64,000 nt of DNA. It comes from Prorocentrum cordatum (lineage: Eukaryota). A program made the translations under genes and the position numbers. The notes below the pieces were generated by a model that saw nothing but the letters and a program-made list of their open reading frames with translations, was not told where the DNA came from and searched no databases. Below are positions 1 to 64,000 of this stretch, one piece after another (position 1 is the stretch's first letter; each line of letters opens with the position of its first letter). The DNA is taken from NCBI GenBank assembly GCA_963575745.1, contig CAUYUJ010000181.1, forward strand, positions 62,001 to 126,000, given 5' to 3'.

Positions 1-1075
1 GGCGCAGACGACCCTGCTTTCTCCCGTCGCCCATGTGCCTGTGCACCCTCCATGGCCTGCAGGTGTGCCCGAGGTCGAACACGTGGACGCAGCACTGCAG
101 GAGCATGCGCCTGTCGACCCTGCTCGCCTCCCGCATCTTCATGTCGGTCTCGAACTCTGTGGCCAGCGGCTGGTCGGAGCTCCGCAGCACCCGGGCGGAG
201 AGCTTCTCCACCAGCTCGAAGTGGTGAGACATGTCCGTCGCCAAGATCGCCTCGATTATCTTCGAGCGGAGCGTAGTTGCCGCATCCGACTCTATACTTT
301 CCAGCACGTTCATGCCCGGCAGCCTGAACGTCTGGAAGACCCTGTGGGCGTGCATGTTCTCCAGAGGCGATATGTCGTTGTATGTCATCGCGAGTGAGTG
401 GGAGGTCTTCACCAGGAAGGCATTGTTCGTGCCCATGTGCCCAACGTCGTGGCCCACGCAAGCGATGAGGAGAGCCAATATGTCGTGATAGCTGAAATAC
501 CTGCAGAACTGCCCTTCCGTCAAGGCCACATATGCAAACTGGACTGTGTCGACGGCGTGCCTCCAATCGTGGTATGGGTTGGCATTGTACTGCCTTGCAG
601 ACGCGCCCATCCAACAGCGTAGCACACTCTCCTCGATGTTGTAGCGCTCCAGCAGCCCGAAGGGTGACTTGAAGGCGACCGACAGCAGGGCGACGTCCAG
701 ATCGATGTCGCCCCTGGAACGCTTATCGAAATCAATCGACCTGAGGGTGGCCAAGTCGGAGTCTTCACTGGGTGCACCTCCGCCTCTAGAAGGAGAGAAA
801 ACGTAAACATAAACTATTGGCGCTCCGGCCGTTCCGCAAGGATTTCTTAGATCCGCGCTGGACTCCCCTCCCTGGCGCGCGCAGCGCCTGAGGGGCGGCG
901 CCAGAGGCGCCGCCGGGAGTGGCCCATGCGCAGATCCAAGAAATCCGCGCGGAGCGGCGAAAGTTTATGTTTATGGCGTTTCTTCTTCTTCTTCTTCTTC
1001 TTTTCTTCTCCTTCTTCTTCTTCTTATGATTATTATTGTTATTGTTGTTATTATTATTGTTATTGTTGTTGTTAA

Positions 1076-1116
<41 letters not shown>

Positions 1117-2400
1117 GTAGTAGTATTAGTATTATTATTGTTGTTATTCTTAGTATTATTATTATGGTTATTGTTGTTATTATTAATACGATTATTGCTA
1201 TTGTTGTTATTGTTAGTGTTATTCTTATTACTATTAATATTAATATTATTATTAAACTTAGTATTATTACTATTATTGTTATTACATTATTTCTTCTTCT
1301 TCTTCTTCAAGTCTTCACAGGGCGCACCTCCACCTCGGTATCGCGGTGGGGAGCACGAGGCTTGGCTGGTGCCTCTGCTCCGGATGCCGCCCTGCAGGCC
1401 AGAGTCGTCGAGGGCCTCCAGCGGCAGCCTCCGCCTCGAGTGAGGTCGGGCATGTCCCCCCACAGGCGGATTTTCGGAAGAACAATACGTAAAACTAGTT
1501 GTTTAAAAAGGCCTCAAAATGGCCTCAAAACTAGGAGTCGGTAAAAAAAAGGCCTCAAAAGGCCTCAAAACTAGGATTTTCTGTTAAAAAAGGCCTCAAA
1601 ATGGCCAAAAATAGCCCAAGAATCGTCCCCAGACTATTTTTTCTATCATTTCTGGATATTCGCCCTGTAGAGAGACATGCCCGACTGAAGCCTCGAGGTG
1701 GGCTCCGGCGACGAGACCCGAACAAACGACGAGGTGGCCCAGCTGTCCATCGACTCGTTGTCCCCCCGGTGTCGTGCGGCGCCGCACTTCCGGCAGAAGC
1801 GCGCGTCGGGCATGAAGACGTTGCCGCACTGGGCGCAGGCGGGGTCCTCCTCGAAGGAGGAAGAGGAGGAGGTGGAGGAGGGAGGGGGGAGGAGGAGGAG
1901 GAGGAGGAGGAGGAGGAGGAGGAGGAGGAGGAGGAAGAAGTGATTCTCCTCGAAGGAGATCCCGAACCCAGGCAACACCGAGGCGAAGTCGCGGTCGCAG
2001 CCCCTGAAGAAGGCCTGGCCCGTGTTGACGCGGTGAGAGCAGCGCCCAGACAGGTCCTCCACCGCGCCCAGCAGCTGCTGGTGCCGGGCGGCGCCGAGCG
2101 GCCCGGGCAGCCCCTCGCAGCACTCCCTCAAGAAGTCGCGCAGCACCGCGTACGAGCCCACGTACTTCGGGCTCCCCTCGGGCACGCCGAGGGACGCGGC
2201 GTGGCGCGAGAGCGGCTGGCGCACGCCCTCGTCCGGGGTGGCGGGCGAGCCGTCCGAGAGCGGCGTCTGGCCCGCAGTCCCGCAGGCCCTGCCATCGGCG
2301 GTCGCGCCCGCAGCGCCTCCGCACAGCACGCGACCCGGCAGCCTCCACGGCTCGCTCTGTCGCCGTGGGCTCGCTCTGTCGCCGGGCATCGCCTTCTTGC
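1..2400 (-). CDS. Class I 3',5'-cyclic nucleotide phosphodiesterase, partial and multi-exon (approx. exons ~2400-1949, 1849-1692, 1434-1334, 783-<1); CxxC..CxxC zinc ribbon upstream of the catalytic domain
   Basis: Manual minus-strand translation of 783-1 gives YNANPYHDWRHAVD...HDVGHMGTNNAFLVK...YNDISPLENMH...ILATDMSHHF...HVFDLGHTCRPW, the PDEase_I signature. Exon 1849-1692 encodes CAQCGNVFMPDARFCRKCG. Exons join in frame across GA-AG, GC-AG and GT-AG introns. The 5' end is uncertain and the 3' end is at or beyond the window edge. Not present in the ORF track. Confidence 0.9.
784..1333 (-). other. GT-AG intron of the PDE gene with a 27-bp duplicated boundary; contains a hairpin MITE and a (TTA/TTG)n microsatellite
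   Basis: 760-786 agtcttcactgggtgcacctccgcctc vs 1310-1336 agtcttcacagggcgcacctccacctc (24/27 identical). Removal restores the frame (YRGGGAPSEDSDL). Confidence 0.75.
804..973. mobile_element. MITE-like hairpin element (same family as 16156-16350)
   Basis: TIR taaacataaact (804-815) / agtttatgttta (962-973). The internal ...agatccgcgctggactcccctccctggcgcgcg resembles the reverse complement of the 16.2-16.3 kb element. Confidence 0.65.
1435..1691 (-). mobile_element. Introner-type GC-AG intron: 249-bp TIR element with an 8-bp target-site duplication
   Basis: TSD gcctcgag at 1433-1440 and 1690-1697. TIR gtcgggcatgtc (1445-1456) / gacatgcccgac (1674-1685). Splicing restores EPTSR-RRLPLE. Confidence 0.8.
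1850..1948 (-). other. 99-bp GA-AG intron filled with (GGA)n, with a 13-bp boundary direct repeat
   Basis: ctcctcgaaggag at 1847-1859 and 1946-1958. Removal joins GISFE-EDPACAQC. Confidence 0.7.
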
Positions 2401-2843
2401 GGCGCGGGCGCCCGTGCGGCGTTCCGGGGCGGGGAGCGAGGACGTGGCGGCCTGGGGGGGCGGCGGGCGAGCCCACCAGCGCAGCAGCCTCTGCGGGAGG
2501 GTGCCCTCGACGCGGCCGCTGCCTCACGCCGCCAGCTCCTCTGTCGCGCGGCCGCGCGTCGCCGCGCGAGGTGCCGCGGCGGACGCTTCACAGGAATAGA
2601 GAGGCGGCCCGGCTGCCGAGGTGGAGTGGGCGCAAGCTGACATCTGCCCTCCGCTCGGGCGGTGCCTTGCGGCAGCAGGATCACCCCGTAAACCGCGGGC
2701 TGGAGCCAAAAGGCGAGACGCCGCGTGGAGCGCGCTTGTGCTTCCTGCTCAGGGTGGTTTCAGCCTTCAGCACACGCCAGCCATCAGCGTTTTTGGAGAC
2801 AGAACGTAAAGGGCACGTCCCTGCCACGAAGAAGACAATCCGG

Positions 2844-3815
2844 AATCCCACCAGCCCTCTGGGCGTAGGTGGTCTAGAGCAGATCCTCTTCCACCCCTCC
2901 CTCTTCCCCCTTGGGGAGGGGTTTACCCCTCCCCCTACCCCCTCCCCTGGACCTGGACGGGGGGGGCCGCGGGTAGTTAGAGCGTCCAAGATGGCCCAAG
3001 ACGGCTCCAAGAGCGCCTCAGAGAACCCAAGATGAGCTCCAAGATGGCTCAAGATAGCGCAAGATCGCTCACGATGGCTCCTAAGATGGTTCCAAGAAGC
3101 CCAAAGACGGCCCCAAGATAACTCCAAGTGGCCAAACAGCTCCCCAAGGAGGCCCCGAAGAGGCCAAAATCGTCCCAAAACCTAAGGAAAATCAATGATT
3201 TTTGCTTTCTCGCCTTTTCGCTTCCGATGGCCATCCGAGGCCTGGAGATGGCTCCAAGATGGCCCAAGAGGGCCCCAAGAGAGCCCCAAAAGAGCCCCAA
3301 GACGGCCCCAAGAGCGCCCAAGAGCACTCCAAGAGCGTTCCAAGAGGGGTCCAAGAGGCGATTTTAGGGGCTTCCGAGGGGGGACGCTAATTAAACCCCC
3401 CCTCTTGTTTGATCGACTCCCTCCAAGATGGCCCCAAAAGCGCCCCGAAGGCTCCCCAGAGCGCCTCAAGAGGGTCCCAAGAGGCGCCCAAGATGCCCCA
3501 AGGCGCCCAAAAAGCCCTCCAAGAGGCCCTCAAAAGACCCCCAAGAAGCTCCTTCCCCTCCTCCTCCTCCTCCTCCGATTCTTCCTCCTTCTCCGTCCTC
3601 CTCCTCCTCCTCCTCCTCCTCCTCTTCCCCCTCCTCCTCCTCCTCCGACGACGACGACGACGACGACGACTCCTCTTCCATCCTCCCCCTCTCGGGGTCT
3701 GTGACAGCTTCCCCCGCCCTTTGTTATTCTGCATGCTCCCCGACTTCCCTGATCACCTCAACTCCCCTGAGCATCGTTTCTGGATGGGCTGGTGGGGATA
3801 CGCGAAGCGTCAACA
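2844..3815. repeat. Interspersed repeat with ccaag-rich degenerate interior and inverted ends
   Basis: Left end aatcccaccagccc, right end gggctggtggggat. The left motif aatcccaccag.cctctgggcgt recurs at ~34692 and ~62779. Confidence 0.45.
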
Positions 3816-5888
3816 ATTCGAGACGTCTGGTAGTGAGTGCTCGGAGGGCTTTTCATCAGTCTCGACGCTGGCTGTATGCGCCATCCCTGGCATCGGTGCA
3901 GCTGGAAATGGCTGAACGATGGAGGACGCTGCCCCCCACCCGAAACTGGCAAGCGACAACAACGGGAGCACGCTGAGGGTTGCTGCTCCAAACGCTCCAG
4001 GGCCGTCGACGGCCTCTTCCCGCAGGAAGGCCAAGCCATGCGTCGTGCACGTCTCGATCCTCCCGGCCATCACGGTGCAGACGCCGGGCTTGCCCAGAGC
4101 TGGGAGCTTGTGGACAGCGTGTCGCCGCGGGGCCTCGGCGGCGCGCCGTCCCCTGCCCTCGGACAGCGTGCCGGCCCGCTCCGCGGGGCGGGAGGCTCGG
4201 GAGAGCTCGGGACGTTGAGGCACTGGTGGGGGGGGCCCGGGAGTGGATAGCACGTCGCACCGCAGCGCGGTAGGCCAGCACCGGCGGAGCGGCACGCTGT
4301 CCAGAAGTTCCCGACCGTGTGCCGGGCGCCACCCGGCTCGACCTGGGGGGGGGACGCAGGAGTGCACTTGGAAGAGAAAGCAGGGCGGCCAAGAGCACGA
4401 GACGAGGAGAGACGAGAGCTCGGGCCCTGCTCTAGTGCGCGGGCTCGGCGGTGGGCGGCGTCCCCTTGAAGAAGAAAGCCTGGCAGAGACGGGCCTGAAT
4501 CGACGAAGACGACCTTTCCCCGAAACTTTGCGGGGGGGGCGCAGGAGTCGGCGGCGAGCGAGGGGAGGAACTGAGAAGGCCTTCTCAGAATGCACGGAAG
4601 TCCCCCAGCTTTCCCGGAATACACAAACAAAAGACCCTCTTCTGAGAAGGCCTTCTCCTTCTCACTTCCCCTCCTTGCTCGCCGCCGAATTTGGTTTTTG
4701 TATCATAATTCGGGTCTCCGGCGGCCGTTCGGGACGATCCGGGCACCCCCAGAACGCCTCGGCGAGGCGCAGCTGCTGGCAAGCATCCCGTGGATGGAAG
4801 ACCGCCAGGAAAAGACGAGAACGTCCGAAAACCTCGCTCGCTCGCCGCCGAAGGAGGACGGCGAGGAGGACGATCCTCGCGGCGGGGGCCGGCGGGAGGG
4901 GGGGTTGGATGGGGGCCTGCTGCCGACGGCCGAGGCCAGCTGCAGCTTCAGCTCCGCGTCGCACGCCTGTGGGTCTCGGAGCGGAGGGGGCGGACGGGGA
5001 GGTGCATCCAGCAACGAACGCATCCAGCAACGAACGCAGAGCCTCCTGGAAGTACAGACGCAGAATTGTTACGACATGTGTGGTGCCATGGTGTCTACTT
5101 CCATTCGTAGTTTTCGGCCCGAGCCGCGAGAGAGTTTAAGCGCCAGTTGGGCTTCTCAAGAGCCCAAGGGCCTGCGCTAACACATACTCCTACCATCGCC
5201 TGTTGAAAAAAAGCATCGTGCGCCGATCATCCACAGGAGGGCGAGAATGATGTCATCATACGATTGGCTCAGGATACGTCTTGGGATTTTCCAGGGAGTA
5301 TCTCGCCGCCCTCGTTTCTACAGCCCGTGTGAAGCATGCGAAAGTAAGGGACATCTGGGAAATCTTGGAGCGCATCATTGTCATGACCTCTTGCTCCTCT
5401 GAGGTGGAAAGAGGGGGGTGAAAGCAGGTGGCGGCATCCGAACCCTACCCCCACCAATCATCAATTCTCCAGAATCGTTGATCGGCGAGGGTAGGGTCCA
5501 GATTTCGCCGCCGGCAAAGGCTGGGGAGGAGGGTGTAGGCTTCAGCTCCGATATCTTCCTCCTTTACGCTGAGGCTACCGCGATCGAAGAAGTGGTGGAA
5601 ACAGTGAGGTCCCTGACTGATGGCCACCAACCACCAGTCGAGTGACTTAGGTCTCCGAGACAAAACGGCAAGGAGCTGGATGGTGGTGCCGCCGGAGGGC
5701 GGGGAAGCCTTCTTCCTCCTCCCCCCATGCAATGTGTGTGCATGTGTGTGAGAACGTGGATCGATCTATACATATAGGCATATAGGTGTACATGCATGTG
5801 TGATTGGATCTATGCAAGTGCATACGTGTCCATGTACGCATACACATGTATGGATACATATATACAAATGATACCGGAGAAAAAAAAA

Positions 5889-6494
5889 CCAATCAGATTT
5901 TTGTTAGGGCTATAGGGCTATAGGGCTATTGGGCTATAGGGCTATCCGGCTATCCGGCTATAGGGCTATCGGGCTATAGGGCTATAGGACTGTGACCTAT
6001 AGGGCCATAGGGCTATAGGGCTATGGGGCTATAGAGCTATATGGGCAATGGGGCTATAGGGCTATAGGGATATAAGGCTATTAGAGCTATAGGGATATAA
6101 GGCTATAGGGCTACAGGGCTATAGGGCTATACGGCTATAGGGCTATAGGGCTATAGGGCTACTGGGCTATTGGGCTATTGGGCACCCCCGGGCACCCGGG
6201 CACCCCTGGGCACCCGGGCACCCCCGGGCACACGGGCACCCGGGCACCCGGGCCCGGCCACCGAAATCGGCCACCCGGGCACCCCCGGGCACCCGGGCAC
6301 CCGGCCCCAGCCACCGAATTCGGCCGCCGACCTCACCTCAGCTTTATATCCGCTAGGACCCCTACAGAAGCAAGCTCTGATTGGGGTATATATATATATA
6401 TATATGCATGCATGCATGCATGTATGTGTATGTGTATGTGCAGGTGTAGGTGTAGGTTTAGGTGTATGTGTAGGTGTGTGTGTGTATAGGTGTA

Positions 6495-6561
<67 letters not shown>

Positions 6562-7115
6562 GTGCATGTGTATGGATGTGTTTGTATGTATGTATGTATG
6601 TATGTATGTATGTATGTATGTATGTACGTACGTACGTACGTACGTACGTACGTACGTACGTATGTATGTATGTATGTATGTATGTATGTATGTATGTATG
6701 TATGTGTGTATGTATATATGTATGCAGGCATGCATGCACATTTGTATGCATGCATGCATGTATGAATGCATGTCTGTATGTATGTGTGGTTGCACGTTTA
6801 CATGTACGTACATGTTGTTGTATGCATATATCTATGTATATGTGTAGGTAGATGCATGCATGCATGCATGCATATATGCATGTGTGCATGTATGCATGCA
6901 CGCGTGCATGCATGCATACGTGCGTGTTTGTATGTGTGCATGTAGGTATGCATGCATGGTTGTAGGTAGGTGTGTATGTATGGGCGTATGTGGTATGTCT
7001 GCCTGCCTGTCTGCCTGTCTGCCTGTTTGTTTGTGTGTCCGCATGTATGTATGTATGCAGGCATGCATGTATGTACATATGCACATGCGTATGTGTGCAT
7101 CTATGCACGTGCACA
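5889..7115. repeat. (GGGCTATA)n and (GGGCACCC)n arrays between ccaatcaga/tctgattgg inverted ends, followed by (TATG/TGTA/TACG)n microsatellite
   Basis: Directly visible tandem arrays. The motif ccaccgaa.tcggccg...tccgctaggacc...gcaagc recurs at ~10486-10560. Confidence 0.85.
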
Positions 7116-9809
7116 TTGCTCGATGGCTCGCTCGCAAATGTAGATATACAGAAGATCTGTGTACCATTCCCTCAGGGTTCCGTCTCCTGCACGGGCACGG
7201 GGAGGGCGACCGACAAACAATAAGGGGAACGTGCATACTGAGGACGGAAAGCACGGAAACGAACAGAGTATGGAGGAGGCAGAGAGGCGGGAGAAGGAAC
7301 AGCAGAAGGAAGAGGGACACAGGCGGAAGGAAACTGGGGAGGAGGAGGAGAGGAGGAAGACGCGGACGAGGACAGGGCGACTCCCCCCTCCGTTCCTAAC
7401 TACCCCTCCTCCCCCTCCCCCTCCCACTCCCCCTCCTCAACTCCCCGCCCTGCTGAGTTTCACGCCGCAAATGAGGCATCAACCCTCGACGGTTCTCTTG
7501 CGATACGTGTTGTAGTGTCTCGGACGCTTCCCTCGGCGCTCGGACATCGCATCATTGCCCCCCCCCACTCCTCCTCGTCCTCCTCGCCCTCCTCTCCTCC
7601 TCTTCCCCTCATCCTCCTCGACAATGACTCAATGCGAATACTACTCTCCGACTCCCCCGAAGATGGCCGGGGAATGCCCCCCCTTCCGCGTCATGCTTTC
7701 TTTAATAAAAGACTGCATTTGTTGGTCTTTCCGATGGTCGTTGATCATCGGAACCTTTTGGGTGTCTCACAATGGTGCTCCTGCTGCAGCGTTGGCATAC
7801 TCTTGGGATCGGCAGGTTGCCCCCGTCGTTCATAATGGCGCTCTCGCCCCAACGAGGGCCGCTTTTACGGATCCAAGTGCTTACTCATCGTTGCTGCCCC
7901 GCTCCTTTACCCTCCCCAGCCTAACCCTGCGCACCTTGACCCTCCCGTTTCTCCCACTCCTGCTCCTGCTGCTGCTGTTTCTCCTCGTCATCCTTCTTCC
8001 TCATCCTCCTCGTGCTCATGCTCCTGTCCATCCGCCGCCTTATCCTCCAATTCACGCAGCTCCCAAGAAGCGAATTTCGAACGGATCGGTGGAAGGGGTA
8101 GGATGTCAGATACGGCGCGAGCGCACCTAGCTTGTCCCCCTCCCTTTCCCCTCCCCCTATCCTCCTCGACCTCCTCCATTTCCTCCTCCTCCTCTTCCTC
8201 CTCCCGCTCCCCCTCCCCCTCCCCTCCATCTCCCCCTCCTCCCCCCTTCTCGTCCTCCCCGTCCCCATGCCCTCCTCCTCCCCGTCCCCCTCCTCCTCCC
8301 CTTCCCTCCCTCTCCCCCTGCTCCCCCTCTATAATTACACAATATGAATAACACTCTCCTCTCTCGCCTGATGACGTTCGGGAGATGCCTGGCCCCCCTC
8401 CGCGTATTGTTGTTTACACAAAATGGCTTCCGCTGTTTCTTTCAAAATGTTGCTCCCGCTGAAGCGCTGCCCCCATTTCTGCCCCTCTGGCTGTTTCAAA
8501 TCGTGCTGCCGCTGCAGCGCGGGCGTTTTCGGTCCTTCCGGATCGGCACCAAAATCTTAAAAATGCCCACCCCGAAAAAACCATCGGAATTGATTCTACA
8601 CTCGGTGTCGATTCGTTGATTTTTTTGAGCGTCGTCGTGGAAGCCATGTTGCAAGCAAGGCCAGCGGGTGCTCTCCATCAGCCCCGCCTTTTGTGGAGCT
8701 TTTCGAGGAGCCCAAAGAGCTAGACATGGAGCCACGACTTTAGACCGGCCCAAACCTCTCGAAGACGAGCCTCCAAAGAACCCAGCGCCATGCCATGACA
8801 TGCTGTGCGGTGTTGCGTTCTGCGCCGCTGTGCGATGCCATGCTTTCCGTTGCAATGCTTTGTGATGCAATGCTTCACTGCGCAATGCCACGCCATGCTA
8901 TGGCATGTTACGCTATGCCGTGCTCTTCTACGCCATGCCATTCCGTGCTCTACCATGCATCGCGTACCCTCTCGCGATCTTTGCCCTGCTCGACATCCGA
9001 GTGTGCGAAAAGCGATGTTACCTACGCCATGGTAAGGAATGGGAGGGAGGGGTAGGACGACAGATGACGCGAGCGCACCTAGCTTGCCTTCCCCCTTCCC
9101 TTGCCCCTCCCCCCCCCCATGTCCCCTCCGTTCCCGACAGGGGGTATCTGGAGGAGGAATTTAAAAGAAGAACAGGGGAGAGATCGGGAGAGAATCCCAA
9201 TCAGTGGATTCTTGAATATTTCGCAAGCGCCTCAATCGGCTTTCCTCCCGCCCCAGTCTAATTCGTATACGTTCTAGTCCAGTCTAGCTCTGATATGTTC
9301 CTCCATCTCTCTCTCTCTCTCTCCATCTCTCTCTCTCTCTCTTTCTCTCCGTCTCTTTACATTTGTTTGTTGTTGTTGTTGTTGTATTTTTTTGTCTCTC
9401 TCTTTCTCTCTCTCCTTCTCGGTATGTGTGTATACATACATGTGTATATGTATATAGATACATATCACGCCCGAGTCCCTGTCCAGTCCTGTGCGCGTAT
9501 TCCCTATAACAATATATGTAGACATACCTACACGCATATTCCCTTTGTGTGTCTCTCTCTCTCTCTCTCTCTAACTAATCCGCATCTCTAATCCATGTAT
9601 GTATCATAGTTGTTTGATTGTCTCTCTCTCTCTCTCTCTCTCTTTCTCCCTCCCTCTCTCCATCGGAGGTTTGCGGGGGGGGCTAGATCGCAGTGAAACG
9701 GAGACCCCCCCCCACTGGGAGATCGGTTTCGGATTCACGTTCGTGTCGCGCGTGCGGGCAATGCGAAGCTGCGTGGACGGGCGAGAGATTTGAAGCTGTC
9801 GTTGCCAGG

Positions 9810-10480
9810 GTGAGATCGATCGTGAGATCGATGGTGGAATCGATAGTGAGATTGTGAGGTCTATTGATTGAGATCGATAGTAAGATCGATAGCGAGATCG
9901 ATGGCAAGATCTATAGTGAGATCGACAACGAGATCGCTAGTGGTATCGATTGAGTGGGATCGATTGTGAAATGGATGGTGAGGATGATCATGTGCTCGAT
10001 AGAGAGACGGTGGTGAGATCGATGGAAAGAGATCGACCGTGAGATCGATAGAGAGATCGACAGTAAGCTCGATAGGCAGATTCCAAGTGACATCAATAGT
10101 GAGATCGATTGAATGACATCTACTATGAGATCGATCGTGATATCGATGATGACATCGATAGTGAGACCGATGGTGATAGCGACCGTGAGATCGATCGTGA
10201 GATCGATTATGATATCGTTAGTGTTACCCAATAGTATGATCGACCATGAGATCGATAGTGTGATCGTTAGTGAGATAAATATTGAGATCGGTAGTGAAAT
10301 CGATCGTGAGAACGATAGAATGAGATGGCCGGTGAGATCGATCTTGAAATCGATAATGAGATCGACTGGGAACCCAGGAACCAAAAACTGGAACGCAGGG
10401 AACCACGGGGCCAACCGGAATCGGCCCGGAACCAGCAACCGGGAACCTGGAAACCCGGAACCAGCAACCCAAGAACCGGG
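9810..10480. repeat. Degenerate (GTGAGATCGATA)-type satellite followed by (GGAACC)-type repeats
   Basis: Many gagatcgat units, then gggaacc/ggaacc units. Confidence 0.8.
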
Positions 10481-11199
10481 CCGCCCACCGAAATCGGCCG
10501 GGAACTTCTGCCCAAAGTTTCAATCTCCGCTAGGACCACTTCAGTGCAAGCGCTGTTTAGGGAAAGAGGGAAAGGGGAGGGCGAGGGAGAGAGAGATCGG
10601 GAGAAGGGGGGAGAGGGGAACAGAGGATGGAGGAGGGAGGAGGGAGACGGAGAGCAGGAGGATGATGAGGATGAGAGAGGGGGCCGAAGAGGATGGAGAG
10701 GAGTTAAGAGGAGAAAAAGGACAGCAGTCGAGCCGGAGGCGGGGAGGGGGAGAAGAATGAGGTCAGATCGAAATGACCCCCGGTTCTTCTGGCCGCGCGC
10801 CCCCTCGGCTGCACAGCACCGCTCCTCCTCTGCTTTCTCATCGGCATGCCTCCGACTCCTCCTTCTCGTTCCTCCTCTCCTCCCTGTGCTATTCATCCTC
10901 CAACTTCGCTCCGCCCTCCCCCTCCCTCGTCCCCCCTCTCCGCCGCCCTCCCCCCCCTCCCCGTGCTCCTCCTCACAAGCTCCCCCCTTCCTTCCCCAAT
11001 CCTCTTGCTCCATCCTCCATCGTCCACGCCCTCTGGTCTCCTCGGGACCCATCCCACTCCATCCCCCTACCGCTCCCCGATCTTCCCCGTCCCGTGCCTG
11101 CCACCACCCTTTCCAGAACACCCTACCCCCCCCTTCCAAATCCCCACAGAGGACCCCACTGTCCCTGTCTCTGTCCACCCCCCCTCATCTTGGCCTACG

Positions 11200-11511
11200 C
11201 CGAGCACGAGTGACCCCTGGCAAAAACGACCTCTGCTGCACGGCCTCGAGCGCGGGGGACCCAGCCCGTGCGCTGAAGTCGCTGCTGCCGCATCGCAGTC
11301 GGCGCTCGGAGGACACAGGTGGGCCCGTACCGAAGGCAACTCCGACGAGGGAGCACACCCACTCGAGGAACAACATCAGCAGCAGCAGCATCATCATTAT
11401 CATCACCATCATCATCATCATCATCATCATCATCAGCATCATCATCATCATCATCATCATCATTATCATCATCATCATCCTCATCATCCTCATCATCATC
11501 TTCATCAGCCG

Positions 11512-11552
<41 letters not shown>

Positions 11553-11658
11553 CCAGCATCATCATCATCATCAAAATCCTCATCCTCATCCTCATCCTCA
11601 TCATCATCATCATCTTCATCAGCAGCATCAGCATCAGCATCATCATCATCAGCAGCAG

Positions 11659-11690
<32 letters not shown>

Positions 11691-12545
11691 GCATCATCAT
11701 CATCATCACCTCCCCCTCCGCGAGCGCGGCCTCCAGGGCCCTGCCCTCCGCGTCGGCCCGTGCCAGCAGCGCGGCGGTGTGGCGCACGGCCTGCTCCAGC
11801 GCGCCCGCCTGTGGAGGCGGGGGAGGCGCTGCGCTGCTTCCCCAGCCGACCCGTGCTGCTTGCTCGCGGGCCCTCGTGCTCCTGCCTCGCCTCCTATCGC
11901 CCCCTCCTCGCCACCCTCCTCGGGCCCTCCTCCTCCGCCTCCTCCTCTCCTCCTCCTCCTCCTCCTCCTCCTCCTCCTCCTCCTCCTCCCTCCTACCCTC
12001 CTCCCCCTTCTCCTCCTCCTCCCCCTCCTCCCCATCCTCTTCCTCCTCCTCCTCCTCCTCCTCCTCCTCCTCCTCCTCCTCCTCCTCCTCCTCCCCCTGA
12101 GGCCAGTCCACAGGAAACCTTCCACAAGACACCCAACCCTGAGACCCCAGGACGTCCATGGATTTCTGGCGTGGGAGCGCCGCGCTTTCCGCAGCAAAAC
12201 CCTCGAAACCCAAGAGCCCCAGGGCACCCTGGAGGCAAGCAGGGTGTTTCTTGGCATGGGTCTCCACTGTGTCCCTCGTCCTCGCGCCTCCCCCCGCCGA
12301 GCCCGCCTGTGCTGCTGGGTCTGAGGCCTTTCGATCCGCACCCGCTCCGGCACACCGGGAGCTCAGCGCGCCTCTGCGAGCCTGCTCCGCGGCCGCACAG
12401 TCAGCGCTGCCCTGAACTCCATCGCCCGTGCTGCGCGGAGTATACGACGAAAGGGCCGACCCCTGTGCAGAAGTTGGGCCCTTCGCCAGTGTGTTGTTTG
12501 TGTGCCGTTTTTCTGACGATATCACTTGTTCTCTTATACAGATTC

Positions 12546-12587
<42 letters not shown>

Positions 12588-12595
12588 CTATATAC

Positions 12596-12627
<32 letters not shown>

Positions 12628-15600
12628 GTAGCACCCCGCACTTGCGGATAAGAATGAGGGGGCGGGCGCGGGCGACGCGGGCGTCGAGCCTGCGAACCTC
12701 GTGGCCCTCACCTGATGGCGCCCTCCTCCTCCTCCTCCTCCTCCTCCTTTTCCTCCTCCTCGTGCTCTGACAAGTTCAGCGCGGGGGGGATCGCTGGTGG
12801 GCCACCCAGAACGAATGCAAAAACAGCCCGCCGCAGGCGCCGAATGTTTGGCTTGTTCAGTGAACGTAGTTTGGGTCGCGGGTGGGTCGCGGGCTCTCCA
12901 CCTCTACCTGGAAGGAATTCAAAAACAGCCCGCCGCAGGCGCCGAAAACTTTGATTTGTGCACTGAACGCGGTTTGGGTCGCAGGTTCTCCACCTGGAGC
13001 GAATGCAAAAGAAACCCGCCGCAGGCGCCGAATGTTTGGTTTGTTCAGTGAACGTAGTTTGGGTCGCGGGTGGGTCGCGGGCTCTCCACCTCCACCTGGA
13101 AAGAATTCGAAAACAGCCTGCCGCAGGCGCCGAAAATTTTGATTTGTAGACTGAACGCGGTTTGGGTCGCGGGTGGGTCGCAGGTTTCCCACCTGGAACG
13201 AATGCAAAAGAAACCCGCCGCAGGCGCCGAAAATTTTGGGTGGGTCGCGGGGTGGATCGCGGGTGGGTCGCAGATGGGTCGCGGGGGGTCGCGGTGGGTC
13301 GCGGGCGCGGTTTGGTCGCGGGGGGTCGCAGGTTCTCCACCTGGAACGAATGCAAAAGAAACCCGCCGCAGGCGCCGAAAAATTTTGGGTGGGTCGCGGG
13401 GTGGGTCGCGGGTGGGTCGCGGGTGGGTCGCGCGTGGGTCGCGGGGTGGGTCGCGGGTGGGTCTGGGTCGCCGGTGGGTCGCGGGTGGATCGCCAGGGGT
13501 GTCTCGGGGTGGGTCGCGGGCGGGTCGCGGGGTGGATCGCGGGTGGGTCGCGGGTGGGTCGCGGGTGGGTCGCGGGGTGGGTCGCGGGTGGGTCGCGTGG
13601 TGGGTCGTGGGTGGGTCGCGGGTGGGTCGCGGGGTGGGTCGCGGGTGGGTCGCGGGTGGGACGACGACAAAAACAAACAACAAACAACAACAAGAATCCG
13701 CATCGCGGAAATTACACTTCAGCCACGCACCCAGGGACAGTGAATGACCGTTCGGTTCAGCCCCATCACTCTGATATGTATCTCTCTCTCTCTCTCTCTT
13801 CCTCTCTCCGCCTCTTCTGCCCGCGAGAAACAGAAGCCGCCACCACCACCGAGAAAAACCATCGCGCGCAGAGCAGTCCGAGGAGAAGGGGCTGAGCAAG
13901 GTCCCTCGTCTCCCCTGTCGCCTCGTCGTTCGGTGTCCCCCCTATGCTCGCTCGTGCCCTCGTCGTCGCCCTCCGAATCTTGAGGGCCCGTGCGGGGCTG
14001 TCCCCGGGCCGGCGCCAGCACGAGGCGCTGCTGCAAAGGGAGACCCTCTGCGTTGTGGAGGTTGCGCTGTTGACAGCACGGTCGGGAACTTTTGGACCGC
14101 GTGTCGCCGCGGCGGCCCTGAGGACGAAAGCTTTTTCTCTTGGGCACGCACATGATGCCTCCAGCTCTCGCGCCAGCGCGCATGACATACACACTGGCAG
14201 GTCCAATTGAGCGGGTGCGGATTCGAATGTGGTTTAGGTTTGTGCGTGCGGTGGGTCAAATTTCCCTCCGCGCGGATCCGATTTCGGATGCTAGGGATAT
14301 CATGTTCGTCCTGTTCTTCACACGGATCCGACTTAGACCTGTTTCAAATGTGTTATATTCAACTGAGCCAAATGGCGGACGGACATCGAATCCGCTGCAT
14401 CGAAGCCCGCTGCTGTTCAGATTCTACGGGGAAGGGGGCTTGGTTTCACAGACAGGTCACGAATTGTTGCACGGGCCATACCAACCCTCTTCGCACGCGG
14501 CTCGCACCCAACATGAAAACATCTCTCCTCACCCTCCGCTGCTGCAAGAATCTTGCCCAAATGTTGTGCTTCTGGCGGCGCCGATGCTCTCTCGCCAACC
14601 GCTTGTCGCCGCTGGCGCCTCAAGAGGAAAATCTTTCGTCCTGCGTGGATATACCATTCGAATTCATAACGTGTTAGCTCCGCGGGACGGGAGGGTAGTA
14701 GACTCGCGGAGGGTGAGGTGGAAGAGCCAGGGTGGTGGTCACTGCATGAGGGAAACATGTCCCATGAAGAGTAGCACGCACCACGATCACGACGATGTCG
14801 ACGCCGATAACGACGACGACGACGACGACGACGACGACTACGACGACGACGACGACGACGACGACTACGACGACGACGAGGCGCGGCAACGATCCGCACC
14901 GGCTTTGGTGAAGGGCTCACCCTGCGAGGTGTGGTACACAGCACATCGTTGAGCGGTGCAGGAGGACGCGGATGACAACGAGGATGAGGAGGATGGTGCG
15001 GAGGAGGAGCACGTGTAGAAGACAGGAAGGACAGCGTGGATGAGGAGACCGATGCGGGCGAGGAGCTCCCCACCCCCCTCGCGGCGACGTTTGGCTAAGC
15101 TTGCCGTGCGCTCCTCCACACCTCGATCTTCGCCTCGGACTTCGGCCCGATCTGCAGCCAGGCTGGGATCAAGGGCAGGCTTGACGCCCGCGTGATCCTC
15201 GAGACACACCTCAGGGGCATGAGGGTGACGGCCAGTGGTCCGGTCGATTCGCCGCGTCGGACCGAGTGCGCCTGCGGCGGCACTCGACGCAGCGACGGCC
15301 GATGGTGCTCAGCGATCTGGACATCAAGCTATATAGCGTGAGAAGGAGCTGCGAAGAAGGCGTCTGAGCGCCCAGGCGGAGCTCTACCTCGACGGGTGCG
15401 CCCATTCTTGGGGCGCGGACTCTACACGTGGGCCGGCTTGCTGGTTTGGTCCGCAGGCTGTAGCTCTGCCCCTTCGTCGGAGGAGGCCATGAGGGAATCT
15501 TCTCATGGCAGCGAAACAGCGCTGGTCCTTCCACCCATGCCTCTGCGATCGCTACTGCTCCCGCGACGTGCTGGTGGCGGCCTTCGGTGATTCGACCACG

Positions 15601-18600
15601 ACGGTTGAGATGGTGACCCCCGACGGGGACAGACTGAATGCCACTGCTGCCCCTCTCGTCCCTCTCCGTGACGACACGTACCTGCCCCGATACGCAACAC
15701 GCAGCCAGCAGCGTGTTGTTTGGTGCGATACCTTCGCTAACACGTGGGCCAACACGCTGAGCCAACACGCAACGTGTCAACACAGACGTGTTGAACACGG
15801 CACGTGCGGCGATTCTAGGGGAACGAAGAGTGGCTGGCGCCCGAGAGGCGCCGCCAGGGGGATCCAGCGCGGATCCGAGACATCCGCGCGGACCTCCGAT
15901 TTTTTTTTTTTTGTCATTCTTCGCGCCCCCGAGTCTCAAAACTGGCGTACCAGGGCAGCTGAGCACGAGCCCAATCCTGCCTTGCCCGAACTGGGTGGCA
16001 GTCGGGCCGGAAGTGTGGCCCACGAGAGGCGGGGCGTCGGCCCCGCTGCCTCGAGGCTCTCGCCTGGCCTCGGCGACCGGTGCTGTCGGCCGACCTTCTG
16101 TCACGGGCGTGCCCGCCAAGCCCTCCGCGCCCCCCTATCGGCAGCCTCCTCCCCAGGGGAACAAGCAATGACAGAAGCATAAAAACTCGGAGGTCCGCGC
16201 GGATTCCTCGGATCGGCGCTGGGGCCCCCTGGCGGCGCCTCGGGCGCCGCTCCTGGCGCGCGCCGCGCGCCAGGGAGGGGGGTCCAGCGCCGATCTGAGA
16301 CATCCGCGCGGACCTCCGAATTTTTATGTCTATGTTATTGTTTGCTCCCCGACTCCCCTTCCCCGCCTTCCGTCACAACTCCCGGGAGCCTCCCATACCA
16401 TCTTATTAGATATTGCGAGTGCACGCCGATCGAGGCTAGTCGACGCTAAAACGACGCTCATCGACGCCAATTCGGCGCCCTCTTATCGATTACCAGACGC
16501 CAGCGCACGCTCACGTACTCGAGAGACGGAAATGGTTGGACTGCTCTAGATCAAGAGCACGCCGTAGACAGATCCACTCTTTCTCCGACCTTGCAACGCG
16601 CCGAACACAACGGCCACGTTGTCGATTGATGCATCCACCCCGAAAGTGTCTGCGGACGTCACGGCACCCAACGTGTCCATAGACGCTCTTGGCTAGGACG
16701 TGAGAGCGGTATTTGGCATCGGCCCCAAAGTTGGCCTCTTAGAAGCAGGGAGGCTTGGCCCTCCAAACACGAAGGTCCCCAAGACTTGCCACCGAACCCG
16801 CCCCCTCCCCCAGAGCAGGCGCGCAGGGCCGGGCAAAGGGGCAGGAGCGGCTGCCTCGCTCCAGGCTTGCGTGACCCTCGCCTCCAGCTGCGCGGAGCGC
16901 CACCGGCGCTCCTCTGTTGCGGAGGGGGCGGGGCGGCGGGGACGCACAGAGACATACTAGTTACTATTACTACATGTCCTCCTCCCCCCCCTCCCCCTCT
17001 TCCTCCTCCTCCTCCTCATCCTCCTCCTCCTCCTGCCAGATCGGGCACTGCCAGGGGCGCGGCCCTGGCTTAAGGCGACACAGCTCGGGCCTCCAAGGGG
17101 ACGCACAGAGACATACTGGCACTGCATGTCTTCCTTGGAGGCGCGCGTCCGACCCGAGCTTATAGTATACCCATCTTGTAGTACATCGTTTCCCGAGCTG
17201 TGTGGTCAGAAAGCGCCCGCTACGACGCATATACCAAAAGATTTCTAGGTGCGCGCGTCCCCCCCGGGGGGGGGGGGCGGCACACATATTATCAGTATGT
17301 TGGGGTGACGCCGAAAGCGTGCCAGCGAAAAGGTGTAAACTTTTTCGGGGCTCGGTGGTTCCGTGCTGGTCCGCCTCCTCCTCCTCCCCTGTGGAAGACG
17401 GCTGGAGGAGAGGGGGCCGTAAAGGGGTGGGGCGGGGAGAAGACGGTGGAGCGGAGGGGGGAGCAGAGTGGGATGGCAGAGAGACGCGGGTCACAAGGGC
17501 GCTCTGCCACCGCACATCCTGCTGCAAGTTCATTCGGAAACCTGACAGTTGAGCAAAAGCGGCAAGAGCGCTCAACATATCAGGTTGGGACGAACACGAG
17601 AACGCTGAGTGGGAGAGGCTGAGGAGGATTAGGGTGGGGGAGTGGAATGATGAGGGCCAGACATAGATTATGATGACGACGACGATGGTGGTGATGATGA
17701 TGATGCTGATCGGGGATGGACAGACCCTCCTGCAGTAAAACGGGGTTTAGTGAAAACGACCTGAGGCCCAAACCTGGCGGGCGCAAGCCTGGAAAATAGC
17801 GTCCACGGCGCCCTCTCGAGAACCGAAAACGGACAATTCACTAATCGACGTGTCACTGTTGGGGGTTCTGGCCACCCCCGAGCTGAAGGAAGGGAGGATA
17901 ATGATAAGGGTTACTCATGGTTTCTGCTATCGGAGTTCCCCACATGAGGATGCCAAGGTGCGTCGCAACTTCGACGAGGCATAACAGTAGCAATATGAAC
18001 GGGAGGCTCATCACATTAATTTGCACGCATGGAAAGGAAGAAGAAAACAAGGAGGGGAAAAGGTCAGCGAACTTTACACGGCTCCCTGGTGGTAGAATCT
18101 GTGCGACAGGTGGGGCTGGTGGAGACTCGAGGGCACGATCCCTGATAAGTAAAGCAGGTTTCGCATAGCCCGCGCAGTCCGGCACAGCCTCCTTGGAGGT
18201 AGAATGTGTGCTGCTGGTGAGGCTTGAGGGGGGAGGCCACGCTCTTTCAGAAATGACGTGTGTTTCGCATAACCCGCGCAGTCCGACACAGCCTCCCTGG
18301 AGGTAGAATCAGTGCGAGCCCTGGAAGTAATTGGAGGCTGTGGTACTGCTGAGGCTGGTGGAGGCTGGAGGGTACGATCCCTGCTAAATTGTACGGGTTT
18401 CGCAATAGCCTTGGCAAACCGATGCGGCTGGCCTCTGGCACATACGGCGGTATCTGAGGAGCTGGTGAAATGCGCGAGCCTGCAAGAGGAAGGTATGTTG
18501 AGCTTGCATGTGGGGGGTTGGAGCATGCATGAGGAGGAGGAGGAGGACCAGTGCAAAACCAAGAGTCATCAACAATGTTAGAATTGACCCTCATTCCAAG

Positions 18601-20902
18601 CTCCCTCTTAATAGGCCCCCACCACGGTGAATTTCCATTGAGGGAACTGCCTCGTTGGAAGACAACCGTTTGAAGATCCTGAAACATGCCAAAACAAGAC
18701 ATGGTTCTCTGGATTTCAACGCCACGTATCAACCGGACTGTTGCGTCTTGACGATCCGGAATCGTGCCAGAGCGCCGTTCTTGGGACTTCAACACCGCGA
18801 ATCAACATAACTGCTGCACCCGCGTAATCCTGAATCCTTCCAAAACACCATGTCTGGTACGTTGATCATGGGAATCCGTTCAACTCTTGCAAATGTTGAA
18901 AACGAATGTGCGCGGCGCTAAGGCGAGAGCCACATGTTGAAAAGGGACCGCCCTCAATCCGTGAAACTCTTGCAAATTTGGGAAACGAATGTGCGCGGCG
19001 ATGAAGCGAGAGCCACATTTTGAAAACCGCCCGCCCTCAATCCGTGAAACCCTTGCACATGTTTGAAACGAATGTGCGCGGCGCTAAGGCGAGAACCACA
19101 TTCTGACAACGACCCGCCCTCAATCCGTGAAACACTTGCAACTTGTTAGAATGAATGTGCGCGGCGCTAAGGCGAGAGCCAAATTTTGAAAACGGCCCGC
19201 CCTTCATCTGTGAAACTGTTGTCAATGTTTAAGCTTCAGAGTCACAAGTGCTGAGGTAGTCTCAAGCGAAAGGCCCGGCCCGCCCTATACACTGGCCTCG
19301 GGGTGCGACAGGGGGGAGTTATCTATAAGGAGAAGGAATGGAGGAGGAGGAGGAGTAGGAGGAGGAACAGGTGGAGGAGGAGGAGGAGGAGAAGCTTGAC
19401 AGTAGGAGGGAGGCAGGACAGGGTGTTTTAGGAAAACATGATGGTGGGAGATGACAACTGACATCGACAACAGCAAGTCGTAATCGCCATGCGGCTGAGA
19501 AGCTTCAGAAACTTGGCGCGTCGCGGCGGCGGCCCCGGCAACACTCCATGCTCTGCGAGCGGATAGCGTGTCGCTTTGCTCCGCGGGGCGGGAGGCTGGG
19601 GCAGGCTGAAGACGTTGACGCCTCGGAACTCGGACTTGGTCAGGGAGTCGCGCCGAGGCGTGGTGGGTCAGAACCGACGGCCAAACACACTGACCAAAAG
19701 CTGCCGACCGTAGCTCCTCCGTCGCTCCGCTTTGGCAGGTCGCTCCTGTACACGCACACGCACACGCACACGCTCACGCACACACCCAGACACAGACACG
19801 CACACGCACACACACACATACACACACACACACACGCACACGCACACGCACACGCACACGCACACGCACACGCACACGCACACGCACACGCACACGCACA
19901 CTCGCACACGCACACGCACGCGCACGCGCACGCGCACACGCGCACACACGAACAACACACAATCCAAACGGCATCTCTTACGGGGGCGGTGTTTGCCGCC
20001 GCCAACTTCCGCCAGTCTTCCGCCGGCGGAGCCGCCCCGCTTTGCATTCGCTGGTGGTCCGCCGCCCTGCGCCGACGGAGAGGGACGTGCGGCCCTCGAG
20101 GGCGAGGCCCCTCTCCGAGGACCCCTCTCGAGCGCCACACGTGCCGACCCCTCTCGGCCTGAGGCCGCGATGCCCCTCGCGGAGGCTACCGCCCCCCTCC
20201 TCCTTCTCCCCCTCCTCTCCTGCTCCCTCCCCCTCCCCCGCCTTTTGCTCCTCCTCCTGCTCCCCCTCCTCCTCCTCCTCCTCCTCCTCCTCCTCCTCCT
20301 CCTCCTCCTCCTCCTCCTCCTCCCTCCTCCCCCTCCCCCTCCCCCTCCACCTCCCGCCGCATCTGATAGTGATCATCCTCCTCATGCCGAGATGGGGTGC
20401 CCCGCCCGGGGAGCGATCAAGATGATCATCAAGATGTAGGGAGGAGTAGAAAAGGAAGGGAAGGGGCGGTTGACGCGCTGCAGATATGGGCAAGAATTGT
20501 AGCCACCCCCCAAAATTTCACCATAGGAATTCTAAGGGCCGTATAGGTATGGGTGCTGCTCGTCAGCTCGTGATCGCAGGCGATGTTTCTCCGCCAACCC
20601 CCGAGCTCCGCCCGAAAAGTTTGGCCGCTCAGAAGAAAACGGGAAGCCCTGGGATACACCTCGAGGTGGCTACTCTGACGCACCCCTGGCGAGGATGGAC
20701 GCCCCCCGTCGTATATCCCAGGGTTGAGCCCCAGCTTTCGGGCCCATCCGAATACCCCCACGAAGCCAGGACTGGGGGGGAGGAGGAGGAGGAGGAGGAG
20801 GAGGAGGAGGAGGAGGAGGAGGAGGAGGAAGGGGAGGACGAGAGAAGGAGGAGGAGGCGGCAGGAGGAGGGGCGGAACAAGAGCAGGACAGGAGGAGGAG
20901 GG

Positions 20903-20936
<34 letters not shown>

Positions 20937-23721
20937 AGGGGGAGAGAGACGAGTAGGAGGAGGAAGGAGGAGGAGGAGGAGACGGCGGATGGAGGAGGAG
21001 GAGGAGCAGGAGGCGGAGAGGAGGAGGAGGTGAGGAAGAGGGCGAGAGGAGAGGACGAAGAAGAGAGTGGGGAGGAGGAGGAGGAGGAGGAGGAGGAGGA
21101 GGAGGAGGAGGAGGAAGAGGAGGAGGAGAGGAGGAGGAGGAGGAGCAGGAGGAGGAGATATCCCCTGTGAAAGAGCCAGTCCGTCCCCATCCCACCTTGG
21201 CGCGCCGCGGAGGCTGGGGCGCTGCACTTCGGGAGCCCGCCGAGGTCGGACGCATGCGCCCGACCACGTACACGAACACGGCCCTCACATCCGCGAGAGA
21301 CCAGCCGCGCGACACGACCGTGCGCGCCATGCATGCACTCTCTCGAAACCAGCGTGGACTCGTGCACGTGCGCGTCCTGCTTCCGCTCCTTGAGCGCTCG
21401 GGGGGGCCGATCCGGGGCCCTGCCGTCGCCATCCCAGCCCCCGACGATGGAGACGACCCCCTCCTCTGCCCCGCCCCGCCCGCGAGGGCGGGGCGGGGCA
21501 AGGGGGGGTCCTTCTTCTTCTTCTTCTTCCGCCCCCTTTAGCGCTATGGGTGGCGGATTCGTGTACGTGCGCGTCCTTCTTCCGCTCCTTTAGCGCTCGG
21601 GGGGCCGATCCGGGGCCATGCCGTCCCCGTCCCCGCCCCCGACGACGGAGACGACCACCCCCCCTCGCAGGGCTGGACCTCAACGCTGTTTTTGTGTTGT
21701 TTTCGCTTTTGTACCCGTTCTCCTGTACCTCCCTCCCCCAAAACGGAAAAACAGAACTCAGCCGAAGTACAGCCAAACAGCGCTTGGGTTTATGTTGCTC
21801 CCATCGTACTTAAGGACCACATCCCAGACATAATTTCGAGCACCCAGAATATCGGAACAGCGTCGAACGAGTATCGCCTCCCAGGGCCCGACGCGTGGAA
21901 ACCCTCAAGTTCCGGTACTCTCTTGGTGCACGACATTCTTGTTGGTGGCCAAGGCTAGAGTAGCTTGGAACATCACAAGCTTAGGTCCAGCCCTGCCCCT
22001 CCTCTGCCCCCGCCCCCGCCCGCGAGGGCGGCGGACCCCCCGCGTGCGGCCGCCGCCCGCCCAGCGCGCGCGTTCGCGCGGCGGCCTCTCTCGCCTCCGT
22101 CGCGGTTGTCGCGGAGCCGCCGCGCGCCGCGGCCGAGTGCGCGGGCTCCTCCGCCTCCGCCTCCTCCCCCTCCTCCTCCTCCTCCTCCTCCTCCTCCTCC
22201 TCTCCTCCAACTCCTCCTCCTCCTCCTCCTCCTTCCTCCTCCTCCTCCTCCTCCTCCTCCTCCTCCCTCACCCCTCCTCCTCCTCCCTCCTCCTTCTCCC
22301 CTCCGATCTCCTCCTCCCCCTCCTCCTTCCTTCCTCCTCCTCCACCACCTGCTCCTCCTCTTCTCCCCCTCCTCCCCTTCCATCCCCTCCCCCTCCTTCG
22401 CCCTCCCCTCCCTCTCGGCCTCTCCATCCGTTTCCGCCCCCCTCCTCCTCCTCCTCTCCTCCTCCTCCTCCTCCTCCTCCTCCTCCTCCTCCTCCTCCTC
22501 CTCCTCCTCCTCCTCCAGCTGCACGCCGCCAGTGGCCCGAACGACTTGTGATGTTGGAGAGCCACGATCGTTCAGGGTGATACGATCCACGACGCGTCAG
22601 GGGCCGACGCCGACGGCATCGCTGCGCGAACCCGTCGTGTGGGGATCCAGAGCAAGAGGAGCGCAAGCGACGACGAGAGAAAGGACCTTGCGCGAGATGG
22701 CACAACTAGCGACCTTACGCGGCGGCTTATGCGGGCCGCCAGCGCGGCACGCTGCACTGGAAACAATGGCGCTTGCGTGCGAACTCTCGCGGGCAACTTC
22801 CACGCGAATGTCGGCGCAGTCGACCCCGTTTTTTTCCGTTGCTCCGGTGGTGAGACCTGCGGCTCGAGATCAGTGCGATGATACCTGCGGCTCAACCTGC
22901 CGTTTGCCCTCTTTTCCCGAGGGCGGAATACTGGTGTAGGAGAATTGGCCCAGACCCATGGCCATGTGCACCTCGCGGTGGCATAAAGACTGCACCCAGC
23001 CTTCTTATCAAAAGGAGGCCCCTCCCATCCGCCGCCTTCCGTCAAGCCCAGCCTTGCCATGGAGACCGCTGGCAACGACACGCGCCCTAGTGACCACCCC
23101 GTCGGGGCCGCGGCTTCGCCTGATCCATGTGCTCGCCCTGGCGCAGCGGCCCGTCTGCACCCTGCCGCCGCACCCCCACTCCCTTTTTCCTCAGCCCCCA
23201 GACGCGACCTGTGGCGTGAAAGGCGCCCCCTGACGCTGGCCCCTGTGTGACAACCGCCACAGGCCACTCAACGGCTAAGAGGTGCCAGCGTACACGCTTT
23301 GCCCGCAGGCCCAGCGAGCGCGCGTGTCGGTCGAGCAGCTAAGGGGAGCTGAGCGGCGACTCGAGCCCGGCCAGAGGCGGGACCGAGGCGGCCGCGGCGG
23401 GGGGCAGCGCGTGGAGGGGCGAACTCGGACCGTGGAGGCCTTCGTCGGCAGGCTGCGGCCCGGGCGCGGCCGAGCCGCAGGCGGGGGGACGAGACTGTCC
23501 TGCCAGCGCAACCCGGCCTCGCCAGCTCCCTCAGCATGCGGCGCGAGTCCCCTGGGCGAGCTGGCTGGGTCTGCGGAGCGCCAAGCCGCCACGGGCGGGA
23601 GCAATGATGCAGGGCGACGGCCCCGAATCCCTCGCAGCAGTGCTGCCTTCAATGCGACTGCGGCTGGGGACTCCGCAACGCCCGTGCCGTCCCCTCCTCT
23701 CGCCCCCTCCCTCTCCCCGTT

Positions 23722-23757
<36 letters not shown>

Positions 23758-24600
23758 CTCCTCCTCCTCCTCCTCCTCCTCCTCCTCCTCCTCCTCCTCG
23801 GTTATCCATCCATCCTCCTCAACCCTCACCCTTTCTCTTCCTCCCCTCTCAATCCTCCTCTCTCTCACTCTCTTGTTCCCCCGTCCTGTATCCTCCTCTT
23901 GCATCCTCGTCGGAACTAACTCCTCCTCCTCCTCCTCCTCCTCCTTCTCCTCCTCCTCCTCCTCCTCCTCCACCTCCCCTCCTCCTACCCGCCCCGCCTC
24001 CGCTCCGCTCCGCCTCCGCCTCCTCCCCTCCTCCTCCTCTCCTCCTCCTCTCTCCCCCTCACGCCTCCTCCTCACTCCTCCTCTACTCCACCTCCTCCTC
24101 CTCTCCTCCTCCTCCTCCCCTCCTCTTCTCCTCCTCCTCTCCTCCTCCTCCCCTCCTCCTCCTCCTCCTCCTCCACCTCCGCCACCGCCTCCGCCTCTAT
24201 CCGCCTCCTCCCCCCCTCCTACCTCCTCTCCTCTTCCTCCTCCTCCTCCCACCTCCTCCTCTTCCTCCGCCTCCTCCTCCTCCTCCTCCTCCCTCCTCCT
24301 CCTCTTCCTCCAACTCCCCCGCCCCTCCCTCCCTCACTCGCCGCCGCCCGTTTCTCTTATCCCCCCCCCTCCTCCACACCCCGGGCTCCTCCTGCCCCCG
24401 CGTTTGGACTCCCCCCGCCACCCCCGCCTATCGCTTCGGCCGCCGTGGGCTCTCCGCCACAGGCCGCCCCGCCGCCGCCGCCGCGGGCGAGGCGCGGGCC
24501 CCGCGGGGAGCCTCACCCGAGCGAGTCCGCGGAGTCGCGCGTGCCCAGGGTGTCCCGCTGCAGCCAGGCCGCCCCGGGCCCGGCCTCGGCTGCAGCGGAG
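11200..24600 (-). CDS. Possible multi-exon host gene(s) of unknown product, with small GC-rich exon candidates between microsatellite introns
   Basis: Short codon-like blocks with AG|G boundaries, e.g. ~11717-11809 AGALEQAVRHTAALLARADAEGRALEAALAE, ~12345-12412 and ~16855-16912 ERRWRSAQLEARVTQAWSE. There is a 20-bp direct repeat gggacgcacagagacatact at ~16939 and ~17098. I could not assemble a full gene. Confidence 0.25.
12780..13660. repeat. Tandem repeat containing cccgccgcaggcgccgaa units, grading into a (GGGTGGGTCGC)n array
   Basis: At least 6 ccgcaggcgccgaa units, then a gggtcgcg array. Confidence 0.85.
15060..15450 (-). pseudogene. Possible decayed non-LTR retrotransposon AP-endonuclease fragment
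   Basis: A stop-interrupted minus frame contains PTRRIDRT...CLEDHAGV, resembling the SRIDxI...SDH motifs of APE domains. Confidence 0.25.
16156..16350. mobile_element. MITE-like hairpin element; partial relative at ~15835-15930
   Basis: Long imperfect TIR: ggggaacaagcaatgac..cataaaaactcggaggtccgcgcggat / atccgcgcggacctccgaatttttatg..gttattgtttgctcccc. Confidence 0.75.
18875..19230. repeat. ~80-85 bp tandem repeat, 4 copies
   Basis: Unit gaatgtgcgcggcgctaaggcgagagccacattttgaaa...gccctcaatccgtgaaac..ttgca. Confidence 0.85.
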
Positions 24601-24606
24601 GAGGAG

Positions 24607-24706
24607 NNNNNNNNNNNNNNNNNNNNNNNNNNNNNNNNNNNNNNNNNNNNNNNNNNNNNNNNNNNNNNNNNNNNNNNNNNNNNNNNNNNNNNNNNNNNNN
24701 NNNNNN
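24607..24706. other. Assembly gap (100 N)
   Basis: Run of n. Confidence 1.
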
Positions 24707-26306
24707 ACATCGCGACGAGGATGTGCATGTGCATGCCGTTGCCCATGAGCTTATACAGCGCATGGCTACTGAGCCCCAGCTCACGAGGGCTCCAAGGCAG
24801 CGGGCACGGGTGCGAGTCGTCGACTTCGTTGGTAGGAAAGCCTTGCATGGCTAGAATCTCTGATCCCACGAGGGTCCGTTCAGCAGCATCACTCCAAATC
24901 GTTCCATGACGGAGTTGGCTCATCATCGATCCAGTGGTCGAGACGCGGCACCGCTTGTCAGGGTGGTGCTCGAGATCGCAGAGCAAGTCTCCAGGTTCTT
25001 CACCACGATCACGTTTCTTGGCACAAGATTTCTGATGCACTTCCCGTGCAATCCGTAAATGTAGTGATTGGGATGCGGTCAAGCAATGTGCGAAATTCAA
25101 CCCTTCGCCTGGCAAGATGGTCACGCATTTCTTCCTCGCGAGCTGTTCGAGCTCGTCTTGAATATCTGATTCTTTCGCTAAGAAAAAATCATGGCCTGTC
25201 ATCTGAGTCGTGCGCAAGAATGGAGCGATGAAGTCCGCCCAAGGCTGATGGATGCTCACGTCCTTCCTCACGCAGATGCCGTAGAACCTCTGACGCGTAA
25301 TGGGCCAGCCGAGCATAGACGGGCAGGGCAGCGGTTCGCACTTGTGGAGAGTGTGACTGTCATCCAACAAGCATGTGAAAATGCATGGGTCCCATTGCGG
25401 TGCGCACTCCCAAAGGCCGATACGCGGTCTGTCCACGGAGTAGCCCTTTGCGCACGACAGCGCTGGGAGTGTGGACGCGCCTCCAAGACCATGACGACTT
25501 CCGATTGTGGTAAAATCTAAGCATGACCACCCTGCTCCCTCGCACACTAGCCCGAAGTGTTCCGTGGCCCCCGTGAACGGGCAGCTCTGCCCTGGATGTA
25601 GGAGGCAAGGCCCACTCACGGAGTGCGCCCCGGGCTGCTCCAAGATCTTGACTGTATCACCGATGGCTGTCATTGTAGCTGTCATCTCAGCATCAACATC
25701 GCCCACGTGCGTCTCGCTCTCGTCCAATCTGGGCGCTGGCTTTACCGAAACGATCTCTACGTCAGAGCTTGATGGCTGCTTGCCAAGACTCCGGCCTGGG
25801 CCTGGGCGTCGCGGGGAACACCCTGGGGAAAGATCGGTTCGTGTTTTTTTTTTTTTCTGAACATCATATGGCCATTTCACTCCCAGCAGCTGTTGTAGAA
25901 ATTGCGGCTCGTGTCTGGACAGAATATCCCGAAACAAGTGCTTAGGTTTTACGTCCGCCCTGAAGTTCTTGAGCACTCTCTGGCTTAGCGGTAGATTATC
26001 GCATGCTGAATGGAAATTGAACCAATCACCAGGAATATCGACTCCAGCAGCTCGCGCGGCACGACCAATCCACCACAGCGCAATCGCTTCGCAGCCCATT
26101 CCAGAGTACTTGGTAGTGAGCATGACTCTAGCTTTCAAGTTCTGAACGAAACGGGCGCTACCAGGCCCTGACAAGATAGACGACACCATCACCTCCACGT
26201 AGTTGAACATCTCTGTCATGCTATCAGGCCCAGGCGGCGGCGGCGGCGGCTCGCCATCCCTCTGCGGTTCAGACTGAGGAGCCACGGGATGAAGGCCAGC
26301 GAACAT
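24707..26306 (-). CDS. C5 cytosine DNA methyltransferase, copy 1 (3' end lost in the gap)
   Basis: Motifs in canonical order: I TKYSGMGC; II SACDN; III HLFRDI; IV GAGWSCLDFT (catalytic Cys); VI LWECAP; VIII LGWPITRQRFY; IX RTLVGSEILAMQGFP; X YKLMGNGM. Intronless. Confidence 0.9.
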
Positions 26307-26379
26307 GAATGGCGTCGCGGGCCAGCGCTGCTAACCGCGAGAAGGACCGAGAGCAGCCAATCTGGCCAAACATTCAGCC

Positions 26380-26395
26380 GAGCCAAATCGGCTAC
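26380..26395 (-). other. Relict dinoflagellate spliced leader upstream of the DNMT
   Basis: Minus strand GTAGCCGATTTGGCTC vs DinoSL GTAGCCATTTTGGCTC (14/16), ~74 nt upstream of the ATG. Confidence 0.65.
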
Positions 26396-26679
26396 TGAAG
26401 ACTCAGACTTGAATGAGAGGTGTCACAGCGGTTCGGACGGTTCAGAGCAGAGGAACTCCAAGATCGCCCCCCAACATGATGGACCCACGAACCCGGAAAG
26501 GGATATAGAACCGCATGCATGGAAACGTTTTCACGACACCGTATTGGGCGACGGGCACTTCCACGAGACACCCCGCGAAACATTCCACGAGACACGGGCG
26601 ACCGTTTTCAACGTTTGCCTGGAAACATTCCACGAGACACCCCGCGAAACAGTCCACGAGACACCCCACGAAACATTCC

Positions 26680-26970
26680 ACGACGACAGGCAACCACTCA
26701 ACCAAGGCGGTGTGGTCGTGCTGGGGAGTGGTCGTGCTGGGGTGTGGTCGTGCTGGGGGGTGGTCGTGCGGGGGGGTGGTCGTGCTGGGGGGGTGGTCGT
26801 GCTGGGGGGTGGTCGTGCTGGGGCGTGGTCGTGCTGGGGCGTGGTCGTGCTGGGGCGTGGTCGTGCTGGGGTGTGGTCGTGCTGTGGTGAGGTCGTGCTG
26901 GGGCGTGGTCGCGCTGGGTGATGGCCTTGCTGGGGTGGGGTCGTGCTGGGGTGGGGCAATGCTGGGGTCA
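26680..26970. repeat. (GTGGTCGTGCTGGGG)n repeat family, also at 44035-44340 and 54776-55066
   Basis: Shared head acgacaggcaaccactcaaccaaggcggtgtggtcgtgctgggg plus array. Confidence 0.85.
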
Positions 26971-27413
26971 TGGGCTCCCAGTGTTCCGATGGGTGAATGC
27001 GGTCCTTATGGCTGGACCAGCCTGCAGCGAAGAACTGGGCCCCAGTTCTTCGAGCTGCGCCCAGCGGGGCCAGCCGCGGCGAAAAGGAAGGAAGGAGGGC
27101 CCAGGGGCCCAGTCCCCAGTCTTCCGAGTTGCGTCCCAGCCGGGCCAGCTGCAGCGACGAGAGAGGAGGAGGAGGAGGAGGAGGAGGAAGAGTCCTGAGT
27201 CCTGCGGCCTGCGGCGCTCTGCGGGCCCGCAATCCGCCGGTCCGGCGCGTGGGCCGCGTGGGCCGTGGGCCGATTCTATTGCACGGCTGTGCGATGGCAA
27301 ATTCGGCTAATGAAAATAGTAACGACATCAGACGATCAGTACATTGGGCACTGGGCCTTGTCATCCGCGTCGCTCTGAACCATTCCGCTGCAAAGAACCA
27401 CACACTTGAAAGC

Positions 27414-28142
27414 CTACCGCGGCAGCCAATGCGGACAACTCGTGATGAAGCCATACCGCGACCGACCGGCCCACATGTCGTACAACATCCACCTGTCCAG
27501 CTGCTGGTTCCTCTGATTGCGTGATGGGACGTCCAGTCCCCATAGGCAGAGCTCCTCGACAGTGCGGTATACCAATAGCGCCGCAGGCTCGATCCGCGAG
27601 AGGATCACTTCACTGTTGCTTGTGGCCAATCGCCATGCACGTGTGTCAGTGTAGCACCTGCCGCCAGCCTCCATCGCCATTATCTCCGTGTTCAGGTTGT
27701 GAATGCAGCATTGGTAGGAGTTGCTGACATCATACTGCACTGTGACGTGCGCGCGATCCAGCGAGGCAATACCAATATGATCCCAATTGTGACCACGGGA
27801 TCGAACTGTGCGGCCGTTCTGGACGATGCAAGTGGTCCAGAACATGGCTGGGCCCAGCTCGACGGACGCACTGAAGTACCGAGAGCGCACTCGCACGTTG
27901 CCGAAACTCACATGCTCGAAGGCTGTCAGATCGTGGGCCTGGTCGTCCTGCAGCCTATGGTAGGCGCTGCCACGTCGGAGCTGGTCGGCCTCCGCCCTCG
28001 GCATAGCTCGATAGAGTAGGCGTCGTCCAAAGAGATGCGGGCAGCCCCTCAACCACGTGGTGTGACCAGCAGCGCCACAATAGAAACAAGAACATAAGCC
28101 CTGCTGCAGATACATGGCGGTGGCCTCGTCCAACTGTTGCAT
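27414..28142 (-). CDS. Zinc-knuckle plus putative R-S-E class ADP-ribosyltransferase-fold protein, copy 1
   Basis: CFYCGAAGHTTWLRGC (CCHC-like), then LLYRAM, HVSFGNVRVRSRYFSAS and SNSEVIL, matching the R / S-x-S / E strand pattern of pierisin/scabin/enterotoxin-like ARTs. Confidence 0.55.
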   Translation of the reverse strand: MQQLDEATAMYLQQGLCSCFYCGAAGHTTWLRGCPHLFGRRLLYRAMPRAEADQLRRGSAYHRLQDDQAHDLTAFEHVSFGNVRVRSRYFSASVELGPAMFWTTCIVQNGRTVRSRGHNWDHIGIASLDRAHVTVQYDVSNSYQCCIHNLNTEIMAMEAGGRCYTDTRAWRLATSNSEVILSRIEPAALLVYRTVEELCLWGLDVPSRNQRNQQLDRWMLYDMWAGRSRYGFITSCPHWLPR

Positions 28143-28223
28143 TGGCTGCAACTTGGGCGACGCAACGTGGCGCGCGGGCGCCTCCGTAGGCTGGGAGCCC
28201 CCTGAAGGCTTGCAGCAAGGCGC

Positions 28224-28241
28224 TGAGTCAAACGACTGCGG
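28224..28241 (-). other. Degenerate relict spliced leader upstream of the ART-like ORF
   Basis: Minus CCGCAGTCGTTT-GACTCA vs CCGTAGCCATTTTGGCTCA. All substitutions are transitions; ~80 nt from the ATG. Confidence 0.4.
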
Positions 28242-28690
28242 GAGGCGGAGGAGGATGAGGAGGAAAAGGAGGAGGAGGAGGCAGTGAAGGAGAGGAGGAG
28301 GGATGCCATCCTGTGGCGTTGGGTCCTCGTTTTGAAGAGACAGCGCCCCGCGTTGCCTTCTCCTCCCGCTGCCCTCCCCCCGCCCCTTATCAAGGAGGGC
28401 TGAGGGAGGCCGGAGGTGTGTGTGCGCGCGCGTGTGCGTGTCTATGTGTGTGTGTGTGTTTGTGTGCGCGTGGGGGATCGCATGCGAACTTTGCAATTGG
28501 GGCCTTCGCTGGAGTTCCCTATGGGGCCACGAACCGTGTAAGGGGTGCGCCGACATTGGAACCGCGTGCGAACTTTGCCACTGGGGCCTTCGGTGGGAGG
28601 CCCGCGATGATGATGACGGCGATGATGATGACGATAATGATTTTGATGATTATGATTGTGATGAGTTTCTTCGTTTCTGGCGGAATGCTG

Positions 28691-28715
28691 CTTGAGCGCA
28701 GATCATGGCTACGGA
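28691..28715 (-). other. Relict spliced leader
   Basis: Minus TCCGTAGCCAT-gatctgc-GCTCAAG has 11-nt and 7-nt exact blocks of DinoSL (DCCGTAGCCATTTTGGCTCAAG). Copy at 56791-56815. Confidence 0.6.
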
Positions 28716-29090
28716 CTGAAGGAGGAGAGGAGGCAAGAAGGGCCGAGGGGAGCTCCCCATGGGTCCTCCACGAACCGCAGGGTGCGCCGAAATATGGGGG
28801 GGGGGGAGGGGCCTTCGGTGGAGCGGAGCTCTATATGGGAGGATGGCATCATCATCAGCATCATCATATGGGAGGAGGAGGAGGCATCATCATCAGCATC
28901 ATCATCATCACCATCATCATCATCAGCATCACCACCATCACCATCGTCATCATCACCATCACCATCATCATCATCACCATCACCAGCATCATCATCATCA
29001 TCATTGTCATCATCATCATCATCAACATCATCATCATCATCATCATTATCATCATCATCATCAGCATCATCATCATAATCATCACCATTG

Positions 29091-29127
<37 letters not shown>

Positions 29128-29328
29128 TATCATCCACCTCCTCCTCCGACTCCTCCTCCTCCTGCCTCCTCCCTCCTCCCTCCTCCCCCTGCCTCCTCCT
29201 CCCTCCCTCCTCCTTCCACTCCTCCCCTACTCCTCCTCCGCGTCGACCAGCCGTGGGAGGGGGAAGCTCGCCAAAAACATGTTCTACCGCGACAGGGTTG
29301 CATCGTCATCATCATCATCATCATCATC

Positions 29329-29362
<34 letters not shown>

Positions 29363-29409
29363 CCATTTTCATCATCCAGAGCGCCCCGCATCGGCGGCAC
29401 TGGCCGGAG

Positions 29410-30190
29410 GCCACTACAATGTCATAGACAAGGACGATCATACACAAGAGCTTAATATAGGGGAAGTATCATATACAAGGACCATCGCACACGAGGAAGA
29501 TCATATACAACGAAGGCCAAATTCCAACAAGATCATATACAACTCAGAGGCCGCCCACCCGCCGTCTCGCATATAGGCGACTGCACCGCCCCTACTCCTG
29601 GGGGTCCCTGGGCGGCCATGGCGTATCTCTGGGATTGTCCAGGGTCTCAATGACGGCCCAGGAAGCCCACCCAGGCCACCAAGATAGCCCAGAATCGCTC
29701 CAAGGCGGCCCAAGATGGCCTCCAGACGGCCCAAAAAGCTTCCAACACGCCCCAAGAGCCCTGCCACGAGACATCATATACAAGGAATGTAATAGGTAAG
29801 GGCGATCATATACAAGAACTTAATATATAGAGGAAGTATCATATACAAGGACCACCAGTATCATATACAAGCACCAAGTATCATATACAAGATTATCTAA
29901 GAACACCCCGGAACTATGTCTCATAGCAGCTCTTTCGACATCCCATTTGTCCGAGCATGTCTCAGGCGAGACGGCCGTTTTTGAAGTCCGAAAATTAGGC
30001 CAGCGATGTCAATATCCCGATTGTTTGAGGATGTCTCAGGCGAAACGCTCATTTCTAACATAAGACGTCTTAAGACACGACCCCCAACTTCACGATTTGG
30101 CGAGGACGTCTCGGGCGGGAATCCGCCAGGCTCTGAATCACGAGGCGGCGCCGCACGTTCCCCCTCCAGACCTCCTCCAGACTCCAGACT
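29410..30190. repeat. Interspersed repeat with atcatatacaag and gatgtctcaggcga motifs; related copy at ~44845-45375
   Basis: Colinear similarity, e.g. cccaggccaccaagatagcccagaatcg and gaatccgccaggctctgaatcacgaggcggcgccgc in both. Confidence 0.8.
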
Positions 30191-30944
30191 GCCAGACCTG
30201 CTACCCCTTACGATAGATGGGCGAAGGTAAAGAGACAAATCTCCACCCTTACATCTCAGACACGCATGGTGGCCCAAGGCCCAATGGGCTTCGCTTGGGC
30301 AGGCTGATGAGCATCACATCCTTTTTCCCAGAATGCAACGCAACGCATAGGGCACCTGCAACTCGCAGCACCATTCTTTCACATCCGTTCGATGGAGCTG
30401 GCTAGCACGCAGTCTGGACTCTAGGCAGGCGATCCCTTGGCAATCATCTCAGATGATTTGGATTGAAGTCCACAGTCAACATGTCACACCCTGCCCCCAA
30501 CACTGAAGTCCTGATCACGTGCAGGCCCACGCCTGCTACCCTGGGCTACCCCTATCGCGGAGGCAGCTGCCAGCGCTCGCGGCAGCATGATGAAAAGAAC
30601 GAGGAAGCGATCCAAGAGTAAACATGGAGGGAGAAGAGAGGAGGATGAGGGTTTCCGAGCGAAGCCTTTTAGGCCTCTGAGTCTCTCGATGATCAATGAG
30701 TTTCGGTTACGTCGTTCGAGTGGGTACCGAAACGGATGTGCACATGTCTTTCAGATTTCTGAGTTAGGGCCCCGCTTCGTTGCGATAGAAAACATTGATA
30801 TATTTCGGGGCGAATGCGAATTCAGGAGGAGGAAGTGGCGGAGGAGAAGTAAGAGGGAGGACGGAGGACCTCGAGCCTCGAGGTCCTCGATCCTCGAGGC
30901 TCGAGGATCGAGGAGGCAGGCGACGGAGGCAGTGGCAGGCTACC

Positions 30945-33900
30945 TCAACGCACACCCTTCACACGGCTGCGGCGGCCGCCACGGCCGCAACCCTTCGAGA
31001 GAGCAGCTTGGTCCTCAGCCTGCTCCGCAGCCCCGGCGCCGCCTCCTGTCTGCGCCGCAGTCTCCGCCGCCTTGATCTTCGCAGCGTCGGCAGTCAGCGC
31101 GCGCAGTACAGACTTGCTGGGCGCCGCCCGCTCGGCCCGCTCAGATGGCTTCTTGTCCTGGTTCATGATCTCCTCGGGAATTGCAGTCTTCTCATCAGGA
31201 ACAGGCTCTGCAGGGGCCTCCTCAGGAACAGGCTTCGCAGGAGCCTCCTCAGGAACAGGCTCTGCAGGAGCTCCCTCAGGAACAGGCTTTGCAGGAGCCT
31301 CCTCAGGAACGGGAGCCGCAGGCCCTGCAGGAGCCGGAGCAGGCAGCAGCTCGCCCGCCTCTGCGCCGTCAACCTTTTCGGCGTCCGCTCCTGTCTGGAT
31401 CGCATCCGCGTTCTTGTTCTCCTCAGTGGCTACCTTCTCCTCAAACTCAGCGTCAGGATCAGGAACTGCAGGAGCCTCAGGCGGCGGCTCGACCGCCTCC
31501 AGGTCCGCGCCCGCTGCCGTCTGGATCTCATCCTTTCCAGGCGCCTCCTCAAGTGCAGTGCGCGGCTGCACCCTGCCTGCCTCGGCTTCGTCTTGCATCT
31601 TCTCACCTTCTTTATCGGCGGCCTTGTGCGGCTGCTCCGCCTCGGCGCCTCCTTCCACGACGCCAGGGGCACCCTGGCCAGGCACCTCTTCACCCGTGGC
31701 AATGGCGGGCTCTGCCACAGTCGAGGCGTCGGCGTCGGGCTCCTCCTTCATTTTGTCAGTCAGCAGCGGTCGCCAGGCAGGCGCGCAGTGCTCCAGGACC
31801 GCCTCACAGAACTTCGCTGCTTCAAGCTGCTGCTCCTGAAGATACGCCAACTTGAGAGCATGTAGGTCCTCGAACGGCGACTCAAATAGACGCTGCATCT
31901 CTGGCAAGAAGGACATGCGGATGCCGAAGTTGTTAGCGTCGCATGGGATCTCCGCGTAGATGCATCCAGCTGGCAGGTAAAGCATCGTGTCTGGCCCAAC
32001 GAAGCCATGAACGAAAGGGACACTTGCTTTCGCCATCTGGTCGGCTGACTCTGCACTGATCTTTTGAAAGGCATCCTTGCATGCGGTGTATGTAGAGTTG
32101 GGCCCTAGGTACCCGGCAACCTTGGAGAACTGGGCAACGACGACGAAGCGCCGGCCTCCTACCTGTAGTTTCACGGTCGGAAGGTGGCGCGGCTCGCAGC
32201 CAAAATTCTTCGCACCTACAGGAAAGCCGAAGAGCTGAGCTTGCGTGAACTTCTCGACATCGACACCGCAAAGTAGCATTGCTTTTGGCACCTCCTTCTT
32301 GATAGCAGCGATGAACGACAACTGAGTGACATTCTTATTGATTGCCTCGGAAGATGGAAGCGTGTATGCAAGCCTACCGTTTGCAGTCTTCTTCGCAGCT
32401 TTCGTGAATCCTGCGCGAAAGGCGTTGAACAGGACCTTAGGCTGGTTCGTCTCGGCGCCGCCCTCGAACACCTTACTCTCTAAAGTCCCCTCGCTGAAGC
32501 ACAATACGAACGGTAAGTTCCAGTTGATGCATGCTGGCAAGTGCTTTTCGTCGGCATCGTATCGCGTCATGGGAGGGTGGCCCATGGACTCAAAGTCGAT
32601 CTTCATGATGGTCTTCTCTGCGGCCTCTTTCTCCTCGAGGCTCCTCTGGGCCACGACCTCAGCCTGCTTCGCCATGGCCTGGGGATCTGCTCTCGGCTTC
32701 GCGCCTTGCTTCGCAAGGGCTTTGGCAGCGACTTGCCTATTCTTCTCCTCTTCCTTCTCTCTCTTGGCTTTCAGACCTTCGGCGTGTTTGACCTCTGCTT
32801 CATGCTCAGACTTCAAGCGATCAGCGGACTTCCTCAAGGTCTTGCACAGCTCCTTCATCAAAGCAATCTGGTTATTGAACTCTACTTTCTGGGTCTCAAA
32901 CTCTTCCATGCTTGTTACTCCATCAGCAAAAGAAGCTGCCCTCGCCTCGAGCACCGACTTGGCTTGCAGGTTCGCCATGTCCTTGGAAACAAGAGACTGC
33001 ACCAATGCATCCATCGCCTGCCGTGTTTGTTCATTGTATGCTTCGCCTTCCAGACCGTTCTCTTTCTTGAAATCAACGTTGTCCTCGTAAGCCCAGAACT
33101 CCACGGCCTTCAAACGAAGTGAGCAAGCAGTGCGCAAGCGCTTCAGCACATCCCCTTCTGGTACGGTGTTCATGATTTGCCTACTGACATCAATGGCTTC
33201 CTCCAGGCGCTGCCCTTCCCTGCGGATATCCCTCTCGGCAGCGGTGTACGCCTTTTCGATCTTATCTTGCAGCGAAGCTGCATCAGCAGCTGAATCGTTG
33301 CCTGTGCCAGGGGAACCAGACGGCAATGATGCTCCAGCAGATTTCGTTGGCGTAGCCGTCGACGCCTGCGACGAAGGCACGTTGGCATTCTTTCCTGTCC
33401 GAGCTTTCTTGGGAGGGCCTGGCGCGCCGTCGTCGTCGGGCTCCACCTCTGCCATCTTGCTGAAGGGGTTCTGGACTGCTGCGAAAACCTTCCCGGGCGT
33501 CTTGGCGTAGAAGTCATCGTTCATCTTCATGTGGCCCGTCTTTAACTTCTTCTCGTCGTTCGTTATGTGCTGCGCGGTGGGGTTCCTCTTGTTGTTATAA
33601 CCGAGACGGGAGGTGTGCGTTTCGCCCTGCACGTTATTGAAGGAAAGTTTGTCAGCGACAGGGACATATATTCTCAGCTTGCCACCAGCGCACTCTGGCC
33701 GACTGCAGGACAGCGTGTCTCTGCATTCCCCAGGGCCTTCGAAGTCGCGGGTCGGGTACTTCACGGTATCAAGAACTGCTGCGAGCCAATCCTCCTCTGC
33801 CTTCTCCTTAGATTTGAGCCTCTCTGTCATCATGAATTTGACGAACCCAACGTGGTCCAACTTATCAACGACCTTCGTGTCGGTCGTGTTCGTCTCGGCC

Positions 33901-35483
33901 TTGGTGTCGATCCAGTAGGCAGCGAAGTCGAAGTCGCCTGCGGTCTTACCTCCAGCGGGGTCAGGCAAGCCGACGGTGAGCAGATACACGTCGATGGCCT
34001 CATCCATCTCCTCCGATTCCTTCTTCATGGCAGTGAACTGCTTGTCTCCCTGCCTCTTGGCCGAGCTGCTCATGTTCTCGTGCGCCCTACGATGTAAACC
34101 ACAGAATGGCGACTTGCCCTTCTTCGCATCCGCGCAGGTAAACTTGACGCACGCAGTCTTATCCTTGGCGGCCTCCACCCGTTCAGCCTTGCGCTGTTCT
34201 CGAAGCGCCTGGCGTTCAGCAGCACATGCAGAGGGAAGCTTGTCAGGCGGGATCTTATGCACGTTCCTCAAGCGCTGGAGCATCGCCTGCATATTCTCGA
34301 ACTCGGCGTTAGCCTCGCAGAGAGCACGTAGAGGCCTCCTAGATGGGGTCCGAGTACATGGGGTCGAAGGATCGCGCCGCATCGCCAATGCATCGCCGAT
34401 GCATCGGCGATGCATCGGCGACACAGGCGTGGAGAAAATCGGGCTCCACATCGAGCCGCATCGTCGATGCATCGGCGATGCGGCGCAATCCTCGGACCCC
34501 ATCTACTCGGACCCCATGTAGGAGGCCTAGAGCGCAACGAATGGAGGAAGGGGGAGGCCCCCGGGGAAGGAGGAGGATGAGGAGGAGGAGGCGGAGGAGG
34601 AGGAGGAGGAGGAGGAAGAGAAGGAAGTGGAGGAGGGAGGGGCAGGAGCAGGAGCAGAAGGGGAAGAGAGAGCACATCTTTTGTTACTTATGAATCCCAC
34701 CAGACCTCTGGGCGTGAATCTGAATGGATTATCTCCCCCCTCGGGAAGGGGGTTATTGCTTCCCCCAGGGGGGTCCAGGGCCCGGGGCCCGGGAGGGGAG
34801 GGACTCAACTCTTGTAACCCTCGCCGTCGTCGTCGTTGTCGGTCGTTGGTCGTTGGTCGTCGTGGTGCGTCGTCGTCGTCGTTGTCGGTCGTCCAGCAAC
34901 GACCAACGACCGACGACGACGACGACGACGACGAACGCAGCGCCAGAGCTCCAGGCAGTTTTCACTCGGCACCCCGGTCCAGCAACGACCAACGACCAAC
35001 GACGACGACGACGACGCGAAAACGGCGCTGGAGCCCCAGGCAACGGGCAACGGTCCAGCAACGACCAACGACTGACGACGACGACGACGACGCGAAAACG
35101 GCGCCGAAGCTCCAGGCAATTTTCACTCGGCACCCCAGTCCAGCTGCTGGACTGGACCAGGGTGCCGAATGAAAATTGCCTGGAGCTCCAGCGCCGTTTT
35201 CGTGTACAAGTTCGAGGGGACACTTTTGAGAATTTCTGCACTGCTGCAGTTTTTCTGAAAACGTGTTCCCTCCCTGTTTTCACCTCTATGGTTGGTGTGC
35301 ATCCTGCGCCTGCGCCGGCGCTGGCGTCGGCGGCTTTGTTGGAGTCGATGGCGGTGGCGTCGCTGGAGTTGGCGCGCCAGTCGAAGCCAGCGACTTCGGC
35401 TTCGGCTGCTCGTCAGCGGCGGCCCCCTCGACCATGGCCTCCGCCAGGAAGTCAGCAGCGAAAGCGTCGTCGTCGACCTCCAT
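30945..35483 (-). CDS. ~1180 aa protein with Cys/His cluster, coiled coil, degenerate JmjC/cupin-like region and acidic Pro/Ala/Glu tail; predicted exons 35483-35304 and 34313-30945
   Basis: Long complex ORF with CVKFTC...PFCGLH, a K/E-rich coil, and TVKLQVGGRRFVVV...VGPDTMLYLPAGCIY resembling JmjC strands but lacking the HxD/E..H ligands. The ORF-track N-terminus lies in a hairpin MITE; exon 1 (MEVDDDAFAADFLAE...) joins in phase 0. Confidence 0.7.
34332..34528. mobile_element. Hairpin MITE inside the predicted intron (copy at 62418-62614)
   Basis: TIR aggcctcctagatggggtccgagta / tactcggaccccatgtaggaggcct. Confidence 0.8.
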
Positions 35484-36084
35484 GATGGCCCGCCCTGGGC
35501 CTGGGTCCTGGTGACCCGTGACAGCCATCGGAAAGAATAAGATGAGAGATATGCGTCGCTCGCAGCTCGATCATTTGGGGGATGCGGAAGTCGGAGGGGC
35601 GCTGACAGGCCCTCAGGCCTCAGGGCCTCAGGGGGCCCACCAACGAGTCTGGGGATCACAGCGCATTATTATTCGAGAGCTCAACATCCAAAGTCCCAAG
35701 ACCCAAGAGACCGACAGATACCAGACTAGGCACGATACCGACTGCTTGAAACAACACGACACTGCTGACGATGAAACAATGATGCATGCGGGGGTAAGGA
35801 TCATGGGGAATTATGTTCCCAGAAGCCTCTCCGGGAACATATTTCAGACGTCCTCCTGGATGATGCCAATATGCTGATGATGATGGTGATGATGTGATGA
35901 TGCTGGTGATGATGTGTTGTGTTGATGCCAATATGTTGATGATGGTGGCAATGAAGAGGGCGGCGCGGCCGATCCTCATTGAGCTGCAGTAAGGACGCCG
36001 TCATCGAGGTAGTTGGCGTAGCTAAGATACCTGGCGGCTGCGCGCGCGATTGCGCCGCTGAGCTTAGACTGAGGCCTTCAGCCT

Positions 36085-36570
36085 TCAGTGGGACTCCCTT
36101 TTGGCCGCGAAGCCTGCGATGGGAGGGGTGGCGGGGTACCGAGCGATGCCGCTCTCGTCCACCCAGATGAGCACGACCTCTGCGGGGTCGGTTTCGTGGT
36201 AGTTCCAGAAGTGATGCCAGTTTGGCTGCAGCCAGATGTCTGGGACATTGCCTCGCGCTGGGAAGTGCCAGCAGTCTGGGGGTTGTAGGTGGGGAAGGGG
36301 AAGCTCCAGATATGCTGGAGCCCATGGCGGCCAAGGCCCTGGTGGGCTTGGTGGAAGATTAGGGGGTGGCTGGATCCGCTTCCCATTGCATATGGTCCCC
36401 ACGACCGCCCTTGGCCTGTCTGGCAGGTCGAGACCTGCCGGGCCACCGCCCGCGCTGGGCGGGGGGATGTCGCCATGGTGATATTTGGTGACTGAAGGCG
36501 CGAAGGCTTCCGCTGCGAAGGCGGCCTGCACCTGCTCGAAGGGCCAGGGACAGGGACAGGCTGCAGCCAT
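36085..36570 (-). CDS. Hypothetical Pro/Trp-rich protein
   Basis: Non-repetitive ORF MAAACPCPWPFEQ...WHHFWNYHETDP, co-oriented with the neighbouring genes. No recognised domain. Confidence 0.35.
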   Translation of the reverse strand: MAAACPCPWPFEQVQAAFAAEAFAPSVTKYHHGDIPPPSAGGGPAGLDLPDRPRAVVGTICNGKRIQPPPNLPPSPPGPWPPWAPAYLELPLPHLQPPDCWHFPARGNVPDIWLQPNWHHFWNYHETDPAEVVLIWVDESGIARYPATPPIAGFAAKRESH

Positions 36571-36829
36571 GACAGCGGGCAGCCCCCCGCGCTGCGGCGC
36601 TGCAGGAGCGCGCAGGCTGCTGAGAAGTACAATGGCGATGGTGGTAAGCTGATGGTCGTTAGTCGTTAGTAGCGGCAACAGCAGAAACGTAGCGATGGAG
36701 CGAAAAAACGCTTGATCGCCGCCGCCACTGGGCAAGCTACCCGACTTCACCACGCCCTAAAGGAAAGTACCACATCCCAGAAAGAAACGCTTGGGGCATC
36801 TGAGACGGTGCTATGTACATGCTAAGAAC

Positions 36830-37520
36830 GCTGATTTTTGGCAAATATCATGCGAAACGCGTCATTTAGCCGAAATACATGTAAAACGTTAGAAAAATAC
36901 TAAAAACAAACGCTAGGGCATCATTTAGCATACAAGACACAAGACTTATCATTTTTTGCATAGAATACAAAAAATATCAACAATAATAAAAAATACCCCA
37001 AAACATCAAAAAAAAATCATAGAATATCACTCGGGCTTGAAAAACACAAAAAACGTAAAAGAAACTCAAAAAAACACAAAGGTCATTGAATGTTCGCGAA
37101 CATGCACAAAATGATCGGTGAGGGCCGCCCCGAAGGTCCCCGAAGGTCTCCCCGAAGGTCCCCGAAGGTCCCCGAAGGTCTCCCCGAAGGTCCCCGAAGG
37201 TCCCCGAAGGTCCCCCCGAAGGTCCCCGAAGGTCCCCGAAGGTCTCCCCGAAGGTCCCCGAAGGTCCCCGAAGGTCCCAGAGGCACTTGTGAGAGCATGT
37301 CGACCACAAGTGAGCACGAGTGATATTTTATGATTTTTTGTAAAAATTATATGTTTTTTAATATTTTTCAATGCGTTTCTGAATTTCAGTGTTTTTTGTA
37401 TGCCGAGTGATATTTTACAAAATTAAAGGTGTTTTTTATGCTTTTGTTTGTTTGTGTTTTGATGTTTAGTGTTTTACGCTAAATTCTCAGAAAAGCAAGC
37501 GCAAATCTTTGTTTTTGCAC
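36830..37520. repeat. AT-rich inverted arms enclosing a (CCCCGAAGGT)n array
   Basis: aatatcactcgg..aaaaacac vs gtgtttttt..ccgagtgatatt, with the array at ~37128-37278. Confidence 0.7.
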
Positions 37521-38679
37521 GTTTCATCTGCATATGTGTTGCAATCGGCTTCAAGGAGTAACCGGGCCGCAAATGATGGCACACTGACGGCCCCATGATC
37601 ATGCGACCGTCTCTGGGTCCCCTTGGGCCCCTCATTGACCCTTTTCGGAGTGCCTTGAAGGGCTCTAGTTTCAGGAGAAGCCCGATGACCAAAAGAGAGC
37701 CCAAAGAGGAGTCCAAGACGCCCAGAGGTGCCTGAGAGGACCCTGAGAGTCCAAGAGACCCCAAGAAGAGTCCAGGAGGACCCAGAGGAGTCCAAGAGGA
37801 CCCAAGAGAAGCCCAAGACGGCTCGATGCCTCTGGGGCCCTCTGGGCCCTTCTTGCCGCCCTCTGGGAGGCGCGGAAGAGGAGGGGGGAGGGGGGAGGAG
37901 GAGGGGCGGGCTCGCTGCGCTGTCGAGCTTGGCGTCGGGCGTCGGCGTCGGGCCCGTCGGCGCCCGTCGGCCCGTCGGGCTGGGCGTCGGGCTGCCCGGG
38001 CTGCCCTCAGGCCTCGGGCACGACCTGGGCGGGGGGCAGGAGGCAGGAGGAGGAGGAGGAGGAGGAGGAAGAGGAGGCCCAGAGCCGGAGGCGGAGGAGG
38101 AGGAGGAGGTAGAGGGTAGAGGAGGAGGGAGGAGGAGGAAGAGGATGAGAGGAGGAGGAGGAGGAGGTGCAGTGCAGGAGGAGGAGGAGGAGGAGAATAA
38201 AAGGGTAGAAGACACATGGTAACATAAAGCTGGCGGCATCAGCAGGAAGGAGGAGGAGGATGATGAGGAGGAGGAAATAAGAGGATGAGCGCCACGGAAA
38301 TAGAGGGGACCCCCAGCCCTTGCGCGCGCGCCCCAAGGACACACACAGGAGTGCCGCCTGCCCTGGAGGAGGGAGGAGGAGGAGGAGGAGGAGGAGGAGG
38401 AGGAGGAGGAGGAGGAGTCATCATCATCATCATCATCATCATCACCATCACCACCAGCATCAGCATCAGCATCATCATCATCATCATCAGCATCATCCAC
38501 CTCCTCCTCCGCCTCCTGTTCCTCCTCCTCCTGTTCCTCCTCCTCCCTCCTCCCTCCTCCCTCTTCCCTCCTCCCTCATCCCTCCTTGCTGCTCCTTTCC
38601 CTCCTCCTCTTCCACCTTCTCTCGCTCCGCGCCGACCAGCCGAAAGAGGGGGAGGAGGAGGAGGAGAAAGAGATCAAGA

Positions 38680-39765
38680 ACCTCGATGCCCGCTTGGTCG
38701 AACGCGTGGTCCCACTCTGATGCAAGAAGGTCATGAATCTCAGCATCCACCACATCAAGCATCATCCTCAAAGCCTGGGTCTCCGTGGCGCCGCCCTTCT
38801 CGACGAGCCCCTGGCGTCGTCGCGAGAGGAGAGGAAGCGACAGAGGCCACTGCTTTGGAGACGATGGTTGATGCGATCTCCAGTGGCACTGGAGATTCCA
38901 GGTTGGGGGGTCGAGGGCCGATCGAACCGACTCTGAGACCCTGGGGGCCTCGTCGATGAACTCATCGAGGAAATCTGCCCCCGAGTCTGAATCGACGAGC
39001 ATTGATTCGATGTGTTCGTCGGGGGTTGGAGGGCCGAATGCCTGTGGCGCGTTCCGTCTCTTCCTCTCCTCTCTGACCTCCTCCCTCTTTCTCCGCCACT
39101 TACCCACCTCATTATTCACCACCTCTCCTTCTCCTCATCGCACGTGTTCCTCATCCTTCTCCTTTTCCTCTTCCTCTCATCCCTCGTTCTCATCCTCCTT
39201 CTCCTCCTACACATTCTTTGCTCAAGCCAGCCTCCAAGGGCAAGCTGTCGTCGTTCTGGCTGGTCAGGTCCACCACTGGCGGCGGCGCCGCCAAGCCTGA
39301 CCCAGACGATGCCAAGCCTGAGCTTAATGATGTAGTAGTCCTCCGTACCGTCTGTACCCGTAGCCGCCAATATGCCATGTCAACATCATCCAGCGGGTGC
39401 TGGTTCGTCGCGGCGGCTAAGCCTGAGCTGGGCTCAAGGTAGAGGCCCTCGACGCAGCTCAGGAACTCATCCTTGAGATCAGGCAGCGAGAAGATCTGTG
39501 CCAAGACGATGTCTGCGTCATCAGAACCTTGAAACATCGCATACGAAGTGATCTCTTTAATAATCTTATCTCTGGACATCCCTACCCGAACCTTTTTATT
39601 CGGCTCCGTCTGAGATGCTGGTTCTGCGGTGCTGATGCCCAGGTGAGTAGGAGGAGCGCAATCACGATGTGGGGTGTGATGAGCAGCACCACCAGGAGGA
39701 CCGTCAGGCGCAGCCTCCGCCTCAACATCATCACGATGGCGATCGAGCGTGCTCACCCTCATGGC
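38680..39765 (-). CDS. Hypothetical protein with at least two exons (~39760-39233, ~39042-38683)
   Basis: Complex ORF segments ...SRDKIIKEITSYAMF...DDSLPLE and AFGPPTPDEHIESML...FDQAGIE, separated by a purine/pyrimidine-tract GC-AG intron candidate. Ends uncertain. Confidence 0.45.
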
Positions 39766-40077
39766 AGAACTGCCCACGCATTGCTGCATAATGATATAAA
39801 TAAATGTGAATGTAATGATATTCGCCATGTAAAGAGTTGGCTTGGCGAATCAACCTTGAAACTTGAGACTGTCGAGTGCTCTGACGTCGGCACCGAATCG
39901 ACTCCGCACGAGAAGGGAAGGACGCAGTAGCGAGGGGAGTAAACGAGGAAAGGCTGAGGATGCACAAGAGAAGATCGCATGAAAGCTTGTCTGTCCAGCG
40001 TTTTCTTCAACGCAGCATCTGACCTCGCGAAAGCTCAAGCGCTTCCGAGTCTGAAGAACAGGGCGGCTTGTGCTACG

Positions 40078-43000
40078 TCAGTCTGACGACGTGCTCGAGC
40101 CCGAGCTAGAGCTCGACGACGCGGAGGCCGAGCTCGACGTAGAGGAAGAGGAAGGATCTCGCCTGAACTCCTCTGGTATCTGCCCTGCCATCTCGCCATC
40201 TAGATCCTCGTCTGGACCCAACTCCCTGCGGTCATCAGGGGCCGACATGCGCCCAAACTCGCCTGTGCGGTCAGGGTATTGGAAGGCCATCAGCAACCAT
40301 CTCTTCATAACAAGACGCCATCTGCTTAACGCTGCCTCCAGCGTTTCACCTGCCTTCGGCTTGATGGTTCGAGTCCTGGTGCATCTGGGCTCGACCGTGC
40401 CATTCGGGCGGATCTGCGGCCGATGGAATCGGCACGTGCACTGCAGGGACACGGGCTTGCCAGGGCGCTCAGCGACGATGAAAGCGCAACCGAACCACTT
40501 GGACGACTCTGGATGCTTCTCACCATTGGCCTTCCCGCGGCGGCCCCGGCGGCGGCTGCCAGCTCCGTCGTCGCCCGCTCCTGGCGACCCTGGCGGCGCG
40601 TCTGGCGGCGGCGGCAGCGGGGGCCGCGGCGGCGAGCCTGGCTCCTCAGGCGGCGGCGCCTCCTCCGCCGGCGGCGCCTCCTCTGGCAGCGGCAGCGGGG
40701 GCTCCTCTAGGGCGACGAAATCTATGCATATCCACTGCTGCTGGCCAGGCTCATCCGGGGCCCAGGAGTAGTGTATACGACCTCCTGGTTTGACCAAAGA
40801 GGCGTATACAATATTCCTGGCCCCAGGATGGGCCTGGCTTGCAGCAGTGGATATGTATAAATCTCGTCGCCCTATCCTCCAGCGGCGGTGGAACTGGCAG
40901 CGGTTCCGCATCGCCTGGCTGCCTGCCTCGCCCTCGACCACGTGCGCGGCCTCGCGCGCCCCGCCATGCGCCACCACCTCTCCTGCCTCTGCCTCGGCCC
41001 TGGCCCCGGCCTCGACGAGGCTGGAGCGGCATGCCATCCTGGTCGCCCTCGAAGTGGACGAGCACGCCCTCTCCGTCAACTTCGACAAGTTGCGTGTCGA
41101 ACTTGCTCGGATCCTTGCCATTGCAGACATGCTTGTAGTAGCCCTCTGGTTGCAAATGCAGAAGACGGTCGATCCCAATGGTCTGCATGAGGGCAGACGC
41201 CTGGCACAACGCCAAGAGATACCACCGATTAGCAGAAGACTTCCAAGAGGTCCACCACACTTTCGAGCTAGCCTCACCTTCATCGTCGAAGCTCAAAGAA
41301 ACCACTGCAGCCTTATCTTTCTTCGTTGCACCCTTTGGCAGCATCGAGTGAACCCAACCATGCTGGTGCAAGTATAGTATCAACTCCCACCTTGTAGCAT
41401 CGCGAAGAGCGTCCGCCTCGGGGACTTGGGCCAAGGTGTTCTTCGGCGTGTCCAGGCGCAAGGTCAAGCGAAAGGAGTGCACCGCCTTGGCCGTTAATTG
41501 CCATGATGAGTGGCTCGACGTGAATAAGCAACACTGGACCAATCCGCTCCGCGCCATTGTTTCCAACGTCTTGCGGTCTCCGTCTCTGCTGCGGTGGTCC
41601 ACGCACATCGAGGCATACTCAGTTTGCTGCGATATGAAGTCCGAGGAAGTACCAGGAAAAGCCCCACACGATGAGAGCTCAACAAGGAGACGGGATAAGT
41701 CTGCTGGGTCGACACCTTCCACACCATGACCTGCGTAATGGTACTCGACTCCTGCCTTAGTGTCGATGCTCCAAGACTCGACGGAGCTCATCATGTCATC
41801 GATGGTGCTGAGTCTGGGCGGTCTCCACACGTAACAACCAGAGGTGTTGACTGCATCCACCAGAGAGGCATGGTTCGTTCTCTGTGATGGTTGCAAAAAC
41901 ACTGAAACTACTGGGGTGCCTAACCGACCTTGATCACCATGGTTTTGCTGCACCTCGTGCACGCTGACAACTACGTCGTCCCTAGCAAATGCTCCGACTC
42001 GCTGCGAGGATATCGTCACCTGGGAATCCCAGGGGAAGATGGTGAACTATCTCAGTAAGCTTCTGGGGGAGCTCCCTATTGGGCCTCAAAGCGCGCGAAG
42101 TGGGAGACACGTACTGTTGGAGCCCATTGGGGCCTTCGCTGGACTCTACACCTACTGACCGCCTTGAAGCCGTCTTGGTGTCTTGGTATTGCCTTGGATC
42201 TTATCATATATGCTTGCCCTTCCTGGTGCTGTCTTACAGGCCCAACAAAATTTATTATCTCCTCTTCCCCTTCGCCCTCATCCTTATGTCCTCCTCATCC
42301 TTCTTCTCCTGCTCCTCCTCCTCCTCCTCCCCCTCCTCCTCCTCCTCCTCCTCCTCCTCCTCCTCCTCCACCGCCTCCTCATCCTCCTCCTCCTGCTCAC
42401 AGCCACCCTCGAGTTCGATACGAGGCTCAATACGAGGCGACCTGGTCTGCAGGCCGTCTGTGCACGACCCGGAAGAAGCACCGCTCGTCCACGAGGTCAG
42501 GCAGTTTGAGACCGCCTGGATCGTCAGACTCATCTGCGAGGAATACCCCCCCTGCTTTGTGCAAGTTGTTGATCGCATGCGCGGACTCATCGATAACAGC
42601 GTCCATTGGGACGATGGACATCGGCCCTCCAACCTTGAAAGAGTACATAGTAGTTGGCGTGCACCGGCGGTAAAAATGATCGACGACAGCATCGTGGAAC
42701 ACCGACGTTGAATGACCAGCTGGCTCTTCATGCTCTTGATGCGCATCATCGCGTTTCCTTTTCTTGCCGCTGGGGTGTTTGGCCGAGGTGTCCGTGACAT
42801 TGAAGGACTTCAAATTCCTGAATTGCGTGCGATGGTCACGCCTGTACACGACGGCTTCCACCAAAGGGTGATGATTGTGACCAACAAACACATCGTTGAA
42901 GGGCTTATTGCCAGACAGCACAAGCGCTTCTTGAACAGCTGGGTGAGTAGCCAAATCAAGAGCCTGCAGGCAGTTGCACATGCCGCGAACCTCGTCGATA

Positions 43001-46000
43001 TGGTTGGTAAGCTCAGCGAACATCTCTGGGCTGTGTTCGACGTGGTGTTCGAGTTCCCCACACCGCAACTGCAAACTGATGCCTGCCGAGGAATTCCGAC
43101 TGGCGCGTTTGCCCTTCGTGTTGATGTCGCGGTGCCTGGATTCAATGTATGTCTCCACGATCGGAATGCAACGCAGCCTGGCCCTGACAAGGTACAAAGA
43201 CGGAAGGTCTGACCAACTTGTCCCAAGTAGAAACTCAAGGAATTCTGCATGCGCCGTTCCCCCAGGGCAGCATAGAGAGCCAACAAGCCTAGACACTGTC
43301 GGGACACACTGCTCTCCTGAATCTGCGTGTGCACCAGATCTGAAAGTGTCGTAGGCTTCTTGGCAGCACCTGCGAGCCAGCTCTTCATCGATGTGGGCGA
43401 GGGCTAGAAATCGATGAGCGCCCGAAGTAAATACTGCAGTTTTGAAAGATATAACATATGCCATGTGACTGGCAGCACTGTTGAGGTCCGTGACGATCAT
43501 ATCACGCATGTTCTTGGGCAGACCTGCGATGAGAAAACACACGCTTGTCCGAGAGATCGAGGTGTGCTCGTCAATCAGCTCCTGGATTCTGCCAGCAGCC
43601 AGCGCCCCAACGCGTCTACCGCGCATCGGGCACGTCGGATAGCTTGACGTTGGTGAAGCTCTGTGGTAGGCCCGGGATCGCTGCGCCCACGTCGCAAGCT
43701 TTCTTGTACCAAGGTCGCAAGAAGAATGGCAATCACACCCCCAAGCCCATTCCTCAATCTTCAGAAGGACTTTGTTTACCTGGATCAGCATCTTGCCGTA
43801 CTGCCAGTGCGCTTCCGAAGTCACAAAATCGGTCGGTATGCCCTCATCCTCACCATCGTCAGGCTGGCGTAGCCCAGGCACATCAATTTTCCGTCCATCC
43901 CAGTGCGCTCGCAAGGGGCCTTCGACCTTTTCGGGGACCGTAGAGCACGTCCTCCTCCTGCCCCCCTCTTCCTCCTCCTCCTTCTCCACCTGCTCCTGCT
44001 CCGACTGCTGTTGCTGCTCAACGACAAGCACTCAACGACAGGCAACCACTCAACCAAGGCGGTGTGGTCGTGCTGGGGAGTGGTCGTGCTGGGGGGTGGT
44101 CGTGTGGGGGGGTGGTCGTGCTGGGGGGGGTAGTCGTGCTGGGTGTGGTCGTGCTGTGGTGAGGTCGTGCTGGGGTCGTGCTGGGTGATGGCCTTGCTGG
44201 GGTGGGGTCGTGCTGGGATGGGGCAATGCTGGGGTGTGGTCGTGCTGGGGCTGTGTCGTGCTGGGGTAGGGTCGTGCTGGGGTGGGGTCGTGTTGGGGTG
44301 TGGTCGTGCTGGGGTATGGTCGCGTTGGGGTGTGGTCGTGGAAACGCACGGGTTCGTGCACCTGGAGAAGGCAAAATCTCTGGGGCGCCCAGATTCCTCA
44401 AGTTCTACAGAACAAGCGATTCGCTCGAGACATCCTCGGTAACTCTGCGGAGCAAGCGTTTCGCTCGAGACATCCTCAACACACGAAAGAGTGGCCCGCA
44501 CCCTGTTATTTATCGATCGGGCGTTCAAAAACAAGCGTTTCGCACGAGACTTCCTCGGATTCTTACCTTTCCTGACATGAACGGGGAGCGCGTGAAAGGA
44601 CAGAGCTGCGCAAGAACGCGCAGCATCATCACGATAAAATGTAATGTAGGCGAGCTCTCCGAACGTCCACACGGGATACCCACGGACACGCGCTCCCCGA
44701 ACGTCCACAAGGAGAGTCCTGAGTATCCTCCTCACTTCTCTGTACGCCTCCAATGTCGTCCGTCTAGCCCTCACTTATCTGATGTGTTCGAAGGCCCGTC
44801 CGAAGGTACACGCACGCACCCACACAAGCACACGCACGCGCACACACCCAGGCCACCAAGATAGCCCAGAATCGTTCCAAGGCGGCCCAAGATGGCCTCC
44901 AGACGGCCCAAAAGGCCTCCAACACGCCCCAAGAGGCCTCCAAGAGCCCTGCCAAGAGACATCAGATACAAGGAATGTCATAGACAAGGACGATCATATA
45001 CAGGAACTCAATATAGAGGAAATACCATATACAAGGACCACCAGTATCATATACAAGGACCAAGTATCATATACAAGGTTATTCGAGAACACCCCGAAAA
45101 TATGTTTCATAGCAGCTCTTTCGACATCCCAGTTTTCCGAGCATGTCTCAGGCGAAACGGCCGTTTTTGAAGTTCCGAAAATTAGGCCAGCGATTTCAAT
45201 ATCCCGATTTTGTGAGGATGTTTCAGGCGAAGCGCTCATGTTTAACATAAGACGTCTTAAGACATAACCCCCAACTTCACGATTTGGCGAGGATGTCTCA
45301 GGCGAAACGCTGGTTTTGGGAATCCGCCAGGCTCTGAATCACGAGGCGGCGCCGCGCGTTCCCCTTCCAGACCTCCCCCAGTTGATAAGTAAATCCCTCT
45401 GGGCAAACAGCCGTCCATCGCGCGACTCTTCGAGTCTTGGCGCGCTTCCCGTCATCCGCCGGCCCACCTCGACCTCGATATTCATCAAGGAAAGAATCCG
45501 CCGCCGGCCCACCTTAGTTGAGGCACCGGGGACAGGTTGACCAACTAAAAGAGAACTCTGGGCTGGCGCCCTTTCTGGGAAAAAGGGAGAGGAACCAGTG
45601 GGGTAGACCTCGAGAATTTCTTCCATTGCTTGTATCACGTACCCCCGTCGCACGTCGACGATATCTGGAGCTAGTACTCGAATCTTCTCGGCAGACCACG
45701 AGGCAGGCGGTGAGGAAAAACATTGAGCGATTACACGGTCCCTGTAGGTCTTTCTCTTCATGAAACCGCAGAACACTTTGAATGCTCTCATGAACCATTT
45801 GAAATTCATCATTGCGTGCAGCACGTCTTTCGCCGCATTGTGGATGATATGCATGAGCCCAGGCACCTTTGGGGCTGAGAAGCGCGGGAGATTCAGCCTG
45901 GTTCCTAGGAGGATTCCTCTCCCTCTTGGGCTCAGGCCCTGCAGCCCTAGGCCCTTGAGCCTTGAGCCCGTGGCTGAAGGCTGAGAGGAGGCGAACAGGG

Positions 46001-48640
46001 ATTCGCGCCTGTTCGTCTGGACTCCAGGGCCTGGCTTGGAGAGGAGAGGAGTCCTCCTATGAATCTGGCAATCCCACTGGCACGCTTTGTTCTGACTTCT
46101 TCTGTTCAGACCCCTTCTTCCCCCGCGAGACGTTGGAGCGTTTTTTTTTTCTACCGAAGGAGTTGGGAGGAGGAGGACGCGAGAGAGCAGGAGAAGGAGG
46201 AGGAGGAGGAGGAGGAAGAAGAGGAGGAGGAGGAGGAGGAGGAGGAGGAGGAGGACGAGCGAGAGAGGAGGGGAGGATGGACTCCAGGACGGCCTGTCTA
46301 GCCCTCCTCCTTCCTTTTCCTTCAAAGGAGGATCATGAGGGTCTGAGCTGGCGCTGACGTGGAACGTGGGAAGCCAGAGACACCAGAGGGGAAACGCGAT
46401 CCCCAGGACCCTGGACCCCTGGTGAGGTCGGAGACATATTGTTCTCCTCCCTCCTCCTCCTCCTCCTCCTCCTCCCCTCCTCCCTCCCTCCTCCCTCATC
46501 TTCCTCGCCTCCTCTCCTCCTCCCTCCTTCCTCCTCCTCCTCCTCCTCCTCCTCCTCCTCCTCCTCCTCCTCCTCCTCCTCCTCCTCCTCCTCCCCCCCG
46601 CCCTTTTCCTCGTCGTCCTCCTCAGGTCCTCCCTCCTCATACTCCTCCTTCATCCTCCCCCTCTTCCTCCTCGCACTCCTCGTACCCTCCATGTCGCAGA
46701 GCCCAGTGCCTGCGCGGCGTTCGCGAAGTACATCTCGCCATGAGCAGGACTGTCAGCCTCCAGAGCCTCCAGTTGTGCGACGCCACCGCCCATCAAATCT
46801 GAGTCTGCCAATTCCATGTCCAGCTCATCAGCGAAGACGTCCACATCTTGGTCCTGCGCTGGCTGGAGGTCCCGAGGTGACTCCGAATGTTCGCAAGTAA
46901 ACATGCTCTGGAAACCTGGCACCAACTCTTCCTCCTTGATGCTAGCACTCGTATTGGCCAAGCCGAGCTCCGCTCCCATATCCGTGGTGAATGAAACGAT
47001 ACTCCTCGCGAGCTCCCGAACAAGTGGCCATGAACCGTTTTCAAGCCGGCACTGGTGTAGGAAGCCATGCAGCTTATGCTGAAAATATGACGCACCAGCT
47101 CCCACGGCAATACAGGGCATGGTGTGCAAACTGATCGAGGATGCTATGGTGGTCTCAGCTTTGGCAATCGCTTCAACCTCGGCCTGAGTGGCATCGCAAT
47201 CGTCAGTGCCCTGCCGCCGCCGTTGCTGAGCACGTAGTTCGACCAACGTGTCAATCGCCTGCGACAGCGGCACCAAGTCGTCTTCCAAGACTACTGCGCA
47301 AGAACTGATCAACCAGTCGGCACCACACTGCTCACTCGAATCGACCATGAAATATCTCGCTGGAAGCTTGCCATGGGACTTCGCATCTTGATTCGTTCGG
47401 CGATGCCACAGCATATAACCAGCGTCGACGGACAGTTGGAAGCGTGACAGGGTTCCAGCTGAAGGCAGCGGTACATCATGATTTGTTACCATGTCGACTA
47501 TGACGTCAGCAAACTCAGTCGGCAAGGCAATCTTGATGGACGCTTGAATTGCTCGGCTAAGTAAAGAGAAACTCTTGAGGCTTCCTGAGAGAAGAAGGCA
47601 ACGCAACATGTAAGCCGTCTCAAACACTTGATGGCCCCACCGCTTGGCCGCAGCGACCCCTCTTGGCGTTAAACTCGCTGCACACCTATCAAGCCACATT
47701 ACCATTTCTTCCAAAGCTGGTCGATCAGACGGGGATGCCGACAAAATGCGAGGGGCCCATTGTCTCAACATCTTGGATGCCCCATCGGCACGAACTTGCG
47801 CGTCCAAGATGCTGGAACGTTCGGAGGAGCCAACGACGTGGATGTCAACGTGGTCCCTCATCGCCTTCGCGTCCTCGAATATGGCATCGATCTTGGCGTT
47901 TCCGCCTCTGGCTTTCGGCTGCAACAGGCCGATGTGGCTGACCGCACCACCGCAGATCAAATCAATTAGCACAGGGTGTGGGAAGTAGGCTGTAAAGCAG
48001 AACCCGTCACCACCAAAGTTCACGCCATGCCCTTGCAACCAACAACGGACCGTGTTGGACCTCGGAGTGGCGGTACCTCCGACCTCTGAGAACAACTGGC
48101 CTGCTGGATTCGGCACGTTCATTGAGCCAGTTAGGTCCAGCAAGCGTGTTGAGGATAACCAAGAAATAGAAGTTAATGTCCTCAAGAGCCTGCTATCTGA
48201 ATAATCGGACTCGACCCAGCCAACCGGGGATTCGAAGCACATAGCTTCAGAAATGCTGAAAACACCTCACGATCGGTAACACTATTTGCTGACAACATGT
48301 GGTGCGCCAGTTGATGCCAACGCGTGCACAAGCATAAAGGACCAGAGTACACTTCGCAAGGCAAAGCAAGCATGATGATACCATAAGCGATCATGTCGCC
48401 AGTTGTATCGTTCATCGAATGAAGACGATGAGGACCAACAAGGCCATCGCCTGGCTTGGTCTCTTTGAAATCAATTGCTGACATGCCCCAGTCATCGCGA
48501 AACTTCGCGATGTCCTTTTGAAATATCTTGGGGATCAATTTTGCTGCATCAACTGTGTTCACAACACCACCGCCATCAGCGACGCCAGCAGCACGGAGCG
48601 CGCGCGCGCGCCTGCTCCTCTGCCTCTGGTTCGCCGCCAT
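40078..48640 (-). CDS. Large DDE (RNase H-fold, hAT-like) transposase; exons 48242(48640 via frameshift)-46710, 45866-45609, 43926-42442, 42019-40877, 40704-40078; possibly defective
   Basis: Five blocks, each a multiple of 3, join across GC-AG, GT-AG, GT-AG and GA-AG introns into 1681 aa counted from 48242. Ordered motifs: RYFMVDSS (D, 47340-42), VSFTTDMG (D, 46980-82), VPGLMHIIHN (xxH of the insertion domain), DVRRG (expected RW) and IVETYIESRH (E, 43141-43). C-terminal CRFH..C cluster. Confidence 0.7.
40705..40876 (-). mobile_element. Introner-type GA-AG intron: 167-bp hairpin element with a 5-bp TSD
   Basis: Element 40708-40874 with ~70-bp imperfect TIRs (tagggcgacgaaatctatgcatatccactgctgc / gcagcagtggatatgtataaatctcgtcgcccta). 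TSD tcctc at 40703-07 and 40875-79. Removing 172 nt fuses two ORFs (PPLE-EPPLP). Confidence 0.85.
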
Positions 48641-49874
48641 GGGCGAACATATCAAAAGAGGAAACTGCATTAAGCGAAATGCCCACATGATCGTACCTGA
48701 TCTGATGAGCTGGCGGCGGAGTGTTTGTTGTTCTCCTGGGGCTCCCAACTTCGCGCTTCGCGCTCTGCGAAGTGCGAAGCGCGAATAACTTCGCGCTCTC
48801 GCGCCGCCCCCCCAAAGGGAGAAAAGGAGAACGAGGAGGACGGGGAGAAGGAATGAGGACCGCGAAGCGCGAAGCGCAAATGACTTCGCGCCCTCGTGGG
48901 AGCCCTTGTTCTCTCTGTTGTCGTGATCATGCTTCTCCTCCATCTCCTCCTCCTCCTCCCCCCCCCTTTTCTTGCCTGCTCACATTCTCCTCTTCCTTCT
49001 CCTTTTCTCGCCCGTCCGTTCGGAGGCAACTGTTTTATGGGCGAAGCTCAGATATGCGTTCTCATCACTGACAACACAAGCTTCAAATGTGACGCCAGAG
49101 GGAGCGATGCCTAAGTCTGCACATGAATCCACCGGGGCCCCTGAAAGTCCCCCAAGGCTTGCGAATTCCCCACTTCATCTATGCCTTTTTGCTCGCGTTC
49201 GTGCCCGCCAAACCCAAATTCTCCTAATGCGCAGTCAGGCTACTGAAAGACATGCGAAGGAGGCGAGGACAAAGAGGCGGAGGCTAGGATGCTCAGGCGA
49301 CGAGGGGGGAGATGAAGGAAGAGGACGAAGATAAAGATGAAGATGACCCCGGGGAGAAGGAGGAGGAGTAGACCAGTCCTCGAGGAGGAGGAAGAACACG
49401 AGGACGAAGACAGGGGGAGGAGGAGGAGAAGGAGAAAACATAGCATGCAGATGACCCCGAGCTTGCTTGCTTGCACGCGGCTGCTGGACAAGATTACGCA
49501 GTACTCCAATGCTCGCGAGAGACATCTAACGCGTATGCACACCAGCACTCGTGCACGAGGTGACTGACAACACGCTGCACGCGAGCTGAGCAACCCGTCA
49601 CAGGGTAAAACTGCTAGAAAGATTCACATGTCCGCCGTCCGCACCGTGCTGGTGCTGCTGCTATGCCAGGTGCGCACGGCTGCGCATCCCGAAGCTCGAT
49701 GACTCCGAGGCAGCGCGCGCACATCGGTCCAGAGATACTAACCCACCGGGAGGAGGAGGAGGAGGAGGAGGCTGCGGGCGAGATAGAAAGCAAAGTGACT
49801 TGAAAGTACGACCACTAGGACCAGGGAGGTCCAGATGGTCCAGAGCACAGGGCTGCAACTCGACTGCTAGAAAC

Positions 49875-50543
49875 TCACGGCGACGGGGGCGGCGGCGGCG
49901 GCGGCACCGGTACGTCACTGAAGTACTTGGCGATGTCTGGCGGAGGTAGCTCCAGTCGACGTTTCCGCGCGGCGCCCCCCATCCACGCAGGGCAAGGCGA
50001 GCCATCTAGGCCATCCTTCCACTCCCCAGCCGCGCCGCGGAATGGGCTCGAGCTGTGGTGTAGCTTCGCTATGTTCTTCACCTTGCTGACAATGCTGTGC
50101 TCGCGATGGTCACGACGACGTTCTGGGCTCTCACTGTCGACAACGATGGTGTCATGCGGCGGCGCCGCCGCCCCCGCTGGCCAGGTCCGCTCCACAGGCT
50201 GCTCAGGCGGATGACGCCGCGGGGGCGTCGTCGGCACCCTGCTGCCCTTCGGCGAACCGCCGCGGCTGCGGCGGCGGCTGTCATTGCGCTTGCGCCCACT
50301 GCGGCTGCGGCGGCTGTCCTTGCGCCCACTGCGGCTGCGGCAGCGGCTGTCCTTGCGCTTGCTGCCCTTGCCCGTGCGCTGCTGCTCGTCGTACTGAGAC
50401 TGCAGTTGCTTCGTGCGCAAACGAGCCTTCAGCAACTTCACCTCCGCCTCCGCCCGCTTCTCCTCGAGCTCAGCTTCGCGCAACTGGTCCGACATCCTCA
50501 GCTTCGGCATGGCTTTCGCCCGAGGGGCGATTAGATTCACCAT
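49875..50543 (-). CDS. 222 aa basic coiled-coil / RS-rich protein, probable retrogene
   Basis: Intronless ORF (LREAELEEKRAEAEVKLLKARL; DSRRSRSGRK repeats) with an SL relic ~38 nt upstream. Confidence 0.65.
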   Translation of the reverse strand: MVNLIAPRAKAMPKLRMSDQLREAELEEKRAEAEVKLLKARLRTKQLQSQYDEQQRTGKGSKRKDSRCRSRSGRKDSRRSRSGRKRNDSRRRSRGGSPKGSRVPTTPPRRHPPEQPVERTWPAGAAAPPHDTIVVDSESPERRRDHREHSIVSKVKNIAKLHHSSSPFRGAAGEWKDGLDGSPCPAWMGGAARKRRLELPPPDIAKYFSDVPVPPPPPPPSP

Positions 50544-50580
50544 TTATTACAGTAGCAACTGCCGACGGCGGACAACGCAG

Positions 50581-50602
50581 CTTTGAGCCAAAACGGCTAT
50601 GG
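50581..50602 (-). other. Relict spliced leader
   Basis: Minus CCATAGCCGTTTTGGCTCAAAG vs CCGTAGCCATTTTGGCTCAAG. Confidence 0.85.
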
Positions 50603-51189
50603 GACGGAGGAGGACCAGGAGGAGGCGGAGGAGGACCAGGAGGCGGCGCTCAAGAGGGAGAGATGCCTAAGTCTGCACATGAATCCACCGGGGCCCCTGA
50701 AAGTCCCCCAAGGCTTGCGAATTCCCCACTTCATCTATGCCTTTTTGCTCGCGTTCGTGCCCGCCAAACCCAAATTCTCCTAATGCGCAGTCAGGCTACT
50801 GAAAGACATGCGAAGGAGGCGAGGACAAAGAGGCGGAGGCTAGGATGCTCAGGCGACGAGGGGGGAGAAGAAGGAAGAGGACGAAGATGAGGATGAAGAT
50901 GATCCCGGGGAGAAGGAGGAGGAGTAGACCAGTCCTCGAGGAGGAGGAAGAACACGAGGACGAAGACAGGGGGAGGAGGAGGAGAAGGAGAAAGCATAGC
51001 ATGCAGATGACCCCGAGGAGGAGGAGGAGGAGAATGAGGAGGCTGCGGGCGAGATAGAAAGCAAAGTGACTTGAAAGTACGAACACTAGGACTAGGGAGG
51101 TCCAGATGGTCCAGAGGAGGACGACGGCAGGGAGATGGTGGCCAAATGAGGCCGACCGAGCACCCCATGCAATTTCATAACCCTCCCCC

Positions 51190-51640
51190 CCCCCCCTCCC
51201 CACCTCGCCCCGACAACCCCACACCTAGGAGTCTCTGTTCTTGGGCACCCCCACACCAGCATTTCTCGCCCAAAAACGACCTACGCCCCCCTCCATGGCA
51301 CCCCACCTCGCCCCGACAACCCCATCCCTAGGAGTCTCTGTTCTTGGGCCCACCCCACCCCACCATTTCTCGCACAAAAACGACATACGCCCCCCTCCAT
51401 GCCCACCACCTCGCCCCGACACCCCCATCCACACACACACCACCACACACGCACCACACACACACCCCGACACAACACACACCACCGACACACACACACC
51501 CACACAACCACACACACACACAACACACACAACACACCACTACCTCGCCCCGACACCCCCAGCCCTAGGAGTCTCTGTTCTTGGGACCCCCCACCCCACC
51601 ATTTCTCGCCCAAAAACGACCTACGCCCCTCTCCATCCCA
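51190..51640. repeat. Three copies of a ~100-bp unit interrupted by a CA-rich tract
   Basis: cctcgccccgaca..cctaggagtctctgttcttggg..catttctcgc..aaaaacgac.tacgcccc x3. Confidence 0.8.
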
Positions 51641-52722
51641 CCCTCCCTATGACATTGCATGGGGGTGCTCGGTGGAGCACCAGCAGCTCAGGCAAACAGG
51701 AGGAGGAGAAAGAGAAGGAGGAAAAGGAAGAGGATGATGAGAAGGAGGAGGAGGAGGAGCAGGAGGAGAAAGATAAGCAGGATGAGCAGTCAAACCGTTA
51801 GGACGTAGAGGATGTTGTTCCATTCCTTCGCCCCTTCCCACCTCCTCGCTGATTTCTCATCCTCCTCCTCGGGAAGTTCCGCATCATGCCCCAAACTCAT
51901 ACTCGTCTTCGCCCTACCTCCTCCCACGGGCCTCCTCCTACTCACCCCTTTTTCTTCCCAACCTATTCTTACTCATCCCCGCCCTATGTTTCTTTCTTCT
52001 CTATATCCTCTCCCCATCCTTTTCCTCGTGCCCTTTTTCCCTCCTCCTCCTCCTCCTGCTCTTCCTGCTCCTCTTCCTCCTCCTCCTCGTCGTCCTCCTC
52101 CTCCTTTTCCTCCTCCTCCTCACCCTCCTCTCCAACAATATCAATAATATGTTACCCCCCTCTGACCCCGGCTTATTCGCAAGCCCGCTAGAGTGGCCGC
52201 CAGAAATCGCTCGAGTCCCAGTCCCCTTGCCCGGGGAGTCTTGGATGTGTCTACAGAGCCACCGAGCCCCCAAGACCACAGGAGACGCCACTGAGCCGAT
52301 GACTTCAGTGATATTGGAGATCGGCGGAGCGGCGCAAACCTCATGAGATCTCGCGAGAAAACAGAAGGGCGAGGCAGGCGGCGGCCCAGGCCCTTAGCAA
52401 GTCAATCCTGCTCCTCCTCCTCCTCCTCCTCCTGCTCCTCCTCCTCCTCCTTCTCCTCCTGACCCTCTTCCTCCTGCTCCTCCTCCTCCTCCGCCTTCGC
52501 CTCCTCCTCATCCTCATAACCATCATCATCCCCATCCTCTTCCGCCTCTCATAAGCATTTTAGTGTTGTTCCTTTGTCCCTCCTCTACTTGTACATGTAC
52601 TTCTCACAAACCTCAGCTCCCTCCTCGCTGCGCTCCTTACTCCTTATCTAAGCTGCAACCTACCGCACCTCCTGCCACCGCCTCCTCTTCCTCGACGCGT
52701 CGGGCTCAGAGCTCAGACTGGC

Positions 52723-54402
52723 TCACGCCGACCGATCCTGGTCGCTCTGGCCCCGGCCTGGCGCCTCCGATTGCACCTCCATGCACGAAAGCACCCAGCA
52801 CCACATCGCGACGAGGATGTGCATGTGCATGCCGTTGCCCATGAGCTTATACAGCGCATGGCTACTGAGCCCCAGCTCACGAGGGCTCCAAGGCAGCGGG
52901 CACGGGTGCGAGTCGTCGACTTCGTTGGTAGGAAAGCCTTGCATGGCTAGAATCTCTGATCCCACGAGGGTCCGTTCAGCAGCATCACTCCAAATCGTTC
53001 CATGACGGAGTTGGCTCATCATCGATCCAGTGGTCGAGACGCGGCACCGCTTGTCAGGGTGGTGCTCGAGATCGCAGAGCAAGTCTCCAGGTTCTTCACC
53101 ACGATCACGTTTCTTGGCACAAGATTTCTGATGCACTTCCCGTGCAATCCGTAAATGTAGTGATTGGGATGCGGTCAAGCAATGTGCGAAATTCAACCCT
53201 TCGCCTGGCAAGATGGTCACGCATTTCTTCCTCGCGAGCTGTTCGAGCTCGTCTTGAATATCTGATTCTTTCGCTAAGAAAAAATCATGGCCTGTCATCT
53301 GAGTCGTGCGCAAGAATGGAGCGATGAAGTCCGCCCAAGGCTGATGGATGCTCACGTCCTTCCTCACGCAGATGCCGTAGAACCTCTGACGCGTAATGGG
53401 CCAGCCGAGCATAGACGGGCAGGGCAGCGGTTCGCACTTGTGGAGAGTGTGACTGTCATCCAACAAGCATGTGAAAATGCATGGGTCCCATTGCGGTGCG
53501 CACTCCCAAAGGCCGATACGCGGTCTGTCCACGGAGTAGCCCTTTGCGCACGACAGCGCTGGGAGTGTGGACGCGCCTCCAAGACCATGACGACTTCCGA
53601 TTGTGGTAAAATCTAAGCATGACCACCCTGCTCCCTCGCACACTAGCCCGAAGTGTTCCGTGGCCCCCGTGAACGGGCAGCTCTGCCCTGGATGTAGGAG
53701 GCAAGGCCCACTCACGGAGTGCGCCCCGGGCTGCTCCAAGATCTTGACTGTATCACCGATGGCTGTCATTGTAGCTGTCATCTCAGCATCAACATCGCCC
53801 ACGTGCGTCTCGCTCTCGTCCAATCTGGGCGCTGGCTTTACCGAAACGATCTCTACGTCAGAGCTTGATGGCTGCTTGCCAAGACTCCGGCCTGGGCCTG
53901 GGCGTCGCGGGGAACACCCTGGGGAAAGATCGGTTCGTGTTTTTTTTTTTTTCTGAACATCATATGGCCATTTCACTCCCAGCAGCTGTTGTAGAAATTG
54001 CGGCTCGTGTCTGGACAGAATATCCCGAAACAAGTGCTTAGGTTTTACGTCCGCCCTGAAGTTCTTGAGCACTCTCTGGCTTAGCGGTAGATTATCGCAT
54101 GCTGAATGGAAATTGAACCAATCACCAGGAATATCGACTCCAGCAGCTCGCGCGGCACGACCAATCCACCACAGCGCAATCGCTTCGCAGCCCATTCCAG
54201 AGTACTTGGTAGTGAGCATGACTCTAGCTTTCAAGTTCTGAACGAAACGGGCGCTACCAGGCCCTGACAAGATAGACGACACCATCACCTCCACGTAGTT
54301 GAACATCTCTGTCATGCTATCAGGCCCAGGCGGCGGCGGCGGCGGCTCGCCATCCCTCTGCGGTTCAGACTGAGGAGCCACGGGATGAAGGCCAGCGAAC
54401 AT
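52723..54402 (-). CDS. C5 cytosine DNA methyltransferase, copy 2 (complete 559 aa ORF)
   Basis: Same motifs I-X as copy 1; SL relic at 54476-54491. Confidence 0.9.
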   Translation of the reverse strand: MFAGLHPVAPQSEPQRDGEPPPPPPGPDSMTEMFNYVEVMVSSILSGPGSARFVQNLKARVMLTTKYSGMGCEAIALWWIGRAARAAGVDIPGDWFNFHSACDNLPLSQRVLKNFRADVKPKHLFRDILSRHEPQFLQQLLGVKWPYDVQKKKKTRTDLSPGCSPRRPGPGRSLGKQPSSSDVEIVSVKPAPRLDESETHVGDVDAEMTATMTAIGDTVKILEQPGAHSVSGPCLLHPGQSCPFTGATEHFGLVCEGAGWSCLDFTTIGSRHGLGGASTLPALSCAKGYSVDRPRIGLWECAPQWDPCIFTCLLDDSHTLHKCEPLPCPSMLGWPITRQRFYGICVRKDVSIHQPWADFIAPFLRTTQMTGHDFFLAKESDIQDELEQLARKKCVTILPGEGLNFAHCLTASQSLHLRIAREVHQKSCAKKRDRGEEPGDLLCDLEHHPDKRCRVSTTGSMMSQLRHGTIWSDAAERTLVGSEILAMQGFPTNEVDDSHPCPLPWSPRELGLSSHALYKLMGNGMHMHILVAMWCWVLSCMEVQSEAPGRGQSDQDRSA

Positions 54403-55509
54403 GAATGGCGTCGCGGGCCAGCGCTGCTAACCGCGAGAAGGACCGAGAGCAGCCAATCTGGCCAAACATTCAGCCGAGCCAAATCGGCTACTGAAGACTC
54501 AGACTTGAATGAGAGGTGTCACAGCGGTTCGGACGGTTCAGAGCAGAGGAACTCCAAGATCGCCCCCCAACATGATGGACCCACGAACCCAGAAAGGGGT
54601 ATAGAACCGCATGCATGGAAACGTTTTCACGACACCGTCTTGGGCGACGGGCACTTCCACGAGACACCCCGCGAAACACTCCACGAGACACGGGCGACCG
54701 TTTTCAACGTTTGCCTGGAAACATCCCACCAGACACCCCGCGAAACAGTCCACGAGACACCCCACGAAACATTCCACGACGACAGGCAACCACTCAACCA
54801 AGGCGGTGTGGTCGTGCTGGGGAGGGGTCGTGCTGGGGTGTGGTCGTGCTGGGGGGTGGTCGTGCGGGGGGGTGGTCGTGCTGGGGGGGTAGTCGTGCTG
54901 GGGGGTGGTCGTGCTGGGGCGTGGTCGTGCTGGGGCGTGGTCGTGCTGGGGCGTGGTCGTGCTGGGGTGTGGTCGTGCTGTGGTGAGGTCGTGCTGGGGT
55001 GTGGTCGTGCTGGGTGATGGCCTTGCTGGGGTGGGGTCGTGCTGGGGTGGGGCAATGCTGGGGTCATGGGCTCCCAGTGTTCCGATGGGTGAATGCGGTC
55101 CTTATGGCTGGACCAGCCTGCAGCGAAGAACTGGGCCCCAGTTCTTCGAGCTGCGTCCAGCGGGGCCAGCCGCGGCGAAAAGGAAGGAAGGAGGGCCCAG
55201 GGGCCCAGTCCCCAGTCTTCCGAGTTGCGTCCCAGCCGGGCCAGCTGCAGCGACGAGAGAGGAGGAGGAGGAGGAGGAGGAGGAAGAGTCCTGAGTCCTG
55301 CGGCCTGCGGCGCTCTGCGGGCCCGCAATCCGCCGGTCCGGCGCGTGGGCCGCGTGGGCCGTGGGCCGATTCTATTGCACGGCTGTGCGATGGCAAATTC
55401 GGCTAATGAAAATAGTAACGACATCAGACGATCAGTACATTGGGCACTGGGCCTTGTCATCCGCGTCGCTCTGAACCATTCCGCTGCAAAGAACCACACA
55501 CTTGAAAGC

Positions 55510-56238
55510 CTACCGTGGCAGCCAATGCGGACAACTCGTGATGAAGCCATACCGCGACCGACCGGCCCACATGTCGTACAACATCCACCTGTCCAGCTGC
55601 TGGTTCCTCTGATTGCGTGATGGGACGTCCAGTCCCCATAGGCAGAGCTCCTCGACAGTGCGGTATACCAATAGCGCCGCAGGCTCGATCCGCGAGAGGA
55701 TCACTTCACTGTTGCTTGTGGCCAATCGCCATGCACGTGTGTCAGTGTAGCACCTGCCGCCAGCCTCCATCGCCATTATCTCCGTGTTCAGGTTGTGAAT
55801 GCAGCATTGGTAGGAGTTGCTGACATCATACTGCACTGTGACGTGCGCGCGATCCAGCGAGGCAATACCAATATGATCCCAATTGTGACCACGGGATCGA
55901 ACTGTGCGGCCGTTCTGGACGATGCAAGTGGTCCAGAACATGGCTGGGCCCAGCTCGACGGACGCACTGAAGTACCGAGAGCGCACTCGCACGTTGCCGA
56001 AACTCACATGCTCGAAGGCTGTCAGATCGTGGGCCTGGTCGTCCTGCAGCCTATGGTAGGCGCTGCCACGTCGGAGCTGGTCGGCCTCCGCCCTCGGCAT
56101 AGCTCGATAGAGTAGGCGTCGTCCAAAGAGATGCGGGCAGCCCCTCAACCACGTGGTGTGACCAGCAGCGCCACAATAGAAACAAGAACATAAGCCCTGC
56201 TGCAGATACATGGCGGTGGCCTCGTCCAACTGTTGCAT
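55510..56238 (-). CDS. Zinc-knuckle plus ART-like protein, copy 2
   Basis: Translation matches copy 1. Confidence 0.55.
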   Translation of the reverse strand: MQQLDEATAMYLQQGLCSCFYCGAAGHTTWLRGCPHLFGRRLLYRAMPRAEADQLRRGSAYHRLQDDQAHDLTAFEHVSFGNVRVRSRYFSASVELGPAMFWTTCIVQNGRTVRSRGHNWDHIGIASLDRAHVTVQYDVSNSYQCCIHNLNTEIMAMEAGGRCYTDTRAWRLATSNSEVILSRIEPAALLVYRTVEELCLWGLDVPSRNQRNQQLDRWMLYDMWAGRSRYGFITSCPHWLPR

Positions 56239-57167
56239 TGGCTGCAACTTGGGCGACGCAACGTGGCGCGCGGGCGCCTCCGTAGGCTGGGAGCCCCCTG
56301 AAGGCTTGCAGCAAGGCGCTGAGTCAAACGACTGCGGGAGGTGGAGGAGGATGAGGAGGAAAAGGAGGAGGAGGAGGCAGTGAAGGAGAGGAGGAGGGAT
56401 GCCATCCTGTGGCGTTGGGTCCTCGTTTTGAAGAGACAGCGCCCCGCGTTGCCTTCTCCTCCCGCTGCCCTCCCCCCGCCCCTTATCAAGGAGGGCTGAG
56501 GGAGGCCGGAGGTGTGTGTGTGTGCGTGTGCGCGTGTGTGTCTATGCGTGTGTGTTTGTGTGTGTGTGTGTGGGGGATCGCATGCGAACTTTGCAATTGG
56601 GGCCTTCGCTGGAGTTCCCTATGGGGCCACGAACCGTGTAAGGGGTGCGCCGACATTGGAACCGCGTGCGAACTTTGCCACTGGGGCCTTCGGTGGGAGG
56701 CCCGCGATGATGATGACGGCGATGATGATGACGATAATGATTTTGATGATTATGATTGTGATGAGTTTCTTCGTTTCTGGCGGAATGCTGCTTGAGCGCA
56801 GATCATGGCTACGGACTGAGGGAGGAGAGGAGGCAAGAAGGGCCGAGGGGAGCTCCCCATGGGTCCTCCACGAACCGTAGGGTGCGCCGAAATATGGGGG
56901 GGGGAGGGGCCTTCGGTGGAGCGGAGCTCTATATGGGAGGATGGCATCATCATCAGCATCATCATATGGGAGGAGGAGGAGGCATCATCATCAGCATCAT
57001 CATCATCACCATCATCATCAGCATCACCACCATCACCATCATCATCATCACCATCACCAGCATCATCATCATCATCATCATCATTGTCATCATCATCATC
57101 ATCAACATCATCATCATCATCATCATTATCATCATCATCATCAGCATCATCATCATAATCATCATTG

Positions 57168-57204
<37 letters not shown>

Positions 57205-57377
57205 TATCATCCACCTCCTCCTCCGCCTCCTCCTCCTCCTGCCTCCTCCCTCCTCCCTCCTCCCCCTGCCTCCTCCTCCCTCCCTCCTCCTTCCACTCCT
57301 CCCCTACTCCTCCTCCGCGTCGACCAGCCGTGGGAGGGGGAAGCTCGCCAAAAACATGTTCTACCGCGACAGGGTTG

Positions 57378-57442
<65 letters not shown>

Positions 57443-59029
57443 TCATCACCATTTTCATCATCCAGAGCGCCCCGCATCGGCGGCACTGGCCGGAGGCCAC
57501 TACAATGTCATAGACAAGGACGATCATACACAAGAGCTTAATATAGGGGAAGTATCATATACAAGGACCATCGCACACGAGGAAGATCATATACAACGAA
57601 GGCCAAATTCCAACAAGATCATATACAACTCAGAGGCCGCCCACCCGCCGTCTCGCATATAGGCGACTGCACCGCCCCTACTCCTGGGGGTCCCTGGGCG
57701 GCCATAGCGTATCTCTGGGATTGTCCAGGGTCTCAATGACGGCCCAGGAAGCCCACCCAGGCCACCAAGATAGCCCAGAATCGCTCCAAGGCGGCCCAAG
57801 ATGGCCTCCAGACGGCCCAAAAAGCTTCCAACACGCCCCAAGAGCCCTGCCACGAGACATCATATACAAGGAATGTAATAGGTAAGGGCGATCATATACA
57901 AGAACTTAATATATAGAGGAAGTATCATATACAAGGACCACCAGTATCATATACAAGCACCAAGTATCATATACAAGATTATCTAAGAACACCCCGGAAC
58001 TATGTCTCATAGCAGCTCTTTCGACATCCCATTTGTCCGAGCATGTCTCAGGCGAGACGGCCGTTTTTGAAGTCCGAAAATTAGGCCAGCGATGTCAATA
58101 TCCCGATTGTTTGAGGATGTCTCAGGCGAAACGCTCATTTCTAACATAAGACGTCTTAAGACACGACCCCCAACTTCACGATTTGGCGAGGACGTCTCGG
58201 GCGGGAATCCGCCAGGCTCTGAATCACGAGGCGGCGCCGCACGTTCCCCCTCCAGACCTCCTCCAGACTCCAGACTGCCAGACCTGCTACCCCTTACGAT
58301 AGATGGGCGAAGGTAAAGAGACAAATCTCCACCCTTACATCTCAGACACGCATGGTGGCCCAAGGCCCAATGGGCTTCGCTTGGGCAGGCTGATGAGCAT
58401 CACATCCTTTTTCCCAGAATGCAACGCAACGCATAGGGCACCTGCAACTCGCAGCACCATTCTTTCACATCCGTTCGATGGAGCTGGCTAGCACGCAGTC
58501 TGGACTCTAGGCAGGCGATCCCTTGGCAATCATCTCAGATGATTTGGATTGAAGTCCACAGTCCACATGTCACACCCTGCCCCCACACTGAAGTCCTGAT
58601 CACGTGCAGGCCCACGCCTGCTACCCTGGGCTACCCCTATCGCGGAGGCAGCTGCCAGCGCTCGCGGCAGCATGATGAAAAGAACGAGGAAGCGATCCAA
58701 GAGCAAACATGGAGGGAGAAGAGAGGAGGATGAGGGTTTCCGAACGAAGCCTTTTAGGCCTCTGAGTTTCTCGATGATCAATGAGTTTCGGTTGCGTCGT
58801 TCGAGTGGGTACCGAAACGGATGTGCACATGTCTTTCAGATTGCTGAGTTAGGGCCCCGCTTCGTTGCGATAGAAAACATTGATATATTTCGGGGCGAAT
58901 GCGAATTCAGGAGGAGGAAGTGGCGGAGGAGAAGTAAGAGGGAGGACGGAGGACCTCGAGCCTCGAGGTCCTCGATCCTCGAGGCTCGAGGATCGAGGAG
59001 GCAGGCGACGGAGGCAGTGGCAGGCTACC

Positions 59030-62000
59030 TCAACGCACACCCTTCACACGGCTGCGGCGGCCGCCACGGCCGCAACCCTTCGAGAGAGCAGCTTGGTCCT
59101 CAGCCTGCTCCGCAGCCCCGGCGCCGCCTCCTGTCTGCGCCGCAGTCTCCGCCGCCTTGATCTTCGCAGCGTCGGCAGTCAGCATGTGCAGTACAGACTT
59201 GCTGGGCGCCGCCCGCTCGGCCCGCTCAGATGGCTTCTTGTCCTGGTTCATGATCTCCTCGGGAATTGCAGTCTTCTCATCAGGAACAGGCTCTGCAGGG
59301 GCCTCCTCAGGAACAGGCTTCGCAGGAGCCTCCTCAGGAACAGGCTCTGCAGGAGCTCCCTCAGGAACAGGCTTTGCAGGAGCCTCCTCAGGAACGGGAG
59401 CCGCAGGCCCTGCAGGAGCCGGAGCAGGCAGCAGCTCGCCCGCCTCTGCGCCGTCAACCTTTTCGGCGTCCGCTCCTGTCTGGATCGCATCCGCGTTCTT
59501 GTTCTCCTCAGTGGCTACCTTCTCCTCAAACTCAGCGTCAGGATCAGGAACTGCAGGAGCCTCAGGCGGCGGCTCGACCGCCTCCAGGTCCGCGCCCGCT
59601 GCCGTCTGGATCTCATCCTTTCCAGGCGCCTCCTCAAGTGCAGTGCGCGGCTGCACCCTGCCTGCCTCGGCTTCGTCTTGCATCTTCTCACCTTCTTTAT
59701 CGGCGGCCTTGTGCGGCTGCTCCGCCTCGGCGCCTCCTTCCACGACGCCAGGGGCACCCTGGCCAGGCACCTCTTCACCCGTGGCAATGGCGGGCTCTGC
59801 CACAGTCGAGGCGTCGGCGTCGGGCTCCTCCTTCATTTTGTCAGTCAGCAGCGGTCGCCAGGCAGGCGCGCAGTGCTCCAGGACCGCCTCACAGAACTTC
59901 GCTGCTTCAAGCTGCTGCTCCTGAAGATACGCCAACTTGAGAGCATGTAGGTCCTCGAACGGCGACTCAAATAGACGCTGCATCTCTGGCAAGAAGGACA
60001 TGCGGATGCCGAAGTTGTTAGCGTCGCATGGGATCTCCGCGTAGATGCATCCAGCTGGCAGGTAAAGCATCGTGTCTGGCCCAACGAAGCCATGAACGAA
60101 AGGGACACTTGCTTTCGCCATCTGGTCGGCTGACTCTGCACTGATCTTTTGAAAGGCATCCTTGCATGCGGTGTATGTAGAGTTGGTCCCTAGGTACTCG
60201 GCAACCTTGGAGAACTGGGCAACGACGACGAAGCGCCGGCCTCCTACCTGTAGTTTCACGGTCGGAAGGTGGCGCGGCTCGCAGCCAAAATTCTTCACAC
60301 CTACAGAAAAGCCGAAGAGCTGAGCTTGCGTGAACTTCTCGACATCGACACCGCAAAGTAGCATTCCTTTTGGCACCTCCTTCTTGATAGCAGCGATGAA
60401 CGACAACTGAGTGACATTCTTATTGATTGCCTCGGAAGATGGAAGCGTGTATGCAAGCCTACCGTTTGCAGTCTTCTTCGCAGCTTTCGTGAATCCTGCG
60501 CGAAAGGCGTTGAACAGGACCTTAGGCTGGTTCGTCTCGGCGCCGCCCTCGAACACCTTACTCTCTAAAGTCCCCTCGCTGAAGCACAATACGAACGGTA
60601 AGTTCCAGTTGATGCATGCTGGCAAGTTCTTGTCGTCGGCATCGTATCGCGTCATGGGAGGGTGGCCCATGGACTCAAAGTCGATCTTCATGATGGTCTT
60701 CTCTGCGGCCTCTTTCTCCTCGAGGCTCCTCTGGGCCACGACCTCAGCCTGCTTCGCCATGGCCTGGGGATCTGCTCTCGGCTTCGCGCCTTGCTTCACA
60801 AGGGCTTTGGCAGCGACTTGCCTATTCTTCTCCTCTTCCTTCTCTCTCTTGGCTTTCAGACCTTCGGCGTGTTTGACCTCTGCTTCATGCTCAGACTTCA
60901 AGCGATCAGCGGACTTCCTCAAGGTCTTGCACAGCTCCTTCATCAAAGCAATCTGGTTATTGAACTCTACTTTCTTGGTCTCAAACTCTTCCATGCTTGT
61001 TACTCCATCAGCAAAAGAAGCTGCCCTCGCCTCGAGCACCGACTTGGCTTGCAGGTTCGCCATGTCCTTGGAAACAAGAGACTGCACCAATGCATCCATC
61101 GCCTGCCGTGCTTGTTCATTGTATGCTTCGCCTTCCAGACCGTTCTCTTTCTTGAAATCAACGTTGTCCTCGTAAGCCCAGAACTCCACGGCCTTCAAAC
61201 GAAGTGAGCAAGCAGTGCGCAAGCGCTTCAGCACATCCCCTTCTGGTACGGTGTTCATGATTTGCCTACTGACATCAATGGCTTCCTCCAGGCGCTGCCC
61301 TTCCCTGCGGATATCCCTCTCGGCAGCGGTGTACGCCTTTTCGATCTTATCTTGCAGCGAAGCTGCATCAGCAGCTGAATCGTTGCCTGTGCCAGGGGAA
61401 CCAGACGGCAATGATGCCTCCAGCAGATTTCGTTGGCGTAGCCGTCGACGCCTGCGACGAAGGCACGTTGGCATTCTTTCCTGTCCGAGCTTTCTTGGGA
61501 GGGCCTGGCGCGCCGTCGTCGTCGGGCTCCACCTCTGCCATCTTGCTGAAGGGGTTCTGGACTGCTGCGAAAACCTTCCCGGGCGTCTTGGCGTAGAAGT
61601 CATCGTTCATCTTCATGTGGCCCGTCTTTAACTTCTTCTCGTCGTTCGTTATGTGCTGCGCGGTGGGGTTCCTCTTGTTGTTATAACCGAGGCGGGAGGT
61701 GTGCGTTTCGCCCTGCACGTTATTGAAGGAAAGTTTGTCAGCGACAGGGACATATATTCTCAGCTTGCCACCAGCGCACTCTGGCCGACTGCAGGACAGC
61801 GTGTCTCTGCATTCCCCAGGGCCTTCGAAGTCGCGGGTCGGGTACTTCACGGTATCAAGAACTGCTGCGAGCCAATCCTCCTCTGCCTTCTCCTTAGATT
61901 TGAGCCTCTCTGTCATCATGAATTTGACGAACCCAACGTGGTCCAACTTATCAACGACCTTCGTGTCGGTCGTGTTCGTCTCGGCCTTGGCGTCGATCCA

Positions 62001-63608
62001 GTAGGCAGCGAAGTCGAAGTCGCCTGCGGTCTTACCTCCAGCGGGGTCAGGCAAGCCGACGGTGAGCAGATACACGTCGATGGCCTCATCCATCTCCTCC
62101 GATTCCTTCTTCATGGCAGTGAACTGCTTGTCTCCCTGCCTCTTGGCCGAGCTGCTCATGTTCTCGTGCGCCCTACGATGTAAACCACAGAATGGCGACT
62201 TGCCCTTCTTCGCATCCGCGCAGGTAAACTTGACGCACACAGTCTTATCCTTGGCGGCCTCCACCCGTTCAGCCTTGCGCTGTTCTCGAAGCGCCTGGCG
62301 TTCAGCAGCACATGCAGAGGGAAGCTTGTCAGGCGGGATCTTATGCACGTTCCTCAAGCGCTGGAGCATCGCCTGCATATTCTCGAACTCGGCGTTAGCC
62401 TCGCAGAGAGCACGTAGAGGCCTCCTAGATGGGGTCCGAGTACATGGGGTCGAAGGATCGCGCCGCATCGCCAATGCATCGCCGATGCATCGGCGATGCA
62501 TCGGCGACACAGGCGTGGAGAAAATCGGGCTCCACATCGAGCCGCATCGTCGATGCATCGGCGATGCGGCGCAATCCTCGGACCCCATCTACTCGGACCC
62601 CATGTAGGAGGCCTAGAGCACAACGAATGGAGGAGGGGGGAGGCCCCCGGGGAAGGAGGAGGATGAGGAGGAGGAGGCGGAGGAGGAGGAGGAGGAGGAG
62701 GAAGAGAAGGAAGTGGAGGAGGGAGGGGCAGGAGCAGGAGCAGAAGGGGAAGAGAGAGCACATCTTTTGTTACTTATGAATCCCACCAGACCTCTGGGCG
62801 TGAATCTGAATGGATTATCTCCCCCCTCGGGAAGGGGGTTATTGCTTCCCCCAGGGGGATCCGGGGCCCGGGGCCCGGGGGGTAATGTGCACCTTTGTTT
62901 CGGCTCGTGGGCGTGGGAGGGGAGGGGACTCAACTCTTGTAACCCTCACCGTCGTCGTCGTTGTCGGTCGTTGGTCGTTGGTCGTCGTGGTGCGTCGTCG
63001 TCGTCGTTGTCGGTCGTCCAGCAACGACCAACGACCGACGACGACGACGACGACGACGAACACAGCGCCAGAGCTCCAGGCAGTTTTCACTCGGCACCCC
63101 GGTCCAGCAACGACCAACGACCAACGACGACGACGACGACGCGAAAACGGCGCTGGAGCTCCAGGCAACGGGCAACGGTCCAGCAACGACCAACGACTGA
63201 CGACGACGACGACGACGCGAAAACGGCGCCGAAGCTCCAGGCAATTTTCACTCGGCACCCCAGTCCAGCTGCTGGACTGGACCAGGGTGCCGAATGAAAA
63301 TTGCCTGGAGCTCCAGCGCCGTTTTCGTGTACAAGTTCGAGGGAACACTTTTGAGAATTTCTGCACTGCTGCAGTTTTTCTGAAAACGTGTTCCCTCCCT
63401 GTTTTCACCTCTATGGTTGGTGTGCATCCTGCGCCTGCGCCGGCGCTGGCGTCGGCGGCTTTGTTGGAGTCGATGGCGGTGGCGTCGCTGGAGTTGGCGT
63501 GCCAGTCGAAGCCAGCGACTTCGGCTTCGGCTGCTCGTCAGCGGCGGCCTCCTCGACCATGGCCTCCGCCAGGAAGTCAGCAGCGAAAGCGTCGTCGTCG
63601 ACCTCCAT
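59030..63608 (-). pseudogene. Copy 2 of the coiled-coil/JmjC-like gene, frameshifted
   Basis: An extra C at 61417/61418 (atgatgcctccagc vs atgatgctccagc) splits the ORF into 406 aa and 857 aa pieces. Several missense differences from copy 1. Confidence 0.7.
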
Positions 63609-64000
63609 GATGGCCCGCCCTGGGCCTGGGCCCTGGTGACCCGTGACAGCCATCAGAAAGAATAAGATGAGAGATATGCGTCGCTCGCAGCTCGATCATT
63701 TGGGGGATGCGGAAGTCGGAGGGGCGCTGACAGGCCCTCAGGCCTCAGGGCCTCAGGGGGCCCACCAACGAGTCTGGGGATCACAGCGCATTATTATTCG
63801 AGAGCTCAACATCCAAAGTCCCAAGACCCAAGAGACCGACAGATACCAGACTAGGCACGATACCGACTGCTTGAAACAACACGACACTGCTGACGATGAA
63901 ACAATGATGCATGCGGGGGTAAGGATCATGGGGAATTATGTTCCCAGAAACCTCTCCGGGAACATATTTCAGACGTCCTCCTGGATGATGCCAATATGCT

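Follow-up and report, generated by a model that had tools for sequence, protein, structure and literature searches.

Because the dinoflagellate spliced leader (DinoSL) joins an mRNA only after transcription, a genomic copy of the leader marks a trans-spliced mRNA that was reverse transcribed and re-inserted, i.e., a retrogene. Genes of this class, reportedly described by Slamovits and Keeling in 2008, are known as DinoSL-tagged retrogenes or recycled processed cDNAs; they are often orphans, and tagged genes with introns are also known. In SL RNA genes a GT donor and an intron come after the leader exon, and the genes typically lie in tandem arrays. In PMC5585692 and PMC6050394, the hallmark of a retroposed trans-spliced mRNA is a relict DinoSL located upstream of, and on the same strand as, an ORF, in agreement with the statement in the initial annotation of this DNA that such relics mark mRNA recycling. 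Relicts are reported in 22 to 23% of Symbiodinium gene models, the best conserved being at -50 to -100, and TTT(T/G) is proposed there as a promoter core (Song et al. 2017, PMC5585692). A 2018 review (PMC6050394) states that retrogenes tend to land near their parents and that parents have been identified for only 6 to 10% of them. Head-to-tail orientation is described as normal for dinoflagellate genes by de Mendoza et al. 2018 (PMC5890265), who also report two DNMT-bearing retrotransposons, SymbioLINE-Dnmt and SymbioDIRS-Dnmt3, and a dinoflagellate-specific class, DNMT5c, is reported by Hoguin et al. 2023 (PMC9998398).

The window, i.e., the whole 64,000-nt stretch of DNA analyzed (about 58% GC), was searched with the reference leader DCCGTAGCCATTTTGGCTCAAG (DinoSL, checked against the sequence in PMC5585692), the 21-nt core of which was used for edit distances. 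At all sites reported in the initial annotation DinoSL appears in reverse complement on the plus strand, which puts the motifs on the minus strand together with the adjacent ORFs; the placement of the motifs on the coding strand was confirmed. An exact-pattern scan allowing up to three mismatches gave one match, at 50582 to 50602 on the minus strand, and none of 100 shuffled sequences contained any match. Local alignment across the nonduplicated part of the window (1 to 52802), with 200 shuffles providing 400 strand-scans, returned minus-strand scores of 30 (50583 to 50602), 25 (28691 to 28714), 23 (14364 to 14382), 22 (26380 to 26395), and 21 (2700 to 2717), with a top score of 19 on the plus strand. 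A score of at least 22 was obtained four times on the minus strand and never on the plus strand (0.23 expected per strand), and 0/400 shuffled strand-scans reached four.

A full-length edit-distance scan of both strands against the DinoSL core, with 200 shuffles as background, identified five minus-strand matches at a distance of 5 or less (0.81 expected; five reached by 0/200 shuffles) and one on the plus strand (0.90 expected), i.e., no plus-strand excess. The counts observed at distances of up to 3 (the level of 50581 to 50602), 4, and 5 were each matched by 0/200 shuffles. At a distance of up to 6, 14 minus-strand matches were found with 8.85 expected, a count reached by 15/200 shuffles, and at a distance of 8 there were about 250 matches per strand. 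As the shuffles give both strands the same expectation, the strand bias is not due to base composition. Site by site, the relics starting at 50581, 28691, and 14363 are secure (edit distance of 4 or less, 0.06 expected), and those at 26380 and 2700 are weaker (edit distance of 5). The distances from the relics to the next minus-strand ATG-initiated ORF of at least 150 aa were 40 (50581), 135 (28691), 73 (26380), 180 (14363), and 311 nt (2700), and the probability that five random positions would all lie within 311 nt is 2.5e-4. The initial annotation had stated that its reading would fall if matches were equally frequent on both strands and at random distances from ATGs; the five-to-one strand distribution and the clustering before ORF starts are the opposite of this pattern. 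The coordinates of all features are collected in Table 1.

Table 1. Leader relics, candidate sites, ORFs, and repeats in the window
Feature	Coordinates	Strand	Description
DinoSL relic, strongest	50581..50602	-	reads CCATAGCCGTTTTGGCTCAAAG; alignment score 30, edit 3
RS-rich ORF, 222 aa	49875..50543	-	orphan, putative coding; GC3 0.79
464-nt direct repeat (A+B, contiguous), upstream copy	50653..51116	-	flanks segment with RS relic and ORF
464-nt direct repeat, downstream copy (A + insert + B)	49097..49845	-	A 49749-49845, B 49097-49461
DinoSL relic before DNMT-like ORF	26380..26395	-	reads GTAGCCGATTTGGCTC; score 22, edit 5
DNMT-like ORF, copy 1	24513..26306	-	3' part broken by N run 24607-24706
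DNMT-like ORF, copy 2, 559 aa	52723..54402	-	uninterrupted; colinear with relatives that are full length (511-544 aa)
DinoSL relic before ART-like ORF	28691..28715	-	reads TCCGTAGCCAT-GATCTGCG-CTCAAG; score 25, edit 4
ART-like ORF, 380 aa as listed	27414..28556	-	crosses GT microsatellite
Second proposed ART relic (rejected)	28224..28241	-	edit 6; about 85 nt before Met near 28139
Second-copy relic (= 26380-26395)	54476..54491	-	identical, so not independent evidence
Second-copy relic (= 28691-28714)	56791..56814	-	identical, so not independent evidence
Additional relic, absent from initial annotation	14363..14383	-	reads TCCGTCCGCCATTTGGCTCAG; score 23, edit 4
Additional weaker candidate	2700..2717	-	reads CTCGCCTTTTGGCTCCAG; score 21, edit 5
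Proposed weak candidate (rejected)	36620..36641	-	edit 8

Chance similarity in GC-rich, repeat-rich DNA would explain two of the five sites in the initial annotation, which are at chance level, and with about one edit-5 match expected per strand, one of the five relics may be spurious, possibly the candidate at 2700 to 2717. As an account of the matches in general it is extremely improbable given the shuffle counts, the lack of a plus-strand excess, and the clustering before ORF starts, and for the relic set as a whole it is refuted. Three of the annotated sites (50581 to 50602, 28691 to 28715, and 26380 to 26395, at edit distances of 3, 4, and 5) were upheld, and two (28224 to 28241 and 36620 to 36641, at 6 and 8) were not, the latter being rejected as noise since its quality is equaled by about 250 matches on each strand. 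Reading of the raw sequence had thus found real relics, along with weak additions that were noise.

The motifs derive from DinoSL beyond chance, are strand-specific, and lie 40 to 311 nt before ATG-initiated ORFs. The window is best read as nuclear DNA of dinoflagellate type in which minus-strand genes run head to tail. The genes behind them are probably ordinary DinoSL-tagged retrogenes, a known class, with no sign of a special cDNA-capturing unit, and for the most part the result bears out what is already known. A coding-strand relict within 500 bp upstream is present for the RS-rich ORF (37 to 40 nt), the DNMT-like ORF (73 nt), and the ART-like ORF as listed (135 nt); sites 28224 and 36620 provide no such relict. 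As in described DinoSL-tagged retrogenes, these are relicts of the 22-nt leader on the coding strand less than 500 nt from an ORF, the best sites lie at about -40 to -135, and AGCC and TTT(T/G) are preferentially kept, the latter in four of the five relics. Nothing essential differs from this class. The decay of relic 28691 to 28715 is unusual, as its first 11 and last 6 nt are exact and 8 nt stand in place of the TTTGG core.

Each relic would have originated by retroposition of a trans-spliced mRNA, and its own AG may have been re-used as a trans-splice acceptor, with a pyrimidine-rich tract preceding it at two sites (pyrimidines make up 85% of the 40 nt ahead of the RS relic and 80% of those ahead of the ART relic; the 95th percentile of the background is 75%). 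Alignment of the 220-nt contexts of the five relics revealed only the leader in common, with no element shared by the sequences upstream; as the flanks are mutually unrelated, the five relics represent separate events. The short motif GGTTCGTGG recurs. The relic at 14363 to 14383 is followed by low-complexity DNA and, 180 nt downstream, by a 154-aa ORF whose coding quality is poor; that it precedes no convincing gene counts against the retrogene reading.

The absence of a convincing ORF close behind relics 14363 and 28691 would be expected if the relics were instead stray fragments of spliced-leader RNA or its genes, either SL pseudogenes or insertions of the SL alone that were retained as promoter-like TTT(T/G) elements. 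The retention of TTT(T/G), the promoter core proposed in PMC5585692, in four of the five relics is consistent with such an origin, and neither poly(A) nor a target-site duplication links a relic to its ORF. However, neither a GT donor nor intron-like sequence follows the relics, a search of the window against Rfam returned no RNA family, the first ATG of a long ORF comes 37 nt after the RS relic and 73 nt after the DNMT relic, and the clustering is significant; a stray-fragment origin is therefore improbable. SL RNA genes were rejected, as the leader is followed by CT, CA, or TG, the sites are single and dispersed, and Rfam found nothing.

The strongest relic retains the internal AG and TTTTGG. 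The translation of the ORF behind it agrees with the label RS-rich, no Pfam family was found, and no homolog was identified at an E value of 0.01 or less in the length range searched (122 to 389 aa). This lack of a homolog behind the strongest relic counts against the retrogene reading, as does the abundance of long ORFs on either strand in DNA of this GC content (34 ORFs of at least 150 aa on the minus strand and 35 on the plus strand). The two copies of the 464-nt direct repeat share 96% identity over the 97 nt of A and 98.4% over the 365 nt of B, and the downstream copy carries a 287-nt insert between A and B that is unique in the window. An intronless, re-inserted mRNA copy bracketed by direct repeats resembles the processed pseudogenes mediated by LINEs in animals. 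Unlike those, the RS segment has no poly(A) tail, its flanking repeat measures 464 nt instead of 7 to 20 nt, and about 50 nt of non-mRNA sequence separates the repeat from the leader. A processed LINE-type retrocopy was rejected, as none of the three ORFs (RS-rich, DNMT-like, and ART-like) has an A-rich tract or poly(A) remnant on its 3' side and no short target-site duplication was identified, the A+B pair around the RS segment being the sole flanking repeat. These negative results also count against the retrogene reading. With the best-preserved relic lying in the segment between the two repeat copies, comparison with an empty site could reveal the mode of cDNA integration.

The relic before the DNMT-like ORF, GTAGCCGATTTGGCTC, matches the core at 14 of 16 positions and the leader at 15 of 21 overall, and lies 73 nt before the ATG at 26306. 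Relatives of this ORF number 613, and in one alignment (A2) the intronless ORF was colinear with eight of them, seven of 511 to 544 aa and one a 348-aa fragment. A profile built from 36 relatives matched PDB entry 7r76 (E value, 3.4e-22), M.HhaI (about 1e-11), and DNMT2, and PF00145 was matched by 8 of the 36 family members. By itself, the ORF fell below the Pfam threshold (E value, 0.1; 12.4 bits, with a cutoff of 22). The family shows the motif order YSGxG ... TCxDxS ... EC ... RxR ... GNGMH, including the motif IV cysteine. The family profile, rather than the ORF alone, thus supports its identification as a putative full-length C5 cytosine methyltransferase-like gene, and the label DNMT in the initial annotation holds at the level of the family and not of the ORF's own Pfam score. 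The match to 7r76 (an entry titled "DNA repair protein Rad8") is to the catalytic domain of DNMT5; compared with DNMT5, the protein here is a stand-alone domain of about 520 to 560 aa without the SNF2 helicase part. DNMT5c (PMC9998398) is likewise among the nearest known counterparts and is a candidate assignment for this protein.

An intronless C5-methyltransferase-like ORF in dinoflagellate-type DNA recalls SymbioLINE-Dnmt and SymbioDIRS-Dnmt3. In these elements the DNMT ORF sits next to one for reverse transcriptase (with endonuclease, RNase H, or tyrosine recombinase), accompanied by the element's own UTRs or LTRs. No ORF for any of these four proteins adjoins the DNMT-like ORF here, and an element of either type was rejected since Pfam revealed no partner domain in 150 minus-strand and 143 plus-strand ORFs. 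As a leader relic is present in place of a retrotransposon partner, the ORF appears to have been retrocopied from a transcribed gene. A leader-tagged, full-length, stand-alone DNMT5-like gene would be a counterexample to the published view that dinoflagellate DNMTs lacking introns are no retrocopies. Among metagenome contigs, 117 pattern matches derived from alignment A2 yielded no confirmed relative, and viral contigs contained no relatives of the DNMT-like alignment or of the 1,185-aa ORF described below.

In the ART-like ORF, the stretch with coding character begins at a Met near 28139, some 550 microsatellite-rich nt past relic 28691, a distance that counts against the retrogene reading. 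No Pfam family was matched, a fold model was unusable (pLDDT of 30), and the nearest Atlas clusters were ADP-ribosyltransferases of the pertussis-S1/scabin/NarE type at 0.79, under the level of a reliable match; an R-S-E type ADP-ribosyltransferase is thus a candidate identity that serves only as a lead. The initial annotation had assigned two relics of different decay to this ORF. The one at 28224 to 28241 is at chance level and was rejected, given the 8.85 matches expected per strand at edit distances of up to 6.

The initial annotation went on to propose that the unit (roughly 28 kb) is a composite, built up as trans-spliced cDNAs were inserted serially as cargo. In keeping with this, the adjacent DNMT-like and ART-like ORFs are each behind a significant relic, the 464-nt repeat brackets the RS segment in an insertion-like manner, and retrogenes tend to insert near their parents (PMC6050394). 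The coding-like ORFs also share one direction, but such a minus-strand head-to-tail run is normal for dinoflagellate genes (PMC5890265). Only 24707 to 35875 is duplicated, as an 11-kb-plus block containing two relics with copies 99% identical, the left edge falling in an assembly gap and the right beyond the window end, and it is at most a putative unit. Within the block, significant relics precede only two ORFs, the DNMT-like and the ART-like. No relic precedes the largest ORF, of 1,185 aa (30945 to 34502; best edit distance of 6 to 7 in the 530 nt upstream), or, by alignment and edit scans, the ORF run 48943 to 45339. Moreover, microsatellite-filled spacers of 0.1 to 2.2 kb separate the ORFs, poly(A) is absent at the 3' ends, and Pfam revealed no domain of a reverse transcriptase, integrase, or transposase in 293 stop-to-stop ORFs. 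Because the published base rate of 22 to 23% (PMC5585692) explains the count, a few tagged genes in 53 kb need no special unit. Serial assembly is consequently unlikely. In the favored retrogene reading, the block was duplicated once the relics had formed. A further reading, in which the region is a nest of repeated trans-spliced cDNA capture, the RS segment (49846 to 50652) is an insertion bracketed by a 464-nt target duplication, and the DNMT5-like gene is spreading as a retrogene and not inside a retrotransposon, is very unlikely; if true, the nest would represent a type of cDNA-capturing locus or mobile unit for which dinoflagellates offer no described example.

The stop-to-stop set used for Pfam was drawn from the ORFs of at least 90 aa, covering 150 of the 155 on the minus strand and 143 of the 162 on the plus strand, and the longest ATG-initiated ORFs were scanned in addition. 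Three of the five minus-strand ORFs outside this set overlap the N run; the other two, together with copy 1 of the DNMT-like ORF (N part removed), were covered by the ATG-ORF scan. The 19 plus-strand ORFs outside the Pfam scan were the shortest ones and those over the N run. The 1,185-aa ORF had no Pfam family or PDB match, with weak Atlas leads to JmjC (0.79), and the ORFs at 39 to 49 kb matched neither Pfam nor PDB.

Candidate 2700 to 2717 lies upstream of the ATG (2389) of a phosphodiesterase gene with at least two introns, which counts against the retrogene reading. Relatives of this phosphodiesterase (33 to 52% identity) are located on transcript-like contigs whose first bases match the 3' end of DinoSL, indirect evidence that the host may trans-splice DinoSL onto its mRNAs, and one named relative, counted toward dinoflagellate affinity, is from Pfiesteria. 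The relics also serve as an internal taxonomic marker, at odds with the green-alga label that EukProt attaches to protein fragments 97 to 99% identical to the DNMT-like ORF; this label on near-identical proteins conflicts with a dinoflagellate origin. Among the 13 phosphodiesterase contig starts read, L047 opens with TTTTGGCTCAAG and L004, L009, and L010 open with shorter segments from the leader's 3' end, and contig L012 carries an internal relict leader.

DinoSL, the dinoflagellate spliced leader, has the sequence DCCGTAGCCATTTTGGCTCAAG (PMC5585692), and this was used as the query in all scans for relics, i.e., decayed genomic copies of the leader. At each of the coordinates listed in the initial annotation the plus strand carries the reverse complement of DinoSL, so that the motifs lie on the minus strand; the adjacent ORFs share this strand, in agreement with the claim that the motifs are on the coding strand. 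As the block at 24707-35875 recurs at 52803-64000, all statistics were restricted to positions 1-52802. A pattern search allowing up to 3 mismatches returned a single match, at 50582-50602(-); 100 shuffles gave no match. Local alignment identified four minus-strand matches scoring at least 22 and none on the plus strand, where the best score was 19, versus 0.23 expected per strand from 200 dinucleotide-preserving shuffles; none of the 400 shuffled strand-scans reached four. An edit-distance scan with a 21-nt core gave five minus-strand matches at a distance of 5 or less (0.81 expected; 0 of 200 shuffles reached five) and one on the plus strand (0.90 expected). At a distance of 6 or less, 14 matches were found on the minus strand against 8.85 expected, a count reached in 15 of 200 shuffles, and 3 on the plus strand against 9.08. 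Since the shuffle expectation is equal for both strands, the strand bias is not compositional.

Positions of leader matches, relic copies, ORFs and repeats
Feature	Position	Strand	Remarks
Leader match	50583-50602	minus	local-alignment score 30
Leader match	28691-28714	minus	local-alignment score 25
Leader match	14364-14382	minus	local-alignment score 23
Leader match	26380-26395	minus	local-alignment score 22
Leader match	2700-2714	minus	local-alignment score 21
Leader match	8419-8428	minus	local-alignment score 20
Relic copy in duplicated block	54476-54491		identical to 26380-26395
Relic copy in duplicated block	56791-56814		identical to 28691-28714
RS-rich ORF	49875-50543		222 aa; first ATG 37 nt past relic
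Direct repeat (A+B), upstream copy	50653-51116		464 nt, contiguous
Direct repeat (A+B), downstream copy	within 49097-51116 (span of both copies)		split by 287-nt insert unique in window
DNMT-like ORF, copy 2	52723-54402		559 aa

Three of the five sites originally proposed stood up in the edit-distance scan, namely those preceding the RS-rich (50581-50602), ART-like (28691-28715) and DNMT-like (26380-26395) ORFs, and two did not. The second ART-associated site, 28224-28241(-), has an edit distance of 6, which is chance level; it lies approximately 85 nt ahead of a plausible start codon, and by a rough hand estimate the probability that one of three ATGs has any of about nine background matches in the 150 nt preceding it is ~0.08. 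The candidate at 36620-36641(-), already considered weak, is likewise at chance level, with an edit distance of 8 (about 250 matches per strand). Two further minus-strand sites, at 14363 and 2700, were identified beyond the range of the initial annotation. The relics within the second copy of the block are identical duplicates and therefore not independent evidence. The distances from the five relics to the next minus-strand ATG-initiated ORF of at least 150 aa are 40, 135, 73, 180 and 311 nt, whereas random positions have a median distance of 947 nt. The probability of all five being within 311 nt is 2.5e-4 for random positions, and the matches thus do not show the equal strand frequencies and random spacing from ATGs that had been named as evidence against the relic reading.

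The relics are not spliced-leader RNA genes: none of them is followed by a GT donor, and an Rfam match is absent across the window. Nor are they copies of one another, as their 220-nt contexts have only the leader in common. The sequence evidence supports the published explanation, in which trans-spliced mRNAs would have been retroposed into the genome, each leaving a leader relic. The internal AG is kept in three of the five relics and TTT(T/G) in four, these being the parts that PMC5585692 describes as preferentially retained. Pyrimidines make up 85% of the 40 nt ahead of the RS relic and 80% of those ahead of the ART relic (background 95th percentile, 75%). Such a tract would be in keeping with the AG of the relic serving again as a trans-splice acceptor; this is only suggestive, because CT-rich microsatellites are common here. 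No A-rich tracts were found 3' of the RS-rich, DNMT-like and ART-like ORFs, and no short target duplications were found. The relics are further cases of the well-known DinoSL-tagged phenomenon.

Outside examples of the same phenomenon are provided by environmental contigs encoding relatives of the phosphodiesterase in the window. These relatives (33-52% identity) are on short, transcript-like contigs, and the contig starts of 13 of the 80 loci were inspected. Contig L047 begins with TTTTGGCTCAAG, the 3' end of DinoSL; L004, L009 and L010 each start with a shorter 3' portion of it, and L012 carries a relict internally, within its 5' region (88-100). One named relative is from Pfiesteria. Two protein fragments (P0007 and P0013) that are 97-99% identical to the DNMT-like ORF are labelled in EukProt as the green alga Pyramimonas sp. 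CCMP1952, and a literature search on the code CCMP1952 found no paper. Both the relics of the leader and the relatives of the phosphodiesterase lead us to favour a dinoflagellate source, with which the EukProt label conflicts; mislabelling or mixing in the public data set seems a more probable explanation than a green alga that possesses DinoSL.

As the window's single run of Ns (24607-24706) cuts copy 1 of the DNMT-like ORF, copy 2 was analyzed. On its own, this ORF matches PF00145 below the Pfam threshold (E = 0.1), and a direct PDB match was not found. Among cluster representatives, 613 relatives were found at E <= 0.001, and a profile of 36 family members searched against the PDB matched 7r76 (E = 3.4e-22) and M.HhaI (~1e-11), with PF00145 matched by 8 of the 36, bearing out the DNMT label. 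Entry 7r76 was deposited as 'DNA repair protein Rad8'; we take it to be a DNMT5. The ORF is colinear and uninterrupted when aligned with relatives 511-544 aa long, and its description as intronless holds. It carries a leader relic and has no retrotransposon partner among the window ORFs scanned, whereas PMC5890265 describes the intronless DNMTs expanded in Symbiodinium as being embedded in retrotransposons and not as retrocopies.

For the RS-rich ORF, no Pfam family and no homolog at E <= 0.01 were found. ORFs of at least 150 aa are equally common on each strand (34 versus 35) in this ~58% GC DNA, and the RS-rich ORF is thus only putatively coding. Together with its relic it occupies an 807-nt segment (49846-50652) bracketed by the direct repeat. 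Either an insertion accompanied by a long target duplication or a local duplication may account for this arrangement; the approximately 50 nt of non-mRNA sequence that separate the leader relic from the repeat count against a simple cDNA insertion. The next ORF run, which extends downward from 48943, lies ~150 nt downstream of the B copy of the repeat.

The block at 24707-35875 recurs with 99% identity at an offset of ~28.09 kb and is at least 11.2 kb; its left edge is at the assembly gap and its right edge runs out of the window. It may reflect either a genuine segmental duplication or the assembly process. A 1,185-aa ORF (30945-34502, minus), broken in copy 2 into ORFs of 857 and 406 aa, has a normal protein composition; searches found no Pfam family, PDB match or viral relatives, and the Atlas gave only weak JmjC leads (0.79). 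At 45339-48943 (minus), three neighbouring ORFs of 253, 530 and 433 aa in differing frames may together represent a single gene interrupted by introns or frameshifts; the ORF in the middle is protein-like, with no Pfam or PDB match found. The initial annotation viewed the region as a unit assembled by serial insertion of trans-spliced cDNAs. Leader scans found no relic before the 1,185-aa ORF, the largest, or the ORFs at 48943-45339, the scan of 293 ORFs revealed no reverse transcriptase, integrase or transposase domain, searches of viral contigs yielded no relatives, and only 24707-35875 is duplicated. PMC5585692 reports that 22-23% of Symbiodinium gene models are tagged, a rate at which a small number of tagged genes within 53 kb is unremarkable. 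Serial cDNA capture as the builder of a unit is thus not supported.

The listed 380-aa frame of the ART-like ORF passes through a GT microsatellite, and its coding-like portion begins near 28139, ~550 nt past the relic. No Pfam family was found, the fold model was unusable (pLDDT 30), and Atlas pointed to pertussis-S1/scabin/NarE-like ADP-ribosyltransferases as a lead, with a score of only 0.79. The unique part contains three occurrences of the motif GGTTCGTGG (26485-26493, 28527-28535 and 28768-28776), all on the minus strand, versus 0.55 expected in the whole window. The motif lies within a ~50-nt element, TCGGCGCACCC...CGGTTCGTGG...CCCATGGGGAGCTCC, which precedes both the DNMT and the ART relics by 50-140 nt and is present one further time downstream of the ART relic.

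Downstream of the relic at 14363 come a poor-quality 154-aa ORF and, beyond it, low-complexity DNA. The candidate at 2700 is 311 nt ahead of the phosphodiesterase gene start and could equally well be the single match expected by chance. The phosphodiesterase gene model (P0157) skips at least two introns, and tagged genes with introns are known (PMC6050394). One of its introns contains, at 1500-1660 (minus), a run of TTTTGAGGCC(A)TTTTGAGGCC units with two exact GCCATTTTG 9-mers (1515-1523 and 1597-1605), which would count as relicts under the 9-mer criterion in PMC5585692, yet look like part of the local T-rich tandem repeat.
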